This document shows, piece by piece, positions 1 through 64,000 of a stretch of DNA of 64,000 bases. The notes under the pieces were generated by a model. That model was given only the letters and a program-made list of their open reading frames with translations, was not told the origin of the DNA and did no database searches. Every line of letters begins with the position of its first letter. The first letter of the stretch is position 1. The DNA lies in contig DAOVAI010000001.1 of assembly GCA_030671085.1 (NCBI GenBank), positions 3,633-67,632 of the forward strand, in the 5' to 3' direction. The translations under genes and the position numbers were made by a program. Source of the stretch: Pseudomonadota bacterium. GTDB taxonomy: Bacteria > Desulfobacterota > Desulfobulbia > Desulfobulbales > Desulfocapsaceae.

Positions 1-666
1 TCCCTGGCGGCTGAATGTGAGGAGCTGTTTCACCAGATCCGCAGCTCGGTTTCCTGCCTTGATCACTCTTTCCAGGTCTTTGACTGGCTGACTGTCGGCA
101 GGCAGAGCCCCTTTGGCCATCTCCGTATACCCGAGAATTGCAGACAGGATATTGTTGAAGTCGTGGGCGATACCGCCGGCCAGTGTGCCGATTGCTTCCA
201 GCTTCTGAGCCTGCTGCAGCTCGGCAGTTCTTTTTTTCACCTCTTCTTCAAGATAATTCTGGTATCGTCTGTTTTCCCGGATCAGTTCGGCCCGTTCAAG
301 TGACTTAGTAACGGCATGTTCAAGCAGGGCCAGGTCAGTGATTGGTTTGGTAACATAATCCCATGCCCCCAACTTCAACGTCTTGATGGCATCGCTCATG
401 GAACCTGCACCGGAAACAATAATTACCGGTATCTCGGGGGACTCTTTGGTAATGGCCTCCAATACCTCCAGGCCGTCAATTTTCGGCATGCGCAGATCGA
501 GCAGGATAAGATCCGGTGCCTGGCGATGAAACACATCCAATCCTTCCTGCCCGTCCCGGGCTTGGAGAACATGGTGGCCATTCTCCTGCAGAAAAGTAAC
601 AATACTCTTGCGCATCAGTGCATCATCCTCAACCACGAGGATTCTTCGCTGTGTTTCAGTATTCAA
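1..666 (-). CDS. Hybrid REC-histidine kinase, runs off the window start
   Basis: Manual translation from TTG at 666 (GGAG upstream): RRILVVEDD...DLILLDLRMPKIDG...LGAWDYVTKP...QKLEAIGTLAGGIAHDFNNIL (H-box). Not in the ORF track because no stop lies in the window. Confidence 0.9.
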   Translation of the reverse strand, partial: MNTETQRRILVVEDDALMRKSIVTFLQENGHHVLQARDGQEGLDVFHRQAPDLILLDLRMPKIDGLEVLEAITKESPEIPVIIVSGAGSMSDAIKTLKLGAWDYVTKPITDLALLEHAVTKSLERAELIRENRRYQNYLEEEVKKRTAELQQAQKLEAIGTLAGGIAHDFNNILSAILGYTEMAKGALPADSQPVKDLERVIKAGNRAADLVKQLLTFSRQG

Positions 667-749
667 GGTCCATACTCCATTCTCATGACTCCAGCCGCCA
701 ATGATTATTTTATTTAGTGCTTCTATACGAGACTCAGCCAACCCAGGAC

Positions 750-775
750 GTCATTCCGGCCTTCGCCGGAATGAC
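750..775. repeat. REP-like palindrome GTCATTCCGGC-CTTC-GCCGGAATGAC
   Basis: Perfect 11-bp arms, intergenic, preceded by TACGAGACTCAGCCAA (726-741), which matches the end of the 7074-7264 element. Confidence 0.7.
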
Positions 776-1059
776 AGCACAAAAGACGAAACGACACCAG
801 GGTCAAATACCACAATACTCCACAACACATTGCTGGCCATACCTCGCTAACCAGACCTACAGGTGGTACGAATTGCCAGTGTCGTCACGTTTTGTAAAAA
901 TATAAAATCAACCGCTAGCAAAATACTGTTCGCCTCAAAGGCGAAGGTTTTAACCTTTTACAGAAACAATAAACACTTCCGTATTAAGCAAGCTAAATAC
1001 GGAAGTGTTGTTTTGAGAGAAAGCTGCCCTCCGGGAGCAGATTTCCTGGGGTTTCTTTT

Positions 1060-4000
1060 TTATTTCCCATCCAACACCGACCTGACGGCTCTAAAAAGTC
1101 TATCACCAACAAGAGGCTTGGCGATGTATTCTTTAATACCTGCTGCCAAAGCCTTTTTTTTGGAAGGCAGATCGCTATGGCCGGTGCAGAGGATTACGGG
1201 TAAATCGGGTTTGATTTCCATCGCTGCCAGAGCAAGTTCAGCACCGGTGAGCCCTGGCATGGTTTGGTCGGTGATGAGTAGGTCAAACTCGTCCGGGCTT
1301 GTACTCATCTTTTCCAGGGCATCCTTGCTGTTGGTTGTACCTGTAACCCTGTAGCCGAGATCCTCCAGCTGCCTTTGCGTTGCCCGAACCAGGAGAGGTT
1401 CGTCATCCACAATCAAAATATGTTCACTCCCTCCTTGAAGAGGGACTCTCTGATCAGATTCATGGGCTGTGGAAATCTTTTCCTGCAAGATCGGGAAATA
1501 GACAGCAAAAGAACTCCCTTCTCCCACTGTACTTTTTATCCTGATAAAGCCCTGAGCATCCCGGACAATTCCGTGAATTACAGCAAGCCCCAGGCCTGTA
1601 CCTTTGTCCACCTCTTTGGTGGTATAAAAGGGGTCAAAAATCCGCTCCATAGTTGCCTTGTCCATGCCACAACCGGTATCATTAACCGTGAGGACGACAT
1701 AAGACCCGGGAGACAAGATTGGTTCTCCAGTCATTTCTGCAGCAGACAGTTCACACCGTTGTAAGCTGATGCCCAAAGTCCCTTTCTGATCAGCCATGGC
1801 ATGCAAGCTATTGGTACAAAGATTGACAGTAACCTGATGGATGTTGGTGGGGTCTGCCATAATCAGGCCACAATCTGCATCAATATCTGTTTCTATTTGA
1901 ATTGTTGACGGAAAACTTGCCTCCATCATCTTCAATACTTCCTCAACAATCAGGTGTGGCTGAAGGGGCTGTTTTTCCGTTTCTGTTTTCCGGCTGAAAG
2001 TGAGGATCTGTTTAACAAGATTTGCTGCCCGCTGCCCTGCAGCAAGGACCTCAGCAATGTCCTTGCCCACACGACTGTCTGCAGCAACTTCATTCTTAAT
2101 TATTTGGGCATAGCTAATGATTGCTGCAAGAATATTGTTGAAATCATGGGCAATGCCACCGGCCAGGGTGCCGATAGCCTCCATCTTTATGGCATGTTGC
2201 AACTGCTTTTCAAGTGCTATTTCCTTGCTCACATCACGTTTAACAGCAACAAAGTTGGTAATCTGACCCTCGTTATTTCTAACAGGAGAGATGGTGAGCT
2301 CCTCTTCAAATAAGGTGCCATCCTTTTTCTTGTTGGTCAGATGGCCACTCCAAACTTCACCTTGCAGGAGCGTAGTCCACATCTTTTTATAAAATGCCTG
2401 ATCATGTTTGCCGCTACTGAGGATGTGAGAATTCTGACCGAGAGCTTCCTTACGACTATAGCCGGTGAGTTTTTCAAAAGCAGGATTGACATACTGGATG
2501 CTACCTTTTAAGTCTGTAATAACGACTGATTCAGTTGCCTGCTCAATGGCAGTAGCTAGTCGTAGCCTCTCTTTTTCTGACTCTTTTATGTCAGTGACAT
2601 CCTTGGCAACATGGGCAATATATTCAAGATTACCCTGTTCATCAAATACCGGTGAGGCCGAGACCAAAAAGGTTTTCCCCAATTTTTTATGGTACATCTC
2701 CCGGTTATAGGGTTCAAAGGTCTTCTTAGTCTCCAGAAGGGGACAATCCTGGCAGGGCTCATTTGAACCATCAACAAAAAGTTCATAACAGCGATGGCCG
2801 ATAATTTCATCATAGGAAAGGTCAAGGGTGGTACATGCTGCCCGATTGCATTTTACTATATGCAGATCAGGATCCTGGAGGGTGACAATATCAGTAAAGG
2901 AGTTAAAGGTTCGACCCCATTGCTCTTCACTTTTGCGAATGGCGATTTCAACCATTTTTCGATCAGTAATATCATGGGCAATTCCATTGATGGATGCAAC
3001 TTTCCCCAGTTCATCATAATGAAAGTTGGTGCTCCATAGCATATCATGGGCAGCCCCTGTTTCCTGGTTGATTTGCCGGTTTTCAATATTGTCCTGGAGG
3101 ACTTTTTTGTTCAGACAATTTTCAAACCAGGCCACGGTCCTCTCACGATCGTTAAAATGAACAAACTGGAATGCATCTTGACCTATGAGCTGCCCTGGAT
3201 CAGGGCCAAATATTTCCTTGCCCATATGGTTGACGTAAAGCAGCTTTCCTTCTGCATCCACCTGGGTTATCAGGTCGGTCGTCCCTTCCACCAGCTCCTG
3301 ATATCGTTGTTCCATTTTTTTGCGTTGCGTTATATCTAAAACAACAGCAACAAAAACAGGCGTGGAATGATACTCTGTTTTCTGAAAATGAACCTCTACC
3401 GGATAGGTCGAACCATCCTTTCGTCTGTGAACAGTCTCAAAAACTACTTTTTCTTGTTTTCCGATTTGTAATGGAGTTACTATTTTCTCAAAGGAAGGTG
3501 CATCGATCTCAGACTTGATATCCAAAGGAGTCATTTTCAGCAACTCAGTATGCGAGTATCCTAAATTTACCCGCGCCCCTTCATTGACAAACAAAAATTT
3601 ATAACTGTCTGCATCAAAGATGAAAATTTCATTGAGGGATTGTTCTATAATTCTCGTCAGGTTTCTTTCCTGGTCGAGTGACTGATTCAATTCGGTTGTT
3701 CGCTCCACGACCATGAACGCAAGGTGTTCGTGGTAATTCCGCAATTCCTTTTCGTTCTGTTTCCGTTTAAGCGCGAGTTCCACGGTGGTCGGAAGGGTCT
3801 TGAGGTAATGACCGTCAGGGTCTTTGATGAGATAATCGCTGGCACCAAGCTTCATGGCCTCAACAGCGACTTCTTCGTTACCAGTCCCGGTGGTGACAAT
3901 AACCGGGGTGTCTTTAAACAGCTCAAACAGTTCAAAAGACACCCCATCTCCAAGCACATAATCCGCAATAATGACATCGAAATGTGTTGCTTGTAAAATC

Positions 4001-4134
4001 TCTTTGCCCTCAGCAACGGATCCGGCAATGGTGTAATCATAGGGAAGGTTCTCGTTTCTGACATATCTCTCAAACGCTATCTGGTCGACCTTGTCGTCCT
4101 CAACAAGAAGAAGACGAACTGCTTTGTCTTTCAT
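1060..4134 (-). CDS. Hybrid sensor kinase REC-(PAS)x4-HisKA-HATPase-REC
   Basis: N-terminal LLLVEDD/IIADY; repeated PAS/PAC motifs; AGGIAHDFNN; NLCTN, DTGCG, FYTTK, GTGLGL; C-terminal ILIVDDE/LLITDQTMP. Confidence 0.95.
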   Translation of the reverse strand: MKDKAVRLLLVEDDKVDQIAFERYVRNENLPYDYTIAGSVAEGKEILQATHFDVIIADYVLGDGVSFELFELFKDTPVIVTTGTGNEEVAVEAMKLGASDYLIKDPDGHYLKTLPTTVELALKRKQNEKELRNYHEHLAFMVVERTTELNQSLDQERNLTRIIEQSLNEIFIFDADSYKFLFVNEGARVNLGYSHTELLKMTPLDIKSEIDAPSFEKIVTPLQIGKQEKVVFETVHRRKDGSTYPVEVHFQKTEYHSTPVFVAVVLDITQRKKMEQRYQELVEGTTDLITQVDAEGKLLYVNHMGKEIFGPDPGQLIGQDAFQFVHFNDRERTVAWFENCLNKKVLQDNIENRQINQETGAAHDMLWSTNFHYDELGKVASINGIAHDITDRKMVEIAIRKSEEQWGRTFNSFTDIVTLQDPDLHIVKCNRAACTTLDLSYDEIIGHRCYELFVDGSNEPCQDCPLLETKKTFEPYNREMYHKKLGKTFLVSASPVFDEQGNLEYIAHVAKDVTDIKESEKERLRLATAIEQATESVVITDLKGSIQYVNPAFEKLTGYSRKEALGQNSHILSSGKHDQAFYKKMWTTLLQGEVWSGHLTNKKKDGTLFEEELTISPVRNNEGQITNFVAVKRDVSKEIALEKQLQHAIKMEAIGTLAGGIAHDFNNILAAIISYAQIIKNEVAADSRVGKDIAEVLAAGQRAANLVKQILTFSRKTETEKQPLQPHLIVEEVLKMMEASFPSTIQIETDIDADCGLIMADPTNIHQVTVNLCTNSLHAMADQKGTLGISLQRCELSAAEMTGEPILSPGSYVVLTVNDTGCGMDKATMERIFDPFYTTKEVDKGTGLGLAVIHGIVRDAQGFIRIKSTVGEGSSFAVYFPILQEKISTAHESDQRVPLQGGSEHILIVDDEPLLVRATQRQLEDLGYRVTGTTNSKDALEKMSTSPDEFDLLITDQTMPGLTGAELALAAMEIKPDLPVILCTGHSDLPSKKKALAAGIKEYIAKPLVGDRLFRAVRSVLDGK

Positions 4135-4138
4135 GAAT

Positions 4139-4378
4139 TTTCCTCTATTTGATCGGAACCAAATTCCTTTGACACACCATCACCATATAGCTCTGGTGGA
4201 TAAATAGTTACCCTGGTTACACCGCTCTGCGGTGTAACCCAACCCATCGGCGCTCTGCGCCACGATACGAAGCGCAGGGCGGTGTAACGAGTAATATCTT
4301 GAGGTTACATGCATTAAGTGGATAGCCCATTTCCTCTATTTGATTGGGACTACATTCCTTTGACACACCATCACCATA
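4139..4378. repeat. 49-bp direct repeat (4139-4187 and 4330-4378, 45/49 identical) flanking a REP-like hairpin at 4215-4239
   Basis: TTTCCTCTATTTGAT...ATTCCTTTGACACACCATCACCATA occurs twice; GGTTACACCGC-TCT-GCGGTGTAACC lies between the copies. Confidence 0.85.
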
Positions 4379-4415
4379 GTTTACGTTGCCGCTTGCTTTT
4401 CTTTGGCCGGCCTGA

Positions 4416-4809
4416 TTAATTCGGCAATTCACTCAATGTTCAATACAGATCGATTGTTTTTACCACCTCAACAAATTTTCGGTAATCGACAGGCTTGATC
4501 ATGTACCCTGCAACCCCGAAATTGAAGCTGTCAACCTTGTCCTGATCGTCTTTGGATGTGGTGAGAACAACCACGGGAATTCTTTTCAGCCTGTCGTCTT
4601 TCTTGGCTATCTGCAGAAATTCAATACCATCCATCCCCGGCATTAGGGCGTCAGAGATGATCAGGTCGGTTTTGTGAGGCCGGGCCGGAGCATATCAAGC
4701 CCCTCCTGACCGTCCGCAGCCTCTTGCACCTCATGTGGCCCATGCTTTCCAGTATCTTGCGAAGGAGACGTCTGTCCACCCTTCGGTCATCCACTATGAG
4801 GATTTTCAT
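4416..4809 (-). pseudogene. Decayed single-domain response regulator
   Basis: MKILIVDD...ESMGH / frameshift / EVQEAADGQEGLDM / frameshift / KTDLIISDALMPGMDGIEFL...IDLY*TLSELPN; the TGA falls where Trp is expected. Confidence 0.8.
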
Positions 4810-4821
4810 TTTTTCTCTCTT

Positions 4822-6498
4822 TCATGATGGAATGCCCTGTCCAGTCGCATGACTCGCCTGAATCAGAGGCAATTCCACAATAAACTTTGCTCCCTGACCC
4901 GGCTCTGATTCTACACGGATTTCCCCCTTGTGTTTGTCTACAATAATGGCATGGGAGACAGAAAGACCAAGGCCTGCCCCGGTTCCCACGTCCCTGGTGG
5001 TGAAAAAGGGGTCAAAAATATTGCTTTTTATATTTTCGGGGATGCCGGGGCCATTGTCTTCCACTTCAATCACAGCTCTGTTGCCAGTTATGGCAGTGCG
5101 CAGAGTGATACACGGTTTCTCGGTCAGATCTGCTTCTGCCATGGCCTGGACACTGTTTTTGATAAGGTTCAGGATGACCTGCTCGATTTCCGTTGGAACG
5201 CAGATAACAGAAGGGAGATCCGGGGCATACTCCTTGATGATTTGCACGTTGGTTATTCCATACTTCTTTTTCATATCATAGTCTGACTGGGACAGGAGTA
5301 GAGAACTCTCTATGATATCCTCCAAATTAGCAGTAAAGAAGTTACCTTCATTGGGGCGGCTGAATTCAAGGAGACTTTTGATAATATCGCTAGCCTTCAA
5401 TGCTGATTGCCGGATACCATCCATGAAATAATCAAGATCATTCTTTTTGAAATAGTCCTGCACTGCAGCCAGATCAACATTACACTTGGCAGCCTTTTCT
5501 TTGCTGCGCATCTTTTCTGGGGAGAGTCCCATCTCCACAAGCTGGTGGGCCTGGAGAATTGCAGAAAGAGGAGTATTTATTTCATGGGCAACTCCAGCGG
5601 CAAGACCGGCAATGGTTGTCAGCTTTTCGCTCAGAAAAAGTTGCTTTTCCATTTTTTTTTGCTCAGTGATGTCCTCGATCATGCACAGGTGACGCGGATG
5701 GTTCTTTTTTTCGGTTTTCATCGGGGCGATGGTCATGTTAATCCAGACAAAAGAGCCGTCAGGACGGATATAGCGTTTTTGCATGTTAAACCCGGAAATC
5801 TCTCCGGCATTCAGAAGCGCCATATTGTCCAAATCTTCCTGTACATCATCTGGATGGGTGATACTTATCCAGTCAATGGTGGCCATCTCTTCTCTGGTCC
5901 GGCCCACAATCTCTGCAAAACGAGGGTTAACCTCGTAGATGTGTGGCGTCAATGAATCAATTAAGGCGATCCCCAAAGGCGCTTCAGTAAACATGATCTC
6001 AAACCGCTTTTCACTTTTCAGGAGATCTTCTTCAGCCCGCTTCCGTTCATCTATTTCTTTAGTGAGTTCTTCTGATTGACGTGTCAGTTTCAGTTGCAGC
6101 CGGAACAGTTTTAAATGGTTTTCAATCTTGAGCAGAAGCTCTGAGGATTCGACGGGTTTGGTTATATAGTCAATGGCACCGGCCTCAAGGGCCTTCACTT
6201 TTAAGTCGCTTTGCCCCAGGCCACTAAGAAATATAACGGGAATGCCTTTTGTTTCAGAGTCAGCCTTAAGGTGGCGACATACTTCGATGCCATTCATGCC
6301 GGGCAAATTGTAGTCCAGCAAGATCAACTCGGGCAAGTTTGCCTGTACGCTGCGCAGGGCGAGTTCGCCGTCACTGGCAGGCTGAACCTGATAACCACTC
6401 AGGGTCAATAAATCCACCAAAAACTTGAGGTTGGCAGGTTCATCTTCAACCACCAGGATATCCCCGTGGGGATGGATCTGTTCGCTCTCTGTTTTCAT
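4822..6498 (-). CDS. REC-PAS-histidine kinase
   Basis: ILVVEDE/LILLDYNLP receiver; PAS (ITHPDD, KRYIRPDG); AGVAHEINTP; NLIKN, DNGPG, FFTTR, GAGLGL. Confidence 0.95.
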   Translation of the reverse strand: MKTESEQIHPHGDILVVEDEPANLKFLVDLLTLSGYQVQPASDGELALRSVQANLPELILLDYNLPGMNGIEVCRHLKADSETKGIPVIFLSGLGQSDLKVKALEAGAIDYITKPVESSELLLKIENHLKLFRLQLKLTRQSEELTKEIDERKRAEEDLLKSEKRFEIMFTEAPLGIALIDSLTPHIYEVNPRFAEIVGRTREEMATIDWISITHPDDVQEDLDNMALLNAGEISGFNMQKRYIRPDGSFVWINMTIAPMKTEKKNHPRHLCMIEDITEQKKMEKQLFLSEKLTTIAGLAAGVAHEINTPLSAILQAHQLVEMGLSPEKMRSKEKAAKCNVDLAAVQDYFKKNDLDYFMDGIRQSALKASDIIKSLLEFSRPNEGNFFTANLEDIIESSLLLSQSDYDMKKKYGITNVQIIKEYAPDLPSVICVPTEIEQVILNLIKNSVQAMAEADLTEKPCITLRTAITGNRAVIEVEDNGPGIPENIKSNIFDPFFTTRDVGTGAGLGLSVSHAIIVDKHKGEIRVESEPGQGAKFIVELPLIQASHATGQGIPS

Positions 6499-7073
6499 CT
6501 AGATTCTGTCCCTGTTAAGATATCCATAATCGTCAGGATTTTTTTCCTGTAACTCTTCAACCATCCGGCGCAAACGCTTACCCAGGAAATACGCAGTTCC
6601 AGAGCACCGAGTGGCCATATTCGCAAGCTCCATCGCTTTTTAAACTTCTGCCATTCCCCATCTATTAGCGGATCTTCTACCACGGACAGCATCCACTCCT
6701 TTACTAGATGCCCCCCCCAAAAAAAATTCTTGAGTAACGATCAGCTTTTCGCTTCTTTTAAGGGTATCACAACGTTGAAACGAAAACCAAACGGAAAGAC
6801 AAGCCAGTATGGTTTTTAAAAATTCTTACAAGGCAATTATGAAAAGATTATTTTGGAAATAAAGTCCAAAATGTGTGTGATGGAATGAATGGAGTGTTTC
6901 CAAGAATACTACACAAATACGATAAACATCACAGCAGAGATACTGACCGTATCGACGTGGCCACATGAATTTCAAGTACTGACTGTGTCAAAGTTAAGCT
7001 GAGATAGTCAAATATGCTGTTAACACAAATTCCGGAAAATATTTTAAAAGGGATCCGATGGCAATCATAACTA

Positions 7074-7264
7074 TTACTGATTACGTACGAAACTCAGCCA
7101 AACAATTAGATTACGTGTAGGAGCCCGCCCCTGCGGGCGATACTGAAGGTAGCACCATTGGCGAAATTGATCGCCCGCAGGGGCGGGCTCCTACAAATTG
7201 CGGTAATTTCAATTTGTTATTCGACAAGTTGTTTTCTTGGCTGAGTTTCGTACGTAATCAGTAA
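7074..7264. mobile_element. MITE-like element with 28-bp terminal inverted repeats enclosing an inverted GTAG-REP pair
   Basis: TTACTGATTACGTACGAAACTCAGCCAA (7074-7101) and its reverse complement (7237-7264); inner TGTAGGAGCCCGCCCCTGCGGGCGAT (7116-7141) and its reverse complement (7170-7195). Confidence 0.75.
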
Positions 7265-7817
7265 AATTATTGTCCGACACAATGAGGTTATTGGTGCTAT
7301 GCAGCTATGTTATATATAGCAAATTTACGACTTGAAGCATAATTATATGAGATGCGAGGTGAGAAGGTAAATAGGATTGCCAGGGGCAAGGTTAATCAAT
7401 CAATTAGCTTGCAATAGGCAGGTTAAGACTATTTCTGAGTCTTTACGTGTCCAACCAATATACGGAACAAGTCTCCTGATAATCGCAGAGCGGATGGATT
7501 TATATTCACACTGATGTTCTGTCTGGTGTCAGCCAGTGCGAAGCCTGCGGAAAGTATTTCTTTAGAATGTCTCGGCATGGACAGAAGCATTGTCAGAATT
7601 CCTGCCGAACGAGAAAACGTAGGAACGCAATGACCCCTGATCAGATATGTCATGAGAATGTGGATTATCGTGTGATGAAAGGGGAGTGATCACTCTCCTG
7701 GGAAACACTCTGTAAACTAAGAAATCGGGGGCTGATTGGGGGCTGGAAACAGGTTTGATCTAGAAGACAACTAAGGGGCTGCAGGCTGAAATTGCCTGTA
7801 ACCCCTTGTTTTTATAG

Positions 7818-7904
7818 TGGTGCCCGGAGCGAGAATCGAACTCGCACACTCTCACGAGCGAGGGATTTTAAGTCCCTTGCGTCTACCAGTTCCGCCATCC
7901 GGGC
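7818..7904 (-). tRNA. tRNA-Leu(TAA)
   Basis: GCCCGGATGGCGGAACTGGTAGACGC...GGGA-CTTAAAA-TCCC...GTTCGATTC...CCGGGCACCA; long variable arm. Confidence 0.97.
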
Positions 7905-8145
7905 AGTATACTGTTTGTACCATAGAGCCGTTTTGTTTGTCAATTGGCAAACAAAGATATTTCAGGAGTTCTAATGTATGTATATCTTTGAATAATTTGT
8001 GATATTTTTTTAAGAGAAAACAGCGAGTACAGTCTCTTTTAAAAAAAGAGCAATGGGGGAGGAACTGTTCGTTGCGGTAGAGAATAAGTCATATTTGTTA
8101 GCTATTTCTTCCTCAGTGAACTCCTCACCGTTCAGGATGAAGAAT

Positions 8146-9342
8146 TTAAAAAATCATTGAGGCATCGCGTACGATGGCGAGCATTTCTTTCACTGCCTGG
8201 TCGATGCCGACAAAAACGGCTCTGCTGATGATTGCATGCCCAATGGAGAGTTCTTCAATGGTGTCCAGAGACGCAATTTTGGAGGTGCTCTGGTAGTCAA
8301 GACCGTGTCCTGCATTTACCCGTAATCCCATCTGGTAGGCCTCTTCAGCGGCTGAGGCAATGAGTTGATACTCTTCTTCTCTTTCTTTCTCACTTGTGGC
8401 ATCGCAGTAACGTCCGGTATGGAGTTCCACGTAGGTGGCCCCAATGTCCAGGGCCGCTTTTACTTGCCTCTGTTCGGGATCAATGAAGAGTGAGACTGGA
8501 ATTCCTGCCTTGTCCATCTTGGCAATGGTCTTTGCCAGTTTCTTCTTTTGTCCGGCGACGTTCAGGCCGCCTTCTGTGGTCAGTTCCTGACGCTTTTCAG
8601 GGACTAGAGTGACCATATCGGGTTGCAGGTCCAGGGCAATTTCGATAATCTCTTTATTGGCCCCCATCTCCAGGTTCATCCTGGTCTTGATGGTTTCCCG
8701 CAGCAGACGGACATCCCGGTCATTGATATGGCGTCGATCTTCACGCAGGTGGACGACTATGCCTGCTGCGCCTGCCAGTTCACAGAGAGCAGCAGCTGCC
8801 ACCGGATCAGGCTCGTTGATGCCCCTGGCCTCGCGTACCGTGGCAACGTGGTCAACATTAATTGCTAGGTGTGTCATTTGAGTACTCCTGGAAGATTGTA
8901 ACTGGTTAATCAGGTTGGTTTCTCGTGCCCACATGGCCTCAGCCTCTTTTTCGGAACGCTCATGGTCATAGCCGAGCAAATGGAGCAGGCCATGGGTCAT
9001 AAGCCAGGTAAGACGGTCATGCAGGGAAACTTTGAGTTTTTTTGCTTCGTTGTGGGCGGTCTCCACAGAGATAATGATATCACCAAGTTCTTTAACAGGG
9101 ATGGTAGTGAGGCATGGATCCATCTCCTCTGCAAAGGGAAAAGAAAGGACATTGGTTGGTCCCTTTTTTCCACGATAATGGTTGTTGAGCCAGCTTATCT
9201 CCTGATCATCGACCAAAAGGATACTGACTTCGTGATTCGTTACCCTGTTTTGACGCATGAGCCATGCAGCGCGCCGACGCAGCAGTCTGCTGTTCAGACG
9301 AAACCTGCTGGTGTCGCAGTTTATGGTGAATTGTGCCGGCAT
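8146..9342 (-). CDS. ybeY-pdxJ: YbeY endoribonuclease fused to pyridoxine 5'-phosphate synthase PdxJ
   Basis: LNNHYRGKKGPTNVLSF and HGLLHLLGYDH (YbeY), then in frame LAINVDHVATVREAR, HLREDRRHI, ELHTG, VNAGHGL, ELSIGHAII (PdxJ). Confidence 0.93.
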   Translation of the reverse strand: MPAQFTINCDTSRFRLNSRLLRRRAAWLMRQNRVTNHEVSILLVDDQEISWLNNHYRGKKGPTNVLSFPFAEEMDPCLTTIPVKELGDIIISVETAHNEAKKLKVSLHDRLTWLMTHGLLHLLGYDHERSEKEAEAMWARETNLINQLQSSRSTQMTHLAINVDHVATVREARGINEPDPVAAAALCELAGAAGIVVHLREDRRHINDRDVRLLRETIKTRMNLEMGANKEIIEIALDLQPDMVTLVPEKRQELTTEGGLNVAGQKKKLAKTIAKMDKAGIPVSLFIDPEQRQVKAALDIGATYVELHTGRYCDATSEKEREEEYQLIASAAEEAYQMGLRVNAGHGLDYQSTSKIASLDTIEELSIGHAIISRAVFVGIDQAVKEMLAIVRDASMIF

Positions 9343-9344
9343 GA

Positions 9345-10325
9345 TCAGGGGGCGTTTCTTTTGCTTCCTGACTTCTTCTCGTAGGCGGCGATGATTTTCT
9401 GTACCAGGGGGTGCCTGACCACATCCTGTTTGGAAAAATTGCAGAAAGTGATCCCATCGATTCCAGACAAGAATTTTTTTGCCTGAATCAGGCCGGATTG
9501 TTGTGTGTGTGGCAGGTCTATCTGGGTGACATCACCGGTGATTACTGCTGAGGAATCGAATCCGATACGAGTCAGGAACATCTTCATCTGTTCCCTGGTG
9601 GTATTCTGGGCCTCATCAAGGATGATAAATGCATCATTCAGGGTTCTGCCCCGCATAAAGGCGAGGGGAGCAATCTCAATGATCCCCTGTTCAAGAAAGT
9701 CTGCACTTTTGTCCGGCCCGAGCATGTCACTCAGGGCATCATAGAGGGGTCTCAGGTAAGGATTGACCTTCTGGGCGAGATCTCCAGGAAGGAATCCAAG
9801 TTTTTCTCCAGCCTCTACTGCAGGCCGGGTGAGGATAATAGACCTTACCTGGCCGGTGATCAATGCGGAAACGGCCATGGCTACAGCCAGGTAAGTCTTT
9901 CCAGTTCCGGCTGGTCCGATTCCAAAGACAATGTCGTTATTGCGGATTGAATCGATATAAAATTTCTGGTTTTGGGTCTTGGGGGAGATGATACGATTCT
10001 GGGCAGTGATGTAGACCTTGTCCAGAAAGATTTTGTCGAGACGACAATTGGGGGCAGTCTCCAGGACACGCAAGCCAAAGGCAAAATCTGAACTATAGAC
10101 CTGAAAGCCTTTGCTGATAAGTCCATAAAACTGTTCAAGGAGATTGGCAGTCAGGTCGATCTCATGTCCGAGGCCGGTAATGTGGACGTCGTTGCCTCGG
10201 ACATGGATTTTTACTCCGATATTTTGTTCAAGCAAGTGGAGATTCTTGTTGAGTTCTCCATAGAGGATGCCCGCCAGATTGTTATCGGGAAAAGATATAT
10301 CCCTGCTCAGTTGTTTGTTTGCCAT
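9345..10325 (-). CDS. phoH: PhoH-family ATPase (YbeZ-like)
   Basis: GPAGTGKT, RPAVEAGEKLGFLPG, LAFMRGRTL, LDEAQN, VVRHPLV; directly upstream of ybeY. Confidence 0.95.
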   Translation of the reverse strand: MANKQLSRDISFPDNNLAGILYGELNKNLHLLEQNIGVKIHVRGNDVHITGLGHEIDLTANLLEQFYGLISKGFQVYSSDFAFGLRVLETAPNCRLDKIFLDKVYITAQNRIISPKTQNQKFYIDSIRNNDIVFGIGPAGTGKTYLAVAMAVSALITGQVRSIILTRPAVEAGEKLGFLPGDLAQKVNPYLRPLYDALSDMLGPDKSADFLEQGIIEIAPLAFMRGRTLNDAFIILDEAQNTTREQMKMFLTRIGFDSSAVITGDVTQIDLPHTQQSGLIQAKKFLSGIDGITFCNFSKQDVVRHPLVQKIIAAYEKKSGSKRNAP

Positions 10326-10331
10326 CTGTCG

Positions 10332-11201
10332 TTAGTTGGTCTTTTTGGCGAGTTCCTGGTCAATTATTTTCTGGATGGCAGGAAGTGAACGGCTTTTCAA
10401 CTTCACACCATTGATAAAAATAGTTGGAGTTCCAGTGACACCTGCTTCCTTAGCATCACGGAGATCTGCGGCAAGTTTTTGCCGAACCTGGGGAGAAGCC
10501 ATATCTTTCTGGAATTTTTTGAAGTCAAGACCGAGTGTTGTGGCAATATCATTAATGGCCTTGGAACTGAGCTTAGGAGTCTCAAAAAGGGCGTCGTGGA
10601 ATTCCCAGTATTTTCCCTGGTTGCCTGCAGCAAGTGCTGCAAGCGCAGCAGGTTTGGCTAACTTATGAAAGTTCAGGGGCATGTTTTTGAGGACGATCTT
10701 TACAGTATCAGGGTTGTGCTCGAGCACCTGCTCGAGTAGCGGCACTGCTTTGCCGCAGTGTGGTCACTCAAAGTCTGTGAAAACAGCAATGGTCACCGGC
10801 GCATTTTCATTCCCGAGAAAAGGCGATCCTGCAGTATTAATATCTACTACAAAACTTACAGAAAGATCCGAGAAGCTTTTCTTTGCCTGATCGATAAGGA
10901 ACAGTCTTTCGCCTCGTGGAGCAATGTCGATGGCTGAGACACCTTTTTCTACTGGAATTGAACCCAGAAGTTCACCAGCTGCTGTGTAAGCAAGAACTTT
11001 ATTCTGATCAGTAAGGATGAAAACTCTTTTCCCATCAAGAGAATAGACGATATCCAAAGGAGTACTGGGAAGCTTCCAATTCTTTTCAACCTGCCACTGA
11101 ATGTTTGATGACCCTTGGGCATCGGCCGCAGCAAAACTCAGAGACGGTGAAAAGGAAAGCAGGAGTAAGGCACAGGCTGTTACGGTCTGTTTGTACTGCA
11201 T
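10332..11201 (-). CDS. Exported DsbA-like thiol-disulfide oxidoreductase, probable selenoprotein (U-P-H-C)
   Basis: The two track ORFs are in the same frame, joined by TGA at 10766-10764: VFTDFE-UGA-PHCGKAVP; C-terminal GVTGTPTIFING; N-terminal signal peptide. Confidence 0.85.
10719..10736 (-). promoter_or_regulatory. Candidate bacterial SECIS hairpin
   Basis: CTCGAGC-AGGT-GCTCGAG; the loop starts 34 nt after the UGA and has G at loop position 2. Confidence 0.6.
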
Positions 11202-11569
11202 TATTTCCTCAAATTTAAAGTGATTGATGAAGTCCGGCGCAGAAGCTTAGCTGATGAAAGTTGTCATCTGGCCAGTCAGTGGAAAATTAAGGGAAGGATT
11301 GGGGTGCAAAAATCCTTTCCAATACAGGGAGGATAATAGTCCGTGTGAAACTGTTTGGCAAGCTGCAAGAGGAAAAATGATTGTATCTTTGGCAAAAACG
11401 ATGGGAAGAGAAAATGAATTTTTTCCCTCTTCAGTCGTAACAGTCTTGACTGGGAGCATGATGTGAATTATTTACTAACAGATTATCAAATTTTCCTTTA
11501 ATGATCTGGTGAAATTTATTCAGCTTTTGCCTGGGATTCATTTGATATTCTGTGTGAACTGTTTGCTAT

Positions 11570-11654
11570 GCGAGGGTGGCGGAATTGGTAGACGCACTGG
11601 TCTTAGGAACCAGCGCCTTTGTGCATGGGGGTTCGAGTCCCCCCTCTCGCACCA
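11570..11654 (+). tRNA. tRNA-Leu(TAG)
   Basis: GCGAGGGTGGCGGAATTGGTAGACGC...CTGGT-CTTAGGA-ACCAG...GGTTCGAGTCC...CTCGCACCA. Confidence 0.97.
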
Positions 11655-11839
11655 GATATTTCTTATATCTTGTATAAACTTAGCTGGTAGAGTTTCAGGC
11701 TGTAAGGAATATGCCTCAAAGGTGGGCGGTCTGTAAGAAATGTTCTTGGGGTGCTGTGCCCGGCAAAAAAAACCTAAGAGTAGTCTGAGAAACGAATTTT
11801 CTAATTAACCGAGTAAGAATCTCAATAAAGGTGGAAACG

Positions 11840-13165
11840 ATGGAAGTAGTTGTTGAAGATGTCAGTGCACTTACAAAAAAAGTAACTATAACTCTGCCCA
11901 AGGATGGTGTTCAGAAAAAATTGGAGAAGGCCTACAACAAGCTGCAGCGTGAGACCAAGATGAAGGGTTTTCGCCGTGGGAAGGTTCCTCGTTCTGTTAT
12001 TATCAAGAATTTTAAGCAACAGGTAGAGGGCGAGATTGGCGAAAAACTCGTTCAGGAAAGTTATTTTGACGCCATTGAAAAAAATAGTATCGATCCTGTT
12101 GTGCATCCTGAAATTTCTGCACCTCTCTTTAAGGAAGATGGGACATTCGAGTTCGTTGCTCATATCGATATCAGGCCTGAATTTGAGCTTGGTGAGTATA
12201 AAGGGATCGAGGTGGAGCAAGTCTCCAGTGAGGTGAGTGATGCCGCAGTAGAGGTTGAGGTCGAAAGTCTTCGTCAGGATATGGCACCGCTTCGTTCGGT
12301 CACAGACAGAGGAATCGAAAATGGTGACGTCGTTGTTGTCGATTTTGAAGGATTCCACAATGGAAAGGGTATGAAAGAGGTCAAGAATGACAACTACTCT
12401 GTGGATGTCGGTTCTGGACGGCTCAGCCCTGAATTTGAAGAGAAGCTGGTGGGAATGAAGGGTGGGGAAGAGGCCAGCCATGAAGTTGATTTTCCTGCCA
12501 AGTATCCCAATCCTGTCCTTGCCGGAAAGAATATTGAGTTCCGGGTCAATGTGAAGGATATCAAAGAGCGCATTCTTCCAGAGCTCAATGATGAGTTCGC
12601 GCAAGACGTGGACAATGAGTTCAAGACCTTTGCCGACTTGCAGGCATCGATTCGTGAGCGTCTGCAGAAGGAGAAAGAGGCACGTGCAGAAGGCGATGTT
12701 ACCGACCGCTTGATGCTGAAACTTTTGGAAAATCATGAGTTCGAGGTTCCTTCCCGACTGGTGCGTTTTGAAGTTGAGGAGATGATCAAAAATACTGAGA
12801 AATCCTTGGAACAGAGCGGTATGGATCTGGAATCCGCCGGGCTCAATCGTGAGGATCTTGCAGAGAAGAATAAGGAAACAGCAGAGAAACGGGTACGCGG
12901 CGACTTTATCTTGAAAAAAATAGCGGAAGTCGAAGAGATCAAGGTCAGTGACGAAGATATGGACCGCGCCTTCAAGCGTATCGGTGATCAGTATAATATG
13001 CCCATTGCTCAGGTGAAGGAATTTTTTCAGAGCCGGGATGATCTGCTTCCATTTATGAATGAGATATTAAATGAGAAGATCCTCACCTTCCTTCGCGAAA
13101 ATGCCAAGTTTGTAGAGGCATCTCCTGCGGCCGAGGAAGAAAAGACTGAAGAGAGTACAGATTGA
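11840..13165 (+). CDS. tig: Trigger factor
   Basis: KGFRRGKVP ribosome-binding motif, FKBP-like core, synteny with clpPX. Confidence 0.96.
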   Translation: MEVVVEDVSALTKKVTITLPKDGVQKKLEKAYNKLQRETKMKGFRRGKVPRSVIIKNFKQQVEGEIGEKLVQESYFDAIEKNSIDPVVHPEISAPLFKEDGTFEFVAHIDIRPEFELGEYKGIEVEQVSSEVSDAAVEVEVESLRQDMAPLRSVTDRGIENGDVVVVDFEGFHNGKGMKEVKNDNYSVDVGSGRLSPEFEEKLVGMKGGEEASHEVDFPAKYPNPVLAGKNIEFRVNVKDIKERILPELNDEFAQDVDNEFKTFADLQASIRERLQKEKEARAEGDVTDRLMLKLLENHEFEVPSRLVRFEVEEMIKNTEKSLEQSGMDLESAGLNREDLAEKNKETAEKRVRGDFILKKIAEVEEIKVSDEDMDRAFKRIGDQYNMPIAQVKEFFQSRDDLLPFMNEILNEKILTFLRENAKFVEASPAAEEEKTEESTD

Positions 13166-13303
13166 TAGCAGGTCTGTGCTTTTTGCCGGTATTACGAAAA
13201 AAACAAGATCGGCAAGGGAACTTGTCTGATTTGAAGGTGTAATTGTAACGACTGCAGCTGTCCGCCAGGCCTCTGCAGTCGTACTCGTTTAAGGAGAAGA
13301 AAT

Positions 13304-13906
13304 ATGAACCTTGTACCAATGGTTGTTGAGCAAAGTCCCCGTGGGGAGCGAGCTTTTGATATATACTCCAGGCTGCTGAGAGAACGGATCATTTTTTTAG
13401 GTACCTCGGTGGGCGATGAAGTGGCCAGCTCTATTATTGCCCAGCTTCTTTTCCTCGAGGCAGAGGATCCTGATAAGGATATCACCTTCTACATCAATTC
13501 TCCCGGTGGATCAGTAACGGCAGGACTTGCCATTTACGACACCATGCAATATGTGAAATGTGATATTGCAACGTTGTGCATGGGGCAGGCTGCATCCATG
13601 GGGGCATTGCTGCTTGCTGCCGGTACCAGCGGCAAACGATATTCCCTGCCTAATTCCAGGGTCATGATTCATCAGCCCATGGGAGGATTTCAGGGACAGG
13701 CCACTGAGATTGATATTCATGCCAAAGAAATTCTGCGCATGCGTGATGACTTGAACAGGATTTTGGCCTTTCATACCGGCCATACAAAGAAAAAGATCCA
13801 GTCTGATACTGACAGGGATAATTTCATGAGTCCGACAGAGGCCAAAAAATATGGTATAATAGATAAGGTCTTGGCCAAACGAGTTGATCCTGTAGAGGAA
13901 GATTGA
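13304..13906 (+). CDS. clpP: Clp protease proteolytic subunit
   Basis: [28 protein letters not shown]. Confidence 0.98.
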
Positions 13907-13907
13907 A

Positions 13908-15179
13908 ATGGATGATTTTGAAAATAGAGAAAACAGTTCCCATTGTTCTTTTTGCGGAAAGGGCCAGGATGAGGTGTCTAAACTCATAGCCGGCCCTGAA
14001 GTCTACATCTGTGACGAATGCATAGACCTCTGTAATGAGATCGTCAAAGACGAGGATATCTCAGAGGTTGCAGACGGGGAGGAGATGAAGGCCGGTGCCC
14101 TCAAACCCATGGAGATTAAAGACCATCTCGATGAATATGTTATCGGTCAGGAATTTGCCAAAAAGATCCTTTCCGTAGCAGTACATAACCATTACAAACG
14201 GATCGAAGCGCCAATATCTGACGATGCAGTGGAACTGCAGAAAGCCAATATCATTCTAATCGGCCCCACCGGAAGTGGAAAAACGCTGGTGGCGCAGACC
14301 CTGGCCAGGATCCTTAATGTTCCTTTTTGTATGGCAGATGCCACTACACTTACCGAGGCCGGTTATGTGGGGGATGATGTGGAAAATATCCTGGTTAATC
14401 TCCTCCAGGCCGCTGACTATGACATTGACCGTGCTCAACATGGTATAATCTATATCGATGAGATTGATAAGATTGCCAGAAAATCCGACAGCCCATCACT
14501 CACCCGTGATGTTTCCGGGGAAGGGGTGCAGCAGGCATTGCTGAAGATTATCGAAGGAACTGTGGCTTCCATACCTCCCAAGGGAGGGCGTAAACATCCA
14601 CAGCAGGAACTGGTGAAGATCGACACCACTAATATCCTCTTTATCTGTGGAGGCGCCTTTGTCGGCCTGGAGACAGTGGTCAAGAGACGCAAGGGAACAA
14701 AATCCATGGGCTTTGGTGCCAAAGTCGTCAGTGACAAGAAGATGAATGTCGGAGAGCTTCTGGAGTTAGTCCAGCCCGAAGATCTTCTCAAGTTCGGACT
14801 TATCCCGGAGCTGGTTGGCCGTCTTCCTGTCATAGCCACCATGCAGGAGTTGGTGGAAGATGACCTGGTTCGTATTCTTACAGAACCGAAGAATGCCCTG
14901 ACCAAGCAGTATGAGAGACTCTTTGAATTTGAAGATATTCGCCTTCGTTTCACAGAAGGGGCCCTCACTGCCATTGCCAAGAAGGCCTTGAGTCGTAAAT
15001 CAGGTGCACGAGGTCTCCGCTCGGTGATGGAAGCAGCCATGCTGGATGTGATGTACGAACTGCCCTCCCAGGAAAACGTGCAGGAGTGTGTTATCAGCGA
15101 ACAAGTGATCAACAATGGTGATTACCCGGTCATTCTGTACGAGAAAAATTCTGATGGTAAACGCCTCGAAAGTGCATAA
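13908..15179 (+). CDS. clpX: Clp protease ATP-binding subunit
   Basis: CSFCGK...ICDEC zinc domain, [30 protein letters not shown]. Confidence 0.98.
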
Positions 15180-15404
15180 CTTAATAATTTGTACAGGCAG
15201 CAGCGTTTACGCAGGCTGGGGAGCACCGGCTGGCATAAAAGATAGCGAAATCCAATACTTTTGAGTTTGTTGTATTGTTTTGAGGTGGAACAGGAAGCAC
15301 TTCGGAGTTCGATATTCTGTTTTTACTTGTTACGAAATTGTCAGGTAATACCATTGACCCTTAAGGATTAATTTACTCACATTTTAATAAAATATTAAGT
15401 CAAT

Positions 15405-17801
15405 ATGAATACCAGCCTATACCCACTCATGTCCCTTCGTGACATCGTAGTTTTTCCCCATATGGTAGCTCCTTTAGTTGTGGGAAGGAGTAAGTCTATC
15501 CATGCCCTGGAAGATGCCATGGAAAAACGAACCGAGATCTTTCTTGTGGCCCAGCAGGACTCCAGGATTGATGATCCCGAAGAAAGTGAGATCTACAGGG
15601 TTGGTACCCTGGCCGTGGTCATGCAGCTCCTCCGTCTGCCCGATGGTACGATTAAGGCATTGGTGGAAGGAAAGAGAAGGGCAGAGGTGGTATCGTTTTT
15701 GCCTCACGAGCAATTTATGCAGGCTGAGGTCCGTATTCGTGAAAATAGTGATGAGAACACAAGCGAAAGTGTTGTCTTTGTCCGTCAGCTGCTGGAGAAG
15801 TTTCAGGAGTTTGCCGGCCTCAATCGAAAGATACCGCGTGAGGTGCTCAAATCGATCAAGACCATCGAGGACAATGGAAAACTAGTCGATGTAGTCAGCG
15901 CCCATCTCCCGTTGCAATCAGGGGAAAAACAGACCATTCTTGAGATTGACTCTCTTCCGCAGAGGATCGAAAAACTCCTTGAGTATATCAACCGTGAGCT
16001 TGAACTGGCCGAACTGGAAAAGGACATCAACGCCAGGGTGAAAAAGCGTATGACTAAGACCCAGCGCAACTATTTCCTGGGAGAGAAGGTCAAGGAGATC
16101 CAGACTGAAATAGGCCAGAACGAGGACGGGCTGGATGAGATCGGTGAACTGGAAGAGTCCATCAAAAAGAAAAAACTCCCTGCACTCGCCCGCGACCTTG
16201 CAGCAAAAGAGTTGAAAAAACTCCGCAATATGCCTCCCATGTCCGCCGAGACCACAGTTGTCCGCAACTATATTGACTGTATTCTTGCCCTTCCCTGGAA
16301 GAAAAAGAGCAGAGGGCATCTGGATATCAACAAGGCGGAGAAGATTCTCAACGAAGATCATTACGGCCTGGAAAAACCCAAGGAGAGGATACTTGAATAT
16401 CTGGCCGTGCAGGCTCAGGTGAAAAAATTGCATGGGCCGATTCTCTGCCTTGTAGGTCCTCCAGGTGTCGGTAAAACCTCCATCAGTCGTTCTGTTGCCA
16501 GGGCCATGGGACGTAAGTTTGTCCGACTGTCCCTGGGCGGTGTACGTGATGAGGCGGAAATAAGAGGCCATCGGCGTACATACGTGGGTGCCATGCCTGG
16601 AAAGATTATCCAGTCCATGCAGAGGGCCGGGGTTGCCAATCCTGTATTTTGCCTGGATGAGGTGGACAAGATGAGCACAGATTTTCGCGGTGACCCATCT
16701 TCTGCGCTGCTTGAAGTCCTGGATCCGGAACAGAATAACACCTTTAACGACCACTATCTGGATCTTGACTATGACCTGTCCGAGGTGTTTTTCATCACTA
16801 CTGCCAATAACCTTGAGGGCATTCCTCTGCCTCTACAGGACAGGATGGAGATCATCCGCCTGAACGGATATACTGAGGACGAGAAAAAGAATATTGCCGA
16901 AGGGTATCTTATTCCCAAACAGTTGAAGGCCAATGGCTTCAAGCCCGAAGACATTAAAATGACAGACGGTGGAGTCCTTGAAATCATACGTCGCTATACT
17001 AGAGAGGCTGGAGTAAGGAGTTTTGAGCGAACGATTGCTTCGATCTGCAGAAAGGTTGCCAGGGACCGATTGAAAAGAAAAACACCAGACAAGAAATATA
17101 AGATTACTGCTCAGTCAGTATTGAAATATCTGGGCACACCCACGTACCGGTATGGGCTTGCTGAGGAACGTGATAAGGTCGGTCTGACCACAGGCCTTGC
17201 CTGGACCTCTGTGGGTGGTGAATTGTTACAGATCGAGGCCGCCCTCATGCCCGGTACTGGCAAGATGATCGTCACCGGAAAGCTTGGCGATGTCATGCAG
17301 GAGTCTGCCCAGGCCGCTCTCACCTATGTCCGCTCCAGAGCCATGCTCCTTGGGATGGACCCGGATTTTTATCAGAAGGTGGATATCCATGTGCATGTAC
17401 CCGAAGGGGCAATTCCTAAGGATGGTCCTTCAGCCGGCATCACCATCGCCACCACCCTGGTCTCCGCCATTCTCAAGCTGCCGGTGAGGCACGAGCTGGC
17501 TATGACTGGGGAGATTACCCTGCGTGGACGGGTGCTGCCCATTGGCGGACTGACTGAAAAATTGCTGGCAGCCAAGAGGGGTAATATTCGAGAAGTGATT
17601 ATCCCCAAGGAAAATGAACGGAATCTCGCAGATGTGCCTCTCAAGATTCGCAAGAGTCTGGTCATTCACTGTATGGAAAATGTGGATGAAGTATTGGAAA
17701 AAGCACTGGTGGTGAAAGAGGGAGAAACCCTGTTTAAAGATGCATCGTTGTCTACTGTATACGGGGATTTCACAGTCTCTTCACATAATACTCCACACTG
17801 A
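15405..17801 (+). CDS. lon: Lon protease
   Basis: [33 protein letters not shown]. Confidence 0.98.
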
Positions 17802-17810
17802 CTTTTTTGC

Positions 17811-17839
17811 TTGACGGTTTTTGGGCTTCCTGTTAAAAA
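17811..17839 (+). promoter_or_regulatory. Candidate sigma70 promoter for the tRNA pair
   Basis: TTGACG-17 nt (ending TGT)-TAAAAA, 21 nt before tRNA-Val. Confidence 0.5.
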
Positions 17840-17860
17840 GATGTCCACAATTGATTGAGG

Positions 17861-17936
17861 GGGCGGTTAGCTCAGCTGGGAGAGCATCGGCCTTACAAGC
17901 CGAGGGTCACAGGTTCGATCCCTGTACCGCCCACCA
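17861..17936 (+). tRNA. tRNA-Val(TAC)
   Basis: GGGCGGTTAGCTCAG...TCGGC-CTTACAA-GCCGA...GGTTCGATCC...CCGCCCACCA. Confidence 0.97.
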
Positions 17937-17952
17937 TTCAATTTATCCATAG

Positions 17953-18029
17953 GGAGCGGTAGTTCAGCTGGTTAGAATACTGGCCTGTCACGCCAGGGGT
18001 CGCGGGTTCGAATCCCGTCCGCTCCGCCA
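17953..18029 (+). tRNA. tRNA-Asp(GTC)
   Basis: GGAGCGGTAGTTCAG...CTGGC-CTGTCAC-GCCAG...GGTTCGAATCC...CGCTCCGCCA. Confidence 0.97.
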
Positions 18030-18037
18030 TAAAATAC

Positions 18038-18071
18038 AAGGGTTTAGCCGCTAAGGCTAAACCCTTTTTTT
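18038..18071 (+). terminator. Intrinsic terminator after the tRNAs
   Basis: AAGGGTTTAGCC-GCTAA-GGCTAAACCCTT followed by a T run. Confidence 0.85.
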
Positions 18072-18269
18072 GTTGTTGCCGGGTCGAGAAGTGACTCTTT
18101 CTTTTTTTACCAGTTCGTGTCGTGGTCTCTGTTTCATGTGAGCTGCGTTTGACCCTGCTCTACACTCTCAATCTTTGAGAAAGGAAAAAGTGTGATCCAT
18201 CACATCTGGAGAAAACTGTTTTATTGGAAAAATGTATAACCGGACAGGCATCCTGTAAGGGGTACACTT

Positions 18270-18800
18270 ATGCACAAAGAAAATAAAAAAAGCGGCAGGA
18301 TATGTACTGCTGCTGTACGTTATCTCGCTGTTGTCCTGTTCGTTTTTTGTGTTGTAACAACGGGAAAGGCTGGTGATCATCTTCAGGCGACAGTGGTAAA
18401 GGTCGTGGATGGAGACACTATTCAGGTTCGGTACAATGGAAGGTCCATGCGAGTGAGGCTCTGGGGAATTGATACCCCTGAGTGGAGCCAGCCTTTTTCA
18501 CAGGTTGCTAAAAAGTATACGGCAAAGTTAGTTGAAAATACAGAGGTAGAACTGGAAGAAAAAGACTGGGATGATTACGGTCGCCTCGTGGCAATCGTTA
18601 CAACCGAGAAGAAACAGTGTTTGAATGAAGAATTGTTGAGAGCAGGGCTGGCCTGGGTTCACATCTACTACTGCAAAGAAGCACGATGTGATTCATGGTA
18701 TGCACTGGAGCGTAAAGCACGAAAAAAAAGATTCGGTCTCTGGCAGGATACGTCACCGATACCTCCCTGGGTCTGGAAACGAAAGAAACAGCGTTACTGA
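18270..18800 (+). CDS. Thermonuclease (SNase) family protein with N-terminal signal/anchor
   Basis: VVDGDTI, VRLWGIDTPE, DDYGRLVA, GLAW, ARKKRFGLW. Confidence 0.92.
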   Translation: MHKENKKSGRICTAAVRYLAVVLFVFCVVTTGKAGDHLQATVVKVVDGDTIQVRYNGRSMRVRLWGIDTPEWSQPFSQVAKKYTAKLVENTEVELEEKDWDDYGRLVAIVTTEKKQCLNEELLRAGLAWVHIYYCKEARCDSWYALERKARKKRFGLWQDTSPIPPWVWKRKKQRY

Positions 18801-18913
18801 GTTCAAGATTCAGATATCTCGTCGTTGGAAAAAAGAAACCTCCAGTTCACCGAATTTGTATCTGGGGAACCGGAGGTTGGAGGGGAGGGGATGCTGATTG
18901 TTTTGGTCTGCAG

Positions 18914-19213
18914 TTATTTGCCTGCCGTGACCTTGTCGGGAGCCTTGTTAACGTATTTAAAAAAGACCGGGAAGGCGACAAAGAAGGAAACGCAGATCAG
19001 GTATTCGATGCCCTTTATATGGGTGTAATAATCAACCAGGGTGTGCAGTGGTTTGATCATACCGATAGCGGTCATGTATTGGCTTGCCAGTGTACTTACA
19101 GACCAGTTTGCTTGGTAGAGGGCTCCTGTTAATGCTGCCGCTACCCAGAGACACATCATTGAACCTACTACCAAGATAACCCTGCTTGCTGTTTTTGAAG
19201 TCTTGTCTGCCAT
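18914..19213 (-). CDS. Small membrane protein: divergent peptide-family unit fused to an HmcD-like helix
   Basis: AAGGAG RBS before ATG 19213; VGSMMCLWVAAAL...YMTAIG followed by HTLVDYYTHIKGIEYLICVSFFVAFPVFFKYV. Confidence 0.75.
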   Translation of the reverse strand: MADKTSKTASRVILVVGSMMCLWVAAALTGALYQANWSVSTLASQYMTAIGMIKPLHTLVDYYTHIKGIEYLICVSFFVAFPVFFKYVNKAPDKVTAGK

Positions 19214-19250
19214 GCTCTTCTCCTTACCTGTTGTCATTATATAAATTGTA

Positions 19251-19445
19251 TCAGCCGATTAATGCGGTGAAGTAGTTTTTCAGTAAATTCAAAGGCCCAG
19301 AGCCGATCAAGGCGCTGGCGATACATGCTGCTCCCCAGAGACCAACGAGGGCAGCCATGACAATTCCTACACCGAGTACGAATGTAGAGGTTTCGTATCC
19401 AACTTCGGCCTGCTTTCTGGTTTTTGTTTGTGTGTCAGTAGTCAT
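19251..19445 (-). CDS. Small membrane peptide, GxWxxxC family
   Basis: VGLWGAACIASAL...GPLNLLKNYFTALIG; GGGGA RBS; paralogous to six other ORFs in the window. Confidence 0.85.
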   Translation of the reverse strand: MTTDTQTKTRKQAEVGYETSTFVLGVGIVMAALVGLWGAACIASALIGSGPLNLLKNYFTALIG

Positions 19446-19492
19446 GGTATTCCCCCGGTATCTCTTTTAAAGAGAGCTTTTTCTTTCACGTA

Positions 19493-19693
19493 TCAGTTTC
19501 CAGTGATAGCGGTGAACAATCCTTTAAAAACTTCCCCAGATCCGTTGTTGAGCATTACGCTGGCCATGCAGGTAACTGCCCATATTCCGACCATAATCGC
19601 TGCTGCTATTCCTACACCGAGTGTGAATTTGGTAGTTTCATCTATAACATCGACCTGATTATCTATGAGTTCTGTTTGTGTTTTGCCAGTCAT
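19493..19693 (-). CDS. Small membrane peptide, GxWxxxC family
   Basis: VGIWAVTCMASV...FKGLFTAITGN; AAGGAG RBS; sigma54 promoter upstream. Confidence 0.85.
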   Translation of the reverse strand: MTGKTQTELIDNQVDVIDETTKFTLGVGIAAAIMVGIWAVTCMASVMLNNGSGEVFKGLFTAITGN

Positions 19694-19750
19694 GACATTC
19701 TCCTTATCCTTCTGATTTTGTGATTTTTTTTGTTTTTCTGTGTTTTGTAT

Positions 19751-19766
19751 TGCATCAAGGATGCCA
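19751..19766 (-). promoter_or_regulatory. sigma54 -24/-12 promoter
   Basis: TGGCATCCTTGATGCA (GG-N10-GC). Confidence 0.8.
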
Positions 19767-20126
19767 GTTAGTCATTTTTTGTAGGAACCATTCTCTTGTT
19801 CTGTATCTATTCGATATCACTTATATTTGAAACATGCTGCAGCTGTCTTGTATTGCAGCACTTTCCCTGAATGAAAGTGTGACGTGATCAAATGCGTTGC
19901 AACTGGTGAAAAAAGTGTCGGATGTTTCAACTAAAGTGTTGCAGCCTTTTGCAGATAGGCGAAACATCGTGAGGGGAACTGGAACAGGAAGGCGCTGCGA
20001 AAAGGGGATCTTCTGTGGAGAACCTTTGGCAGAAAGAGGAGGGTATACGTGAAAGGGTAGGCAAAAAGATTGAGATTCAGAAAGGGGTGTTGCTCTTGTT
20101 ACAGCGAAAAATGAGGTGTGCTTGGC

Positions 20127-21578
20127 TCAAGCAGTGGCTTTTCCGTTTCGAGGAATGATGATCGTACAGATATTTGATTGATCATCATTTCTGATTACAT
20201 CCAGGCTGCCGCCAAAGGTTTTCAAAAACTGTCTGCAGAAATTCATGTTGTGCCACGGCCTGTTGGGGTCCGCAGCACGAGGAGTCTTCTCAAATTTCCA
20301 AGGCGCTCCATTATCATATATGGATATCGCGATTTGAGCGTCGGTGGTGTTGTCATCATCGGTGAAGATTTCTATCTTTTTGTTTCCTGTCTTATCGTCT
20401 TGAAAACGACTTTTCACCGCTGTTCTGCTGCTTTGGATAGCTGACAGAATAACCAGCTGAAGATCACTGACATGATAGTTCAGTGAAATAGTGCTGTCTG
20501 CCATTGAGACGGAAAACTCAATACCATCGGTCTTAAGCGTTCCTCGTATCAGGCTCGATATGTGGGCAAAGATCTCTTCCAGGGTAAGGATTTTTGCCTC
20601 ACCGCTTTCACTGCCACTGGTAAAGGTAATCATATTAGTCAGGAGCTGTGACATCTTTTTTTCTTCTGCAAAGAGTTTTCGTAACAGGTCCTTGGTATCA
20701 TTGTCCATCTGTGAATCTTCGCTGAGGTCAAGAATCGCCTGAGTATAATTGATAACTCCATTGGAGCGATTGGTCAGTTCATGGCTCAGCCCACCTAGGA
20801 GATGGCCAATACTGCTGTACCTGTAAAGGCGGGAAAGTTCCTTTACCGGCCACTCGGGAACCATTTCTCCTGCATTTCGTGTCTTTTCTGGCAGTTGTTG
20901 TGATGCCAGGGTCTCAATCGTTGAATGGAGGGTGAAAAGTGAGATATCGCTCGATGATATTTTTGGAAAAAGAGTACGGCAATAGTGGATGATAGGAGTA
21001 GTGATATATTTATTCACCACCAGAAGCATGATGCTGACTGTTGCAACTACAAGAGCAAGCATCCCGACCAGTGCTCGTTGAAGCCCTAGAAGCTGTGTCT
21101 GGGTATATCTGGTAATGAGCTGATGAAAACCTGTGAGTTTCGTGTTGATAGAGCGTAATTGTTTTGAGAGTGAAGCCAGTTGAACTGCAGTCGGCGTGTC
21201 AGGACTGTTTTGGATACTGCGAAGGCTTACGGTCACATTAACCAGATCCACCTGGCTGATAAATGCGAGTTTAAATTCTTCTGGAATAAGGATGTCACCC
21301 AGGACCAAACTCATCTCTTTATCCAAACCCTGAATTTCTTTTATAAGTTCAGCAGTATTTAATGATTTTTGGCTGAGCAGTGTTTCATTGATGTGCTCTT
21401 TCATTCCAGTGAACTGAAAAAGAAGGGTCTGACTGGAATGAACCAGCTGTTCGCAATGACGATAGAGAAAATACTGTTTACCGGCAAGAAAGATGACGAC
21501 CATGAGCAGGCAGAGGGTAGAGCCTGTAAAGACATATAAAACACTTTTCAATGAAATTTTCGAAAAAATAGTCTTCAT
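20127..21578 (-). CDS. Membrane sensor with HisKA-like domain and degenerate HATPase
   Basis: Two TM segments; LGGLSHELTNRSNGVINY H-box; N-box altered (LSAIQSS), DNGAP present, F and G2 boxes not recognisable. Confidence 0.8.
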   Translation of the reverse strand: MKTIFSKISLKSVLYVFTGSTLCLLMVVIFLAGKQYFLYRHCEQLVHSSQTLLFQFTGMKEHINETLLSQKSLNTAELIKEIQGLDKEMSLVLGDILIPEEFKLAFISQVDLVNVTVSLRSIQNSPDTPTAVQLASLSKQLRSINTKLTGFHQLITRYTQTQLLGLQRALVGMLALVVATVSIMLLVVNKYITTPIIHYCRTLFPKISSSDISLFTLHSTIETLASQQLPEKTRNAGEMVPEWPVKELSRLYRYSSIGHLLGGLSHELTNRSNGVINYTQAILDLSEDSQMDNDTKDLLRKLFAEEKKMSQLLTNMITFTSGSESGEAKILTLEEIFAHISSLIRGTLKTDGIEFSVSMADSTISLNYHVSDLQLVILSAIQSSRTAVKSRFQDDKTGNKKIEIFTDDDNTTDAQIAISIYDNGAPWKFEKTPRAADPNRPWHNMNFCRQFLKTFGGSLDVIRNDDQSNICTIIIPRNGKATA

Positions 21579-21618
21579 CTTTAGTCCTATAGTTATAGAA
21601 GGAGTATGGAAAAAAAGG

Positions 21619-21651
21619 ACAAGAGCCCCCAGGAAAAATGAGGGCTCTTGT
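21619..21651. terminator. Stem-loop downstream of the NrfD-family gene
   Basis: ACAAGAGCCC...GGGCTCTTGT, followed on the minus strand by CCTTTTTTT. Confidence 0.6.
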
Positions 21652-21661
21652 CGATTGTCTT

Positions 21662-22915
21662 CTATTTCTCACCCTTCCATTCGTAGACGATGGGCAGACG
21701 ATAAACGATAAAGCGATAAGTCAAGAAGTAGAGGGAGTAGAGAGTAACAGTAATCCATACTTCCTTCCAGTGTGGAATTTCCTGGTACAGCTGCCAGTTA
21801 TAACAAACCAGAGCCGTGTTGAGCCGATTCCAGACGATTCCTACTACAGTGATAAATGCTGCGAACCTGATCAGTCCAAGACGCTGATTCCTGACACCAA
21901 AGGCGAACATCAACATGGGCAGGACAACGGCGACACCGAGTTCAAGCATGTAGTAACTTCCCCATCCGGTAAGCAGGTACGACCATTCCTGATCATGGGC
22001 AACGGCTACTATTTTGATGATCAGGTAGGTGATCATGGCATATGAGGCACCTGTTGCAAGCCCCATGGTTATTTTGTCCAGATTGTCTTTGAATTCATCA
22101 TCACAGCGCCAGGCCATAAAATTCCTGATCAGTGTAGAAGATACGATGACCATGGAGAGTCCGGCAAAGATGGATGAACAGAAAAAATGAATCCATTGAA
22201 AGTTCACTGACAGCCAGAGGGGATGGACCTTGGACGGTGCGTAGGTGAACAAGGCACCCAAGGCTCCCTGGTGGAGTGTGGAAAGAATGATACCTGCGAT
22301 GGTGAGACCGAGGACCATTTTTCTGATGATACGTTTTCCTTTCAGCCAGCCAATCCATTCAAAAAAGGCAGGCAGCACTTCTGCAATCTGAACTGTCAGA
22401 TACGTTGCAACATGCCAGGCGACCAGGAAGAGAACCGCTGCCGGACCAAGTGATACAAACATCGGATAGGGGAGGCGCCATGGCATACCAAGATCCACTT
22501 CCAGGAAGAGGACAGCAAAGAAATAGCCCAGAAGGCCGTTCAGCAGTGCAAGACGTTCAATGGGGTGAAAATCTTTTCTGCCAAACAGTTCTACGGTGGT
22601 ACCCAGCATAAATCCTGATGCGGAAAGGGGAACCATTGCAAAAAGGCCGAATCCTAGAAAGAGGCCCCAGGGATAGTCATTGGAAGCATGGGTTACTGCT
22701 CCAAGGCCAAAGAGGTAACGCTGCATAATAAGCGGAACACCAATGGCAAAAATGCCGATCATCAGCCAGTTTACAGGATTTCTAAAAAACTGTTTTTTGT
22801 ATTCCGGCAGAGACAGACCCAACCACAGTTTTTCTTTGATGGTCCATTCTGTCCCGTCTTCTTTTAGATGATTGACAATTGGAATTTCAGGTCTTTCCTT
22901 TGAAAATATTCTCAT
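21662..22915 (-). CDS. NrfD-family membrane subunit (HybB/HmcC-like)
   Basis: GLGAVT...YPWGL, DLGMPWR, LSTLHQGALG, NRLN; about 10 TM helices. Confidence 0.9.
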   Translation of the reverse strand: MRIFSKERPEIPIVNHLKEDGTEWTIKEKLWLGLSLPEYKKQFFRNPVNWLMIGIFAIGVPLIMQRYLFGLGAVTHASNDYPWGLFLGFGLFAMVPLSASGFMLGTTVELFGRKDFHPIERLALLNGLLGYFFAVLFLEVDLGMPWRLPYPMFVSLGPAAVLFLVAWHVATYLTVQIAEVLPAFFEWIGWLKGKRIIRKMVLGLTIAGIILSTLHQGALGALFTYAPSKVHPLWLSVNFQWIHFFCSSIFAGLSMVIVSSTLIRNFMAWRCDDEFKDNLDKITMGLATGASYAMITYLIIKIVAVAHDQEWSYLLTGWGSYYMLELGVAVVLPMLMFAFGVRNQRLGLIRFAAFITVVGIVWNRLNTALVCYNWQLYQEIPHWKEVWITVTLYSLYFLTYRFIVYRLPIVYEWKGEK

Positions 22916-23853
22916 GCCTGCTCCTCCTTCTCATCATTTTCTTGTTCTTGTTTTTTGATATTTTCTTTTCTTGTAGCCAACAGGTGAAATCCTACAAAGA
23001 GGCCAGGCCAAATGGTGAGAACCATAGGAACCATAGCAAGAAAATCTTTTACCGAATTGAGGATTGGTTCTTTGGGTACATGGGTGTCAAAACCAACTTT
23101 GTCAAAGGAAACACTGGACAGGTACATCCAGGCAGTCCCCCCGACTTCTTTTTCTCCATAGATGTGGTCCACATATTTTCCAGGAGTGTTGCGAATACGC
23201 TGACGTCCCATGTCGATCAGGTCTGTACGCTTACCAAAGGTCAATGCCTCCTGGGGACATGCTTCTACACAGGCAGGTGGCTTTCCATCTTTCAGGCGGG
23301 TATCGTAACAGAAGATGCATTTCATAATGCGTGGGTTAAATGCACTGGAATACTTGAAAGTAGGAATATAAAATGGGCAGGCAATCATACAGGTCCTGCA
23401 ACCTACACAGACCTTGGAATTATAGATAACGGCCCCTTCCGGTGTCTTGGTATAGGCGTTGACAAAGCAGGAAGTCAAACAAGCTGGTTCCTGGCAGTGA
23501 TTACATTGGATCTTGCGGAATAGGGGATGGTCGAGTTCGGGAACATCATACTGATTCACTACTGTATAGGCTGTTTCATCGGTACGCCTTTTCTGGCCAT
23601 GATGGATTTCGTCAAAGACCGAGTAGTCAGTAAAGGGTTTCGCGGGTTCCGGGAGTCCCTGTTCTTTGTTACAGGCTGCTTCACAACTTCTGCATCCCAC
23701 ACAGCGGGTGAGGTCAACGAGAACGCCCATCCCTTCAGGGTATCCCTCGAAATCGTGCGCTGCTTGCGACTCTTTATTTTTAAGTACCGCAACTGCTGCA
23801 GTACCGGCAAGCCCGCCTTTTAAAAAATTTCTACGGCTTACAGTTTTTTTCAT
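22912..23853 (-). CDS. Tat-exported 4Fe-4S protein (HybA/HmcB-like) with C-terminal anchor
   Basis: SRRNFLK; CVGCRSCEAAC, CNHCQEPAC, CVGCRTCMIACP, CIFC...PACVEACP; IYGEKEVGGT. Confidence 0.92.
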   Translation of the reverse strand: MKKTVSRRNFLKGGLAGTAAVAVLKNKESQAAHDFEGYPEGMGVLVDLTRCVGCRSCEAACNKEQGLPEPAKPFTDYSVFDEIHHGQKRRTDETAYTVVNQYDVPELDHPLFRKIQCNHCQEPACLTSCFVNAYTKTPEGAVIYNSKVCVGCRTCMIACPFYIPTFKYSSAFNPRIMKCIFCYDTRLKDGKPPACVEACPQEALTFGKRTDLIDMGRQRIRNTPGKYVDHIYGEKEVGGTAWMYLSSVSFDKVGFDTHVPKEPILNSVKDFLAMVPMVLTIWPGLFVGFHLLATRKENIKKQEQENDEKEEQA

Positions 23854-23920
23854 GGTTTTTTCCTCTCTTGAAGAACTGTCACTTGAGTACCTTAAAAATG
23901 CTTACCTGTGTAACACCTGA

Positions 23921-24454
23921 TCAATGACCAGTGGCCGAATGTCCTTTTGCAGGACTGTGTTTAATATGGGTATCAAACAATTTCTCACCGGCCTCGGTCA
24001 TGGTGTGACAGTCCTGACAACCTGTTGGGCCACCAGTCTCCTGGTGACAACCGACACAGTTGAGATGGTAGGCACCTTTGAGTCCTGGTTTGTCAATATG
24101 ATACAGTTCTGGCGCTTCCAGAGTTTTGAGATATTTTTCATGAAAACGATCCGATTCATGACATTCGCCACAGCTGACCACATCGGCCTCACCGCTGGTG
24201 GTGTGACAACGTGCGCAGTTTTTATCAGTTACTTCTCCACCGGTGGTATGATGGTGGCACTGTTCACAGCTTGTGATTTCAACATGCAGGGCATGATCAA
24301 ATTCTACAGGGACATAGAGAGTTGCCAGGCTGTCAATGGTCACTGACTCCGGGGCATCATCTGCATCCATGGTCCAGACCTGGGCCGGAGTTGTCAATAC
24401 ACCTCCTATGGCCAGGGCTAAAGCTGTCCTTAATATTTTTTTCCTTGTTTGCAT
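23921..24454 (-). CDS. Cytochrome c3-like protein, 5 CxxCH
   Basis: Signal peptide; VEFDHALH; CEQCH, CARCH, CGECH, CVGCH, CQDCH; GLKGAYH. Confidence 0.92.
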   Translation of the reverse strand: MQTRKKILRTALALAIGGVLTTPAQVWTMDADDAPESVTIDSLATLYVPVEFDHALHVEITSCEQCHHHTTGGEVTDKNCARCHTTSGEADVVSCGECHESDRFHEKYLKTLEAPELYHIDKPGLKGAYHLNCVGCHQETGGPTGCQDCHTMTEAGEKLFDTHIKHSPAKGHSATGH

Positions 24455-24515
24455 CTGGTTTCCTCCTTGTAAAAAATCTTCAGGGTAATCCTGTGATCCT
24501 TTTGTTTCGTTTTCC

Positions 24516-26330
24516 TCATTCCTCCCTTTGTTTGTTCAATAGTTTTTTCTCAATGTTTTTTTCATTTATGTAACAATGATGCACAATATCCATCTCTTCA
24601 GCGTCAACGGTTTCATTGACCAGTAAGGCCTCAGCCAGTTTATGTAAGAACTTGTTGTTTTCGGAGAGCAGTTCTTTGGTTTCCCGGTAACATTGTTCAA
24701 TCAGCCTTTTGATTTCGTTGTCTATATTTTCAGCTGTTTTTTCGCTGTATGCCTTTGCTGCAGATCCTCCGCCTAAAAAACCACCCTGTTCCTGCATGTA
24801 GGCAACTGGTCCTATGACCTGACTCATGCCGAATTCACAGACTAAGCGGCTTGCTATTTCGGTTGCCGACAGGATGTCATTGGAAGCACCGGTTGTTTGA
24901 TGGCCAAAAACAATCTCTTCAGCTGCACGGCCGGCCATGAGGATCTTAATCCTGTTTACGAGGTATTCTCGAGAGTAGGTGTAGCGGTCATCTAAAGGAA
25001 GCTGCTGGGTGAGGCCCAATGCTCTTCCTCGAGGTATGATAGTAATCTTGTGGACAGGGTCGGTTTCCTCGAGAAGTGTTGCCGTGATGGCGTGCCCGGC
25101 TTCATGATAGGCTGTAACACGCCTGACTTTTTCATCAATAACCGCACTTTTTCGTTCCAGACCGAGGCTTATTTTGTCCTTGGCTTCTTCAAAATCTTGG
25201 AGATCAACAGCTGTTTTATTGTGACGAGCTGCCATCAAAGCTGCTTCATTTACCAGGTTGGCAATCTCAGCTCCGCTAAATCCTGGTATGGATCTGGCGA
25301 TCTCGGAAAGATTTACGCCGCTTGCCATCACAATTTTTTTGGCATGGACTTCCAGGATCTTTCTTCTGCCTTTGACATCAGGTAAGGTAATGGTCACTTG
25401 GCGGTCAAAACGGCCAGGGCGGAGAAGTGCAGGGTCAAGGATGTCTGGACGGTTTGTGGCAGCAATGATGATAACCGTCTCATTGGAATCAAACCCGTCC
25501 ATCTCCACTAGAAGGGCGTTCAGGGTCTGTTCGCGTTCATCAGAGCCTGTTGCATTGCCGCCGCTCCGTTTGCCGCCAATGGCATCAATCTCATCGATAA
25601 AAATGATACATGGTGAATTCTTTTTTGCTTCGGTAAAGAGTTCTCTTACCCGGGAAGCTCCGACACCCACGAACATTTCGACAAAATCTGAGCCGCCTAT
25701 GGAGTAGAAGGGAACCGATGCCTCTCCGGCAATTGCCTTGGCCAGGAGGGTCTTCCCGGTTCCTGGAGGGCCCTGCAGCAGAACACCTTTTGGGATGTAT
25801 CCACCGAGTTTGGAAAACTTTTCAGGGTGCTTTAAGGATTCGACAATTTCCACCAGCTCTGTTCTGGCCTCGCTGATGCCTGCAACATCTTCAAAGGTGA
25901 GGCCGGTGTCGCTGCTTGGCAAAAAAGAACTGCTTTTACTTTTACCAAAGCCTGACTTGCCTGCCTGCTGCATACGACTGAAGATGAGGTATCCGCCGAG
26001 AATGAGCAATACAGGAAGCATGGATTTAAGAAAACCCCCCATGCTCTCACTGTCTTTTTCAGCTGTGATCAGGACCGATTTTTCCTTCAGCAGCGGCATT
26101 ATTGAGGCAACATCAGGAATATAAGAGCTGAAAGATCTGTTGATACTGTCTTCGCCTTTAACGCTTCCGCCTCTTAAGTGGACAGTTTTAATTTCACCCT
26201 TTTGCAGCTGTTCCATAAAATCGGTATAAGATATTTCTTCAGGAGTTGTTTCATTGAGGTAAACGTTGTATCCGACAACTCCTAAGAAGGTGAGGAAGAG
26301 CACGAGTAACCCTGTTTGGATTTGGGACAT
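24516..26330 (-). CDS. ftsH: FtsH-family AAA+ zinc metalloprotease (paralog 1)
   Basis: Two TM segments; [49 protein letters not shown]. Confidence 0.95.
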
Positions 26331-26334
26331 GAGT

Positions 26335-27249
26335 TCACTCCGTAGCAGAGGTGGATGTTAAGTTTTTGTATGACCGTGATTTCTGGGCAAGAACTCCGGA
26401 CAGGAGGAGATTGAATACTGCCTCACTATCAGAAAGCATTGCTGAATTGCTTCGAAAACAAAATTCGTCAAGATAGAGTTGTAGGTGTTTGTTAGCCACT
26501 CCTCCTCGATGGATTTTATGCAACCAGAGTTCAAAACTCGCTATGATCTGTTCAATGCGAAAGGTTGTCGCGCTTTCGGATCCGGTAACAGTGATATAGC
26601 TGTTTCTGTCTATCCCCTGATAGGCAATGTTTTCAGGAACAACAAGAGATGACCCGGTGGCGACATGTTTGGCGAGAAAGTGGGTCACTGTATCGTTTGA
26701 CAAATCATTGAAGGGTTGCATTTTAATCCTTCCGGTGATCCCTGATGGCATGATAATTTCTGCAGCGGCAAGGATGTGTTCTTCCCCCCTGTTGTCGCCG
26801 CCCAATGATATGGTGCTGTCGCAGAGTTCAACGGTCCCGCGACATGGCTTGTTATCGGCAACTGCCATGGCCATACGGAGTTTTTGCAGCCAGGTCCAGG
26901 CAGTCTGATAGCTTGAGAGCTGGAGCAGGCGTTGTAGATCTTTGGCGCTGTGACCACCGTCTGTGGATGCGAGCCACCAAATAGAGACAAGCCACTCAGA
27001 TAAAGGTTTTTTGGTCCCATGCATAATGGTATTGGTGGTGATTGAGGTGGGATGGCCGCAATGGCTGCAGATGATTGTTTTTGCAGGTTGCTGCTCCTCA
27101 TTGACCCAGTTGCAGTATGGGCACTCAAAGCCTCGGGGCCATCGTTTATAAAAGAGAAAATGCTGGCTGATGGTCTCGCTATGAAACTCTTTTCGGAATT
27201 CCTCTACCGTTTGCGGAAATCGATTTCTGAGAGTGGGAGTTGCCTGCAT
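26335..27249 (-). CDS. IS1595-family transposase-derived protein, catalytic Asp motifs altered
   Basis: RWPRGFECPYC...CSHC zinc ribbon, SYQTAWTWLQKLRMAM, KHLQLYLDEFCFRSN; VELCDSTI and SLVVPENIAY replace the usual VEVDETY and TD-G-x-x-x-Y motifs. Confidence 0.85.
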   Translation of the reverse strand: MQATPTLRNRFPQTVEEFRKEFHSETISQHFLFYKRWPRGFECPYCNWVNEEQQPAKTIICSHCGHPTSITTNTIMHGTKKPLSEWLVSIWWLASTDGGHSAKDLQRLLQLSSYQTAWTWLQKLRMAMAVADNKPCRGTVELCDSTISLGGDNRGEEHILAAAEIIMPSGITGRIKMQPFNDLSNDTVTHFLAKHVATGSSLVVPENIAYQGIDRNSYITVTGSESATTFRIEQIIASFELWLHKIHRGGVANKHLQLYLDEFCFRSNSAMLSDSEAVFNLLLSGVLAQKSRSYKNLTSTSATE

Positions 27250-27295
27250 GTGTGCTCCTCAAATTGTTGAACTTATCCACTTTAATTTGAGTTAT

Positions 27296-27311
27296 TGCAC
27301 ATATGGTGCCA
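27296..27311 (-). promoter_or_regulatory. sigma54 -24/-12 promoter
   Basis: TGGCACCATATGTGCA (GG-N10-GC), 46 nt upstream of ATG 27249. Confidence 0.85.
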
Positions 27312-27524
27312 TAGAGGCGAAGTCTTTGGTCTTCTTTGTAATGAATTGAAATTACAAGATAATTTCGAAATGTAGCATCGCCGGGGGAGGGGTTCCTGGA
27401 AAGGGGGCGTGTTAGAATTTAAGGTAGTACTTATTTATTTTTGATTAAATGTTCTGCATAAACAGGATGTTATACTGTTTCTTCTTGCTGGAAGGGAGTG
27501 TGGGAAAAAACCAACACAAGTGTG

Positions 27525-27566
27525 GTTTCTGCTACACTTGTGTGGCGACACAAGTGTAGCAGAAAC
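27525..27566. promoter_or_regulatory. Perfect palindrome with 19-bp arms, candidate enhancer (UAS)
   Basis: GTTTCTGCTACACTTGTGT-GGCG-ACACAAGTGTAGCAGAAAC, about 215-255 bp upstream of the sigma54 site. Confidence 0.65.
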
Positions 27567-27572
27567 GAGAGG

Positions 27573-29384
27573 CTAGGTGTCAAGACTACTGAGATCGATT
27601 TTCAATTCTTTTATTTTTCTGTACAGAGTTGATCTGTCCATGCCGAGCAACCTGGAAGCCTTGGCCTTATTCCCTCCTGTCTTTTTTAAGGCGGCAAGAA
27701 TTTTTCCCTCCACGGATTGATACTGGGTGGAATCGGTAAACGAAGTAGAAATCGGTGGTTCCTGGGATGGTTCCCTTTGTAAGGGGGAAACAGAGGGAGG
27801 CCTAAACGAGTCTGGATGTTGAATTTCCTGAGGAAGCTGTTCAGTGGCAATGGTTGAACCGTGACAGAGCACACAGGAACGTTCGATTACATGTTCAAGT
27901 TCCCTGATATTGCCAGGCCATTGATACTTGACAAGCAGTGCCATGGCCTGATCTGAGATGCCGGTAATGGGTTTTCCCATTTTCTTAGAAAACTGCTGGA
28001 TAAACTTGTTCGTCAACAGTTCTACATCTCCGGTACGTTCTCGAAGCGAAGGCATTATGATATCAATGACTCTGAGGCGAAAATAAAGGTCTTCACGGAA
28101 GTTTCCCTGCTGCACTTTTTCACGTAAATTCACATTGGTTGCGGCAATGACCCGGACATCTACCTGAATAGGAGTATCTCTTCCCACAGGGTAAAATGTT
28201 TTTTCCTGAAGAAAACGAAGGAGTCGGAGCTGCATCATGGACGAGATGTCACCTATTTCGTCAAGAAACAAGGTGCCGCCGTCTGCCTGGAGAATGCGTC
28301 CCATTCTGTCCTGGTCGGCTCCAGTAAAAGAACCTTTTTTATGGCCAAAAAGTTCGCTCTCAAGCAGGTTTTCAGGGATCGCGGTACAGTCTACTTTTAC
28401 CAGTGGACGGTTTCTTCTATGACTTTCCAGATGGAGGGCCTCAGTTGCCAGCTCTTTACCGGTTCCACTTTCACCGGTAATGAGAACAGCGGAATCAACC
28501 TTTCCAACGTGTTCAATCATGGTGTATACCGTTTGCATCGCAGCACTGGAACCAATCATGCGATGGAAAGAACTGCGCTGATCCGAGTACTTCTGCTCCT
28601 TGGTTGTCATGTCTCGAAGGACAATGACAACACCATGGAATCCGCCTCTACCGTCTTCCAGCGGCGAAATACAGATGCTGAATACCTGTTGTTTCCCGGA
28701 AGTAGTGAGGTACTCAATCCTGTGTTCTTTGATTTCCATGCCGGAGCGTAAAACCTTTTCAGCATCTTCTTTGAAAAAACAGGTATTGCTGTCACTGCAG
28801 GTCAGGGCAAGATTGGCCCCTTCTTTAAAGTCCGGGTTGACTGTTCCCAAAAGGGACTTGGCCGCCTGGTTCATCTTGACGATATTCAGGTCCTCATCAA
28901 CTGTCATGATGGAGTCGGAAACACTTCTGAACAGTGTGTCCAGGTAGCTGCGATATTTTTCTTTTTCTTCTTCGGCAAGACGTTTTTCCTGTTGCAGTCG
29001 ATGCTGCTGCAGGGCAAGGCGAGTGGTCTTCAGAAGCACTTCTTTTTCAACCGGTTTCTGGATGTAGTCAAAGGCACCAAAACGTACTGCATCAGAGGCT
29101 GTGTCAACATTTGGATAGCCGGTTACCATGATGACAGGGCAGGAGATGCCAAGTTCACGTATCCGTTTCAAGAGATCAATGCCGGAACGGCCGCCGAGAA
29201 CAATATCACTGATGATCAACTCAAAAGATCTGCTTGTAAGTTCGCTGACAGCCTCTTCGAAATTAGAGGCCATGATGACCGGCCCATATCCTTCACGTTT
29301 GAGAAAAATTTGAAAGGTGTGGCGCAGACTTTCCTCATCGTCGACTACCAGAATGGAGGTTTCTGTTGTTGATTGGTCTTTCAT
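27573..29384 (-). CDS. sigma54-dependent response regulator REC-PAS-AAA+-HTH (paralog 1)
   Basis: ILVVDDE, LIISD; GESGTGKE, ESELFGH, GSFTGA, LFLDEIG, WPGNIREL; Fis-type HTH. Confidence 0.96.
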   Translation of the reverse strand: MKDQSTTETSILVVDDEESLRHTFQIFLKREGYGPVIMASNFEEAVSELTSRSFELIISDIVLGGRSGIDLLKRIRELGISCPVIMVTGYPNVDTASDAVRFGAFDYIQKPVEKEVLLKTTRLALQQHRLQQEKRLAEEEKEKYRSYLDTLFRSVSDSIMTVDEDLNIVKMNQAAKSLLGTVNPDFKEGANLALTCSDSNTCFFKEDAEKVLRSGMEIKEHRIEYLTTSGKQQVFSICISPLEDGRGGFHGVVIVLRDMTTKEQKYSDQRSSFHRMIGSSAAMQTVYTMIEHVGKVDSAVLITGESGTGKELATEALHLESHRRNRPLVKVDCTAIPENLLESELFGHKKGSFTGADQDRMGRILQADGGTLFLDEIGDISSMMQLRLLRFLQEKTFYPVGRDTPIQVDVRVIAATNVNLREKVQQGNFREDLYFRLRVIDIIMPSLRERTGDVELLTNKFIQQFSKKMGKPITGISDQAMALLVKYQWPGNIRELEHVIERSCVLCHGSTIATEQLPQEIQHPDSFRPPSVSPLQREPSQEPPISTSFTDSTQYQSVEGKILAALKKTGGNKAKASRLLGMDRSTLYRKIKELKIDLSSLDT

Positions 29385-29405
29385 CTCCTCTCCTTTGTAT
29401 GAAGA

Positions 29406-30524
29406 TCAAGCAAAAGTAGTAAGATCCCTGAAGACCACCACAGCCCCGCTCAGTTTATTCCCTTCGACAATGGGGGTGGAGGTGTACTCAACGGTGAAGC
29501 TGTTTCCATCCTTTGTCCAGAAGATATCATCGGATTTAAAGTGGACCTTTCCATCTTTGTATGCCATGTAGATAGGGCAATCTTCTTCTTTATAATGGGT
29601 ACCATCAGAATGGGTGTGGTGAACCAGCTTGTGATGGGACTTCCCGGTTAACTCTTCCTGGGTCCAGCCAAGCATGATTGAGGCTGCCTTGTTCATAAAG
29701 GTCACATTGCCGTCAATATCCAGGCCGAAGATTCCTTCTCCAGCAGAATTGACGATGAGTTCGAGTTGTTTTTTCAGCTTTTTTGTTTTGCCGATGTCTT
29801 TAAACACCACCACTGCACCAGTAACTTTTTGCTCATCCAGGAGAGGTGTTGATGTGTATTCAACGGCAAAGCTTTTCCCGGATTTTTTCCAGAAGATATC
29901 ATCGGATTCAACGTGGACTTTACCATCATTGTAGGCCATATAGATAGGGCATTCCTGGACAGGGAAGTCAGTGCCGTCCTGATGAGAGTGATGAACCAGG
30001 TCATGGTGGGATTTGCCGATGAGCTCTTCTTCACTCCAGCCCAGTAATTCTGTGACCTTGTCATTCACAAAAGTGACTTTCCCGTGAATGTCGAGGCCAA
30101 AGATACCATCCCCGGCAGAGCGGAGAATGGCCTGCAGCCGTTTTCTCAGCTTAATCCCTTCTGCTTCAGCCTGGATACGTTCGGCTATTTCTCTGTTTAA
30201 CGAGCCATTGATCACAGACATCTCAAAGGTCTTTTTTTCCACTGTGTCATCAAGACTGGACTGAACATCGTTTAAGGCGTCTGTGGTCGAGGTCAGTTTT
30301 TCCTGCAGCGTTTTTTCTTGATTTTGAAAAAAATTAAATTCCAGAATAGAGAGGAACAGGGTCAACCCATAAAGAGAAACGAGTGCCACAAGTGACCAGA
30401 GTTCAAAAGGAAAAGATGAATCGTGAGACTTGGTTTCAATTCGGAGATCAAGAAAGTATAAAATTGCTGCAGCAAAGAAAAAGAGTAAAGAAAGGAGCAG
30501 AGAAAAACGGAATCTTCTGGTCAT
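29406..30524 (-). CDS. Membrane protein with coiled coil and two near-duplicate PAS domains, no output domain
   Basis: Two TM segments; SAG[DE]GIFGLDI...GKSHHxLVHH...CPIYMAYxDGKVH...DDIFW...VEYTSTP...GAVVVF occurs twice, then a stop. Start ATG 30524 chosen from the GAGGA RBS. Confidence 0.88.
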   Translation of the reverse strand: MTRRFRFSLLLSLLFFFAAAILYFLDLRIETKSHDSSFPFELWSLVALVSLYGLTLFLSILEFNFFQNQEKTLQEKLTSTTDALNDVQSSLDDTVEKKTFEMSVINGSLNREIAERIQAEAEGIKLRKRLQAILRSAGDGIFGLDIHGKVTFVNDKVTELLGWSEEELIGKSHHDLVHHSHQDGTDFPVQECPIYMAYNDGKVHVESDDIFWKKSGKSFAVEYTSTPLLDEQKVTGAVVVFKDIGKTKKLKKQLELIVNSAGEGIFGLDIDGNVTFMNKAASIMLGWTQEELTGKSHHKLVHHTHSDGTHYKEEDCPIYMAYKDGKVHFKSDDIFWTKDGNSFTVEYTSTPIVEGNKLSGAVVVFRDLTTFA

Positions 30525-30716
30525 GGTATGTTCCTCATTGTTGATGGCGTCGTAGATAAGCGAAGACTTCAAAAACTTTTTATCTGCTTCGTTGTTACAA
30601 ATTTTATATCATTACAGCGTACAAGGGTATGCTGTAATGATATAAAATTTGTACGCCCCGCATGGGAAGTTTTTTTCTGAGCCATCTGGAGTGTTAAGGT
30701 TTTCTGACTGTGTCAA

Positions 30717-32717
30717 TTATTCTGAGATTGGTATATCAACTATGAGTGAGGTGAATGAACCAAACTCACTCTTTATCCTGAGGTACCCCTTGTTGTCTTG
30801 GATAAGGCCGTGGCTGATGCTCAGCCCTAACCCGGTGCCTTCTCCTGCAGGTTTAGTCGAATAAAAGGGGTCATAGATTCGATCAATAATATCCTGTTCT
30901 ATTCCGGTACCGTTGTCTGTTATTGTAATACGGACGTACGATTTGTTCTCGTGCTCCACTTCCTCGCCGGAGAGGAAGATCTTTTTGTCAGGGTCTTGCG
31001 TCGGGAACCGTTTGTTCAGCGCATACCTGGCGTTGGAGAGTATGTTCAGCAGCACCTGTTGAATCTGCTGCGCATTACAGTAGACCGAAGATAATTCGGG
31101 CGGGAGATGGAATTCGAACAGGATCTGATCATTTCTGAATTGATGGCTCACCAGTTCAAGACAGTTTTGCACGATCTTGTGAATGGAGTGGTCTTCCGGT
31201 GATTCATCCCGCCGTCTGGAAAAGTCGAGAAGATTGGAAACAATAGTGGCAACCCGCTTTCCTTCTTTAATGATTCGTCTGAGCAGGTCAGGGGAGTCGG
31301 AATCAGTGGGATCGTCGAGAATAATCTGGGCGTAATTGATGATGCCGTTGATAGGATTATTGATTTCATGGGCAACACCGGCAGCGAGTTCCCCCACTGA
31401 GGCAAGTTGTGCAGAGCGCAGGGCCTCTGCTTGCATCAACTCTTCTTCTGTGAGATCTCTTGCCACGAGAAGTGAAGCCGCCATGCTGTTGTTCGGTGAT
31501 TGCAGTGGGCTGACTGTCAGCAGGTAATTTCCATGCAGACCGCGTAGTTCTGTTTCGATAATCCGACTCTGTCTTGTCTTGATCAGATCTTCCAGGGGAC
31601 AGGCTGACCCCTGCGTGCGGCCAAGATGAAGGATGTCACATATCTGCTGACCTATAACCTCTGATCTGCTTTTCCTTGCCGCGGTAAATGTTGCAAGATT
31701 TGCATCCAGGATAACAGCGTCACTGGATACGAGCAGGGCTGGGTCCTGAATCGCTGAAAATATGTTTTCCCATTGAGCGATCGCTCGATGGAGATCTTCT
31801 CCGGCCTGTATCTGACCGGTAATATCAATACCAAAAAGAACAAGTCCAACCTTGCCCTGTTCAATGTTCTGTCGAAAAGATCCATGCCAGTCAATAGTGC
31901 GTTCCTGCTTATCTTTGGTAAGGAGACAAGACTCAAAATTCATCTGTTCCTGTTCACCTTTGAGGACATTGCTCAGAAGCTGCTGGTTTGATTTTCGATG
32001 CTCTGGGGCCATGAGCACATCAACCCAGTAGAGGTCAATGACTTCTTTTTCTTTGTATCCGGTTACTTTTTCGGCAGTCTGATTAAAAGAAAGGATTCTT
32101 CCGCAAGGGGAAATGGAGACAAGCAGGGCCTGCATAGTGTCGACGATTTCCCGATTAAAATCCCGTTCGATCTGCATCCGCTGAGTCATGTCCTGGGAAT
32201 AGAGGGCCAGGGAGATATCAGCGACTACGGTTTGCAGAAAGGAGATTTCGTCTTTGCTAAAGCAGTCGATTTTCTCGGAATGGATGTTGAGAACACCAAA
32301 TTCTTTATCTTTATGGGTCAATGGCCAGGCGGAACAGGATCGGAATCCGGTTTTTAAGGCAATCTCTTTGAGGGCAGGAGAGTCAATTTGCTCGAGAACA
32401 TTTCCGTATACGACATAGGACTGGGAAAGCAGTGCCTTGGCTGCAGGGTTGCTCTCATGCATGTCGGTGATGACCTGTTCCACCAGATACATGCAGTCTT
32501 TTTCAGGGATATTCGCCGATGTTAAGGCAACGAGAGGGGTAATACCTTTACCGTCACTATCGCGTTTTCCTGCCCATATCAGACAGTATTCCTGATCTTG
32601 CATGATCACTTCACAGCACTTTTGCAGGAGCGTATTTTTTCCAGCGATCTCTTCGGCATCAGAGGCAGCCAGTTCATTAATGGCGAGAAGCAGGGCGTTT
32701 CTTCTGGAAGGATTCAT
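30717..32717 (-). CDS. Cytoplasmic GAF-PAS-PAS histidine kinase
   Basis: GAF (CSAWPL, GVLNIHS); AGVAHEINNP; NILSNA, DNGTG, FYSTK, GTGLGL. Confidence 0.95.
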   Translation of the reverse strand: MNPSRRNALLLAINELAASDAEEIAGKNTLLQKCCEVIMQDQEYCLIWAGKRDSDGKGITPLVALTSANIPEKDCMYLVEQVITDMHESNPAAKALLSQSYVVYGNVLEQIDSPALKEIALKTGFRSCSAWPLTHKDKEFGVLNIHSEKIDCFSKDEISFLQTVVADISLALYSQDMTQRMQIERDFNREIVDTMQALLVSISPCGRILSFNQTAEKVTGYKEKEVIDLYWVDVLMAPEHRKSNQQLLSNVLKGEQEQMNFESCLLTKDKQERTIDWHGSFRQNIEQGKVGLVLFGIDITGQIQAGEDLHRAIAQWENIFSAIQDPALLVSSDAVILDANLATFTAARKSRSEVIGQQICDILHLGRTQGSACPLEDLIKTRQSRIIETELRGLHGNYLLTVSPLQSPNNSMAASLLVARDLTEEELMQAEALRSAQLASVGELAAGVAHEINNPINGIINYAQIILDDPTDSDSPDLLRRIIKEGKRVATIVSNLLDFSRRRDESPEDHSIHKIVQNCLELVSHQFRNDQILFEFHLPPELSSVYCNAQQIQQVLLNILSNARYALNKRFPTQDPDKKIFLSGEEVEHENKSYVRITITDNGTGIEQDIIDRIYDPFYSTKPAGEGTGLGLSISHGLIQDNKGYLRIKSEFGSFTSLIVDIPISE

Positions 32718-32778
32718 GGGGTTAGGTCCAATAAAGATGACAATTTGTTAAAGCTGAGTCGTCATAGGTGAAAGCTTG

Positions 32779-32856
32779 CCACACTTCTGTGGTAAATAAC
32801 TACATACTACCACACTTTTACCACAGAAGTGTAGTGGAATGCGATACACTTCTGTC
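32779..32856. promoter_or_regulatory. Cluster of CCACA-N4-TGT[GA]G sites
   Basis: CCACACTTCTGTGG, CCACAGAAGTGTAG and TACACTTCTGTC resemble the repeated units at 27511-27560. Confidence 0.5.
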
Positions 32857-32872
32857 TGTTTAATATAAAGTT

Positions 32873-32888
32873 TGCATAGCTCGTGCCT
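32873..32888 (-). promoter_or_regulatory. sigma54 -24/-12 promoter for the left-arm regulatory genes
   Basis: AGGCACGAGCTATGCA (GG-N10-GC). Confidence 0.7.
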
Positions 32889-33123
32889 GAATTGAGTTGG
32901 GTTATCAGAAAACTGATGGAAAGGAAAAAAACTGGGTTGAAGGGATTAGTGAGAAAATAATTTCAGGAGCTCATTCAGGTCTATTTCTTTTTTGTTGTGC
33001 GTAGTTAGAGCCTTTGGAGGAGGGGGCTCAATCTCTGCAAAAATCTTCTGCAGAAGATTTCATTGCCCGTCCTTTTTTAGAATTATCTTGACTCCTTCAG
33101 GAATAGGTGTATTTTGCGCGAAG

Positions 33124-33154
33124 CAACTGTTGCAAAAATGTAGCGCAACAGTTG
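33124..33154. promoter_or_regulatory. TGTTGC/GCAACA inverted repeat
   Basis: CAACTGTTGC-N11-GCAACAGTTG in the divergent intergenic region. Confidence 0.55.
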
Positions 33155-33317
33155 TGCCGCATTTTTTATCCTATTAAATCATGCTGTTACGGAGAACACA
33201 CTTTTGGGCCACACTCAGCAATGAATGAGGCCTCATTTATGATTGTCGGTTTTCATCCACCTGAACTGCCGGCTCGTTTGAACACATCCATGTGTTTCAA
33301 GTACAAGGAGGGGAAGA

Positions 33318-34076
33318 ATGAACATTAAGGACTTGGAAAAGGAAGAAAATGAGGGCATTGATACACTGCCTTCAGAAGAACGTCGTAAATTCCTGAAAAT
33401 GGGACTGGCGGTCACTGGTGTTTTCCTTGGAGGCTCTGTCTTATCACTGACTGCTGTTAAAAGTGCCAGAGCTGTAGATTCCGTAATACCTGCTGAAGGA
33501 CAATATCCTTACAGCAAGCATTACGGAATGATAATGAGACAAAATAACTGTGTCGACTGTGAAAAATGTCTTGATGCCTGCAGGGAGACAAATCATGTCC
33601 CTGTTGGCCACGGTGCCTGGAGAACGACTATTCAGGAGCGTTTGACCACTGTTGATGATGTGGAGCAAAGAGAATTCAGACCGATACTCTGCAACCATTG
33701 CAATCGTCCTCCCTGTGTTCGAGTCTGTCCCACCAAGGCTACCTATAAAGATCCGGAAACCGGTATCGTTGTCATGGACTATAAAAAATGTATTGGCTGT
33801 AAGACCTGCATGGCAGCCTGTCCCTATAATGCCAGATATTTCAATCATGACAAATATGCCATCGATAAGTGTAATTTCTGTATAGATACAAGGCTTGCCC
33901 AGGGGAAAAAAGATACTGCCTGTGTTGCAGTCTGTCCTGCAAAAGTACGAATTTTTGGTGATATAAAAGATAAAAGCACAGAAATCTATCAACTGCTGCA
34001 TGAGCCTGACAATAAAATCTGGGTGTTGCGTCCGGAAACAGGTGCCTTGCCTAATGTTTTTTACATGAATGCATAG
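33318..34076 (+). CDS. Tat-exported 4Fe-4S protein (NrfC/PsrB/DsrO-like)
   Basis: ERRKFLK; CVDCEKCLDAC, CNHCNRPPCVRVCP, CIGCKTCMAACPY, KCNFC...ACVAVCP. Confidence 0.93.
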   Translation: MNIKDLEKEENEGIDTLPSEERRKFLKMGLAVTGVFLGGSVLSLTAVKSARAVDSVIPAEGQYPYSKHYGMIMRQNNCVDCEKCLDACRETNHVPVGHGAWRTTIQERLTTVDDVEQREFRPILCNHCNRPPCVRVCPTKATYKDPETGIVVMDYKKCIGCKTCMAACPYNARYFNHDKYAIDKCNFCIDTRLAQGKKDTACVAVCPAKVRIFGDIKDKSTEIYQLLHEPDNKIWVLRPETGALPNVFYMNA

Positions 34077-34181
34077 GTCACCCGGTCCTGTGATTACAAG
34101 CTGTCTGTAAAACGCAGTTACTGCTGCATCAGACTGCAGCTCACTCACCGTCTACCACTCAGATTTTAGGAGATTATAAAA

Positions 34182-34847
34182 ATGAATAAGAATTTCGTTA
34201 GCGCTGTTGGGGTCACCATGCTTGCAGGGACATTTCTGCTTGTCAGTCATGCAACAGCTACAGAAGAGTACGATGTAAAGGCATTTGGCCCGAAAAGCCC
34301 AATTGTCTGGCAAAAACCGGTTAAAGTTGTCTTTGAACACAGAGTCCATACAGATGACATTGGTCTTGAGTGCGGTGCCTGCCATGGAGAACTTTTTGCC
34401 ATGCAGCGTGGGGTTGCTCCTAGAACAGGAAAGCTGAGCATGGCTTCCCTTGCCGAAGGTCAATTTTGCGGCGCCTGTCATGATGGAGAGACTGCTTTTG
34501 CCTCTGATACGAACTGCATTGCCTGTCACGTTGTTCCGGAAGATCCAATAGTGTGGACGAAACCAGTCAAAGCAGTTGTTTTTTACCATCAGGTACACAC
34601 CGAGGAATACGGTCTGGATTGCGACTCCTGTCATAACGATGCATTTGCCATGAAAAAAGGTGCAGCAGAGAATTCATCCAACTTCACAATGAAAGCCCTT
34701 TATGACGGGCAATACTGCGGTAAGTGTCATGACGGCGAAACTGCTTTTGCCTCAAACACTCTCTGCAACACATGTCATATTGGAGTGAAAGGGTATAACC
34801 GGATGACTGGTGCAGATCCTCATGCTGACGAACAGAGTGGTCATTGA
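34182..34847 (+). CDS. c7-type multiheme cytochrome, 6 CxxCH
   Basis: Signal peptide; two triheme repeats (VVFxHxxH, CxxCH, M..G.[FY]CGxCHDG..AF, CxxCH). Confidence 0.93.
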   Translation: MNKNFVSAVGVTMLAGTFLLVSHATATEEYDVKAFGPKSPIVWQKPVKVVFEHRVHTDDIGLECGACHGELFAMQRGVAPRTGKLSMASLAEGQFCGACHDGETAFASDTNCIACHVVPEDPIVWTKPVKAVVFYHQVHTEEYGLDCDSCHNDAFAMKKGAAENSSNFTMKALYDGQYCGKCHDGETAFASNTLCNTCHIGVKGYNRMTGADPHADEQSGH

Positions 34848-34948
34848 TCGACAAAGAGGTTTTATTCTCGTTCATGTGATGATCCACGTAGAATTATCTG
34901 AAACGCACAGGCCAAGAGCCTGATAAAAAAATTGTGCAGGAGATTAAA

Positions 34949-36142
34949 ATGGCGAACAATTCAATAACAACTATATTTGCCCAGACGCAGGATACTCGTC
35001 TGGCTACACCCGGGATGAACCGGGCAACGATTTTCTTTCTGATTACCATTGTGGCTGGTCTCAGCTGCGGTGTGGCTTCCTTTTTCTTTGGTCATGAGGC
35101 CATCTACAACAATACTCGCGAAGTACCCTGGGGGATGTTGATTTCTACTTATGCCTTCTGGGCCATTACTTCTACCGGTCTTTGTATCTATGCAGCTATT
35201 TCCCATCTTTTTGGCGGCACCAGAATGGCTATTGTCAGTAACAGAATGGTCTGGATGTCCATTGTCTGCATCCTTGCAGCCTTTGCTACCATCGGTGTGG
35301 AGATCGCAAGCCCTCACAGGATGATCATTTACAATATCCTTTCTCCCAACCCAACTTCTAATATCTGGTGGATGGGAACTCTTTACGGTCTTGCTGTAGG
35401 TTGCATGATTGTGGAATTTTTTGGCATTATCACCGGGCTCGCCCGTATTGCAGTTATTCTTGGAACAGCTGGTGCCGTTGCTGAAGTTCTTGCCAATAGC
35501 TGTCTCGGCGGCGTGTTTGCAACATTGCCTGGAAGACCATACTGGTACGGTGGACAGCTTCCTATCTATTTCCTTACCGCTGCCTTTCTCTCTGGAGCGG
35601 CTGCTACCGTACTCTTTAACCATCTTGCCTATAAAATTCGCGGTGAGGAGATGAGCGAAGCTGTCAAACTGGGAGTAAAAAGTGCTGGTAAGGCCATGAC
35701 CCTGGTTCTTGTCCTCTACAGTGTCGCAACATTCTGGCGTCTGATCATGTACTATGTTGGTGGCGCTGAACTTGGACGCATTGCAGCTGGTGCGCTGATT
35801 ACCGGGCCGCTCTCTGTCAACTTCTGGGTCCTTGAAGTATGCGTTGGGCTGATTATTCCCCTCTTGCTTATTATCCTTTCTCGTCTTGAAAATGTTGGGA
35901 TGATGGCCTTAGCAGGACTCCTTATCCTCGTTGGACAGTTTGTTGCGCGCTATGACCTTATTGCAGCCGGTCTGCTTGTCCCTGCATCTTTAGGCTGGGA
36001 CAATGTCCCTACCTATTTAGACTACGTACCGTCTATCTTTGAGTTTGGTGTAATAATCGGAAGCATAAGTGTTGTTGCTTTTGGTTTTCTTATGGGAGAA
36101 AGAGTTTTTGGTAAAGTCTTTGATCAGAAAGAACATCACTGA
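34949..36142 (+). CDS. NrfD/PsrC-family membrane subunit
   Basis: TREVPWGMLISTY, SNIWWMGTLY, RPYWYG, PIYFL, RYD. Confidence 0.92.
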   Translation: MANNSITTIFAQTQDTRLATPGMNRATIFFLITIVAGLSCGVASFFFGHEAIYNNTREVPWGMLISTYAFWAITSTGLCIYAAISHLFGGTRMAIVSNRMVWMSIVCILAAFATIGVEIASPHRMIIYNILSPNPTSNIWWMGTLYGLAVGCMIVEFFGIITGLARIAVILGTAGAVAEVLANSCLGGVFATLPGRPYWYGGQLPIYFLTAAFLSGAAATVLFNHLAYKIRGEEMSEAVKLGVKSAGKAMTLVLVLYSVATFWRLIMYYVGGAELGRIAAGALITGPLSVNFWVLEVCVGLIIPLLLIILSRLENVGMMALAGLLILVGQFVARYDLIAAGLLVPASLGWDNVPTYLDYVPSIFEFGVIIGSISVVAFGFLMGERVFGKVFDQKEHH

Positions 36143-36148
36143 TTTAGC

Positions 36149-36195
36149 AAACAAACAAAAAAGGTCGCTCTTGGAGCGGCCTTTTTTGTTTGTTT
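36149..36195. terminator. Bidirectional intrinsic terminator
   Basis: AAACAAACAAAAAAGGTCGCTC-TTG-GAGCGGCCTTTTTTGTTTGTTT. Confidence 0.85.
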
Positions 36196-36239
36196 CTCTT
36201 GAGTGTCTACACCATATTTATAACCAATAGTTGGTAACT

Positions 36240-37388
36240 ATGTCAGATACAATAGGTGATAGTGAAAAGCAGTTGGCCCTGCAGGAGTGTTCGAGTCTGC
36301 AGGATTCTTGTCCGGCTGGAGGAGGGAATGAACTTTTTCAGGCCATCCAGGATCCGGTCCTGGTCGTCACTCCCAATGGAATCATTATCGATGCCAATAA
36401 TGCTGCCCTGAACGCTGCCCAAAAGAGTCGATCTGAAATCATCGGTAAAGGGATCTGTAAAATTATCCATGGAGGCAGTTCGCCACATCTTAAATGTCCT
36501 CTGGAAGAGTTTCTGCTCACCTGTTCTCCGCGTGTTGAAGAAAGCACACTCCCCGGCCTCTCCGGTGAATATCTGCTCACCATTACACCAGTTAAAGATC
36601 AAGATGAAACCGTGCGCAAGATTCTTCTTGTGGCAAGGGAGCTGACCAGTGATGAGATGCGAAAAGCAGATTCCATACGAACTGCCCAGATGGCTGCCAT
36701 TGGCGAACTCGCTGCAGGTGTCGCCCATGAGGTCAATAATCCTATTACCGGTATCATAAACTTTGCCCAGTTGCTTCTTGACGACAGCGAAAAAGATTCT
36801 TTACAGGAGGAGCTTTTAGGGCGGATTGTTGACGAAGGAGAAAGGATTGCCTCAATTATAAAAAATCTCCTTTCCTTTGCCCGTGAAAGTGAAAATGATA
36901 ACGAACCGATAGAAATGGTCCAGGTCATACAAGACAGCCTTTCGCTGGTTGAGCATCAGTTTAAAAAAGACGGTATTAAAATAAGTACGGAATATTCTGC
37001 AGAATCTTGTCGAATAAATGGAAATTTCAGACAGTTACAGCAAGTCATCCTCAATTTGCTGAGTAATGCCCGTTTTGCCTTGAACGAACGCTACCCCAAT
37101 GCTTCACCAGACAAAAAAATAGAAATTACCTGTTATCCTTTTATTAGAGAGGGAGGGCAGCCGGTGACTCAAGTCTCAATCAAAGATACGGGTACTGGTA
37201 TTCCCCAAGGCATTCTTAACCGCTTATTTGATCCATTTTTCACAACCAAGCCCTCTGGAAAGGGAACCGGGCTTGGTCTGAGTATCAGTTATGGCATTAT
37301 TCAGGATCACGGCGGTGTTATTAAGGTTGACTCAATAATGCATCAATATACCAAGATGATAGTCGAAATACCTTCATCGGGTGCGTAA
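36240..37388 (+). CDS. PAS histidine kinase, paralog of the C-terminal half of 30717-32717
   Basis: FQAIQDPVLVV...CPLEE PAS; AGVAHEVNNP; NLLSNARFALN; GTGLGL. Confidence 0.95.
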   Translation: MSDTIGDSEKQLALQECSSLQDSCPAGGGNELFQAIQDPVLVVTPNGIIIDANNAALNAAQKSRSEIIGKGICKIIHGGSSPHLKCPLEEFLLTCSPRVEESTLPGLSGEYLLTITPVKDQDETVRKILLVARELTSDEMRKADSIRTAQMAAIGELAAGVAHEVNNPITGIINFAQLLLDDSEKDSLQEELLGRIVDEGERIASIIKNLLSFARESENDNEPIEMVQVIQDSLSLVEHQFKKDGIKISTEYSAESCRINGNFRQLQQVILNLLSNARFALNERYPNASPDKKIEITCYPFIREGGQPVTQVSIKDTGTGIPQGILNRLFDPFFTTKPSGKGTGLGLSISYGIIQDHGGVIKVDSIMHQYTKMIVEIPSSGA

Positions 37389-37389
37389 A

Positions 37390-39189
37390 ATGGATAATCA
37401 AGTCATTCAGGAAAAAGATACCCACATTCTCATCGTTGATGATGAGGCAAGTATTCGGCTTACTTTTGAGATGTTCCTGGCCCGTGAAGGATATGGAGCA
37501 ATAACTACTGCCTCTACTCTAGATGAAGCTCTCGTTGCCATCAAAGAACATGACTTTGATCTCATAATCAGTGATATAGTCCTGGAAGGAGAGAAGGGGA
37601 CTGATCTTCTCTGCAAGATCAGGGAGGCAGGAATTGAATGCCCCGTGGTCATGGTTACCGGATTCCCAAATCTTGACACCGCTGCTGAGGCAGTACGTTA
37701 TGGTGCCTTCGATTACATCTCCAAACCAGTAAACAAAGAGACCTTGCTTAAGTTCGTAAGGCAGGCCTTGAAGCATTGGAGACTTGAAAACGAGAAAAAA
37801 CAGTTATTGCAGGAAAATGAAAAATTTAAACGGTACCTGCAAGCCATTTTCAGTTCGGTAAGGGACGCAATTATCACAATAGATAATGAAATGAATATTG
37901 TGCAGCTCAATGAGACTGCTAAACAATGGCTCCTTTATTCTGACTCTGATAAACAGGCCAGCCTGGAATCGTATCAAAGTGAAATGGGTAAGGCATGTCT
38001 GCAAGACGCCCAACAGGTATTATCCAGCAGGCAAGAGGTAAGAGAACACCAGGTTGAATGCAGAAAATCTGACGGCAACATACGCATTATAAGTCTCAAC
38101 GCAGCACCTTTAGAAGATGGATTTGATGAATTCAGTGGTGTCGTCATAGTGGCTAGAGATATTACCCTGCCTGAACCTGCCACTGGTAAGAATTCCAGAA
38201 ACAAGTTCCACGGCTATGTCGGTTCCAGTCAGGCAATGCAGAATGTCTATAACTTAATTGAAAATGTTGGAAAAGTTGATACAGCAGTCCTTGTAACGGG
38301 TCAGTCCGGCACCGGAAAGGAACTTGCCGCTGAAGCATTACATGCAGAAAGTGGGAGGCGCGACGGGCCTCTGGTCAAAGTAGACTGTGCTGCAATGCCT
38401 GAAGAGTTATTGGAAAGTGAACTCTTTGGTCACATAAAAGGAGCGTTCACCGGAGCAGATAAAGATCGCCCGGGCAGACTGATTCAAGCAGACAAGGGTA
38501 CACTCTTTCTTGATGAAATTGGAGACATCTCACCTCGTATGCAGCTGCGTTTACTACGGTTTCTTCAGGAGAAAACTTTTACTCCGGTTGGTCAGGATAC
38601 CCATGTACAAGTGGATGTCAGAATTGTTGCTGCCACCAATGTGAATTTGACAGAAAAAGTCAGAGAGGGGGGTTTTCGTGAAGACCTCTACTACCGATTA
38701 AAAGTTGTAGAGATAAAATTACCCCCCTTATGCGATAGAAAAGGGGGCATTCCTATTCTAGTGCACCACTTCCTTTCTCTCTTTCGTGAGAAACTGAAAC
38801 GCAATATCCATGGTATTTCCGACCAGGCCATGGAAGCACTCTCACGTTACTCTTGGCCTGGTAATGTTCGTGAGTTACGCCATGTTATTGAGAGAGCTTG
38901 TGTGTTATGCGAAGGCCCAACTATTTCTTTAGAGCATTTCCCCGATGAAATCCAAAAACCTGTAGTGCATATTTCTGAACCGGCTGAAAACAAAGCACAC
39001 CTTGCAAGTGTTACTACACTCCCCCCCTATATCAGCGAGGAAGATGAGATTGTAGAGGTTCTCAAACGAGCGCGCGGCAATAAAACTAAGGCTGCACGCA
39101 TGCTCAACATTGATCGTTCCACTCTCTATCGTAAGATGCAGCGCTTTGGCATGGCCAGCGATATCGCAAAAACTCCTCACAAACAATAG
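37390..39189 (+). CDS. sigma54-dependent response regulator REC-PAS-AAA+-HTH (paralog 2)
   Basis: ILIVDDE, LIISD, GQSGTGKE, GAFTGA, WPGNVREL, RSTLYRK. Confidence 0.96.
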   Translation: MDNQVIQEKDTHILIVDDEASIRLTFEMFLAREGYGAITTASTLDEALVAIKEHDFDLIISDIVLEGEKGTDLLCKIREAGIECPVVMVTGFPNLDTAAEAVRYGAFDYISKPVNKETLLKFVRQALKHWRLENEKKQLLQENEKFKRYLQAIFSSVRDAIITIDNEMNIVQLNETAKQWLLYSDSDKQASLESYQSEMGKACLQDAQQVLSSRQEVREHQVECRKSDGNIRIISLNAAPLEDGFDEFSGVVIVARDITLPEPATGKNSRNKFHGYVGSSQAMQNVYNLIENVGKVDTAVLVTGQSGTGKELAAEALHAESGRRDGPLVKVDCAAMPEELLESELFGHIKGAFTGADKDRPGRLIQADKGTLFLDEIGDISPRMQLRLLRFLQEKTFTPVGQDTHVQVDVRIVAATNVNLTEKVREGGFREDLYYRLKVVEIKLPPLCDRKGGIPILVHHFLSLFREKLKRNIHGISDQAMEALSRYSWPGNVRELRHVIERACVLCEGPTISLEHFPDEIQKPVVHISEPAENKAHLASVTTLPPYISEEDEIVEVLKRARGNKTKAARMLNIDRSTLYRKMQRFGMASDIAKTPHKQ

Positions 39190-39262
39190 TAATTATGTTG
39201 CAAAGTTGTTGCACGCAACAACTTTGCAACATAATTAGACTCAACGCAACACATTCGCAACA
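39190..39262. promoter_or_regulatory. Perfect palindrome with 23-bp arms plus phased GCAACA repeats, candidate UAS
   Basis: TAATTATGTTGCAAAGTTGTTGC-AC-GCAACAACTTTGCAACATAATTA (39190-39237); GCAACA at 39215, 39226, 39246, 39257. Confidence 0.7.
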
Positions 39263-39382
39263 GAACCCACCCTTCCTCTTTTATCTCCCTTTGCGTTTTT
39301 TATCTGAAATTCTGTTATAAAAAGACATAAAACCAATTAGTTAGGTGGTGAGCACGTTTTTCGTAAAGGTTTTTCGAGTAAT

Positions 39383-39398
39383 TGGCACGCGGAGTGCA
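39383..39398 (+). promoter_or_regulatory. sigma54 -24/-12 promoter
   Basis: TGGCACGCGGAGTGCA. Confidence 0.85.
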
Positions 39399-39464
39399 AT
39401 AAGGAATGCATAACGTAACTGAGAAGTTAACAGCCCACTACCGACTCTTATAAAGGAGAGAACA

Positions 39465-39671
39465 ATGAAAAATACAACAGCAATTACCAGAGAAAGAAGC
39501 GCAGCCATAGATAACGTCAGTGTTGAGCTGAGCAAAGTAGGTGTTAGTGCTGTTGGTATCTCTTCAGCGCTCATTGGTTGCTGGGCTGTAGCCTGCCTTG
39601 CTTCCGGTATGATAAGCAGTGGCGGCCCTGCATCCCTCGTGTCAAATTTTGTTTCTGCCCTTATTGGATAA
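39465..39671 (+). CDS. Small membrane peptide, GxWxxxC family (subtype A)
   Basis: AAGGAG RBS; ELSKV...IGCWAVACLASG..SSGGP..LV..FVSALIG. Confidence 0.9.
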   Translation: MKNTTAITRERSAAIDNVSVELSKVGVSAVGISSALIGCWAVACLASGMISSGGPASLVSNFVSALIG

Positions 39672-39713
39672 GCATGAGTTTATGATCTCGAAATGATAAC
39701 CTAGGAGCTCAGG

Positions 39714-39926
39714 ATGAACAGCACACACACAATTGAACAAAGCAACAATCAGGCAAAAGCAAGAGCCAATGTCGGTACTGAAATTTCTAAAGTAAGTATT
39801 GCTGCCATTGCTGTCTCCGCAGGAGTTATTGGATGCTGGGCCACAGCCTGCCTGTTTGCTGGAACCATCAGTAGTGGTGGCCCATCCGGACTTGTAAATC
39901 ATTTAGTGAAAGCAATTATCGGTTAG
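39714..39926 (+). CDS. Small membrane peptide, GxWxxxC family (subtype A)
   Basis: AGGAG RBS; EISKV...IGCWATACLFAG..SSGGP..LV..LVKAIIG. Confidence 0.9.
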   Translation: MNSTHTIEQSNNQAKARANVGTEISKVSIAAIAVSAGVIGCWATACLFAGTISSGGPSGLVNHLVKAIIG

Positions 39927-39972
39927 TAATGATCTGAACCAGATCGCCAAAAGATAGAAGAGGTATATCCCC

Positions 39973-40197
39973 ATGGAAGAAAAAGCAATTGCCAAAGAAG
40001 CCACCAAGGCAACCACCACAGTTCATGAAATAGAGCATACTGATAGTGAACTGTATAAAGTCGGTATGTATACCACCGCGGCCTTTGCTGTTGCAGTAGG
40101 TGGATGGGGACTGGTTTGTCTTTCCAGTTCTATTCTTAAAAATGGTGGTCCTCTTGAGTTGTTGAGAAATCTTTTTCAGGTGGTTACAGGAATGTAA
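39973..40197 (+). CDS. Small membrane peptide, GxWxxxC family (subtype B)
   Basis: GAGGT RBS; TDSELYKVG...VGGWGLVCLSS...GGP...LFQVVTGM. Confidence 0.9.
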   Translation: MEEKAIAKEATKATTTVHEIEHTDSELYKVGMYTTAAFAVAVGGWGLVCLSSSILKNGGPLELLRNLFQVVTGM

Positions 40198-40223
40198 AAA
40201 GTCTCTCCTGAACTGTTTAACAG

Positions 40224-40261
40224 AAAAGGTCAGTAAGCTTTTTGCTTGCTGACCTTTTTTT
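40224..40261 (+). terminator. Intrinsic terminator
   Basis: AAAAGGTCAGTAAGC-TTTTT-GCTTGCTGACCTTTTTTT. Confidence 0.85.
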
Positions 40262-40464
40262 GTTTCCCCTCTCTCAGCAACCACAATCCGTATAGCCTGT
40301 TGGTCCTGCATCTCCTACTGATTTTCAAAGCATCACTCCTCTTCTCATCTTCCCCATCGTTGTCTGGCTGCAGGCTTTCAGTCTCCAGTCCACCTTTGCA
40401 GAGCCTCTGTTGTTCTGTTCGGCATGCAGGGTTCCTCTATACTCTATATAGGGAAGAATCAGAT

Positions 40465-40523
40465 TGTTGCATTTTTGTTGCGGCTTGTGTTGCGTTCTGT
40501 TGCAACGCAACGGTTTTGCAACG
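40465..40523. promoter_or_regulatory. Helically phased TGTTGC/GCAAC array, candidate UAS
   Basis: TGTTGC at 40465, 40476, 40488, 40498; GCAACG at 40502, 40507, 40518. Confidence 0.65.
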
Positions 40524-40642
40524 CTTCGTCCTGTGCAAGGTTCTTTTTTAAAGTCTCTCTGTAAACATTCAATCTTCATTTTGTACGATAAAACAGTGGG
40601 ATATATATATAGTGGAGTTTTTATGGTTGAATGATTTCGTTT

Positions 40643-40658
40643 TGGCATCGTACCTGCA
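40643..40658 (+). promoter_or_regulatory. sigma54 -24/-12 promoter
   Basis: TGGCATCGTACCTGCA. Confidence 0.8.
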
Positions 40659-40753
40659 TTAATAATTGTAATTCAGCACAAGCCATAAAGTACTCCTCAT
40701 GGAGAAAAACGGAATGCAGTAGATCATTCCAGATCATAATGAAGGAAACAGCC

Positions 40754-40960
40754 ATGAAAGAAACTCAAGCCTCACACACGGTAAACGTAAAAACAGAAAG
40801 CATCGCGTCTGCTGAAATTTCCAAGGTAGCAGTGACGGCTATTGGCATTACTGCTGGTATCATTGGTATCTGGGCGGTTGCTTGCATGGTTGCAGGTATT
40901 GCAAATAGCGGCGGCCCTGTTGGCCTGGTATCCAATTTATTCAAAGCAATTTTAGGCTAA
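40754..40960 (+). CDS. Small membrane peptide, GxWxxxC family (subtype A)
   Basis: AAGGA RBS before ATG 40754; EISKV...IGIWAVACMVAG..NSGGP..LVSNLFKAILG. Confidence 0.88.
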   Translation: MKETQASHTVNVKTESIASAEISKVAVTAIGITAGIIGIWAVACMVAGIANSGGPVGLVSNLFKAILG

Positions 40961-41003
40961 ATCAACTCTTATCCACTCTCCACTCAACAAAAGGAACAAT
41001 CCC

Positions 41004-41225
41004 ATGAACAATACAGACGTCACCAAACAAAACGTAAAAACTACTGTTCACGAAGCTGTAAATACTGATAGTGAATTGTATAAGGTTGGAGCTGTCGTTA
41101 CCGCTGCCTTTGCTGGAGGAATTGGAGTATGGGCTGTTGTCTGCCTTTCCAGTGCCTTTGTCTCTGCCGGTGGTCCGGTAGCTCTTGCCAAAAGCCTGTT
41201 TGGTGCTGTGACTGGCAGTATGTAA
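41004..41225 (+). CDS. Small membrane peptide, GxWxxxC family (subtype B)
   Basis: AAGGA RBS; TDSELYKVG...IGVWAVVCLSS...GGP...LFGAVTGSM. Confidence 0.9.
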   Translation: MNNTDVTKQNVKTTVHEAVNTDSELYKVGAVVTAAFAGGIGVWAVVCLSSAFVSAGGPVALAKSLFGAVTGSM

Positions 41226-41287
41226 GGGCACCTGTTTCAAATATGATTGGAGGGCAGATTTGATTTGTCTTTTAATCATTTTTTTTG

Positions 41288-41320
41288 AGCCAGAGAGATT
41301 ATATCTCTCTGGCTTTTTTT
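41288..41320 (+). terminator. Intrinsic terminator
   Basis: AGCCAGAGAGAT-TAT-ATCTCTCTGGCT followed by a T run. Confidence 0.85.
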
Positions 41321-41485
41321 GACTTATGTGTACTAATGCATATATAACTAATCTAACTAACCGAAAAAAAAGTTTTTTCTGCTATGATTTGTGAAGAAAT
41401 TCCTTCTTGTTGAGCTCATTATTTTTTTCACTCAACCAGCTAAAATTTCAATAAAATATTCTAGGCTCTTCTCTTAGGTTATCAA

Positions 41486-43354
41486 ATGGCGATTCTGATT
41501 CGAAATCTCTTTATCTTTTTTCTCTTTACCGTGCTCCTTGGTGGAGCCTATGGCTTATGGAAGCTCGAGAATACATTGCGAACAGTGACTTACTCCGAAT
41601 TTCGTCATTGTCTCGCCAACCATGAGCTTGAATCTACCACTTTTACCGGAAATAAAGTCATTGCTACACACAAGGCTGGGGACAGTTATGAAACCACAGT
41701 ACCGAATCCTGAAAAACTGATTTCTGAGCTGCAAGATAGAAATATTCAGATTATTTTTAAAAAGGATCGTTCTGAGCAGCTTTTCCAAGCAACTGCCCTC
41801 ATCTACATCATCTTACTGCTGTTAACAGTCATCATTTCCTTGAGTAAGAAAAAAAGGCTTGAAGAAGAGGAAAGCAAATTTGCTTCGGATAAACTCATCC
41901 TTCCAGATAGTGGTCACAAGCTCGTAACCTTTGATGATGTGGCCGGTATCCCTGAAGCGTTGGAGGAGTTACAGGAAATCGTCAATTTTCTCAAAAATCC
42001 AGATCAATTCAGCAAAATTGGCGCAGTGAGTCCCAAGGGAATCCTTTTGCAAGGCCCCCCAGGCACTGGAAAGACATTACTGGCCAGAGCAATAGCAGGT
42101 GAAGCGAAGGTTCCGTTTTACAGCTTCAGTGGTTCTGACTTTGTAGAAATGTTTGTCGGTGTTGGGGCTTCCAGAGTCAGGGATATCTTTAAAGAGGCAA
42201 AAACCAATTCACCCTGCATTATTTTTATCGATGAGATTGATGCTGTTGGGGGAAGCCGTGCAGGTGGGGCCACTGCCAGCGGGCAGGATGAAAGGAGCCA
42301 AACCTTAAACGCGCTGCTGGTTGAAATGGATGGCTTTTCCACATCTGATACAATCGTTGTCTTAGCGGCAACGAATAGACCGGATATCCTGGATCCAGCC
42401 TTGAGGCGACCTGGTCGTTTTGACAGGCAGGTCACTATTCTCCCACCTGATCTCAAAGGAAGAAAAAAGATTCTCCAGGTACATGGTGCGAAAGTAGCCC
42501 TCCAACCAGGGCTGGGTATGGACAAAATTGCCCACATGGTTCCCGGCTTTACCGGAGCTGAACTTGCCAACCTTGTCAATGAGGCGGCCCTTATGGCTGC
42601 CAGGAGAGGAAAAGATCGCGTTGATTATCTGGATTTTGAACATGCCAGGGATCGAATTCTCATGGGAGTTGAGCGAAAAGGGATGATCATCTCTGAAAAG
42701 GATCGCAATATCCTTGCTTTCCATGAGGCAGGACATGCAATAGTGGCCAAAACACTGCCGGAAGCAGATCCGATTCATAAAATTACTATTATCCCACGAG
42801 GTCGTGCCCTGGGACAGACCCAGCAACTCTCTGTTACTGATCGGACCAGTTACAGTTATGAGTATCTGAAAAGTAGAATTACCATTCTTATGGGTGGCAG
42901 GGCTGCAGAGGAAATAGCTTTTCAGCAAAGAACAACAGGGGCCCAGGGGGACATTGTACAGGCCACCGAAATTGCAACCAATATGATTTGTAAGTGGGGG
43001 ATGAGTGATGTCATAGGTCCCCAGGCCATGGTCATTGATGACTCGGGCTTTTTGGGAGGGGCTGCTCACCGGCTGGAAATGAGTGATAGAACCTCAGATT
43101 CTGTTGATAAAGAAATCAAAAATCTGCTTGAACTCTGTAACAATGAAGCGTTAACAATTCTTAAAGAACAATTTTACCTCCTCAAACAGCTTGCCAGTAT
43201 TCTCCTCGAGGTGGAAACTCTGGATGATGAAGAGTTTGAGATTATCATGGCGTGTCATTTTACTGATAAAATTGAGGCTGGAATCCAGGAAACCCACCAA
43301 TGTCGCGATTGCCCTGCGGCAGAAAGTTGTATTCACTCAAAACTTAAAAAATAA
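41486..43354 (+). CDS. ftsH: FtsH-family AAA+ zinc metalloprotease (paralog 2) with Cys-rich tail
   Basis: Two TM segments; [35 protein letters not shown]; C-terminal [10 protein letters not shown]. Confidence 0.95.
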
Positions 43355-43357
43355 GTT

Positions 43358-44263
43358 ATGCGTTCTTTAAAAAAAACGAGCTATGTTGCATTTCTCGGAG
43401 TAGCAGCTCTGCTCATTGTGGTCATTATCCTCTCTGTTCGCCAATACCAGCTCACCGAAAGATACAACAAGATCATTACCCAGAGTGAAGAGATGATCTT
43501 TCAGTTCTCTACTATCCGTGAGCAGATCACCTCATCCCTGATCAAAAATGATTGGGGGGAAATTGTGAGTGCAGCAGATCAGCTGAAGAAGTTGAATTCC
43601 TCACTGGCAAGACTTCAGGAAAACACCCTCATACCAGGTGAGTACCGCCTTGATATGGCAAAACAGGTAGACCTTGCCGGACTTGCAATTTCATCGAAAG
43701 AAATTTTGTCCAGTGAAAATAAGGTTACCCATAGTCTCGACCTGCAGAATAAAATGCGGACGCTGGCAGAATATCTGATGCAGTTTGACCGTATTATTGT
43801 CAGCCAGATGCGGGCTAAAGTTGTCCAGTTCCAGACTGTCATGATCGGAGCCCTTGGTGCTGTGATTTGCCTGATCAGTTTTTCTCTCATCCTTCTCTAC
43901 AAAAAAACGATGCTCCCCCTTCTTCGCCTGTCCGAACAGGCCGGGGACCCGGATGTCCTCGTCAACGGCTTCAGGTACGATGCTGATGCCTGTGCCGAAG
44001 TCACTGAGCTTATAAACTCCGTCAATGCATTGATGAAGACGGACAGGGAGCATCCTGGAACCGAGGAAACAGGTCGACATCACGATGAGGAACTGGCTGC
44101 CTTTCTCAATGAGAGCACAAACCTTTCAAATGGAATCATTAACTATACGCAATTACTCGTAGATTCTTATCGTGAGGTGGAGATGGGAGAGGAGGAAACA
44201 AAAATCCTTCACAATATCATCGAAGCTGCAGAGCGAATTGCCCAGCTCAACAAAGAGATTTGA
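43358..44263 (+). CDS. Membrane pseudo-kinase: DHp-like end without His, no HATPase
   Basis: Paralog of 20127-21578 (QY..., FQFxxxxExI, VDL); ends LAAFLNESTNLSNGIINYTQLL...ERIAQLNKEI. Confidence 0.8.
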   Translation: MRSLKKTSYVAFLGVAALLIVVIILSVRQYQLTERYNKIITQSEEMIFQFSTIREQITSSLIKNDWGEIVSAADQLKKLNSSLARLQENTLIPGEYRLDMAKQVDLAGLAISSKEILSSENKVTHSLDLQNKMRTLAEYLMQFDRIIVSQMRAKVVQFQTVMIGALGAVICLISFSLILLYKKTMLPLLRLSEQAGDPDVLVNGFRYDADACAEVTELINSVNALMKTDREHPGTEETGRHHDEELAAFLNESTNLSNGIINYTQLLVDSYREVEMGEEETKILHNIIEAAERIAQLNKEI

Positions 44264-44659
44264 AAGATGTCTTTTTGTGTAAATGTTCAGCGTAAGGTGT
44301 TGCTTAAATAACCATAAACACATAACCGCTTAAAACATCGTGCTAATTTTACACCATTTTCTTCATTTTAAGATTTGTAAAATTGCATTTTGTGCATTAA
44401 TTAAGTAATTTATTAATTAACAGCCCACTTTCAATTTTTCCTTGACAGTCTTTTCTGATATAGGTAAAGCCTCCCGTCAACCAAAACAAATCGATCTGAT
44501 TATTGGTAGTTATTATCAGATACTTAGCCTGGTTTTGTTTGAAAAACGAAAATATCAATTTTGGAGCTTCCCAGAAATCATAGAATATTCTATGCCTTGT
44601 AGCTCTTAAATCCTATTAGCATTCATTTCATTCTGACTAAAATCTTTAGGAGCGCAACT

Positions 44660-45604
44660 ATGATTAAAAGTTCAGTATTAACAGTAAGTTTTATGACAAT
44701 GGCGGCATCTCTGCTTCTTGCCGGTACTAGTCTGGCTGAAGATGAGTACGACGTTAAGTTGTATGGACCTAAAAGTTCCATTGAATGGAACAAACCTATC
44801 AAGGCCACATTTGATCATAAGACCCACACAATGGATGCTGGGCTCGAATGCAACTCCTGCCATGATGATCTTTTCTCAATGCAGCGTGGAACTGCGGTAA
44901 GCAGCCATAAATTCACCATGAAAGCCATGGCTGAAGGGCAATTCTGCGGGAGTTGCCATGATGGCGACACCGCATTTGCAACAGATACCAATTGTATGGC
45001 TTGTCATGGTGTTGCAGAAGATCCAATGATCTGGGATGAACCCACCAAAGCAGCATTCAGCCACACTTCTCATGTAGAGGACATGGGCCTTGAATGCAGC
45101 AGTTGTCACACTGGAACATTCGCCATGAAAAAAGGTGCTGCAACAGCCAATAAAGATTTCACAATGGCCTCCTTTAAAGAAGGGAAATATTGTGGTTCCT
45201 GTCATAATGGTGATGATGCCTTTGACTCTGCAAGCCAATGTGAATCCTGTCATTTTCCTCCAGCCGAAAAAATCGTTTTTACTCAACCTGTAAAGTCAGT
45301 CGTTTTTGATCACGACATTCATGTAACAAGAGAAAGTCTCTCTTGTGAGTCTTGTCATAAAGAAGTTTTCGCCATGAAAAAAGGCACTGTAGAAGGACAG
45401 GAACTTATCCTTTCCGATGATCCCGCAGAGAAGAGAAAATATCTTGAAAATCTTCATAACAAATACTGTGGAACCTGCCATGACTCTTCACAGGCTTTTG
45501 GCTATCTTACCAGGTGTACTGTCTGCCATATCGGTGTGAAAGGTTTTGATAAAATGAGTGGCGGAAACAAAAAAAATGATGCACATGGAAAGAGCAAGCA
45601 CTAA
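44660..45604 (+). CDS. c7-type multiheme cytochrome, 9 CxxCH
   Basis: Signal peptide; three triheme repeats; paralog of 34182-34847 (YDVKxxGPKSxIxWxKP; CHIGVKG). Confidence 0.93.
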   Translation: MIKSSVLTVSFMTMAASLLLAGTSLAEDEYDVKLYGPKSSIEWNKPIKATFDHKTHTMDAGLECNSCHDDLFSMQRGTAVSSHKFTMKAMAEGQFCGSCHDGDTAFATDTNCMACHGVAEDPMIWDEPTKAAFSHTSHVEDMGLECSSCHTGTFAMKKGAATANKDFTMASFKEGKYCGSCHNGDDAFDSASQCESCHFPPAEKIVFTQPVKSVVFDHDIHVTRESLSCESCHKEVFAMKKGTVEGQELILSDDPAEKRKYLENLHNKYCGTCHDSSQAFGYLTRCTVCHIGVKGFDKMSGGNKKNDAHGKSKH

Positions 45605-45688
45605 TGGTTTGAGTCACCCGAAATGCACTGTTTCATGTAGCGAATAGACCTATTATATTTTTTCTATATAAATCGAAGAGGAGAAAAG

Positions 45689-46996
45689 ATGGCTGGAAGG
45701 ATGGTTGATATTTCTAAGAGGTGGGGATTTCATGGTGTTGAAGCCTTGAAAAACGCAAGCCCCGGATACAAAATGCTAATGGGTCTGTTTGCCCTGCTTG
45801 CCCTCGCTGGTGTTGCTGTAGGATTCCAGGGAATGTTTGTAGGGTATCATCATGTTTATGGTGTAACCAGGCAGATTTCCTGGGGATTACTTATCTCTAC
45901 ATACATTTTTTGCGTTGTTACCTCTACAGGGCTCTGTATTATTTCATCAATTGGCCATGTCTTTGGCGGCGAAGCATTCATGCCCATTGCCAAACGCGCT
46001 GTCTTTATGTCAATTATGTTCATGTTCGGTGGGTTTTGTATCATTTTCTTTGATATTGAAAATCCTTTCCGGATGGCAATCTGGAATGTCTTTTCACCAA
46101 ATTTTGTTTCAAATATGTGGTGGATGGGAACCCTCTATGGAATGTATCTGGTCTTCATGATCATTGAGTATTTCTTTCTCCTTGAGCAGAACCATAGCCT
46201 CTCTCGACTGATGGGATTCTTCGGCCTGGTTGTCGGTATTGCTGCCCATAGTAACTTGGGAGCTGTATTCGGAATGCTCCACGGACGACCTTTCTGGTAT
46301 GGACCATACCTCCCGATTTACTTTATTTTCTCTGCTGCAATGTCAGGGGGGTGTGCCATTCTCTTCTTCACTACGCTTGGTTGGAGAATCAATCCCGAAA
46401 TCATGAATCAGCGTATGGAACGAGCGGTGAAGGCTGTAACCCAGGTCACCATTTTCCTTATCTCTGTAATAATCTTTTTCACCATCTGGAAAATTATCAC
46501 AGGAATGGTATCTGAAGGGAAACAGCTCGTCATCATGTCCTTTTTGACTGGAGATTATTCCATTAATTTCTGGGTATTTGAAGTTTTTCTTGGCATGTTC
46601 CTGCCCCTGTATCTCCTGATCCGTTCACGAGGAAACAATTTTAACCTGATCCTGACCGCAACAGGGCTTATGATGATAGGAATCTTCTTCATGCGCTATG
46701 ATATCGTTATCCCAGGCCAGATGGAATCAGTCTACCACTCCCTTGGTGTTGTCGAAGAAGCTAATTTGCTGACCTACACACCATCGTTCCATGAAATCAT
46801 GGTCTCGCTCTTTGGTATTGGCGTTATCGGACTAGCCTACTTTGCCGGTGAGAAAATGCTCAACGGACATCAGCTTGAGAAACATGAGATCGTTCCTGAA
46901 GGCGGTTACATCTGTCCTGGTTGTGGTGCCATCCACTTTATGGAAGAAGGCGAGACCGAAGAAGACGCCATGAAACGTCATCACAGGATCTGGTAA
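45689..46996 (+). CDS. NrfD/PsrC-family membrane subunit with C-terminal CxxC/His tail
   Basis: WGLLISTY, SNMWWMGTLY, GRPFWYG, MRYD; tail YICPGCGAIH...KRHH. Confidence 0.92.
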   Translation: MAGRMVDISKRWGFHGVEALKNASPGYKMLMGLFALLALAGVAVGFQGMFVGYHHVYGVTRQISWGLLISTYIFCVVTSTGLCIISSIGHVFGGEAFMPIAKRAVFMSIMFMFGGFCIIFFDIENPFRMAIWNVFSPNFVSNMWWMGTLYGMYLVFMIIEYFFLLEQNHSLSRLMGFFGLVVGIAAHSNLGAVFGMLHGRPFWYGPYLPIYFIFSAAMSGGCAILFFTTLGWRINPEIMNQRMERAVKAVTQVTIFLISVIIFFTIWKIITGMVSEGKQLVIMSFLTGDYSINFWVFEVFLGMFLPLYLLIRSRGNNFNLILTATGLMMIGIFFMRYDIVIPGQMESVYHSLGVVEEANLLTYTPSFHEIMVSLFGIGVIGLAYFAGEKMLNGHQLEKHEIVPEGGYICPGCGAIHFMEEGETEEDAMKRHHRIW

Positions 46997-47093
46997 TCGA
47001 ACTGGAGATGTCTCTTTTGCCGGCCTGAATCAGACCTGCTAAAGAGACACTCATATCACCTTACTGAACGAATATTTGAAAGGATATCATCAC

Positions 47094-47921
47094 ATGAAAT
47101 TTCCTAAAATAAATTTTGATAATCTGAAAAATGAGGGTACAGAATCAGTTACCGCTCAGGAAAGAAGAAAGTTTTTAAAACTCGGTCTTGCAGTCGCCGG
47201 TGTTTACGCAGGTGGAAAAATACTGTCCCTGACCTCTATCGTTGGCACTGCCCATGCATCAGGCGGTGGTGTCGATCTTGTTAAAAGATATCCATACAAT
47301 CCTCACTACAGCATGGTTATTCGTCAATCGCTCTGTATTGATTGCGAGAAATGCGTGGATGCCTGTAAGTCCACCAATCATGTTCCGGATGATGGGTATA
47401 GAACCCGTATTTTGACAAAGAAATACAGTGGTACGCTGGATAAACAGGTTGAGTTTATCCCAGTACTCTGTAATCACTGCAACAATGCACCATGTGTGAG
47501 GGCATGTCCGACAAGAGCAACCTATAAGGATCCTGTTACAGGTATTGTCCGTATGGAAAGCAAAAAATGTATTGGTTGTAAAACCTGTATGCTCGCCTGT
47601 CCATACGATGCCAGATACTTCAGTGTTGAAAGACGAGCTGTTGATAAGTGTGACTTCTGCTGGGAAGAGAGATTGTCTAAAGGTGAAACACAGACCGGCT
47701 GTTCATCTGCCTGTCCCACAGGTGCCAGAACCTTTGGCAATCTCACCGATCCTGATAATATCGTCTACAAGCTTGTGCACCAGCTTGAAGAGCAGGTTTG
47801 GGTGTTGCGGCCGGCAGATGACACAAAACCCAATATTTTCTATATGAAAGGAAATATGCGTTCTGTTGATAATATTCTCAATGAACAAAAATTTAAATTT
47901 TCTGCTCCTCAAAAGTCCTAG
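47094..47921 (+). CDS. Tat-exported 4Fe-4S protein (NrfC-like), paralog of 33318-34076
   Basis: ERRKFLK; CIDCEKCVDAC, CNHCNNAPCVRACP, CIGCKTCMLACPY, KCDFC. Confidence 0.93.
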   Translation: MKFPKINFDNLKNEGTESVTAQERRKFLKLGLAVAGVYAGGKILSLTSIVGTAHASGGGVDLVKRYPYNPHYSMVIRQSLCIDCEKCVDACKSTNHVPDDGYRTRILTKKYSGTLDKQVEFIPVLCNHCNNAPCVRACPTRATYKDPVTGIVRMESKKCIGCKTCMLACPYDARYFSVERRAVDKCDFCWEERLSKGETQTGCSSACPTGARTFGNLTDPDNIVYKLVHQLEEQVWVLRPADDTKPNIFYMKGNMRSVDNILNEQKFKFSAPQKS

Positions 47922-48095
47922 GGTCACGTCAAGGATAAAATGTCGTATATTGCGCCACAATTTTTTGTGTTTGCGAGGCACGGATTGATAAGCATAGTTG
48001 TGCTATGTGAATCAATCCGTAACGAAGCAAGCACGAAAAAGGGTAAGTAAGATACGTCATTTCAGAGTTGACGGGACACTCGCCTGTAGCCTTTC

Positions 48096-48139
48096 AACAA
48101 CTTCCCTCTATCTCTTCCTCAGGGGAGAGGGGAGTTGTT
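48096..48139. other. Intergenic stem-loop
   Basis: AACAACTTCCCTCT...AGAGGGGAGTTGTT. Confidence 0.5.
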
Positions 48140-48418
48140 TGATTTTAAAAAAAGCATTCAAGCTGTTCCCCAAGAATGGTCCGCTATCATTCTGCTGAAA
48201 ATTTAATTTTCACTCCATCTCTCCTTTGTTTCACTCCCCCGGCCAGCCAGTCTTTTTTCTCAACTTTTCCTTGTTCTTGGCTAAAAGATAGATGTTGTTG
48301 ACGTAACCTTTATCTGTAACCTGTACTTACTTGACTCTTTTTTAAGAAATGGGGTATGTTTCTGATTTCAAGATCAAACATTGTTTTCATGTATTCTACT
48401 TTTCCAGCGGGAGATTTC

Positions 48419-50020
48419 ATGTTTGGAGTAAAACGTTTTTTGTTTACAGGGCTCAGCCTTTTGCCATTATTTCTAGTTGCAAGCTCCGCTCTTTGTGGGC
48501 AGCTTTCCATCTCCACTGAGGTACAGGGAAATATCTCGATTTTGCAAGAGACGAAGAGTTGTCCTCAATGCGATTTAAGCGGTGCTGATTTGAATAGAAT
48601 GGATCTTTCAGGGGCCAACCTCGAAGGAGCAAATTTGTCACGAGCCCAATTATACCTTGCGAATCTGTCAGGAGCCAACTTGCGGGATGCCGATTTGCGG
48701 GAGACCGGCTTTGGAGGAGCAGACCTGGCCGGCGCAGATCTCAGAGGAGCAGATCTGCGCGGAACCTCATTTGCCGGTGCCTATATGAGTGGTATTCTGC
48801 TTGACGGCGAACTGATTAGCACGACACCTTATGCCCAGGAGCAGATGAGTAATGTACAAGAAACCGTTTATGTTGAAGACACGGTGAAATCGAAGACGGT
48901 TCCAGAAACAGAAGAGATGAGTATTGGTGCACGTCGTGATTTTGAAGAGACACCACCGGCTTTACCTGCTGAAAAGACTGCAGTGGCAAAAAAGGAGAGC
49001 GAACCTGTAAGCCCTGTAAACGATGGCCCTATAACAGAGCAGGCTGTACCTGGCGAAGCAATGGTTCCTCAGGAAAGCCCAGCTGCACCTGATGCTAAGA
49101 CGAGTCCTACACTGCAGCAGGTACGCATGCCCGCTCCTGATGAAAACAATGCACTACCCGCCGACAGTGAGAACAAAGATGTTCAGGTAGCGGAAGTGAG
49201 CGGGGGAGTGGATGAATCTCCTGCAGCTGTTTCAAGCGAGACTTCGACTGCCGGAGAAGATGAGGAAAAGAGAGCTGTGGCTGCGCCTCACCAGGAAGTT
49301 GAGAATCCCCCCACAACAGAGGTGGCTGAGAGCGATGGTGTTACAGTTTTAGAGCCCCTTCCCAAGAAGGAGCAGGTCACTGTAGAGACCGCTTCTGTGA
49401 TAGAAAATGACCTGGAAGAGTCTGCTTCACCAGGCGCAGAAGCAACTCCTGACCCCATGGAGAATGATAGGGTAGAGTCATTGGAAGAAGCCTCGGCTAC
49501 ACCAGAAAGAGAGGCAGGGAGCGAACAAGACCGCTTGTCAGATGACAGTGTGCTCATCACAGAGAAATCAGAAGAATCCCCTGCAAACCCTGCAGATGTT
49601 GAAAACGGGAAACAGGTGGAAGAGGCAAGTGTCGACCAGGAAACATTGTTGGATGCTCTTCCTTTGGGGGCGGAGGTTCTCCGCAATATAGAACTCTTAC
49701 TGGATACGAATCAGTGTTATGGGTGTAACCTTGAAGGAGCTGATCTCAGCGGCAGGGGACTTGAGGAGTCTGATCTGGAAGGGGCCAATTTGAGTAATGC
49801 CAATCTCAAGGGAGCTGACCTGGAAGGAGCGAATCTGAAGGGAGCGAATCTAACAGGTGCCGATCTTCAAAATGCTGATCTGTCAGAGGCGGATCTGTAT
49901 AAGGCGGATTTGACAGATGCAGACCTGACTGGGGCCGACCTCGAGGAGACCTTGCTTGATGATGCTATTCTTACTGGAGTAAAAGGGTATCAGCAGGGGA
50001 CGATGTTGATGATGGAGTAG
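48419..50020 (+). CDS. Exported pentapeptide-repeat protein with two repeat domains and an acidic linker
   Basis: Signal peptide; CPQC and CYGC each followed by A[DN]LxG repeats; E/S/P/A-rich linker. Confidence 0.9.
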   Translation: MFGVKRFLFTGLSLLPLFLVASSALCGQLSISTEVQGNISILQETKSCPQCDLSGADLNRMDLSGANLEGANLSRAQLYLANLSGANLRDADLRETGFGGADLAGADLRGADLRGTSFAGAYMSGILLDGELISTTPYAQEQMSNVQETVYVEDTVKSKTVPETEEMSIGARRDFEETPPALPAEKTAVAKKESEPVSPVNDGPITEQAVPGEAMVPQESPAAPDAKTSPTLQQVRMPAPDENNALPADSENKDVQVAEVSGGVDESPAAVSSETSTAGEDEEKRAVAAPHQEVENPPTTEVAESDGVTVLEPLPKKEQVTVETASVIENDLEESASPGAEATPDPMENDRVESLEEASATPEREAGSEQDRLSDDSVLITEKSEESPANPADVENGKQVEEASVDQETLLDALPLGAEVLRNIELLLDTNQCYGCNLEGADLSGRGLEESDLEGANLSNANLKGADLEGANLKGANLTGADLQNADLSEADLYKADLTDADLTGADLEETLLDDAILTGVKGYQQGTMLMME

Positions 50021-50065
50021 TTTTTCAGGACAATGCTCGCATCTGTCGTGATTTCTTTAAACAGG

Positions 50066-50150
50066 AACAGCAGAATGTCGAACAGGGAATATCGAACGTC
50101 GAAGCCTTTTACTTCGGCAGTTTGATATTTCCTGTTCGTTTTTTGACATT
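50066..50150. repeat. Imperfect palindromic intergenic repeat
   Basis: AATGTCGAACAGGGAATATCGAACGTCGAAG...CTTCGGCAGTTTGATATTTCCTGTTCG...GACATT, between convergent genes. Confidence 0.55.
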
Positions 50151-50305
50151 ATCTTCAGGTTGGAAACAACAATTTTTATATCCAAAACAGTGCATGCATT
50201 ATCTGCCGTGACATTGTGAAAGACAGCCAACAAACAAAAAAACAATACTACGGTCCGATGATGGATGATGCAGAAAAAACCTGACTGGCGTATTGCTGAA
50301 AAAAA

Positions 50306-50752
50306 TCAGCCTTTGGCGATTTCAATGACGGTCACTTCGTAATTGAGAGGATGTCCGGCAAGGGGATGATTATAATCAATGGTAATGTTTTCGTTCTTGA
50401 TCTCGACTATGGTGGCCGGTACCTGGTGGGTGATCCCATCCTGTTCAACATTCATGGAAAGGGTCAACCCCACCTTTGCCTCTATCTTGTTGTTGAACTT
50501 TTCCTGCGGAATGATCTGCAGAAGATCACCGCGGCGGATACCATATTCACCTTCTTCAGGCTCTATGCGTATCTTGCGCATCTCCCCAATCTGCATGCCC
50601 CTCAGGCTGCGCTGTATGGCTTTGGGGGTGTCTTTTCCTCCCATTGTAATGACCCTCGGGGCTGACTCTTCCACGGTTTCGAAGACTGTTCCATTATCAA
50701 GAGTCCCGATCAGTGTGACAGTTACGGTATCGTTGGCTTCTACCTGTTTCAT
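50306..50752 (-). CDS. FKBP-type peptidyl-prolyl isomerase (short SlyD-like)
   Basis: GTLDNGTVFE, GMQIGE, IDYNHPLAGHPL. Confidence 0.92.
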   Translation of the reverse strand: MKQVEANDTVTVTLIGTLDNGTVFETVEESAPRVITMGGKDTPKAIQRSLRGMQIGEMRKIRIEPEEGEYGIRRGDLLQIIPQEKFNNKIEAKVGLTLSMNVEQDGITHQVPATIVEIKNENITIDYNHPLAGHPLNYEVTVIEIAKG

Positions 50753-50919
50753 AATAAGAACAATGCTCCTGTATAATAAAAGTGGATGGTAAATTTTTAT
50801 TCATTATTTGAGACAAAGCCTTATATTTTAAACGATCGCTCTCTCTTTGGCAATGATTTGCTAAGCTGTTGTGTCATGTTTCCCTCTCCCTTGACCTTGT
50901 TTGCAACCAAAGCTGTTTC

Positions 50920-50948
50920 TTGACAAATCACTGATACAGGCATACATT
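50920..50948 (+). promoter_or_regulatory. Candidate sigma70 promoter
   Basis: TTGACA-17 nt-TACATT upstream of the small ORF and hisI. Confidence 0.65.
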
Positions 50949-51067
50949 GCCCAATTCTTAACTTTTTTAAAAAAGTGTTTGTCACGGCTTGCTTTTGGTG
51001 ATGAGTTGGAAAAAATGAGATCAGTTTTGTTGCAGCGTGTTACTCAAGTGAGCAAACGGAGTGAATT

Positions 51068-51247
51068 GTGAAAGTTGTTTGCGATAAGTATAATGAATCT
51101 ATGGAATCGGAGGAGGCGGAATGTCGTCATCCCGATGATTACTGCACAACCAGGACCGCCTGTTTGATCAATTTTTTAGAAAAAGAACGAAAAAGGGAAC
51201 AGGCAAATAGTGAAAAAAAAAGGATCAGAAGAAAGATTAAAAGCTGA
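51068..51247 (+). CDS. Small 4-Cys protein (59 aa), below the ORF-track cutoff
   Basis: GGAG RBS, GTG start; [41 protein letters not shown]...; stop is 7 nt before the hisI ATG. Confidence 0.6.
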
Positions 51248-51254
51248 GGCAGTT

Positions 51255-51638
51255 ATGGTAGAGCTGGATTTTTTAAAAAATAAGGATGGGTTACTTCCTG
51301 CCATCGTTCAGGATGCTGCAAGCGGAGAGATTCTCATGCTGGCCTACATCAATCAGGAATCGTGGGAAAAAACAGTGGAAACCGGTAAGGCCCATTTCTG
51401 GAGTAGGTCGAGACAAAAGTTATGGCTCAAAGGTGAGTCCTCCGGGCATGTTCAGCTTGTTCAGGATATCCTGGTGGATTGTGATGCGGACACCGTAGTT
51501 TTCAAGGTAGAACAGTTAGGTGGTGCAGCGTGTCACAAGGGATACAGGTCCTGTTTTTTTCGTCGAGTTGAAACAAATGAATTACGGACGGTTGGAGAAC
51601 GTGTCTTTGATCCGGCCGTTGTCTATGGAAAGAAATAA
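51255..51638 (+). CDS. hisI: Phosphoribosyl-AMP cyclohydrolase
   Basis: [31 protein letters not shown]. Confidence 0.96.
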
Positions 51639-51666
51639 TGCCCTGTTTTTCCTGATAGGCTAACTG

Positions 51667-51807
51667 GTGCCTGTCCCTAAATGGCCTTTTTCTCCTAACT
51701 CTTCGTTGCTCTCAAAATTTAATCCTCGGAATATCATATATATGCCTGCGGTTAAATTCATCGAGCGCCTTGATTTAGAAGAAAAAATCTCATTTATGGA
51801 CGGACAC
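51667..51807. mobile_element. 141-bp MITE-like element, copy 1
   Basis: GTGCCTGTCCCTAAATG...CATTTATGGACGGACAC terminal inverted repeats; flanked by a TAACTG direct repeat; near-identical copy at 62820-62960. Confidence 0.85.
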
Positions 51808-51842
51808 TAACTGGAACGATTTAAAAAAATGTCTTTTGAGAG

Positions 51843-52727
51843 ATGGAGAAAAATATGAAGCAGCTGAAACTCGGCCTCCCCAAAGGAAGTCTTGAAAAAG
51901 CAACTATTGAGCTTTTTGAAAAAGCCGGTTGGCTCATTAAGCCAAAGTCACGGAACTATTTTCCTGAGATAGATGACCCTGAACTTGCCTGTTCAATCTG
52001 CCGCCCCCAGGAGATGTCCAGGTATGTTGAAAGCGGGATGCTTGATGCGGGGATCACCGGAAAAGACTGGACCATGGAAAACCAGTCTGAAGCAGTGATT
52101 GTCAGCGATCTTATTTATTCCAAGGTGAGTAGAAAGCCGACCAGGTGGATTATAGCAGTCAGTGGAGATTCTGATATCACCTGTATTGAAGATTTGGAAG
52201 GAAAAAAGGTTGCCACTGAACTTGTGAACGTGACGAAACGTTTTTTTGCCGAGAAAAAAATCAACGTGAATATCGAGTTTTCCTGGGGGGCTACAGAGGC
52301 AAAGGTCGTCTCCGGGCTTGCGGATGCCATTGTCGAGGTCACGGAAACAGAGAGTACCATCAGGGCCCATGGCCTGCGTATTATCTATGAATTGATGGAA
52401 TCCAACACCCAGTTTATCGCCAATAAGGACGCATGGGATGACCCCTGGAAAAGGGAAAAAATTGAAAATATTGCCATGCTTCTCCAGGGCTCACTCAATG
52501 CAGACAGGATAGTGGGACTGAAGATGAATGTCTCCCAGGAAAAACTTGATAATATAATTGAATTATTGCCAAGTCTCAATGCACCGACCGTTGCCAATCT
52601 TTATCATACAGATTGGTTTTCCGTGGAAACAGTAGTTTCCGAGGATGTAGTCAGGGATTTGATTCCAGCACTGAAAAAAAGCGGTGCAGAGGGGATCATT
52701 GAATATCATCTCAGTAAGGTGATATGA
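51843..52727 (+). CDS. hisG: ATP phosphoribosyltransferase (long form)
   Basis: [36 protein letters not shown]. Confidence 0.96.
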
Positions 52728-53311
52728 AATTCGTTAATATCAAATTTTTGTTGAGCGTTCACAAGCTCTCGCAGCTGCCACCACCTTCGTTGCCTGAGAT
52801 AGCCTTTGCCGGAAGGTCAAATGTCGGCAAGTCTTCTCTGATCAATGTGCTGGTTGGCAGAAAAGCCCTGGTGAAAGTCAGTGGACGACCAGGAAAAACC
52901 CAGGGACTTAACTATTTTGAGATTGATGGATCTGCTTACCTGGTAGACCTTCCCGGCTATGGTTTTGCCAGGGTTTCCAAGGGAATGCAGGATAAATGGC
53001 AGGCCCTCATTACCAGTTACCTGGAAACGCGCTCCACCCTCTGTTGTGTCGTGGTGATCATGGATATACGCCACGGAGCAAAACCTCAGGACAGCCAATT
53101 GATTTCCTGGTTGAAGCAACAGGATATTCCTTTTCTTCCGGTCTATACAAAAGTGGATAAGCTGTCCGGCAATGCAAGGCAAAGAAATGCGGCTGCACTC
53201 GATGCCGGACACACCATTGACTCCAGTCAGAGAATACTTTTTTCTGCAAAAAGTGGTCAAGGCAAGGAAGAGCTGGAGAGAGCTCTTGCATCTTTTGCTA
53301 AAATAGATTAG
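52724..53311 (+). CDS. engB: Ribosome biogenesis GTPase EngB/YihA
   Basis: [23 protein letters not shown]. Confidence 0.96.
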
Positions 53312-53423
53312 TTTTTTCCGAACATAGGTAAATATACCTATACTTGGTGACTGTGACTCGTTTACTCGCTTATTCAGTGTCAGTCACGTGTTACAACATG
53401 ATGCATGAAAGGGAGGCTAAGGT

Positions 53424-53711
53424 ATGTCACTTCGCACTGAATGGCCATGCTGGGAAATCATGAAATGTGATGAGTCCCAGGAATGTCCTGCCAAAGAAGA
53501 TTCGGCAAAGCTCTGCTGGGAGATTATCAAGGAAGTTGACAGTCTTTCATTTAATATCTGCAGGGATTGTCTCGTTTACGTCAGTCAGCAGAAAGATTCG
53601 CAATTCAGTGAGGAAGAAATTTTGAGCATCATGGCTCAGAAAGGGGTGAATGTACTGGACGGTAAACAATGTCCTAATTTCAAAAGATGCCCTAAAGAAC
53701 AAAAAAAATAG
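53424..53711 (+). CDS. Small Cys-rich protein (two-CW-type motif)
   Basis: GGAGG RBS; CWEIMKC...CPA...CWEI...CRDCLVY...CPNFKRC. Confidence 0.8.
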   Translation: MSLRTEWPCWEIMKCDESQECPAKEDSAKLCWEIIKEVDSLSFNICRDCLVYVSQQKDSQFSEEEILSIMAQKGVNVLDGKQCPNFKRCPKEQKK

Positions 53712-53774
53712 ATAGAATTGGACAACAAAAGGTACTGCAAGGGATTATGATCGATTTGATCATAATCCCTTTTT

Positions 53775-55568
53775 TTATTGTTCAGATTTGAGAACGGCCA
53801 GAAAGGCCTGCTGTGGAATATCGACATTGCCGACCGTCTTCATCCGTTTTTTTCCTGCCTTCTGCTTTTCGAGTAGTTTTCGTTTCCGACTGATGTCGCC
53901 GCCATAGCATTTTGCGGTTACATCTTTACGCAAGGCGGAGATATTGGTCCTTGCCACAATGGTACCGCCAATGGCGGCCTGGATGGCAATTTTAAACATC
54001 TGTCTTGGGATTTCCTCTTTGAGACGTTCACAGGCGTGGAGGCCCCGGGCCCTGGCCTTGGATCGGTGAGCCAGCTGAGAGAGGGCGTCAACAATCTCTC
54101 CGTTGACAAGGATGTCAAGTTTGACCAAGTCACTTTTGCGATAGTCGTAAAGCTCATAATCAAAAGAACCATAGCCCTGGGTAACTGATTTGAGTCTATC
54201 GTAAAAATCATAGATCACCTCAGCCAGTGGCAGCTCGCAACTGAATTCTATCCTGCCGGGCATTGGATAGTGGTAGTTGGTGTTTTCGCCGCGACGTTCC
54301 ATGCAAAGCGTCATCACCACCCCCATATACCGCTCAGGGATGAGAATAGTGGCCTTGATAAAGGGTTCTTCAACCCTGTCAATATGCATGGGGTCAGGAA
54401 AGTGGGCCGGGTTGTCCACTTCCAGTATAGTCTGGTCTTTGAGATAAAAAATGTATTTAACAGAAGGGACCGTCAAGATCAGCGAGATATCAAATTCTCG
54501 TTCCAGTCTCTCCTGAATGACCTCCAGGTGAAGCAGGCCGAGAAACCCACAGCGGAAACCAAAACCCAGGGCTGCTGAAGTATCTTTCTGGAAGGTGAGT
54601 GCCGCATCGTTGAGTTGCAGTTTTTCCAGGGCTGTTGCCAGATCTTCATATTCATCGGTCGATATGGGATAGATGGATGAAAAGACTACCTGTTGTACCT
54701 CTTTGAATCCTTCCAGGGCCTCAGTGCATGGATTTTCCTTGAGGGTGATGGTGTCTCCGGGGCGGGTGTCGCTGATGTTTTTTACTCCAGCCAGAATATA
54801 CCCAACCTGACCGGCGCTCAAAGATTTGACGGGTTCTCTGGTCACCTTGTATATTCCCACCTCTTCTACCCGGTACTCTGCATTATTGGACATGAAATAG
54901 ATGATGTCATTGGGCTTGACAGTACCGTTCATAATTCTGCAGGAGATGATGGTTCCCCGGAAGGGATCATAGGTTGCATCAAAGATAAGGGCCTGGAGAG
55001 GGGCAAGCGGATCTCCCTGGGGAGGAGGTAGGTGCTTGACGATTGCCTCCAGAATATCTTTCACTCCCTCTCCACTTTTTGCAGAGCAGAGCTGGATTAA
55101 ATCACCATCAAGGCCAAGGTCTTCCTCTATCTGCATGGCCACTTTTTCAGGTTCTGCGGAGGGGAGGTCGATTTTATTGATGACCGGAATGATCTCAAGG
55201 TCGTTTTCCATGGCAAGGTAGAGATTGGCCAGGGTCTGTGCCTCAACACCCTGTGCAGCATCGACCAGGAGTAAGGCACCCTCACAGGAACTGAGAGCTC
55301 TTGAAACTTCATAGCTGAAATCAACATGCCCTGGGGTGTCCACCAGGTTGAGACTGTACTCTTTTCCATCATCAGCAATATAGGGAAGGCAGATGGTCTG
55401 ACTTTTAATGGTAATCCCGCGTTCGCGTTCAATGTCCATAGTGTCCAGCAGCTGGTCTTTAAATTCGCGATCGCTTACTAGTTGACATAACTGAATCATA
55501 CGATCTGCAAGGGTGGATTTGCCATGATCTATATGAGCGATGATTGAGAAGTTACGTATATTTTTCAT
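53775..55568 (-). CDS. lepA: Elongation factor 4
   Basis: IRNFSIIAHIDHGKST, RERGITIK, DTPGHVDF, KCYGGDISRKRKLL. Confidence 0.98.
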   Translation of the reverse strand: MKNIRNFSIIAHIDHGKSTLADRMIQLCQLVSDREFKDQLLDTMDIERERGITIKSQTICLPYIADDGKEYSLNLVDTPGHVDFSYEVSRALSSCEGALLLVDAAQGVEAQTLANLYLAMENDLEIIPVINKIDLPSAEPEKVAMQIEEDLGLDGDLIQLCSAKSGEGVKDILEAIVKHLPPPQGDPLAPLQALIFDATYDPFRGTIISCRIMNGTVKPNDIIYFMSNNAEYRVEEVGIYKVTREPVKSLSAGQVGYILAGVKNISDTRPGDTITLKENPCTEALEGFKEVQQVVFSSIYPISTDEYEDLATALEKLQLNDAALTFQKDTSAALGFGFRCGFLGLLHLEVIQERLEREFDISLILTVPSVKYIFYLKDQTILEVDNPAHFPDPMHIDRVEEPFIKATILIPERYMGVVMTLCMERRGENTNYHYPMPGRIEFSCELPLAEVIYDFYDRLKSVTQGYGSFDYELYDYRKSDLVKLDILVNGEIVDALSQLAHRSKARARGLHACERLKEEIPRQMFKIAIQAAIGGTIVARTNISALRKDVTAKCYGGDISRKRKLLEKQKAGKKRMKTVGNVDIPQQAFLAVLKSEQ

Positions 55569-55949
55569 GTTTGGTCTATAGTTATGGGCAGGATTGTAAA
55601 AAAAAGTGGTGGACGGAGGAATATACAAGCAAAAAACATACTTTTTAGCACAAAAAAGAGAACAATAAAATAGAATTTTGTTGACGCTGTTGGCTATGGT
55701 AACATATCAATGGGATTTAAAAAAACAAATCGTGTCCTGGGATATTCTGATTGCCTTTTCGGGAAACAGGAGTAATAATGTCAAGTTCCGTTCACAGGGT
55801 TTATGACCGTTTTGCCAATATGTCCTTCATGGAAGCGCCTGACCTAAGCAATTCTTTCCAGAAGGTGGCAAGAGCAGGCCTTGGATTAGCTTAGCAGTTG
55901 ATCGAAGCTTCGTGACATTGCTTGTGTGGCTTATTACGAGATAGAGGAT

Positions 55950-56918
55950 ATGAGCTCCAAAAAAAAGAAAGTATCAGAGAAAGCAACAAAGCCCCAGCAA
56001 CATCCTCTGGTTGCCCTGACGGACGATGAGAATCTTCCCACGCTAAGCAACCCTGCATTGCACAGGTATCTTCAGGAAATCAGCCAGTATGAGCTCCTCA
56101 GCCGTGAAGACACCGACAATCTGGCTATTAAATTTCGTGAAAATGGTGACCAGGATGCAGCGTATCGGCTGGTATCTGCCAATCTGCGTCTGGTCGTCAA
56201 GGTTGCCATGGATTTCCAGAAGTATTGGATGCAGAATTTTATGGATCTGATCCAGGAGGGCAATGTTGGTCTGGTTCAGGCAACCAAAAAGTTTGATCCG
56301 TATCGAGGAGTGAAGTTTTCCTACTATGCCGCCTACTGGATTCGTGCCTATATCCTTAAATTTATAATGGATAACTGGCGCATGGTGAAGATTGGAACCA
56401 CTCAGGCACAACGTAAACTCTTTTTTTCCCTGAATAAGGAAAAAAGACTGCTTGAGTCCCAGGGGTTTAAGCCTGAAGTCAAGCTTCTGGCTGAAAGACT
56501 CAGTGTCAAAGAAAGTGAAGTCATTGAGATGAGTCAACGGATGGATAGCTGGGATGTCTCGCTGGAAAGTCCTGTCCGCTCAGATTCTGAAGATGAGCAG
56601 AAAAACTTTATCCCCACCAATGCTCCTGCCATTGAAGATGTCGTTGCCGGAGACGAAATGAAGAATCGTCTTACCGAGTTGCTGACCATCCTCAAAGAGA
56701 AATTGAATGACAAGGAAACAATGATTTTAGAGGAACGATTACTCACCGATGAGCCGCTTACTCTGCAGACCATTGCCGATCGTTTTGGTATATCCAGGGA
56801 GCGTGTTCGTCAGATAGAAGTGAATCTTCTGAAAAAAATGAAAAAGTATCTCGAGATTGAGATGCCTGATATTGTAGATTTTTTTGACGGAAAACGAATG
56901 ATTCAAAAGGGTGGCTGA
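55950..56918 (+). CDS. rpoH: RNA polymerase sigma factor, RpoH/sigma32-like
   Basis: ANLRLVVKVA, DLIQEGNVGL, VKIGTTQAQRKLFFSL (RpoH box-like), SRERVRQIE. Confidence 0.88.
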   Translation: MSSKKKKVSEKATKPQQHPLVALTDDENLPTLSNPALHRYLQEISQYELLSREDTDNLAIKFRENGDQDAAYRLVSANLRLVVKVAMDFQKYWMQNFMDLIQEGNVGLVQATKKFDPYRGVKFSYYAAYWIRAYILKFIMDNWRMVKIGTTQAQRKLFFSLNKEKRLLESQGFKPEVKLLAERLSVKESEVIEMSQRMDSWDVSLESPVRSDSEDEQKNFIPTNAPAIEDVVAGDEMKNRLTELLTILKEKLNDKETMILEERLLTDEPLTLQTIADRFGISRERVRQIEVNLLKKMKKYLEIEMPDIVDFFDGKRMIQKGG

Positions 56919-56979
56919 AAAAACAGCTCAACTCTTTATATTGGTGATATAATTTTTAGTTTTTAAGAGATTGTCTTTT

Positions 56980-58158
56980 ATGAAAGTTCCATTATTAGAT
57001 CTCGGTACGCAACTGGAGTCTTTTCGAGACGATATTGTTGCTGCAGTAACAAAGGTCGTTGATTCAACCACCTATATTCAAGGGCCGGAAGTCGTTTCCC
57101 TGGAAGAAGAGGTGGCATCCTACTGCGGCACCAACCACGCTGTCGGTGTCTCCTCCGGTACCGACGCCCTGCTTGTTTCCTTAATGGCTTTAGGGATTGG
57201 ACCTGGGGATCGTGTTCTCACCACCCCCTACAGCTTTTTTGCGACAATGGGAGTGATCCTTCGCTGTGGAGCATTGCCTGTATTTGCTGATATTGATCTT
57301 CTTTCATACAATATCAATCCCCAGGCAATGGAGGAAATCCTTGCCGCGGATAAAGAAAAGTCGATAAAGGCAATTCTTCCAGTACATCTTTATGGACAGT
57401 GTGCTGATATGGGAGCAATCCTTGCCCTTGCAGAACAGTATGGTGTTCCTGTGATCGAGGATGCTGCTCAGGCCATCGGCGCAGAGTATCCCGATCCATC
57501 CAGTGGCAAGTGGAAAAAGAGTGGTGCACTGGGCCTCGCCGGCTGTTTTTCTTTTTTCCCCAGTAAAAATCTAGGTGGTATAGGTGATGGAGGAATGGTG
57601 GTCACCAATGATACAGCCTTTGCCGACCTGTTGCGCATGCTCCGTAATCATGGTGCGGAACCCAAATATTACCATACCAGGATAGGGGGAAATTTTCGTC
57701 TTGATCCTATCCAGGCCACCGTCCTTCGCATCAAACTCCAACACCTTGAACAGTGGCATGGAGACAGAAGGAAAAATGCAGCTCGTTATGGTGAACTCTT
57801 TTCCAGGACAGCTCTTGTTCAGGACAAACGAGTAATTCTGCCGACTCCAGTCTATCATGAGCAGGCAGTAGCGGCAGGCGGCAGCAAAAATTATCATATA
57901 TACAACCAGTATATTATTCGTGTCAGTGATCGCGATGCGTTGATGGAATGGCTGCGTTCCCATGATATAGGTTGTGAGATCTATTATCCCCTTGCCCTGC
58001 ACGAACAGGAATGTCTGCAAGGGCTGATGGATATTGATACCTTCCCCAACGCAGAAAAAGCTGCCAGGTCCACTCTTGCCTTGCCGATTTACCCGGAACT
58101 TACCCCTGCAATGCAGGAGTACGTCGTTGAAAAAATAGTCGCATTCCATATGCGTTGA
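56980..58158 (+). CDS. DegT/DnrJ/EryC1/StrS PLP-dependent sugar aminotransferase
   Basis: SSGTDAL, VHLYGQ, IEDAAQA, SFFPSKNLG, GDGG, LALPIYP. Confidence 0.95.
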   Translation: MKVPLLDLGTQLESFRDDIVAAVTKVVDSTTYIQGPEVVSLEEEVASYCGTNHAVGVSSGTDALLVSLMALGIGPGDRVLTTPYSFFATMGVILRCGALPVFADIDLLSYNINPQAMEEILAADKEKSIKAILPVHLYGQCADMGAILALAEQYGVPVIEDAAQAIGAEYPDPSSGKWKKSGALGLAGCFSFFPSKNLGGIGDGGMVVTNDTAFADLLRMLRNHGAEPKYYHTRIGGNFRLDPIQATVLRIKLQHLEQWHGDRRKNAARYGELFSRTALVQDKRVILPTPVYHEQAVAAGGSKNYHIYNQYIIRVSDRDALMEWLRSHDIGCEIYYPLALHEQECLQGLMDIDTFPNAEKAARSTLALPIYPELTPAMQEYVVEKIVAFHMR

Positions 58159-58189
58159 ATGAACAGTCTATAGTTATTATGACTTTCTG

Positions 58190-61100
58190 ATGCTGCAGTT
58201 CATGCACCTTCATGCCTCATTTTCCACACCTCTAAAAATTGGTGCCTTTGCCATTTTAAAGAGCAGGGATCTTGTTTTCTTTGTCCTGCTCCTCCTCCCT
58301 TCTTTAGTCTCTGCAGAGAACAGTGTTGTCCCTCCAGAGATTGCTCCCGATCATGAAATAGTCTTAAAAGGCGTGCAAGAACAACCCACGTGGATGGTGC
58401 TCTGGGAGAGAGCCCGCGACCAAGCCAGGCTGAGTGAATATGATAAAGCCGCAGCGAATTATGATAAGCTTCTCCAGGAAAAGCCTCAGATAGAGGAGGC
58501 CCTTCGAGAATACGTCCTGGTCCTGATGCACCTGGAGCGATGGGCAGAGGCCACATATGTATTGTATAAGTTGCTGGAGATTGATTCGCTCTCTCCTGAA
58601 TATCAACTTTATGCCGGACGGTTGGCACTGAAACAACAACGTTACGAGCAGGCCTCGGTTTTTTTTGGCTATGTTTACACACTCTCCCCTGATGGTCCTG
58701 ATTCCATTGAGGCCCTGAAGGGCTTGGTCTATGCCATGCAGCAACAGGAACGAAAGGACCTTGCCTATCCATTGATGGAGCAGCTCTACCTGCGAGTTCC
58801 ACATGAAGAAAAATTTATTCGTCAATTGGCTCAGTACAGTCTGCTTCTTGGCCACAGTAAAAAGGGTCGGGATTTTTATCGTATCCTCTTCAATGAGTTT
58901 GAAGGAAAATCACAGGATTTTTTTGCTGCTTCCTCATTATTCGAGGAAACAGAAGATCTGGAGATGGCAGTCCGCTGCTGGCGAGGGTATCTGGAAAGTC
59001 ATTCCTACTATCTCCCTTTTCATAAAAAGTTATCTCAGTATTATCTTACGCATGGGCAGGAACGTTCCGCTCTTCCCCATCTCCTGGTTCGTCTTGCTCG
59101 CAAAGAAGGTAATCCTGAGCTGCTTCTGCAAATTGGTCAAATTTATCTTTACCTCGAAGATCGGCCTGACAAGGCTCTCTATTATTATGAGGAGTATCGC
59201 CAAAAACGTCCCCAGGACAGTGAAGTCGTAAGAGAGATAAAACGAATTCAAGCTGTTCTTGCCAATGACCTGCTGGTCATTGTTGAAAATGAAGGTGCCT
59301 GGCCACTCTGGAGGGATCTTGCCAGGATTACTCCCAACCGTCTCGCCATTTATTCTTCCATGGTTGTGCAGCTTGAAGAAATGGGAAAAGAAAAGGAGCT
59401 GCTTGAAGTCCTGGAGATCATCAACACCCACGATCCTGAGGACCAGGATGTTCTGTTCAAACTGGCACATCTCTATTTCGCAAACGGAAATCTTGCAGCC
59501 AGTGCTGCTGCCCTGGATTCCTTAAAAGAGGAAGCGCGTTCAGGGAAGGAATACTTTTTCCTGCGAGCCGGAATAGAGGAAGGGAAGGGGGCGCTGTCCC
59601 AGGCCCTTACTCAATACAAACGCTATCTTCGGGAGAACCCTCAGGACTACACAATCCTGTTAAAATGTCTTCACCTTTCCGGTGAGTTAGGCCTGATAGA
59701 GGAGCTCGAATATTTTTATCACTTACTTCCTGGGAATGAAGTGAATAAGGCTGTTACGCAAGAGGGGAGTATTAGTTATGGACAGGCCCTGCTCCTTAAC
59801 GGACTGACGTCAACGGCCAGATTATTTAATCGAAAACTCCTTGAACAGCAGGAGTTGGATTCTGTCGCTCTGCAGGCTGTAGAAGAAGATATTGTTCAGA
59901 CTCTTCTCCTTGAAGAAAAAACATTTGAGGCTGAACAGGAAATTATGATTCTTCTTCTGCGAAAGAAAGGGGGAACGTTTCTTGTTACTCAGTTGATCCA
60001 TACGGCACTACTCAATCAAGATTGGGACAGGGCCTGGAAATGGTATGAATTCCTTGTGCTGGAGAGTGATTCGTCAGAAAGGGATTGTGACAGCGATACC
60101 TTTCTGCTTTTCAACGAGAAAATGTCTATTCTCCAGAAATCAGGTCAGCTTGAAGTTGCCATAGAGATGGTGGAAGATTTTCTTCAGGACTCTGCGTCAC
60201 GTTGCAGCGAGGAGAAGGGTAAATGGTTGGACTTGAGGGCAAGACTTGCTGAACTCTACTCTATAAACAGTGAGTACTCTAAGGCAGAAACGCTCATTAA
60301 AACCATTGCTGCCTCATCTCCTGAAATTTTTGAGATGCAGGTCTTGCAAGAGGCCATCAGAGGAAAGATCGCAAAAGATAATTCCCGGGGCCATCTTCTT
60401 GAATTTCTCGCTAGCGCAACTGATGGAAGCATGAGTTCCCTGATGGACACCGCGCTTCTTCTCAAGAGATATGGAGATAATCAGGGAGCTCTCTTTCTCC
60501 TGGAAAAATACCTGGAAGAGGTGCCGAACTCTCTTCGAGCGAGATGGGCCAAAGCACAACTGTTTGCCGCAACAGGTGATGATTTTGCCGCCCTTTCCCT
60601 TTTTCAGGAACTTTCTCAGGATTTTCCCAGTGAAGGGAGTTTTCAACAAAATATTTACCAATTACAGTTTAAACTGGCAAAATTTCAGGAGTTGACCCAG
60701 GAGCTCGCGCCGCAATGGAAGGTGCAGCAGAGGGGGACCGCTCCACTTGTTGAGCATTCCATTCCCTCCGCTATACAATCTATGGAGATAAGGAAGCAGT
60801 TGCTTTTAGCCCGTACATTCTGGGCAGAGAGAAGATGGGACGAGTCTCTGCTGATTTACGAATCCCTGCTGCAGCCTCCTGTTGAGCAGCTGTTTTCTGA
60901 AAGGATCGCCCGGGAAGAGGTGGAGTTGACCCTTCCTCCACAAGAACGAACATTCTGGAATGTTATCACCTTCACCACCCCGCCCGAGCCTGAAAGGTTA
61001 ACAGTGGTCATGAGTCCAGAGTTTATCAGAGAAAACCTTGAAAAACCTGTGGCTTGGATTGCAGCAGAGCTCTATGCTTCATACCGTTGGCAACAGGCAG

Positions 61101-62260
61101 TGGCTAGAGAGGTATCTGTTCGCAAGGAAATGCGTGATGGAAATTATTACCAGGCGATGAAGGAGTATCAGAACTTTCTAAAAAAGGATCTCTCCACAGA
61201 AAGCCTTTTTGATTTGGCAGGAGTTTACTCCAGACTTGGATTTCTTGGTAAAGAGGCTGCCCTCTATGAAATCATAAAAGAGGAAAGCCCAGGGTATCCT
61301 GATCTTGATGAGGCCCTTCAGCGCAACAGTATGAAACGGGAGCCAAGGGTTACCCTTCTCTCCGCTTGGATGGAAAAGGACGGTAGGGAAGGCTATTGGG
61401 ACAACAGGCAGCTGGCTGGAGGTGTGCAGGGATGGTTTATGCCTTCACTGCAGCATGAGATCCTCTTGGACGGGCGTCGAATTTATAATAGTTCCGAGGA
61501 GACTGAACAGGAACTCTGGAGAAATCGACTGCAAGCCAGTATGAAATGGAGCCCTGTCTATGATCTCGATATCCTGCTGGGAATAGGGGGGGACAGGGCA
61601 GATGGTAATTCTGGCAGCACCATTCCTCTTTATAGCATGCAGATGAAGGGAAGGGTAGGAGACATGGTGCAGGCGACCCTTGGCCTTGCCCAAGATGTTG
61701 TTGACGACACCGTTGAATCGCTCCAGGAGCAGATCCGCAGAAAAGAATATGAGGCCGGTGTTACTCTGGATTTCCTGCCTCGCCTGTTTGGCGGCGGGGG
61801 GTATCTGTTTACCGAATATTCTGATGGGAACCACCAGAACAGATATGATTTCTGGACCTCCTATATCCTGCATAGTGAACCAAGTTTGCTGCAGCTCAGA
61901 TATGGATACGAATTCTCTCATAATTCTGATGAGAACCTTGGCATGGATTATTCCTATGAGTATGGTTTTGCTCCTGGGGATCATCCTTACTGGAGTCCCA
62001 AAGAGTACTGGCAACATCTCTTTACCATCTCCTTTGAGCATCAATTGGCAGAAGATGTCCTTGGCCGGGGTGCACCAAGTTACTATTCCTTGGAATATTC
62101 GTTAGGCTATGAATATGGTGGTTATGACTTTCATCAGGTAAAGGCCAAGATTTTCCTTGAAATGAGTCGCCATTTTTTATTAAATGGGACTTTGGATTTT
62201 ATTAATGGAGACCAGCAGAGACAAGAGAATCTCTGGCTGTCTTTAATCTATCGCTGGTGA
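58190..62260 (+). CDS. Large exported TPR protein with probable C-terminal beta-barrel
   Basis: Signal peptide; many TPR-like helical repeats; C-terminal ~300 aa rich in alternating aromatic/Gly residues (YSDGN, YWSP), ending in YRW. Start codon uncertain. Confidence 0.75.
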   Translation: MLQFMHLHASFSTPLKIGAFAILKSRDLVFFVLLLLPSLVSAENSVVPPEIAPDHEIVLKGVQEQPTWMVLWERARDQARLSEYDKAAANYDKLLQEKPQIEEALREYVLVLMHLERWAEATYVLYKLLEIDSLSPEYQLYAGRLALKQQRYEQASVFFGYVYTLSPDGPDSIEALKGLVYAMQQQERKDLAYPLMEQLYLRVPHEEKFIRQLAQYSLLLGHSKKGRDFYRILFNEFEGKSQDFFAASSLFEETEDLEMAVRCWRGYLESHSYYLPFHKKLSQYYLTHGQERSALPHLLVRLARKEGNPELLLQIGQIYLYLEDRPDKALYYYEEYRQKRPQDSEVVREIKRIQAVLANDLLVIVENEGAWPLWRDLARITPNRLAIYSSMVVQLEEMGKEKELLEVLEIINTHDPEDQDVLFKLAHLYFANGNLAASAAALDSLKEEARSGKEYFFLRAGIEEGKGALSQALTQYKRYLRENPQDYTILLKCLHLSGELGLIEELEYFYHLLPGNEVNKAVTQEGSISYGQALLLNGLTSTARLFNRKLLEQQELDSVALQAVEEDIVQTLLLEEKTFEAEQEIMILLLRKKGGTFLVTQLIHTALLNQDWDRAWKWYEFLVLESDSSERDCDSDTFLLFNEKMSILQKSGQLEVAIEMVEDFLQDSASRCSEEKGKWLDLRARLAELYSINSEYSKAETLIKTIAASSPEIFEMQVLQEAIRGKIAKDNSRGHLLEFLASATDGSMSSLMDTALLLKRYGDNQGALFLLEKYLEEVPNSLRARWAKAQLFAATGDDFAALSLFQELSQDFPSEGSFQQNIYQLQFKLAKFQELTQELAPQWKVQQRGTAPLVEHSIPSAIQSMEIRKQLLLARTFWAERRWDESLLIYESLLQPPVEQLFSERIAREEVELTLPPQERTFWNVITFTTPPEPERLTVVMSPEFIRENLEKPVAWIAAELYASYRWQQAVAREVSVRKEMRDGNYYQAMKEYQNFLKKDLSTESLFDLAGVYSRLGFLGKEAALYEIIKEESPGYPDLDEALQRNSMKREPRVTLLSAWMEKDGREGYWDNRQLAGGVQGWFMPSLQHEILLDGRRIYNSSEETEQELWRNRLQASMKWSPVYDLDILLGIGGDRADGNSGSTIPLYSMQMKGRVGDMVQATLGLAQDVVDDTVESLQEQIRRKEYEAGVTLDFLPRLFGGGGYLFTEYSDGNHQNRYDFWTSYILHSEPSLLQLRYGYEFSHNSDENLGMDYSYEYGFAPGDHPYWSPKEYWQHLFTISFEHQLAEDVLGRGAPSYYSLEYSLGYEYGGYDFHQVKAKIFLEMSRHFLLNGTLDFINGDQQRQENLWLSLIYRW

Positions 62261-62330
62261 TAACTAATTCCTGCAGGGTGATTTTGTTAGAGAATCATTT
62301 TACAGGTTTTTTGTTTTTTGGAGGAAGTTG

Positions 62331-62816
62331 ATGGTAGAGCGTATACCAATGTCAAAGAGAGGACATCTGAAACTCAAGGACGAGTTGTACCGTCTTGAGC
62401 GTGTTGAAAGGCATGAAGTTGTCAAGGCCATTGAAATTGCAAGAGAGCATGGTGACTTAAAAGAAAATGCTGAATACCATGCGGCAAAAGATCGTCAGGG
62501 CCATATCGAAGGACGTATTCTGGAATTGAAGGATAAGCTGGGCAGGGCAGAGGTCATTGACTGCGTAAAAGTGAATTGCCAGCGGGCTGTATTTGGCACA
62601 GTGGTCAACCTTCTCGATATGGATAGTGATGAAGAAGTCAGCTATCAGCTGCTTGGGCCTGAGGAATCCGATGTCAAAAGGGGTTCGATTTCCGTACTTT
62701 CTCCCCTGGGGAGGTCTCTTCTGGGAAAAGAGGTGGGTGATGAGGTGCTGGCTAAGACACCCGGGGGAACACGGGAGTTTGAAGTCATGGATATCTCCCC
62801 GTCGGAGTTCAGCTAA
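62331..62816 (+). CDS. greA: Transcription elongation factor GreA
   Basis: AREHGDLKENAEYHAAK, ISVLSPLGRSLLGK. Confidence 0.96.
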   Translation: MVERIPMSKRGHLKLKDELYRLERVERHEVVKAIEIAREHGDLKENAEYHAAKDRQGHIEGRILELKDKLGRAEVIDCVKVNCQRAVFGTVVNLLDMDSDEEVSYQLLGPEESDVKRGSISVLSPLGRSLLGKEVGDEVLAKTPGGTREFEVMDISPSEFS

Positions 62817-62819
62817 CTA

Positions 62820-62960
62820 GTGCCTGTCCATAAATGGCCTTTTTCTCCTAACTCTTCGTTGCTCTCAAAATTTAATCCGCGGAATATCACATATATGCCT
62901 GCGGTTAAATTCATCGAGCGCCTCGATTTAGAAGAAAAAATCTCATTTATGGACAGACAC
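62820..62960. mobile_element. 141-bp MITE-like element, copy 2
   Basis: GTGCCTGTCCATAAATG...CATTTATGGACAGACAC; flanks TAACTA / AAACTA. Confidence 0.85.
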
Positions 62961-63015
62961 AAACTAAGTCTATGGGAAGGAGAGGGCTGGAAAGTCGCTC
63001 TTCTTTCTGTATCTT

Positions 63016-63618
63016 TTATTTTTGGGAAGGTAGGTCGGGTTCCAGCATACCGGAGAGGAAGATGTCAAGGACCTGGCTGATGGTTTCCTCCACAGTATAC
63101 TCTGTTTCCAGGGAGAGGGTCCAGACTCTGGAGATTTCATCAAGTGCTCCAAAAAAAGCACGTTTTGCGATACCGGGGCGAATGGAGGCTCGATAAATTC
63201 CCTGTTCCTGGCCGAGTTTGATGATTGTTGAAATAATATCCACATATTCACTGAATTTATAATTTCGATACTCTTTGATGAGTTTGGCACTTTGTCTGAG
63301 TTCGATCTGAATGACTTCAGCCAGGTTCTTATTTTTTTTCATTACGGTCAAATGCTTTGTTGCAAAGATCTCAAGCATCTTCCTGGGGTCTTCTTCGGCT
63401 GCCAGGAGTTTTTTGACCTGTTCGATCAGGTTGCCGATTTCTTCCTCAAAGACTGAAATGAGGATATCAAACTTATTATTGAAGTATAGATAGATTGTTC
63501 CGTCTGCCACCTTGGCTTCTTTGGCAATATCGGATATCCTGGCGTTGAAAAATCCTTTTTTGGCAAAGACTTTTGTCGCCGCATGGATGATTTTTGAATG
63601 TTTGTTCGCAGCTTTCAT
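63016..63618 (-). CDS. TetR-family regulator, FadR/YsiA-like
   Basis: IAKEAKVADGTIYLYFNNK HTH; LAEVIQIELRQS; FFGALDE. Confidence 0.92.
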   Translation of the reverse strand: MKAANKHSKIIHAATKVFAKKGFFNARISDIAKEAKVADGTIYLYFNNKFDILISVFEEEIGNLIEQVKKLLAAEEDPRKMLEIFATKHLTVMKKNKNLAEVIQIELRQSAKLIKEYRNYKFSEYVDIISTIIKLGQEQGIYRASIRPGIAKRAFFGALDEISRVWTLSLETEYTVEETISQVLDIFLSGMLEPDLPSQK

Positions 63619-63669
63619 GAGAAATAATTTTGTCAATGGCAACTGACATTGGCGATAAGAGAATCAGGC

Positions 63670-63695
63670 AATGAATGAATGGTTATTCATTCATT
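63670..63695. promoter_or_regulatory. Palindromic TetR/FadR-type operator
   Basis: AATGAATGAAT-GGTT-ATTCATTCATT, overlapping the -10 region of a minus-strand TTGACA promoter (63720-63715). Confidence 0.75.
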
Positions 63696-63843
63696 TAAGC
63701 AATATTCGCCGAATTGTCAATGTTTTGTCTCGGCAACTTGTGATTTATTTATTTTTGCTTATCAGGCAACATCCCGAAACCATTTGTGAAGACATAGGGA
63801 CTCGTGAATATGGGGAACCTTCACACCTTTTCGGATTGCTTGA

Positions 63844-64000
<157 letters not shown>

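Follow-up and report, generated by a model that had tools for sequence, protein, structure and literature searches.

Two sigma-54-associated cassettes of small membrane peptides, FtsH proteases and NrfD-family redox modules in a Desulfocapsaceae genome

Gene content of the two arms

The window analyzed here is a stretch of 64,000 nucleotides from contig DAOVAI010000001.1 (assembly GCA_030671085.1, Pseudomonadota bacterium, Desulfocapsaceae), and all coordinates are positions within it. The genes of interest form a left arm on the minus strand (32717 to 18914) and a right arm on the plus strand (33318 to 47921), as listed in Table 1. Both arms contain a PAS kinase, a sigma-54 activator, an FtsH, a membrane pseudo-kinase, peptides and a cytochrome/Fe-S/NrfD-family module, and thus all six component classes that a preliminary description had claimed for both were located. 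Its statement that the arms repeat the same parts list holds for the component classes, but the redox families differ and two genes, the IS1595-like and the PAS-PAS gene, are confined to the left arm. The right arm has two redox modules. Identity between the arms is 52% for FtsH, 55% for the activators and about 50% overall, and a third paralogous cassette is present at an unlinked site of the same genome. Judged from sequence, the arms are old paralogues and separable cassettes, plus one extra redox module.

Table 1. Features of the two arms in order of position
Feature	Position	Strand	Basis
99-aa fusion: N-half peptide-family, C-terminal HmcD-like motif	18914..19213	-	
64-aa membrane peptide, new family	19251..19445	-	alignment
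66-aa membrane peptide, new family	19493..19693	-	alignment, identical RNA-library contig
sigma-54 -24/-12 site, left peptide array	19752..19766	-	motif search
483-aa membrane pseudo-kinase, His kept, ATP-binding boxes lost	20127..21578	-	
HmcC/NhcC-like NrfD-family membrane subunit	21662..22915	-	NF045714 368 bits, cut-off 550
HmcB-like Tat-exported 4Fe-4S protein	22912..23853	-	NF045715 402 bits, cut-off 420
Class III cytochrome c, 5 CxxCH, 177 aa	23921..24454	-	haem-motif count
FtsH1, catalytic motifs intact, no Cys tail	24516..26330	-	
IS1595-transposase-derived ORF, first two acidic catalytic positions altered, single copy	26335..27249	-	
sigma-54 -24/-12 site, IS1595-like/ftsH1/hmc operon	27297..27311	-	motif search
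Nested palindromes, putative activator sites	27531..27560	unstranded	function inferred
REC-PAS-sigma54 activator 1 (GSFTGA)	27573..29384	-	domain and motif scan
Membrane PAS-PAS protein without kinase domain	29406..30572	-	domain scan
Soluble GAF-PAS-PAS histidine kinase 1	30717..32717	-	domain and motif scan
NrfC-type 4Fe-4S protein 1	33318..34076	+	domain scan
c7-type cytochrome, 6 CxxCH	34182..34847	+	haem-motif count
NrfD1, orthologue of Dissulfuribacter A0A1B9F9F5 (DITHS69_0271)	34934..36142	+	
Soluble PAS histidine kinase 2	36231..37388	+	domain and motif scan
REC-PAS-sigma54 activator 2 (GAFTGA)	37381..39189	+	domain and motif scan
TGTTGC/GCAACA repeats in perfect 23-nt inverted repeat, putative activator sites	39190..39262	unstranded	function inferred
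sigma-54 -24/-12 site before three-peptide array	39383..39397	+	motif search
Three peptides (39465-39671, 39714-39926, 39973-40197)	39465..40197	+	
sigma-54 -24/-12 site before two-peptide array	40643..40657	+	motif search
Two peptides (40754-40960, 41004-41225)	40754..41225	+	
FtsH2, C-terminal Cys tail (C590, C606, C609, C615)	41486..43354	+	
301-aa pseudo-kinase: TM, four-helix sensor, TM, DHp His to Asn, no ATPase domain	43358..44263	+	
c7-type cytochrome, 9 CxxCH	44660..45604	+	haem-motif count
NrfD2	45689..46996	+	orthologue UWK_03030 by accession offset
NrfC-type 4Fe-4S protein 2	47076..47921	+	domain scan

Promoters, peptides, proteases and pseudo-kinases

The strict sigma-54 core consensus, TGGCA-N7-TGC, occurs six times in the 64 kb, and four of the six stand immediately before one of the three peptide arrays or the IS1595-like/ftsH1 operon. 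A loose pattern with two mismatches was not above chance over the window (55 matches against 60 expected). A sigma-54 core was found upstream of 25 of 38 peptide arrays, compared with 1.3% of random windows. TGTTGC repeats at 40465-40503 also precede the site of the two-peptide array. With -24/-12 cores before the targets and activators of the GAFTGA type, the locus has the features of a putative sigma-54 regulon. Moreover, the recognition helices of the two activators are near-identical (DRSTLYRK), and cross-talk between the arms is therefore possible.

All seven peptides of the window (64-74 aa) fall into a single alignable family, each with a hydrophobic segment and a purine-rich, RBS-like stretch upstream. 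Four of them differ from their orthologues mostly at third codon positions, and contigs from an RNA library are identical to 19454-19731 (66-aa peptide region), 39469-40110 (three-peptide array) and 40677-41231 (two-peptide array). On this evidence, drawn from sequence, the seven ORFs are real genes. The family comprises 483 clusters of unannotated small membrane proteins, and orthologues are present in 133 of 201 genomes of Desulfobulbales. Peptides and NrfD1/2-family proteins occur together in 129 of the 201, peptides only in 4, NrfD only in 27 and neither in 41.

The 99-aa protein matches NF045712 with an E-value of 0.0016 (18 bits, below the cut-off of 34), and its HmcD-like motif fused to a peptide domain points to a subunit role of the peptides. 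In the 201 genomes, which include kin and so give counts that are not independent, fusion and HmcC are found together in 107, alone in 3 and 9, and neither in 82. The peptide genes can outnumber the supposed partner, as in genome G014 with six HmcD-type copies and one HmcC. Other NrfD genes of the same lineage have different small TM ORFs upstream.

The Psp regulon likewise combines small membrane proteins driven by PspF and sigma-54 with PspC/FtsH turnover. By analogy of mechanism, there being no sequence similarity, the cassettes might belong to an envelope or proton-motive-force stress regulon, in which the peptides, produced in bulk, would be the principal effectors and stabilise the membrane, FtsH would remove peptides and damaged proteins, and the redox modules would be no more than co-induced clients. 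The number of peptide genes per genome (up to 17-18) agrees with this, as do the complete enhancer-promoter-peptide-terminator units copied to scattered sites and the 20 of 32 arrays outside the genus Desulfocapsa that lack a redox gene within 5 kb. We nevertheless consider it unlikely: the scanned proteins gave no Psp family match beyond the AAA core shared with PspF, the activator is of the two-component REC type, the HmcD fusion follows HmcC closely, and the family was found almost exclusively in two orders of sulfur cyclers (Desulfobulbales and Dissulfuribacterales).

Both FtsH copies score over the TIGR01241 cut-off and contain two TM segments with intact Walker A/B, FVG pore loop and HExxH. 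The cassette FtsH clades are distinct from the housekeeping copy in the tree. A CxxC-x5-C tail is found in 19 of 22 members of the right-arm clade and in 0 of 42 other sequences, while 15 of 71 close homologues lack the upstream Cys of the FtsH2 tail or have it at a shifted position. This tail may contain a metal or Fe-S site and may sense redox state.

In the MgtR/MgtC/FtsH system a small membrane protein is linked to FtsH turnover. In a version of the adaptor idea raised in the preliminary description, the peptides could, by a similar mechanism, bind NrfD or the membrane kinase and deliver it to the cassette FtsH, and the main job of the cassette would be regulated destruction. In both orders, peptide genes are found immediately before FtsH, also at loci L148-L150, which have no cytochrome nearby; FtsH2 has its possible sensor tail, and outside Desulfocapsa 10 of 32 arrays have an FtsH within 1.5 kb, far more than chance would give from few ftsH genes per genome. 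Yet no sequence similarity of the peptides to MgtR was found, they are 64-79 aa long with a second amphipathic segment, the other 22 of the 32 arrays have no FtsH nearby, and the HmcD-like fusion suggests subunits instead; adaptors of this kind seem rather improbable.

The features of an active kinase (phospho-His plus N/G1/F/G2 boxes) are incomplete in both membrane proteins. In an alignment of 51 family members the phospho-His position is H in 20, N in 17 and S in 12, with Glu at H+1 kept in 45 and Asn at H+4 in 43; intact-kinase relatives are present at loci L014 and L121. ExxN/T in the DHp helix is the HisKA phosphatase motif, and this family has retained its ExxN form and has lost the phospho-His several times. 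DivL and ChpT are kinases that lack the His or the ATPase and serve as phosphatase or relay. The NRII mutant H139N is a phosphatase only (10.1101/122606). The likeness of the cassette proteins to these three would be one of mechanism only.

Redox modules and their known relatives

By sequence comparison the redox modules of the two arms belong to different families, as HmcC is only 20-24% identical to NrfD1/2 and the c3 and c7 cytochromes gave no BLAST match to each other. The Hmc/Nhc NCBIfam matches of the left arm are all under their cut-offs, with the HmcB and HmcC homologues in one operon. A class III cytochrome and HmcB-, HmcC- and HmcD-like parts likewise make up NhcABCD/HmcABCD of Desulfovibrio in the available text of two accounts (PMC8076601, 10.1101/2023.11.02.564894). 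Compared with what is given there, the left cassette differs in its haems (5 against 9 or 16), in an HmcD-like motif that is joined to a new peptide domain and occurs in several copies, and in its extra FtsH, pseudo-kinase and transposase-derived gene. Its layout is of the Nhc type (cytochrome, Fe-S, NrfD-like and small hydrophobic subunit, no cytoplasmic part); the nine-haem NhcA was not matched (NF045784, 27 bits against 640). Of the Hmc complex, the 16-haem HmcA is absent (5 CxxCH), and no HmcE or HmcF was found in the cassette. In the search for PsrABC, Ttr and MOLY, the window proteins included no molybdopterin catalytic subunit and no TorD-type MolyC, which is a chaperone and not an NrfD. 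Of the YTD cluster, yedE, tusA and dsrE-like genes were absent from the region.

The orthologues of NrfD1, NrfD2 and HmcC in Desulfocapsa sulfexigens are UWK_03020, UWK_03030 and UWK_03039, the first assigned by gene counting and the others by accession offset from UWK_03025. They were listed in 2013 as 'polysulfide reductases', with their Fe-S and cytochrome neighbours noted and hydrogenotrophic sulfur reduction as a guess (PMC3739170). No PsrA-type catalytic subunit is present in the locus, and the available text of that account does not mention peptides, FtsH, pseudo-kinases or regulation for these genes.

The orthologue of NrfD1 in Dissulfuribacter thermophilus, DITHS69_0271, is an unexplained orphan NrfD and the strongest condition-specific protein of its proteome; on H2/sulfite its level is about 120-fold higher (log2FC -6.9), and it ranks with the proteins of greatest abundance there (PMC13490349). 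It is 55% identical to NrfD1, belongs to the same clade (support 1.0) and has neighbours that include related Fe-S and c7 proteins and a sigma-54 activator. Unlike NrfD1, it has a sigma-54 site to itself, is accompanied by a MerR-like gene and by a small TM ORF of another kind, and has neither FtsH nor family peptide beside it; the peptide-family gene of Dissulfuribacter adjoins a recA-like gene. Because its Fe-S neighbour rose by only -0.99 log2 (PMC13490349), NrfD1 may not be stoichiometric with the Fe-S neighbour.

Two further systems are alike in composition. Cable bacteria have a TMH1-DsrOhPh-tetrahaem locus for which a role as quinone-to-periplasm conduit is proposed. It also has Fe-S, NrfD-family, multihaem cytochrome and small single-helix proteins, but its DsrPh groups near DsrP, a model that NrfD1/2 match weakly, and no FtsH or kinases are described in the text available (PMC13047784). 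OhcBAC of D. vulgaris is a multihaem complex linked to quinone, for which control by a dedicated sigma-54 activator is predicted; it has a haem-b membrane subunit where the cassettes have NrfD, and the accessible portion of the source describes no peptides, protease or pseudo-kinase (PMC4641369).

Distribution of the cassettes and proposed function

In support of the preliminary description, the component classes are found together, and in a conserved order, in different genera and families. The left order (activator, [IS1595-like], ftsH1, c3, hmcB, hmcC, kinase, peptide, hmcD-like) is found again in records of Desulfocapsa, Desulfobulbus and Desulfogranum and in other families. The right cassette is intact in two other families at 67-94% identity (loci L130 and L131), and the NrfD2 of loci in other families is nested among Desulfocapsa sequences in the tree; the right cassette looks to have been transferred as a block. 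We regard the cassette, with gene order kept across Desulfobulbales, as the unit.

A common regulator might have gathered unrelated sigma-54 regulon members that do not cooperate physically, which would suit parts that are shuffled, swapped (c3/Hmc, c7/NrfD, pentahaem) or lost between lineages. This explanation is improbable given the order kept across families and two orders, the block movement of the right cassette, the cassette-specific FtsH and kinase lineages and the peptide fused to HmcD.

The earlier view of the 29-kb divergent locus as one unit needing both arms was not borne out. Among 30 Desulfocapsa genomes, 16 have both arm-specific pseudo-kinases; the arms are on one contig in 8 of these, an adjacency that, like the near-identical recognition helices, speaks for such a unit, but the orientation is divergent in 4 and head-to-tail in 4. 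Each arm is also found alone: left-arm HmcC has no match in 10 of 28 genomes with the NrfD2 orthologue, the latter is missing in 98 of 116 genomes with HmcC, and G015 (99% complete) has the right arm only. With the third cassette unlinked and the arms old paralogues at about 50% identity, we give this view almost no credence.

Our preferred reading, held with about even confidence, is that each cassette is an inducible, self-limiting conduit from menaquinone to periplasmic cytochrome, in which the peptides are accessory subunits, FtsH is responsible for quality control and a phosphatase provides feedback. On a redox or sulfur-oxyanion signal, the soluble PAS kinase would phosphorylate the activator, and this in turn would induce the cytochrome/Fe-S/NrfD genes together with those for the peptides, FtsH and pseudo-kinase. 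Made in large amounts, the peptides would support the NrfD-family proteins either as accessory subunits or in their assembly, the role proposed for HmcD/NhcD. The private FtsH would clear peptide and NrfD that are in excess or have failed to assemble; in the right arm it may be controlled by a metal or Fe-S site within the Cys tail. The pseudo-kinase, as a membrane-sensing phosphatase, would turn the activator off again. The reading is weakened by the arrays outside the genus, most of which stand apart from FtsH, multihaem cytochrome (near 12 of 32) and sigma-54-like motif (before 9 of 32), by cassette relatives that have no redox module nearby (L148) or no peptides (L118 and L119), by the excess of HmcD-type genes over HmcC, by the variable upstream Cys of the FtsH2 tail and by the induced Dissulfuribacter NrfD without family peptide or FtsH alongside.

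How electrons are routed through the membrane of sulfur-disproportionating bacteria is an open question, and orphan NrfDs are now placed in a defined regulatory and proteolytic context. More tentatively, and with considerable doubt, the cassettes may represent an undescribed class of respiratory control in Desulfobulbales and Dissulfuribacterales, which would act as a valve for switching from sulfur disproportionation to quinone-based respiration, with sulfite, sulfur or external acceptors, and back. In it, a sigma-54 switch would drive bulk production of a new family of small proteins along with NrfD conduits that lack a catalytic partner, the private FtsH would use a metal/Fe-S sensor at its C-terminus to set how long both persist, and a kinase repeatedly evolved into a dedicated membrane phosphatase would close the loop. 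Consistent with the original claim of novelty, our literature search found no paper describing the combination of peptides, FtsH, pseudo-kinase and quinone-cytochrome module. Narrower claims concern the unannotated peptide family, the Cys-tail FtsH clade and the repeated natural kinase-to-phosphatase conversion, and UWK_03018-03039 of D. sulfexigens (by gene count) offer targets in a cultured species.

Finally, the IS1595-like gene was rejected as an active element on its altered catalytic residues, single copy and fixed position; the D of VEVDET and the D of TDG are replaced in 5 of 5 aligned cassette copies.

Cassettes and the two-armed locus

Every part named in the preliminary description of this region was confirmed by ORF calls together with Pfam and NCBIfam scans. 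The region lies in a genome of 2.5 Mb that is 81% complete, flanked by tig-clpPX-lon-tRNAs on one side and hisI-hisG-engB-lepA on the other, with no GC step seen, and close homologues of its small membrane peptides carry the label Desulfocapsa. The kinases, activators and FtsH proteases of the left and right arms are paralogues with 48–55% identity, which rules out a recent inverted duplication as the origin of the arms. A third set is present in the same genome, with kinase and activator on contig C53 and with peptides, FtsH, pseudo-kinase, pentahaem cytochrome, Fe-S protein and NrfD on contig C196; it is contiguous in genome G014 (locus L020). Besides this set, the window's genome contains three stand-alone peptide-HmcD arrays.

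Both arm-specific pseudo-kinases were found in 16 of the 30 genomes of the genus. They share one contig in eight of these, divergently in four and head-to-tail in four, and lie on separate contigs in the remaining eight, some of which perhaps reflect assembly breaks. In genome G015, where HmcC and HmcD were looked for with no match, the right arm adjoins the nuclease gene that borders the left arm in the window. HmcC is present in 116 of the 201 genomes of the order and an NrfD2 orthologue (threshold 73% or more) in 28; the two occur together in 18 genomes and close on one contig in five. Since the arms occur apart, their orientation is split and the third cassette is unlinked, the single two-armed unit of 29 kb proposed earlier is not borne out, and we regard it as highly improbable.

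Co-occurrence of the component classes with conserved synteny, also expected, holds within a single cassette and fails for both arms as a unit. Gene order is stable inside the cassette. Mere regulon clustering of the genes seems very unlikely to us. The left cassette recurs in Desulfobulbus and Desulfogranum records, and in left-type cassettes of other families (L040, L129) a peptide-HmcD pair sits before ftsH. The right cassette is complete in two other families with 67–94% identity; because their NrfD2 nests among Desulfocapsa sequences, the sequences suggest that it moved between families as a block. The unit is the cassette, not the 29-kb locus. Other features of the window, including a gene fusion, an inverted repeat and a pentapeptide-repeat protein, are listed in the table.

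The peptide family and its promoters

The seven ORFs of 64–74 aa belong to a single family in which G-x-W, a Cys and two Gly positions are invariant and for which Pfam gives no match, while an eighth ORF of 99 aa joins the same N-terminal half to an HmcD-like motif. They read as real genes by their RBS-like upstream stretches, hydropathy and third-position bias (four orthologue pairs). Identical contigs from one marine-sediment RNA library span three stretches of the region; this library gives contigs only, with no levels or starts readable, and possibly comes from the same campaign as the window. For many genes the library has no contig, to which we attach no weight. Two of the contigs end 8–9 nt downstream of the start expected from the sigma-54 sites; we take this as no more than a hint, as starts are not visible in contigs and this run is perhaps not an independent one.

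The window has six strict sigma-54 cores, four of which lie in front of the peptide arrays and the ftsH1 operon. In a set rich in Desulfocapsa, 25 of 38 arrays follow such a core, against a background of 1.3%. Outside the genus, among 31 loci picked by peptide matches (L159 was dropped as spurious), the motif precedes 9 of 32 arrays under a looser pattern with a background of 5.8%. That the cassettes are a Psp-like stress regulon is an unlikely reading. Of the 32 outside arrays, 10 have an FtsH within 1.5 kb and 12 have a multihaem cytochrome within 5 kb; that the peptides are MgtR-like adaptors is, in our judgement, quite unlikely.

Of 201 Desulfobulbales genomes, 133 carry the family, in up to 17 copies, as do 28 of 69 genomes of a second order (Dissulfuribacter, Dissulfurimicrobium). 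In a draw of 401 genomes from the phylum it appears in 17, 11 of them outside Desulfobulbales: nine in the second order, one in another family and one a spurious weak match. The family makes up 483 clusters at 50% identity, of which the best 150 representatives are all 64–129 aa, and no longer fusions of the peptide were found among 7997 candidates (weak evidence). An Atlas search with a homologue returned only unnamed Thermodesulfobacteriota clusters. The HmcD motif and HmcC are both present in 107 of the 201 genomes, one alone in 3 and 9, and neither in 82; because relatives in this count are not independent, its p-value is given no weight.

Lipoproteins, pilins and gas-vesicle proteins were ruled out as identities of the peptides, with no family match at E up to 1. 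A bulky residue directly before the Cys is disfavoured in a lipobox, and the residue preceding the conserved peptide Cys is often bulky, which was counted against a lipoprotein. In G014, complete enhancer-promoter-peptide-HmcD-terminator units have been copied to scattered sites. Their similarity begins at the enhancer and stops at the terminator, and no terminal repeats were seen by eye in seven copies, so that MITEs are disfavoured. Two near-identical units form direct repeats around a four-gene operon in this genome; an adjacent tag, UWK_01342, suggests that this is the sulfur reductase/hydrogenase operon UWK_01338-01341 in the accessible text of PMC3739170.

FtsH copies, kinase-like proteins and the IS1595-like gene

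The motifs of FtsH1 and FtsH2 are intact. In a midpoint-rooted FastTree tree of 64 sequences, with a few loci duplicated, the cassette FtsHs stand apart from the genome's two other FtsHs and split into FtsH1-type and FtsH2-type lineages, each across several families. In the FtsH2 clade, 19 of 22 members, drawn from both orders, have CxxC-x4/5-C at the C-terminus, preceded by one more Cys, a tail found in none of the other 42 sequences of the tree; among 71 close FtsH2 homologues the three-Cys core is in all and the fourth Cys in place in 56. This tail, which is modelled with pLDDT under 50 and for which a literature search found nothing, may be a metal or Fe-S site. Another FtsH lineage, near the housekeeping copy, lies divergent from the NrfD1-type module in three families.

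Both pseudo-kinases share an N-terminus of TM, four-helix and TM regions, and their DHp belongs to the same subfamily as that of the soluble kinases; intact relatives are present at L014 and L121. At the phospho-His position, 51 sequences have His (20), Asn (17) or Ser (12), two being unaligned, and of the ExxN motif the Glu is retained in 45 and the Asn in 43. Grouped by sequence classes and not by a tree, His was lost in at least three groups: the right-arm type, some Desulfocapsa left-arm copies and Desulfobulbus left-arm copies. Loss of His with Glu and Asn kept is the residue pattern expected of a phosphatase, and E. coli NRII H139N is described as a phosphatase in the available part of 10.1101/122606. 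The 483-aa pseudo-kinase of the window still has its His and could also serve in a phosphate relay. For the 301-aa protein, Foldseek ranks NarQ TM-sensor-HAMP fragments at the top (E 0.06), and four-helix bundles of a generic kind make up most of the matches of a wide structure search (NarQ: Z 12.2, rmsd 3.6, 219 aligned); therefore no ligand is inferred.

The transposase-like protein retains the IS1595 Zn ribbon, helical region and C-terminal motif, but in each of the five aligned cassette copies other residues stand at the first and second acidic catalytic positions. Its gene is single-copy, fixed in position and absent from some left cassettes, and looks domesticated and optional. The PAS domains of both kinases contain a conserved IC-x3-H-x7-CP, and the PAS-PAS protein has an H-x3-H...CP pattern twice; these are possibly metal or haem sites.

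Redox modules and proposed working

The right arm opens with three genes of a further module type. At other loci this type comes with an activator of its own, a sigma-54 site, a small TM ORF and a MerR-like gene, and this NrfD1-type module adjoins hisI-hisG-engB also in the second order. The reading of NrfD as the MolyC protein of the cluster that marks disproportionation was rejected. In the accessible text of Finster 2013 (PMC3739170), UWK_03020, 03030 and 03039 are listed as polysulfide reductases, with Fe-S and cytochrome genes nearby, and by accession offsets UWK_03030 matches NrfD2 and UWK_03039 matches HmcC. Dissulfuribacter A0A1B9F9F5, the L163 protein with 55% identity to NrfD1 and in the same clade, is ~120-fold more abundant on H2/sulfite than under thiosulfate disproportionation (log2FC -6.9), and its Fe-S neighbour changes by just -0.99 (PMC13490349, available part). 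Neither a family peptide nor an FtsH lies beside its gene; the family peptide of this organism is A0A1B9F7P6 and its second NrfD A0A1B9F9E9. A Desulfobulbaceae strain on an anode has nrfD in its top ten transcripts, a likeness by gene name (PMC4595844, available part).

We compared the cassettes with Nhc and Hmc composition (PMC8076601 and 10.1101/2023.11.02.564894), a cable-bacteria locus (PMC13047784) and Ohc regulation (PMC4641369), as far as the accessible text of these sources goes. The redox cores resemble Nhc and NrfBCD-type modules in predicted working, but fall outside Hmc, Nhc and Psr by the defining subunits of those systems. The accessible parts of PMC12998232, PMC9751629, PMC5516251 and 10.1101/2021.08.21.457207 do not describe the locus. 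The earlier statement that no described pathway of this composition is known agrees with our search of the open literature, subscription papers being outside its scope; the accessory set is undescribed within it.

The analysis shows the gene content and its order, the promoter motifs, the lineages, the patterns of residues and, in another species, the induction of one orthologue. Beyond this, we give an even chance to the cassettes being inducible conduits from quinone to cytochrome, with peptides as accessory subunits, quality control of their own and a feedback. A signal followed by phosphotransfer would activate the cassette, and its genes would be co-regulated. The peptides would bind NrfD-family proteins, FtsH would act on cassette substrates as private quality control, and the pseudo-kinase would give phosphatase feedback.

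Two further unnamed TM families were noticed. First, in two orders, ORFs of 75–80 aa with an aromatic motif and then GPF separate nrfD1 from a sigma-54 site. Second, ORFs of 38–52 aa are directly upstream of NrfD2-like genes. The third cassette type usually has as its redox partner a pentahaem cytochrome anchored in the membrane, which frequently occurs in tandem pairs.

Positions of features in the window and at related loci
Feature	Sequence	Positions	Remark
YbeY-PdxJ fusion	window	8146-9342	single 398-aa ORF
RNA library contigs	window	39469-40110; 40677-41231; 19454-19731	
PAS-PAS protein	window	29406-30572	
AT-rich inverted repeat	window	30596-30653	27 nt, 96% perfect; between kinase 1 and PAS-PAS gene
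Kinase 1	window	30717-32717	
Kinase 2	window	36231-37388	
Pentapeptide-repeat protein	window	48356-50020	two repeat blocks and long acidic linker; adjoins one cassette end in relatives also
FtsH downstream of peptide	L035 (G026)	8203-10022	broken into two ORFs
Peptide-HmcD direct repeats	L019 (G014)	8880-14743	
26-haem and 16-haem cytochrome genes	L118 (G028)	910-4064	~3.6 kb from left-type cassette end
TM family, 75–80 aa	L116	8125-8352	
TM family, 75–80 aa	L120	4441-4674	
TM family, 75–80 aa	L124	4992-5279	
TM family, 75–80 aa	L127	2189-2428	
TM family, 75–80 aa	L163	2336-2566	
TM family, 75–80 aa	L167	7282-7575	
TM family, 38–52 aa	L116	15215-15349	
TM family, 38–52 aa	L119	16152-16304	
TM family, 38–52 aa	L124	12232-12348	
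TM family, 38–52 aa	L126	18211-18339	
TM family, 38–52 aa	L128	10085-10243	
TM family, 38–52 aa	L167	12139-12258	
MerR/HspR-like genes	L116, L120, L124, L127, L128, L163, L167		after NrfD genes of NrfD1-type module
Pentahaem cytochrome	C196 (G000, the window's genome)	4178-5641	
Pentahaem cytochrome	L026, L035, L126, L155, L160, L161, L166

Follow-up and report, generated by a model that had tools for sequence, protein, structure and literature searches.

Short Genes and Their Arrays

Seven short genes were present in three arrays in the window analyzed here, a 64,000-nucleotide stretch of contig DAOVAI010000001.1 from a member of the family Desulfocapsaceae. All seven ORFs were found where the original prediction had placed them, two on the minus and five on the plus strand, and encoded proteins of 64–74 aa. 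Array 1 (minus strand) started with a 66-aa member of the module-1 subtype (19493..19693, ORF and alignment), followed by a 64-aa protein (19251..19445) of the subtype found ahead of the long gene in the dispersed cassettes. The third gene of this array (18914..19213, minus strand) encoded a long paralog of 99 aa (107 aa from 19237 according to the ORF finder). Array 2 (plus strand) consisted of genes for proteins of 68 aa (39465..39671), 70 aa (39714..39926), and 74 aa (39973..40197), the last belonging to the DSELYK subtype. Array 3 (plus strand) encoded a 68-aa protein (40754..40960) and a 73-aa protein of the DSELYK subtype (41004..41225).

Alignment of the seven proteins revealed invariant M1, E21, G38, W40, C44, G54, and G68, with 26–49% identity to the first protein. 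The E-x-x-[KT] junction and the turn (GGP in five proteins, GP or GSG in two) agreed with the initial description. Each protein contained a single hydrophobic, Gly/Ala-rich stretch (best 21-residue Kyte–Doolittle mean of 1.7–2.3; 38–48% Gly/Ala/Ser) and a C-terminal amphipathic helix, and a purine-rich RBS-like sequence was identified at every gene.

A profile built from the seven sequences retrieved 13 ORFs at E<1e-18 among the 47,320 ORFs of the genome, and the next match had an E-value of 0.27; because of this gap, the family resemblance is not a matter of chance. The dN/dS values of the seven ORFs, a check proposed along with the prediction, were 0.07–0.34, indicating purifying selection. 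RNA-library contigs matched the array 1 region (19454–19731, covering gene 19493–19693) and array 3 (40677–41231, covering gene 40754–40960) with 0 differences; the depth of this library is unfit for ranking genes, and its uncovered stretches, including 18914–19445, are uninformative. Judged from their sequences, all seven are genuine genes maintained by purifying selection.

As proposed, each array was preceded by a sigma54-type site (TGGCA-N8-GC), located at -82, -111, and -73, respectively: 19752..19766 (minus strand) for array 1, with the same spacing as in the dispersed cassettes; 39383..39397 (plus strand, one mismatch to the consensus) for array 2; and 40643..40657 (plus strand) for array 3. 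A putative activator-binding enhancer of array 1 (19937..19959, minus strand) was shared with the dispersed cassettes on C185 and C195; it had three matches in the genome, every one upstream of family arrays. Putative enhancers of arrays 2 and 3, with no strand assigned, were represented by a palindrome with TGTTGCA/TGCAACA repeats (39192..39262) and by TGTTGC repeats (40465..40523), respectively. The suggestion of dedicated short transcription units ending in terminators was borne out; however, terminator-like hairpins followed by T-runs closed all three arrays rather than two (18825..18885, minus strand, -22.2 kcal/mol; 40222..40263, plus strand, -25.2 kcal/mol; 41287..41315, plus strand, -21 kcal/mol).

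Family Distribution and Conservation

The family was present in 134 of the 201 genomes of the order Desulfobulbales searched, with up to 18 copies per genome, and is common across the order rather than confined to one physiology. A search of the phylum gave 12 matches, two of which (G191 and G229) proved on inspection to be unrelated frames. These are conserved, unnamed membrane proteins of about 70 residues from sulfur-cycling bacteria. The short proteins had no match in Pfam (the seven and 53 diverse members), NCBIfam, PDB sequences, or phage genomes, so that the family search suggested earlier yielded a real family outside Pfam, NCBIfam, and PDB; the Atlas search returned only unnamed Thermodesulfobacteriota clusters. 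Neither the family nor the module described below was found in the literature search, most subscription journals being outside its coverage. Cultured carriers named in databases include Desulfobulbus rhabdoformis, Desulfogranum japonicum, and D. marinum, and one named member comes from Dissulfuribacter thermophilus (DBT_0867, A0A1B9F7P6). The latter was absent from the main text of PMC13490349; the abundant unknown protein A0A1B9F4U6 is a different protein.

Several known classes were considered. Hlip/LHC proteins carry a chlorophyll-binding LHC motif, which was not found in the alignments, and no Pfam match supported this identity. In type IV and Flp pilins, a conserved Gly marks the site of prepilin cleavage, and the hydrophobic helix that comes next carries Glu at +5; in the family, the Glu preceding the helix was 61% conserved and the Gly after it 28%, with no pilin Pfam match. 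Proteolipids of the ATP synthase c-ring possess two TM helices and a conserved mid-membrane acidic residue, whereas the short proteins have one hydrophobic and one amphipathic helix and an acidic residue in neither. Neither a modification enzyme nor a peptide exporter expected for a RiPP precursor was encoded among the 49 window proteins scanned. Identities as pilins, c-ring proteolipids, or RiPP precursors were rejected.

The count of seven was accurate for the short genes of the window, but the original prediction overlooked the long paralog and six further short copies elsewhere in the genome; it also missed the HmcD-like fusion, the kinase-like partner lacking His, and the dispersed cassette. 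In total, this genome encoded 13 short and 4 long copies, and the complete genome G027 encoded 14 and 6, respectively; six G027 copies had dN/dS values of 0.23 and 0.11. The highest copy numbers were found in the genus of the window, whose relatives are titled Desulfocapsa; many carriers had a single copy. A 0.9-kb unit (enhancer, promoter, short gene, long gene, terminator) occurred in near-identical copies at unrelated genome sites. Among 75 long-gene loci, 18 had no module gene nearby, yet each of these kept a sigma54 site. The scattering of this enhancer-to-terminator unit points to selection for dosage, in line with the high dosage proposed earlier.

Spreading of near-identical units, together with an IS1595-like transposase-derived gene fixed in module 1 (26335..27249, minus strand, fixed synteny, own sigma54-type site at -62), could also be read as the work of a selfish or type I toxin-like element propagating for its own sake. 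We consider this very improbable: the ends of the unit coincide with the enhancer and terminator, no common direct or inverted 7-mer end repeats were found over seven copies (one right end was not located), so that an IS-type cassette was rejected, the units are predicted to rely on a chromosomal activator, their ancestral location is in a conserved module, and phage genomes gave no match. Type I toxins are marked by an antisense RNA and a translation-repressed leader; the family genes have plain RBSs and predicted activator-dependent promoters.

Another explanation of the high copy number and the dispersal with full expression signals is self-assembly, between short and long proteins or between subtypes, into a bulk membrane structure (a ring, a pore, or a scaffold bending or organizing the membrane) via glycine-zipper packing, with FtsH recycling the product. 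In 71/75 long-gene loci, the long gene was immediately preceded by a short gene, alternating subtypes were conserved between genomes, and a Gly/Ala stripe (A36-G40-A43-G50, family profile columns) could serve such packing. Nevertheless, single copies are enough in many genomes, and Foldseek gave 0 structural matches for low-confidence models of the short proteins, with no match to known ring or filament proteins; the best VIA-align Z-scores for such models, 5.7 and 4.6, were to unrelated long helices. Self-assembly is, in our opinion, rather unlikely.

Across 150 representatives, less than 50% identical to one another, Trp was 98% conserved and formed, together with the glycines, the conserved core. 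The motif called invariant was so with respect to Cys among the seven proteins, but family-wide W-x-x-x-C was retained in 124/150 representatives (Cys 82%) and the exact G-x-W-[AG]-x-x-C in 98/150. The Cys column was occupied by Ser in 10%, by Ala in 4%, and by Ser, Ala, or Gly in about 15% of the representatives; the long paralog has Ala. These replacements weaken the proposal of an essential thiol or metal site.

They also bear on the idea of the mid-membrane Cys as a carrier of sulfane sulfur or of a metal, with the peptides serving as abundant sulfur carriers in the membrane or as sinks in sulfur disproportionation. Desulfocapsa are sulfur disproportionators, and the copy-number peak, the Dissulfuribacter member, and the prevalence of Cys among divergent representatives would fit this idea. 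On the other hand, the co-amplified long paralog lacks the Cys, no rhodanese, TusA, DsrE, or YeeE gene was found in the modules of the window, the family extends beyond any single physiology, and it was not mentioned in the accessible parts of two proteome papers on disproportionation. A sulfur-carrier role thus seems quite unlikely.

Module Genes and the FtsH Clade

The arrays form part of a repeated module comprising a PAS kinase, an activator, the peptides, an FtsH of its own clade, a kinase-like membrane protein lacking the His, and often a cytochrome c/FeS/NrfD complex. Module 2 (plus strand) encoded a 4Fe-4S protein, a c7-type cytochrome, and an NrfD-family protein (33318..36142); a soluble PAS histidine kinase and a receiver-PAS-AAA sigma54 activator (36231..39189); an FtsH with intact Walker A and HEAGH motifs (41486..43354); the kinase-like membrane protein (43358..44263) with two TM helices, a periplasmic helical domain, and a DHp-like helix without His, but no ATPase domain; and a second set of a c7-type cytochrome, an NrfD-family protein, and a 4Fe-4S protein (44660..47921). 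Module 1 (minus strand) encoded a kinase-like membrane protein that keeps the His and has a degenerate ATPase domain (20127..21578); a tetraheme cytochrome c3, an HmcB-like FeS protein, and an HmcC-like NrfD-family protein (21662..24454); an FtsH (24516..26330); and a sigma54 activator, a membrane PAS-PAS protein, and a GAF-PAS histidine kinase (27573..32717). The HmcB-like and HmcC-like proteins matched NCBIfam models with E-values of 1.6e-120 and 6.6e-110, just or clearly below the cut-off.

Both FtsH proteins belong to the peptide-linked clade. In one tree, every tested peptide-adjacent FtsH fell into this clade (21/33 rows, support 100/99); in a second tree, the same clade comprised 19/39 rows (SH-aLRT 99), including those of genomes G256 and G289. 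Four peptide-free genomes encoded one or two FtsH each, none of this clade. The specific link to FtsH proposed earlier therefore holds at the level of genomic linkage. Like the FtsH tree, the peptide tree separated module 1 from modules 2/3 (SH-aLRT 96; few columns). Genomes G376 and G380 had peptides without a clade FtsH, and two clade-FtsH loci of G370 (L192 and L193) had no peptide within 19 kb, L192 containing HmcBC. A table in PMC9751629 listed no protein of 60–80 aa near GF1_29350 or GF1_19810, two candidates for the module FtsH. Prediction of a complex of the 40754 peptide, a kinase-like dimer (residues 1–195), and the FtsH N-terminus (1–125) gave a score of 0.00, the controls not being folded, and so weighs neither for nor against contact.

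The kinase-like gene was found in 95/151 genomes, all 95 with peptides, and in none of the 40 peptide-free genomes. The His was absent from 12/12 proteins of the module-2/3 type and 14/17 of the module-1 type; with the His missing from most of them, these proteins need partners. At seven loci around this gene in other genera, redox genes were missing or reduced: three (L196, L197, L198) had peptides and FtsH without an adjoining cytochrome or NrfD gene, and at the other four a five-heme cytochrome alone followed. The fixed core of the module is therefore signaling and proteolysis, and the redox genes are variable.

Such minimal modules (kinase, activator, peptide(s), FtsH, kinase-like gene; L197 and L198) and the restriction of the kinase-like gene to peptide carriers favor the main rival explanation, in which the peptides, produced from the sigma54 promoters of the activator, are feedback regulators in a signaling loop, binding the membrane part of the kinase-like protein or adapting or inhibiting the module FtsH and thereby setting loop gain or memory. 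Precedents in the accessible text of PMC12648545 are MgrB, SafA, and MgtR, similar in size range, single TM helix, Trp/Cys in the helix, two-component output, and connection with a sensor kinase or with FtsH; however, no homology to them was detected (Pfam, NCBIfam), and they are single-copy, whereas the present family is amplified and its partner candidate lacks the His. Regulators of the MgrB type lie in the regulon of the two-component system that they control; sigma54 sites and an adjacent activator were seen at the arrays, whose control by the module system is predicted. Regulators of one receptor seldom require 10–18 gene copies, the HmcD-like fusion points toward a redox complex, and in G256 and G289, which have peptides and a clade FtsH, we failed to find a kinase-like gene or an upstream sigma54 site. 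A regulatory role is possible but, on balance, doubtful.

Long Paralog and HmcD

The long paralog combines the helix-turn-helix of the family with a C-terminal membrane helix resembling HmcD (NF045712, PF28260), a hydrophobic peptide of the Hmc complex according to the accessible part of 10.1101/2023.11.02.564894. Its N-terminal half is homologous to the short proteins (hhalign probability 94.4, E 9.4e-8). The HmcD model matched the long paralog over profile positions 1–33 of 38 (E 1.6e-3, 18.4 bits) and three of its homologs (E 4.5e-5 to 1.3e-4, 21.8–23.3 bits), all below the curated cut-off of 34 bits, and PF28260 was found in 40–59% of the members of its Atlas clusters. The short proteins had no match to NF045712. 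Longer fusion forms of 140–2000 aa were sought and none was found, which is weak evidence.

The long gene lies downstream of HmcB/HmcC homologs in array 1, and the order c3-HmcB-HmcC-long gene was conserved in module-1 loci titled Desulfocapsa, Desulfobulbus, and Desulfogranum, but not for dispersed copies (titles of related loci were taken from the long-paralog search only). Module-1 genes were visible in 28/75 long-gene loci. Unlike HmcD, the long form has an additional N-terminal helix-turn-helix of 55 residues and has been amplified to as many as 10 copies, and the module lacks HmcE/HmcF and the 16-heme HmcA of the Desulfovibrio Hmc complex.

Proposed Function

We tentatively favor, as the most plausible reading of these sequence data, that the short proteins may serve quinone-linked redox complexes as accessory membrane subunits, abundant and inducible; they would pack against these complexes to assemble or stabilize them and, once superfluous, would be turned over by the module FtsH. 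The fusion of a peptide-like half with an HmcD-like helix, encoded downstream of c3-HmcB-HmcC, points in this direction, as do the cytochrome/FeS/NrfD genes in all three modules of this genome and the NrfD-like genes flanking peptides in the distant genomes G289 and G376. The single FtsH clade beside the peptides, with its congruent split of module 1 from modules 2/3, supports turnover by FtsH; many copies, dispersed units with a sigma54 site, and purifying selection on the G027 copies support the need for dosage.

According to the proposed scheme, the PAS kinase and activator would turn the arrays on, and the membrane protein lacking the His may relay to the kinase, via its near-identical DHp helix, a signal from the periplasm or the membrane. 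With its N-tail in the cytoplasm, each peptide would cross the membrane by one Gly/Ala-rich TM helix and place its amphipathic C-terminal helix at the periplasmic face. The docking face would be built from the small-residue stripe and Trp, and Cys within it is probably preferred yet replaceable. As the fusion suggests, the long paralog could dock on the HmcC-like subunit by its HmcD-like helix, bringing along short copies that outnumber the complex. FtsH is predicted to use the unstructured polar N-tail as its handle.

Several known systems resemble this scheme. CydX, CydH, and CcoQ are small TM proteins beside quinol-oxidizing complexes and stabilize respiratory complexes (accessible text of PMC12648545), but they are stoichiometric and encoded in the operon, whereas the family genes carry promoters of their own, form many paralogs, and come with a predicted dedicated protease. 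Cyanobacterial Hlips are small single-helix membrane proteins encoded by several inducible genes and tied to an electron-transfer complex and one FtsH paralog, FtsH4, which removes them (PMC9860182, in the part accessible). This is an analogy of logic only: there is no sequence or Pfam similarity, the host is anaerobic, and the predicted control is by sigma54, with the genes clustered with FtsH. TMH1 of the cable-bacterium DsrOhPh-tetrahaem locus likewise has a single TM segment, lacks an annotation, and is encoded in Desulfobulbales next to a set of cytochrome c, FeS, and NrfD-family genes; the accessible portion of PMC13047784 describes it as unique to cable bacteria and reports no FtsH, sigma54 module, or amplification, by which description, not by sequence, it is set apart.

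Modules without redox genes, peptides without a clade FtsH, and clade FtsH without peptides speak against the accessory-subunit reading, as does the HmcD match lying below its cut-off; several long-gene copies per single hmcC-like gene fit a 1:1 subunit poorly. Co-location and tree congruence are no proof of contact because duplication of whole modules yields both. As a more speculative, rather improbable extension, many short and long paralogs might polymerize in the inner membrane into an inducible proteolipid belt around cytochrome c/FeS/NrfD complexes. The HmcD-like helix would anchor this belt, menaquinone or sulfane sulfur would be held at its Trp/Cys face, the receptor lacking the His would sense it, and the dedicated FtsH clade would dismantle it. 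Such a belt, if it exists, would correspond, in anaerobes, to antenna or Hlip belts, and its tuning would come from the spread of entire transcription units over the chromosome.

In sediments, Desulfobulbales reduce sulfate, disproportionate sulfur, and carry out metal-linked electron transfer; the control of their membrane redox complexes is poorly known. The present analysis adds an unnamed, order-wide protein family, probably overlooked by tryptic proteomics, and assigns to it a defined module with an activator, a receptor lacking the His, its own FtsH clade, and redox genes. The orphan subunit HmcD gains a fusion relative, and an unstudied FtsH clade gains candidate substrates. A complete sigma54 expression unit has been dispersed repeatedly under purifying selection. 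Since cultured carriers are named in databases, these claims are directly testable.

Short Membrane Proteins and Their Family

All seven short ORFs (64–74 aa) were confirmed at their predicted positions in the window, and each protein had the predicted layout: a polar N-terminal tail of 21–34 residues, one hydrophobic stretch rich in Gly, Ala, and Ser, and an amphipathic last helix. E21, G38, W40, C44, G54, and G68 were invariant among the seven. A profile built from them and run against 47,320 ORFs of the window's genome (assembly 81% complete) retrieved 13 ORFs at E < 1e-18, the next best match having E 0.27; six of the 13 were located outside the window, on contigs C195, C251, C185, and C196. 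Values of dN/dS were 0.07–0.34 for the seven, indicating purifying selection (each protein was compared with its six closest among 129 collected homologs; dS was 0.7–2.4, i.e., partly saturated). Public RNA-library contigs (one run of one study, contigs only) identical to 39469–40110, 40677–41231, and 19454–19731 are compatible with transcription of these regions; strand, level, and ends are not readable from contigs. In the AlphaFold2 model of the short protein 40754, helix 6–52 was followed by a GGP turn and helix 55–67 (pLDDT 70.6, pTM 0.35). Self-assembly of the peptides into a structure of their own is unlikely.

Of the 151 genomes of the taxonomic family, 111 (15 of 22 genera) contained matches. 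The order-level search gave 134 positive genomes out of 201, with up to 18 copies per genome, and the phylum-level search gave matches in 12 out of 301, two of these 12 being spurious. In total, the family comprised 588 proteins after clustering at 90% and 495 clusters at 50%. Named members from Desulfocapsa, Desulfobulbus, Desulfogranum, Desulfomarina, Desulfuromonas, and Dissulfuribacter were all annotated as hypothetical; no match to a characterized family was found in Pfam, NCBIfam, or PDB, nor was there a fold match.

Among the best 150 of the 495 representatives of the 50% clusters, Trp was conserved in 98%, Gly two positions before it in 95%, the turn Gly in 97%, a late Ala in 92%, and the last Gly in 96%. 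The original prediction regarded the motif G-x-W-[AG]-x-x-C as invariant; this holds for G38, W40, and C44 of the seven, while across these 150 the exact motif occurred in 98, and Cys occupied its column in 82% (Ser in 10%, Ala in 4%). Judged from this alignment, Cys appears to be a favored residue and not an essential one; that it acts as a sulfur carrier is quite improbable.

Module Organization and the FtsH Clade

The genes belong to modules, two in the window and a third on contig C196. Besides the peptides, these encode a PAS kinase, a receiver-PAS-AAA activator, an FtsH, a membrane protein of the kinase-like type, and cytochrome c, FeS, and NrfD-family proteins. Desulfocapsa-, Desulfobulbus-, and Desulfogranum-titled loci repeat one arrangement: activator, transposase-like gene, FtsH, c3, HmcB, HmcC, kinase-like gene, short gene, long gene. 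An IS1595-like transposase gene (26335–27249, minus strand) has a fixed place between the activator and FtsH genes of module 1, also in Desulfocapsa- and Desulfobulbus-titled loci. It has its own sigma54-type site and at least 20 distinct homologs of 28–76% identity; the zinc-ribbon cysteines are retained, and the first catalytic motif, VExDE, is degenerate where located. By sequence, its product looks like a domesticated DNA-binding protein.

FtsH proteins adjacent to the peptides formed one clade separate from housekeeping FtsH, with support of 100/99 in a first tree, where a strict filter removed several rows, and SH-aLRT of 99 in a second tree of 39 rows including the distant genomes G256 and G289 (both trees were midpoint-rooted only). 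Three of the five FtsH genes of the window's genome (24516–26330, 41486–43354, and one on C196) fell into this clade. Four peptide-free genomes had no member of it. Exceptions were G376 and G380, which possess peptides without a clade FtsH, and two clade-FtsH loci of G370 without nearby peptides. The clade is apparently undescribed so far. In G256 and G289, the peptides adjoin FtsH, which has an HEVGH motif, and the kinase-like gene was not found.

The kinase-like proteins of the window (43358–44263, plus strand; 20127–21578, minus strand) are His-less or ATPase-less and have a periplasmic helical domain without a Pfam match. The DHp-like helix of this protein type closely resembles its counterpart in the soluble kinases; His was absent from 12 of 12 proteins of the module-2/3 type and 14 of 17 of the module-1 type (20127 retains it), and all lacked a DxGxG box. 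They are a candidate new family of pseudokinase receptors. The gene occurred in 95 of the 151 genomes, all peptide-bearing, and each of the 111 peptide genomes carried either it or the long gene. Seven extra loci picked by the kinase-like gene all contained peptides and FtsH; a five-heme cytochrome gene followed in four, and three had no adjoining redox gene. Such minimal modules without redox genes and the tight link of the peptides to a His-less kinase-like protein speak for the peptides as feedback regulators, a reading that we consider rather unlikely. Near peptide loci of four genomes (L060:7139–7642, L061:2464–2919, L195:580–1065, and L200:2–550), a putative regulator, MerR/HspR-like by sequence appearance, was encoded, with an NrfD-like gene beside it in three.

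Promoters, the Long Paralog, and the Dispersed Cassette

Of 42 first-in-array genes, 34 had a sigma54-type site no more than 200 nt away, vs. 18 of 342 long ORFs of the same loci; these loci are not mutually independent. TGCAAC-type repeats preceded all three arrays of the window. Terminators, originally predicted for two arrays, followed all three. A perfect 20-pair palindrome (39192–39235) directly after the activator's stop codon is likely an enhancer and possibly also a bidirectional hairpin.

Downstream of short gene 19251, a long paralog of 99 aa is encoded (18914–19213, minus strand). Its N-terminal half is homologous to the short peptides (hhalign 94.4%, E 9.4e-8), and its last helix resembles HmcD, which is listed as the Hmc complex's hydrophobic peptide (10.1101/2023.11.02.564894), with E 1.6e-3 here and 4.5e-5 to 1.3e-4 in three homologs, all below the cut-off. 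PF28260 was carried by 40–59% of members in its Atlas clusters. The long gene occurred in 83 of the 151 genomes, 82 of which also had short peptides, and a short gene lay immediately upstream in 71 of 75 loci.

A 0.9-kb unit (enhancer, promoter, short, long, terminator) has been copied to unrelated sites within the window's genus: the complete genome G027 had six copies, and G143 had ten long genes. Long flanks without any module gene surrounded 18 of 75 long-gene loci, all 18 keeping the sigma54 site. For the six G027 copies, dN/dS was 0.23 (short) and 0.11 (long), and no common end repeats were found among them. A selfish cassette is a very improbable explanation; the simplest reading of the copying would be selection for dosage. 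In G027 (L071–L077), the kinase-like gene of module 1 is not followed by a peptide match. Every short-long cassette there lies at a distant site, and two of them are nearly identical and 5 kb apart.

Other Genes of the Window

A YbeY-PdxJ fusion is encoded by a single 398-aa ORF (8146–9342, minus strand). A DsbA-like protein is apparently split (10332–11201, minus strand): a 145-aa ORF ends with FTDFE, a stop codon following at 10764, and the next ORF encodes the thioredoxin part. The CxxC motif may contain a selenocysteine codon, or the gene may be broken; the protein weakly matches a selenolipoprotein family. Pentapeptide repeats form either end of a 554-aa protein (48356–50020, plus strand); the long region between them is acidic and rich in Pro. 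The genes for tRNA-Val and tRNA-Asp (17861–18029) are separated from the end of module 1 by 0.8 kb, which includes a thermonuclease gene; two tRNA-Leu are located elsewhere (7818–7904 and 11570–11654).

Proposed Function

The genes, their selection, signals, and synteny, the FtsH clade, the fusion, and the dispersal are established. Tentatively, the short and long proteins may serve quinone-linked complexes as abundant accessory subunits, with the module's FtsH removing these subunits; we favor this reading because of the HmcD-like fusion and high dosage. HmcC is described as probably being an electrogenic quinone reductase, its role being uncertain (PMC6303296). The arrays would be induced through the module's activator, the proteins would be single-pass with the N-terminus inside, a stripe of small residues with Trp may form the docking face, and the module's own FtsH would take the subunits away, by analogy to FtsH4. 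Accessory subunits, regulators, self-assembly, a Cys carrier, and a selfish cassette are not mutually exclusive.

A literature search with little coverage of subscription journals yielded no paper describing this family or its module, and the accessible parts of PMC12998232, PMC9751629 (including one supplementary table), and PMC13490349 do not name these proteins. For cable bacteria, PMC13047784 describes a single-TM gene that is related, though apparently a different one. It is also reported that FtsH4 clears Hlips (PMC9860182), resembling the proposed removal of small membrane proteins by one FtsH, and that CydX-type proteins stabilize oxidases (PMC12648545), resembling the proposed small stabilizing subunits of quinone-linked complexes. 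The family of proteins is new, and precedents exist for its probable working logic.

Follow-up and report, generated by a model that had tools for sequence, protein, structure and literature searches.

A 304-aa reading frame resembling an IS1595-family transposase heads an ftsH-cytochrome operon in the window, the 64,000-nt stretch of Desulfocapsaceae DNA analysed here. This raises the question whether the gene belongs to a mobile insertion sequence (IS) or has become a host gene and, if so, what its product does there. The initial annotation had taken it for an exapted DNA-binding or regulatory protein, possibly a substrate of FtsH, and not for a mobile element. The features of the locus are as follows:

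26335..27249, minus strand: IS1595-family transposase, almost certainly domesticated, 304 aa (profile matches, alignment, fold)
24516..26330, minus strand: FtsH paralogue, starting 4 nt past the stop of the transposase gene
23921..24454, minus strand: five-haem c3-like cytochrome
22912..23853, minus strand: HmcB-like Fe-S protein (401.9 bits, below the cut-off of 420)
21662..22915, minus strand: HmcC/NrfD-like membrane subunit (367.9 bits, below the cut-off of 550)
27573..29384, minus strand: sigma54-dependent activator (receiver-PAS-AAA+-HTH_8)
27255..27260, minus strand: ribosome-binding site GAGGAG, read from the sequence
27296..27311, minus strand: sigma54 -24/-12 promoter TGGCACCATATGTGCA, retained at orthologous loci whether or not they have the gene
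27271..27282, minus strand: candidate operator AAGTGGATAAGT at about +4..+15, its first 9 nt being the reverse complement of the terminal inverted repeat (TIR) core TATCCACTT
27514..27557, no strand assigned: three ACAC(A/T)(A/T)GTGT palindromes, with no further exact copy anywhere in the genome

A transposase without catalytic residues or paired ends

The frame (27249..26335, minus strand) is free of internal stops. Its product scored 100.2 bits against NCBIfam NF033547 (IS1595 transposase, cut-off 75), 46.3 bits against Pfam DDE_Tnp_IS1595 (PF12762, cut-off 27) and 17.1 bits, below the cut-off of 25.4, against Zn_ribbon_IS1595. In PMC8101967, the family is defined by the zinc ribbon combined with a DDE_Tnp_IS1595 domain. 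The window protein carries a C4 zinc ribbon (C43, C46, C61 and C64, with all four cysteines in 66/66 orthologues), a helix-turn-helix (HTH) with SYQTAW at residues 102-131, an RNase H/integrase-fold core with C143, P205 and E233 at the catalytic positions, the stretch KHLQLYLDEFCFR and a C-terminal EFCFR helix. The intact frame with zinc ribbon, HTH and KHLQLYLDEFCFR that had been annotated was confirmed. Likewise, alignment to mobile relatives bore out the reported replacement of the VEVDETY and TDG motifs: VELCDSTI aligns with VEVDETY, VVPENIAY with TDGWxGY, and KHLQLYLDEFCFR with LDEYTFRFNRR. Residues kept in the orthologues are the four zinc-ribbon cysteines, R36/W37, T74/H77/K80, Y114-W120, R174 and E262/F263/F265. 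An AlphaFold2 model built on a 65-sequence alignment was confident (pLDDT 88.9), and its residues 137-273 matched integrase/transposase cores (best Z 13.1, rmsd 2.7 Å, 122 aligned residues), a placement at fold level without residue-level superposition; the best Foldseek match was the ISCth4 transposase. Homodimer prediction gave a score of 0.34 against a mark of 0.42. A protein 94% identical to that of the window is encoded in a record titled Desulfocapsa sp., and databases label the relatives 'IS1595 family transposase'.

In nine close mobile ISs the D of VEVD, the D of TDG and the H of GVH were invariant, leaving the triad intact in 9/9. The third catalytic position of the closest mobile relatives is His (GVHRxASLLKRW), where the window protein has E233; we take their D-D-H-K pattern to be that of the ISSod11 group. 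An intact triad would have spoken against domestication. By sequence alignment, none of the 66 orthologues has the full D-D-H set, the first D being present in 13, the second in none and the His in one. Other losses of the fixed clade are the KR that follows the His, both arginines of NRR and the loop KRGRG. A register-shifted catalytic site (D144, E206) was ruled out, with D144 found in only 3/66 orthologues.

Paired TIRs were not found at the window locus, where the best inverted-repeat score was 8; scores were 8-9 at six fixed-clade loci versus 17-25 around nine of ten close ISs. As to the 8-bp target-site duplication of the family, repeats of 8 bp were visible in the flanks of three mobile copies (L085, L089, L090), and the window locus has no ends to anchor such a duplication. 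The annotated lack of terminal repeats therefore held in that no pair of ends is left, and failed in that one TIR core is conserved upstream of the gene. Multiple near-identical copies with TIRs were likewise not seen: within its own genome (a MAG, 81% complete) the window gene was the single IS1595-family match. With no triad, no paired TIRs, a single copy and the same locus in 66 genomes, the view that this is not a mobile element was upheld. The gene descends from an IS1595 element yet is not one, and it almost certainly represents a real domestication. Like IS1595 ISs, its product has the zinc ribbon, a DDE_Tnp_IS1595 domain, an RNase H/integrase fold, the HTH with SYQTAW and a TIR core word; unlike them, it lacks a catalytic triad and paired TIRs, exists as a single fixed orthologous copy, is transcribed from a predicted host sigma54 promoter and is coupled to host genes. 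A caution for annotation is that genes under the name 'IS1595 family transposase' belong to the host in these genomes.

The fixed copies formed one clade nested among mobile ISs (SH-aLRT 100 with 51 rows; 99 with 22 rows under a mixture model), with the ISs at L339, L341 and L342 as sisters (SH-aLRT 91, not starred). In L164, the deepest branch with DNA context and from a record titled Desulfobacterales, the second D and the His are still present; one further protein (P0020) was labelled by its dead motifs only. For the syntenic orthologues, dN/dS was well below 1, as the annotation had proposed to check (median 0.175, range 0.04-0.32; Nei-Gojobori, 62 non-independent pairs with dS of 0.02-1.5). 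It was higher than that of ftsH in most of seven pairs compared, and residues 1-135 evolved more slowly than the dead core in 54/62 pairs. Purifying selection acts on mobile transposases as well. As the window gene has neither catalysis nor ends, however, selection on it must act through the host.

A fixed place in a sigma54 operon

Three hundred genomes of the order were searched and 79 matched at 1e-25; the locus review covered the top-scoring matches. Forty fetched loci comprised 29 syntenic ones, one orthologue without ftsH (L061) and ten ordinary ISs. Altogether, 66 genomes from two families of the Desulfobulbales (f1 and f17) have the gene immediately ahead of ftsH. Absence from this locus in close relatives would have argued against domestication; 16 of 24 same-genus genomes carry an orthologue of 57-74% identity, followed directly by ftsH in 16/16, and the second family has it too. 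In four of the eight same-genus genomes without the gene, a search with the FtsH of this operon at 1e-190 gave no match. The usual gene order is kinase, PAS protein, sigma54 activator, the gene, ftsH, cytochrome, hmcB-like and hmcC-like gene. The 4-nt gap between stop codon and ftsH ATG was confirmed in the sequence, and at 55/66 loci the two genes are separated by at most 4 nt or overlap. The neighbouring sigma54-dependent activator (27573..29384) likely activates the ftsH-cytochrome operon.

The proposed role as an FtsH substrate found no support: the C-termini are unconserved and often end within the ftsH ribosome-binding site, and an FtsH degron was rejected for lack of a conserved C-terminal tail among the orthologues. 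Moreover, the gene persists at two loci without adjacent ftsH. At L177 it adjoins the cytochrome gene and the GGATAGG core is kept; L061 retains promoter and activator but has lost the operon, and both its HTH and its motif have decayed. FtsH is thus not required for retention of the gene. The genome of the window (G000) has a second FtsH match elsewhere, which makes the operon copy an extra paralogue.

The downstream genes resemble HmcB and HmcC and include a small c3-type cytochrome, as in the Hmc/Nhc/Tmc complexes of Desulfovibrio (PMC4215793); they differ in scoring below the HmcB and HmcC cut-offs, in the five-haem cytochrome and in the linkage to an FtsH paralogue. The operon ends with a 483-aa protein (20127-21578, minus strand) that gave a weak HisKA match and no HATPase_c match and is possibly a pseudo-kinase; f1 clades of greater divergence lack it at this position. 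Within 18914-19766 on the minus strand, a second sigma54-like promoter (19751-19766) precedes three small hydrophobic ORFs of 66, 64 and 107 aa, the last with DYYTHIKGIEY. A second module at 33318-39398 on the plus strand encodes a ferredoxin-like protein, a c7-type cytochrome, an NrfD-like protein, a kinase and a sigma54 activator, names that were read from the sequence, with c7 alone profile-scanned; it has a sigma54-like promoter at about 39383-39398.

In 29 genomes the gene tree tracked those of ftsH (rho 0.94, no strong conflict) and hmcC (rho 0.90). Comparison with RpoB gave 18/26 shared splits, one strong conflict and a patristic rho of 0.35. Since the values for ftsH and hmcC against RpoB were similar (0.43 and 0.46), the low correlation is common to the gene and its neighbours, and the operon may have been transferred as a whole long ago.

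Gene-less versions of this operon, with the same promoter, occur in other families and here and there among f1/f17 genomes. In other families the promoter is mostly followed by two small membrane-protein genes and then ftsH, and otherwise by ftsH directly. Small hydrophobic genes similar to those at 18914-19766 sit between main promoter and ftsH in most of these operons. A combined FtsH, HmcB and HmcC tree was built from 43 gene-bearing loci of our selection and 24 gene-less loci, the latter drawn from 40 after exclusion of 13 without a usable ftsH-linked operon and of L307 and L311, with L303 proving gene-bearing. Gene presence required five changes on this tree, corresponding to at least four losses from the operon if the gene was gained once. 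No gene relics were found in seven short gene-less leaders.

A TIR core at the promoter and its predicted recognition residue

The annotated GAGGAG ribosome-binding site and the sigma54 box ending 46 nt before the ATG were both found in the sequence as described. At about +4..+12 of this promoter lies AAGTGGATA, whose reverse complement TATCCACTT forms the TIR core in the nearest mobile ISs; among the sister ISs, L339 and L341 have TATCCACTT and L342 has TATCCACGT. Across the gene-bearing loci, conservation of the leader is highest at AAGTGGATA(A/G)GT, 13 nt past the -12 box at about +4..+15. Its distance to the -12 box is fixed; that to the ATG ranges from 55 to 164 nt. Of 64 gene-bearing promoters, 36 have the exact 9-mer, eight have it with up to two mismatches, nine retain no more than a core of the GGATA(A/G)G type and the motif is lost from 11. 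No genome has more than one sigma54 box followed by the motif, and this locus accounts for 32 of the 33 matches in 301 genomes. L164 has the same motif placed 6 nt further downstream. The chance of an exact TIR match was about 0.002 for the 7-mer GTGGATA and about 0.0001 for the 9-mer, values to be read with the motif having been noticed before the test. At L039 the site forms a perfect 10-bp palindrome over -11..+15, of which the left half is degenerate at other loci. The conserved (A/G)GT at +13..+15 does not fit the run of G at the outer side of the TIR. In orientation the motif resembles a right end, and some IS left ends begin AAGTGGGTA; it may be either a literal end remnant or a re-evolved site.

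Two other assignments of the motif were rejected. It is not the site of the neighbouring activator, the likely sites of which are another palindrome far upstream; the three ACAC(A/T)(A/T)GTGT copies are likely its enhancer sites. Nor is it a general sigma54 feature, as 0/16 other intergenic sigma54-like promoters of the genome have it within two mismatches and it is absent from gene-less promoters. A wider exact-match regulon was not found in ten genomes, where the 12-mer had five matches outside this promoter versus nine control matches.

The motif, or its GGATA(A/G)G core, was present in 29/43 gene-bearing and 0/23 gene-less promoters on the combined tree; one of the 24 gene-less loci had no promoter in view, and five of the promoter calls were less canonical. 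The 0/23 includes two gene losses nested in motif-bearing lineages. Among five independent pairs, about three were concordant, none was opposite and two were uninformative (p = 0.25). At L301, a gene-less locus among motif-bearing relatives, AAGT is still in place and the remainder has decayed. As AA at +4/+5 is also frequent in gene-less promoters, only GTGGATA discriminates. Before the ftsH of the gene-less locus L302 (G261) we noted a perfect 20-bp palindrome, GAATGAATACGTATTCATTC, at approximately the operator position of gene-bearing loci, possibly a replacement operator. The 11 of 64 gene-bearing promoters without the motif belong to the genera g21, g24 and g28 and to some of g23 and g27. 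Against a role of the motif as target, the gene remains under selection in this clade (dN/dS of 0.17 and 0.32 for two pairs). The clade of g21, g24 and g28 has long branches and two of the gene losses, which fit a relaxed or shifted function.

How the protein might read this word was approached through 85 mobile ISs with a resolved TIR (loci L067-L090, L166-L233 and L339-L417), for which 33 cores were entered by hand and the others by pattern. HTH residue 115 was the best predictor of core positions 4-6, with a mutual information of 1.19 bits compared to 0.64 for the next residue. Q115 went with CCA in 36/39 ISs and non-Q residues in 1/46; E went with CCC in 4/9, K with TCA in 7/9, and V or T with TTA in 10/10. 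The association of residue 115 with the TIR core across independent pairs gave a median p of 0.016. For SY-X-TAW, across a wide IS1595 subgroup, the code thus reads TATCCA for Q, often TATCCC for E, TATTCA for K, TATTTA for V/T and TATGCA for N/H. The fixed clade keeps Q115 in 64/66, and the HTH of the tamed protein is therefore predicted to read the word on its own promoter. Covariation of residue and site inside one genus was mixed: one Q-to-E lineage has the site TATCCC(C/T)TT, matching the code, with TATCCC the commonest core among E-bearing ISs; a second such lineage still has TATCCA, and three further kinds of site change are seen in lineages with Q.

A proposed autorepressor and its alternatives

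The annotated exaptation as a DNA-binding regulator thus gains support, with the TIR-core motif on the gene's own promoter as candidate target. As this motif lies on the predicted transcription start, the protein is likely the operon's repressor; repression as the effect of binding is judged from the position of the site. From the sequence evidence we consider it reasonably probable that the tamed transposase is an autorepressor that binds a TIR-derived operator on its own sigma54 promoter. An IS would have inserted in sense direction between an existing sigma54 promoter and ftsH and then lost catalysis and its right end, while the HTH with Q115 would still read TATCCAC. The protein would bind about +4..+15, a degenerate half-site over -11..-2 perhaps serving as the second contact, and hinder open-complex formation or escape of the sigma54 polymerase. 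Such negative feedback could cap operon output once the upstream kinase and activator switch the operon on, and the gene may be kept because an end-binding module on the start site gives feedback under the activator and its triple enhancer.

Several alternatives have to be weighed against this. That the gene is an ordinary or decaying IS which chanced to sit before ftsH might be argued from the passed IS1595 family cut-off, the database names and its repeated loss from the operon; given the missing triad and ends, the single copy at one locus in 66 genomes, the intact frames and dN/dS far below 1, we regard this as highly improbable. A different proposal accepts domestication and places the selected function elsewhere, for example as a protein partner of activator, kinase or FtsH or as a broad DNA or RNA binder, with the motif read by another factor such as DnaA or CsrA. 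The DnaA box is TTATCCACA, and the CsrA motif is GGA on the 5' UTR. The window site matches the DnaA box in 8/9 positions, the box is perfect there in L004 and L032 and also, at the left half-site, in L039, one clade reads the CsrA-like word CAGGATAGG, the gene stays where the motif is lost, and its stop lies close to or overlaps the ftsH start at most loci. However, none of the 43 gene-bearing leaders of the TIR-match test has a perfect DnaA box, and the conserved bases follow the TIR rather than DnaA, a general factor whose reading would sit poorly with the absence of the motif from 23/23 gene-less promoters. Anchoring of the motif to the promoter and not to the ribosome-binding site, and retention of the gene without ftsH in L177 and L061, also speak against the proposal. 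Overall, we consider this proposal unlikely.

The protein might also bind the site without being a simple autorepressor, acting instead as a sensor-regulator whose binding is conditional or as an architectural factor. For example, redox or metal state might release it by way of the zinc ribbon and of Cys136 and Cys264, both newly fixed, or it might bend the DNA and so aid enhancer looping. C136 occurs in 63/66 and C264 in 61/66 members of the fixed clade (both in 58/66), where the nine mobile relatives have L and mostly T, respectively, and the two may possibly form a redox or metal site. The operon moreover encodes an electron-transfer complex, and the entire dead core is retained under selection. 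Both cysteines may, however, simply be buried, and a position downstream of the start is typical of repressor sites. We give this possibility little weight and retain autorepression as the preferred reading. Rrf2 is a repressor of hmc and may be a functional analogue of the window protein, not a homologue.

Taming of this kind is familiar from plants and animals, and eukaryotic transcription factors derived from transposases include FHY3/FAR1, CENP-B and SETMAR. They likewise lost catalysis and TIRs, kept the end-binding domain and have targets related to the ancestral TIR; the window protein, which judged by its sequence likely works like them, differs in being bacterial, in lying inside a sigma54 operon and in apparently having one target, its own promoter. 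The route from transposase to transcription factor is discussed in bioRxiv 10.64898/2026.08.24.746577, and domesticated Merlin copies are proposed in PMC8101967. The closest bacterial parallel in our comparison is TldR, described in PMC10705468 as a nuclease-dead TnpB kept as a promoter-binding repressor. Both are inactivated transposon-encoded proteins that bacteria have kept; TldR is TnpB-derived and RNA-guided, whereas the window protein stems from a DDE transposase, would read a TIR-derived site through its HTH and is a putative repressor. No description of the gene or operon, nor of this kind of taming in bacteria, was found in the open-access literature searched.

On balance we lean towards a model in which a bacterial DDE transposase and its own TIR core were co-opted together, in one insertion, as a ready-made repressor-operator pair of a sigma54 respiratory operon in two families, with a single HTH residue setting the word in mobile and tamed forms. 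For an IS family that has received little study, the work provides a TIR recognition code based on one residue. The gene occurs in cultured strains (among the record titles are Desulforhopalus singaporensis, Desulfofustis glycolicus and Desulfoprunum benzoelyticum) and the site spans just 12 bp, so that the proposal is directly testable. Conversion of transposases into transcription factors is a major theme in eukaryotes, and the confirmed bacterial case in the sources available, TldR, derives from the accessory nuclease TnpB. If true, a DDE transposase acting as a regulator with a TIR-traceable target would show how a whole feedback switch can come from an IS in a single step.
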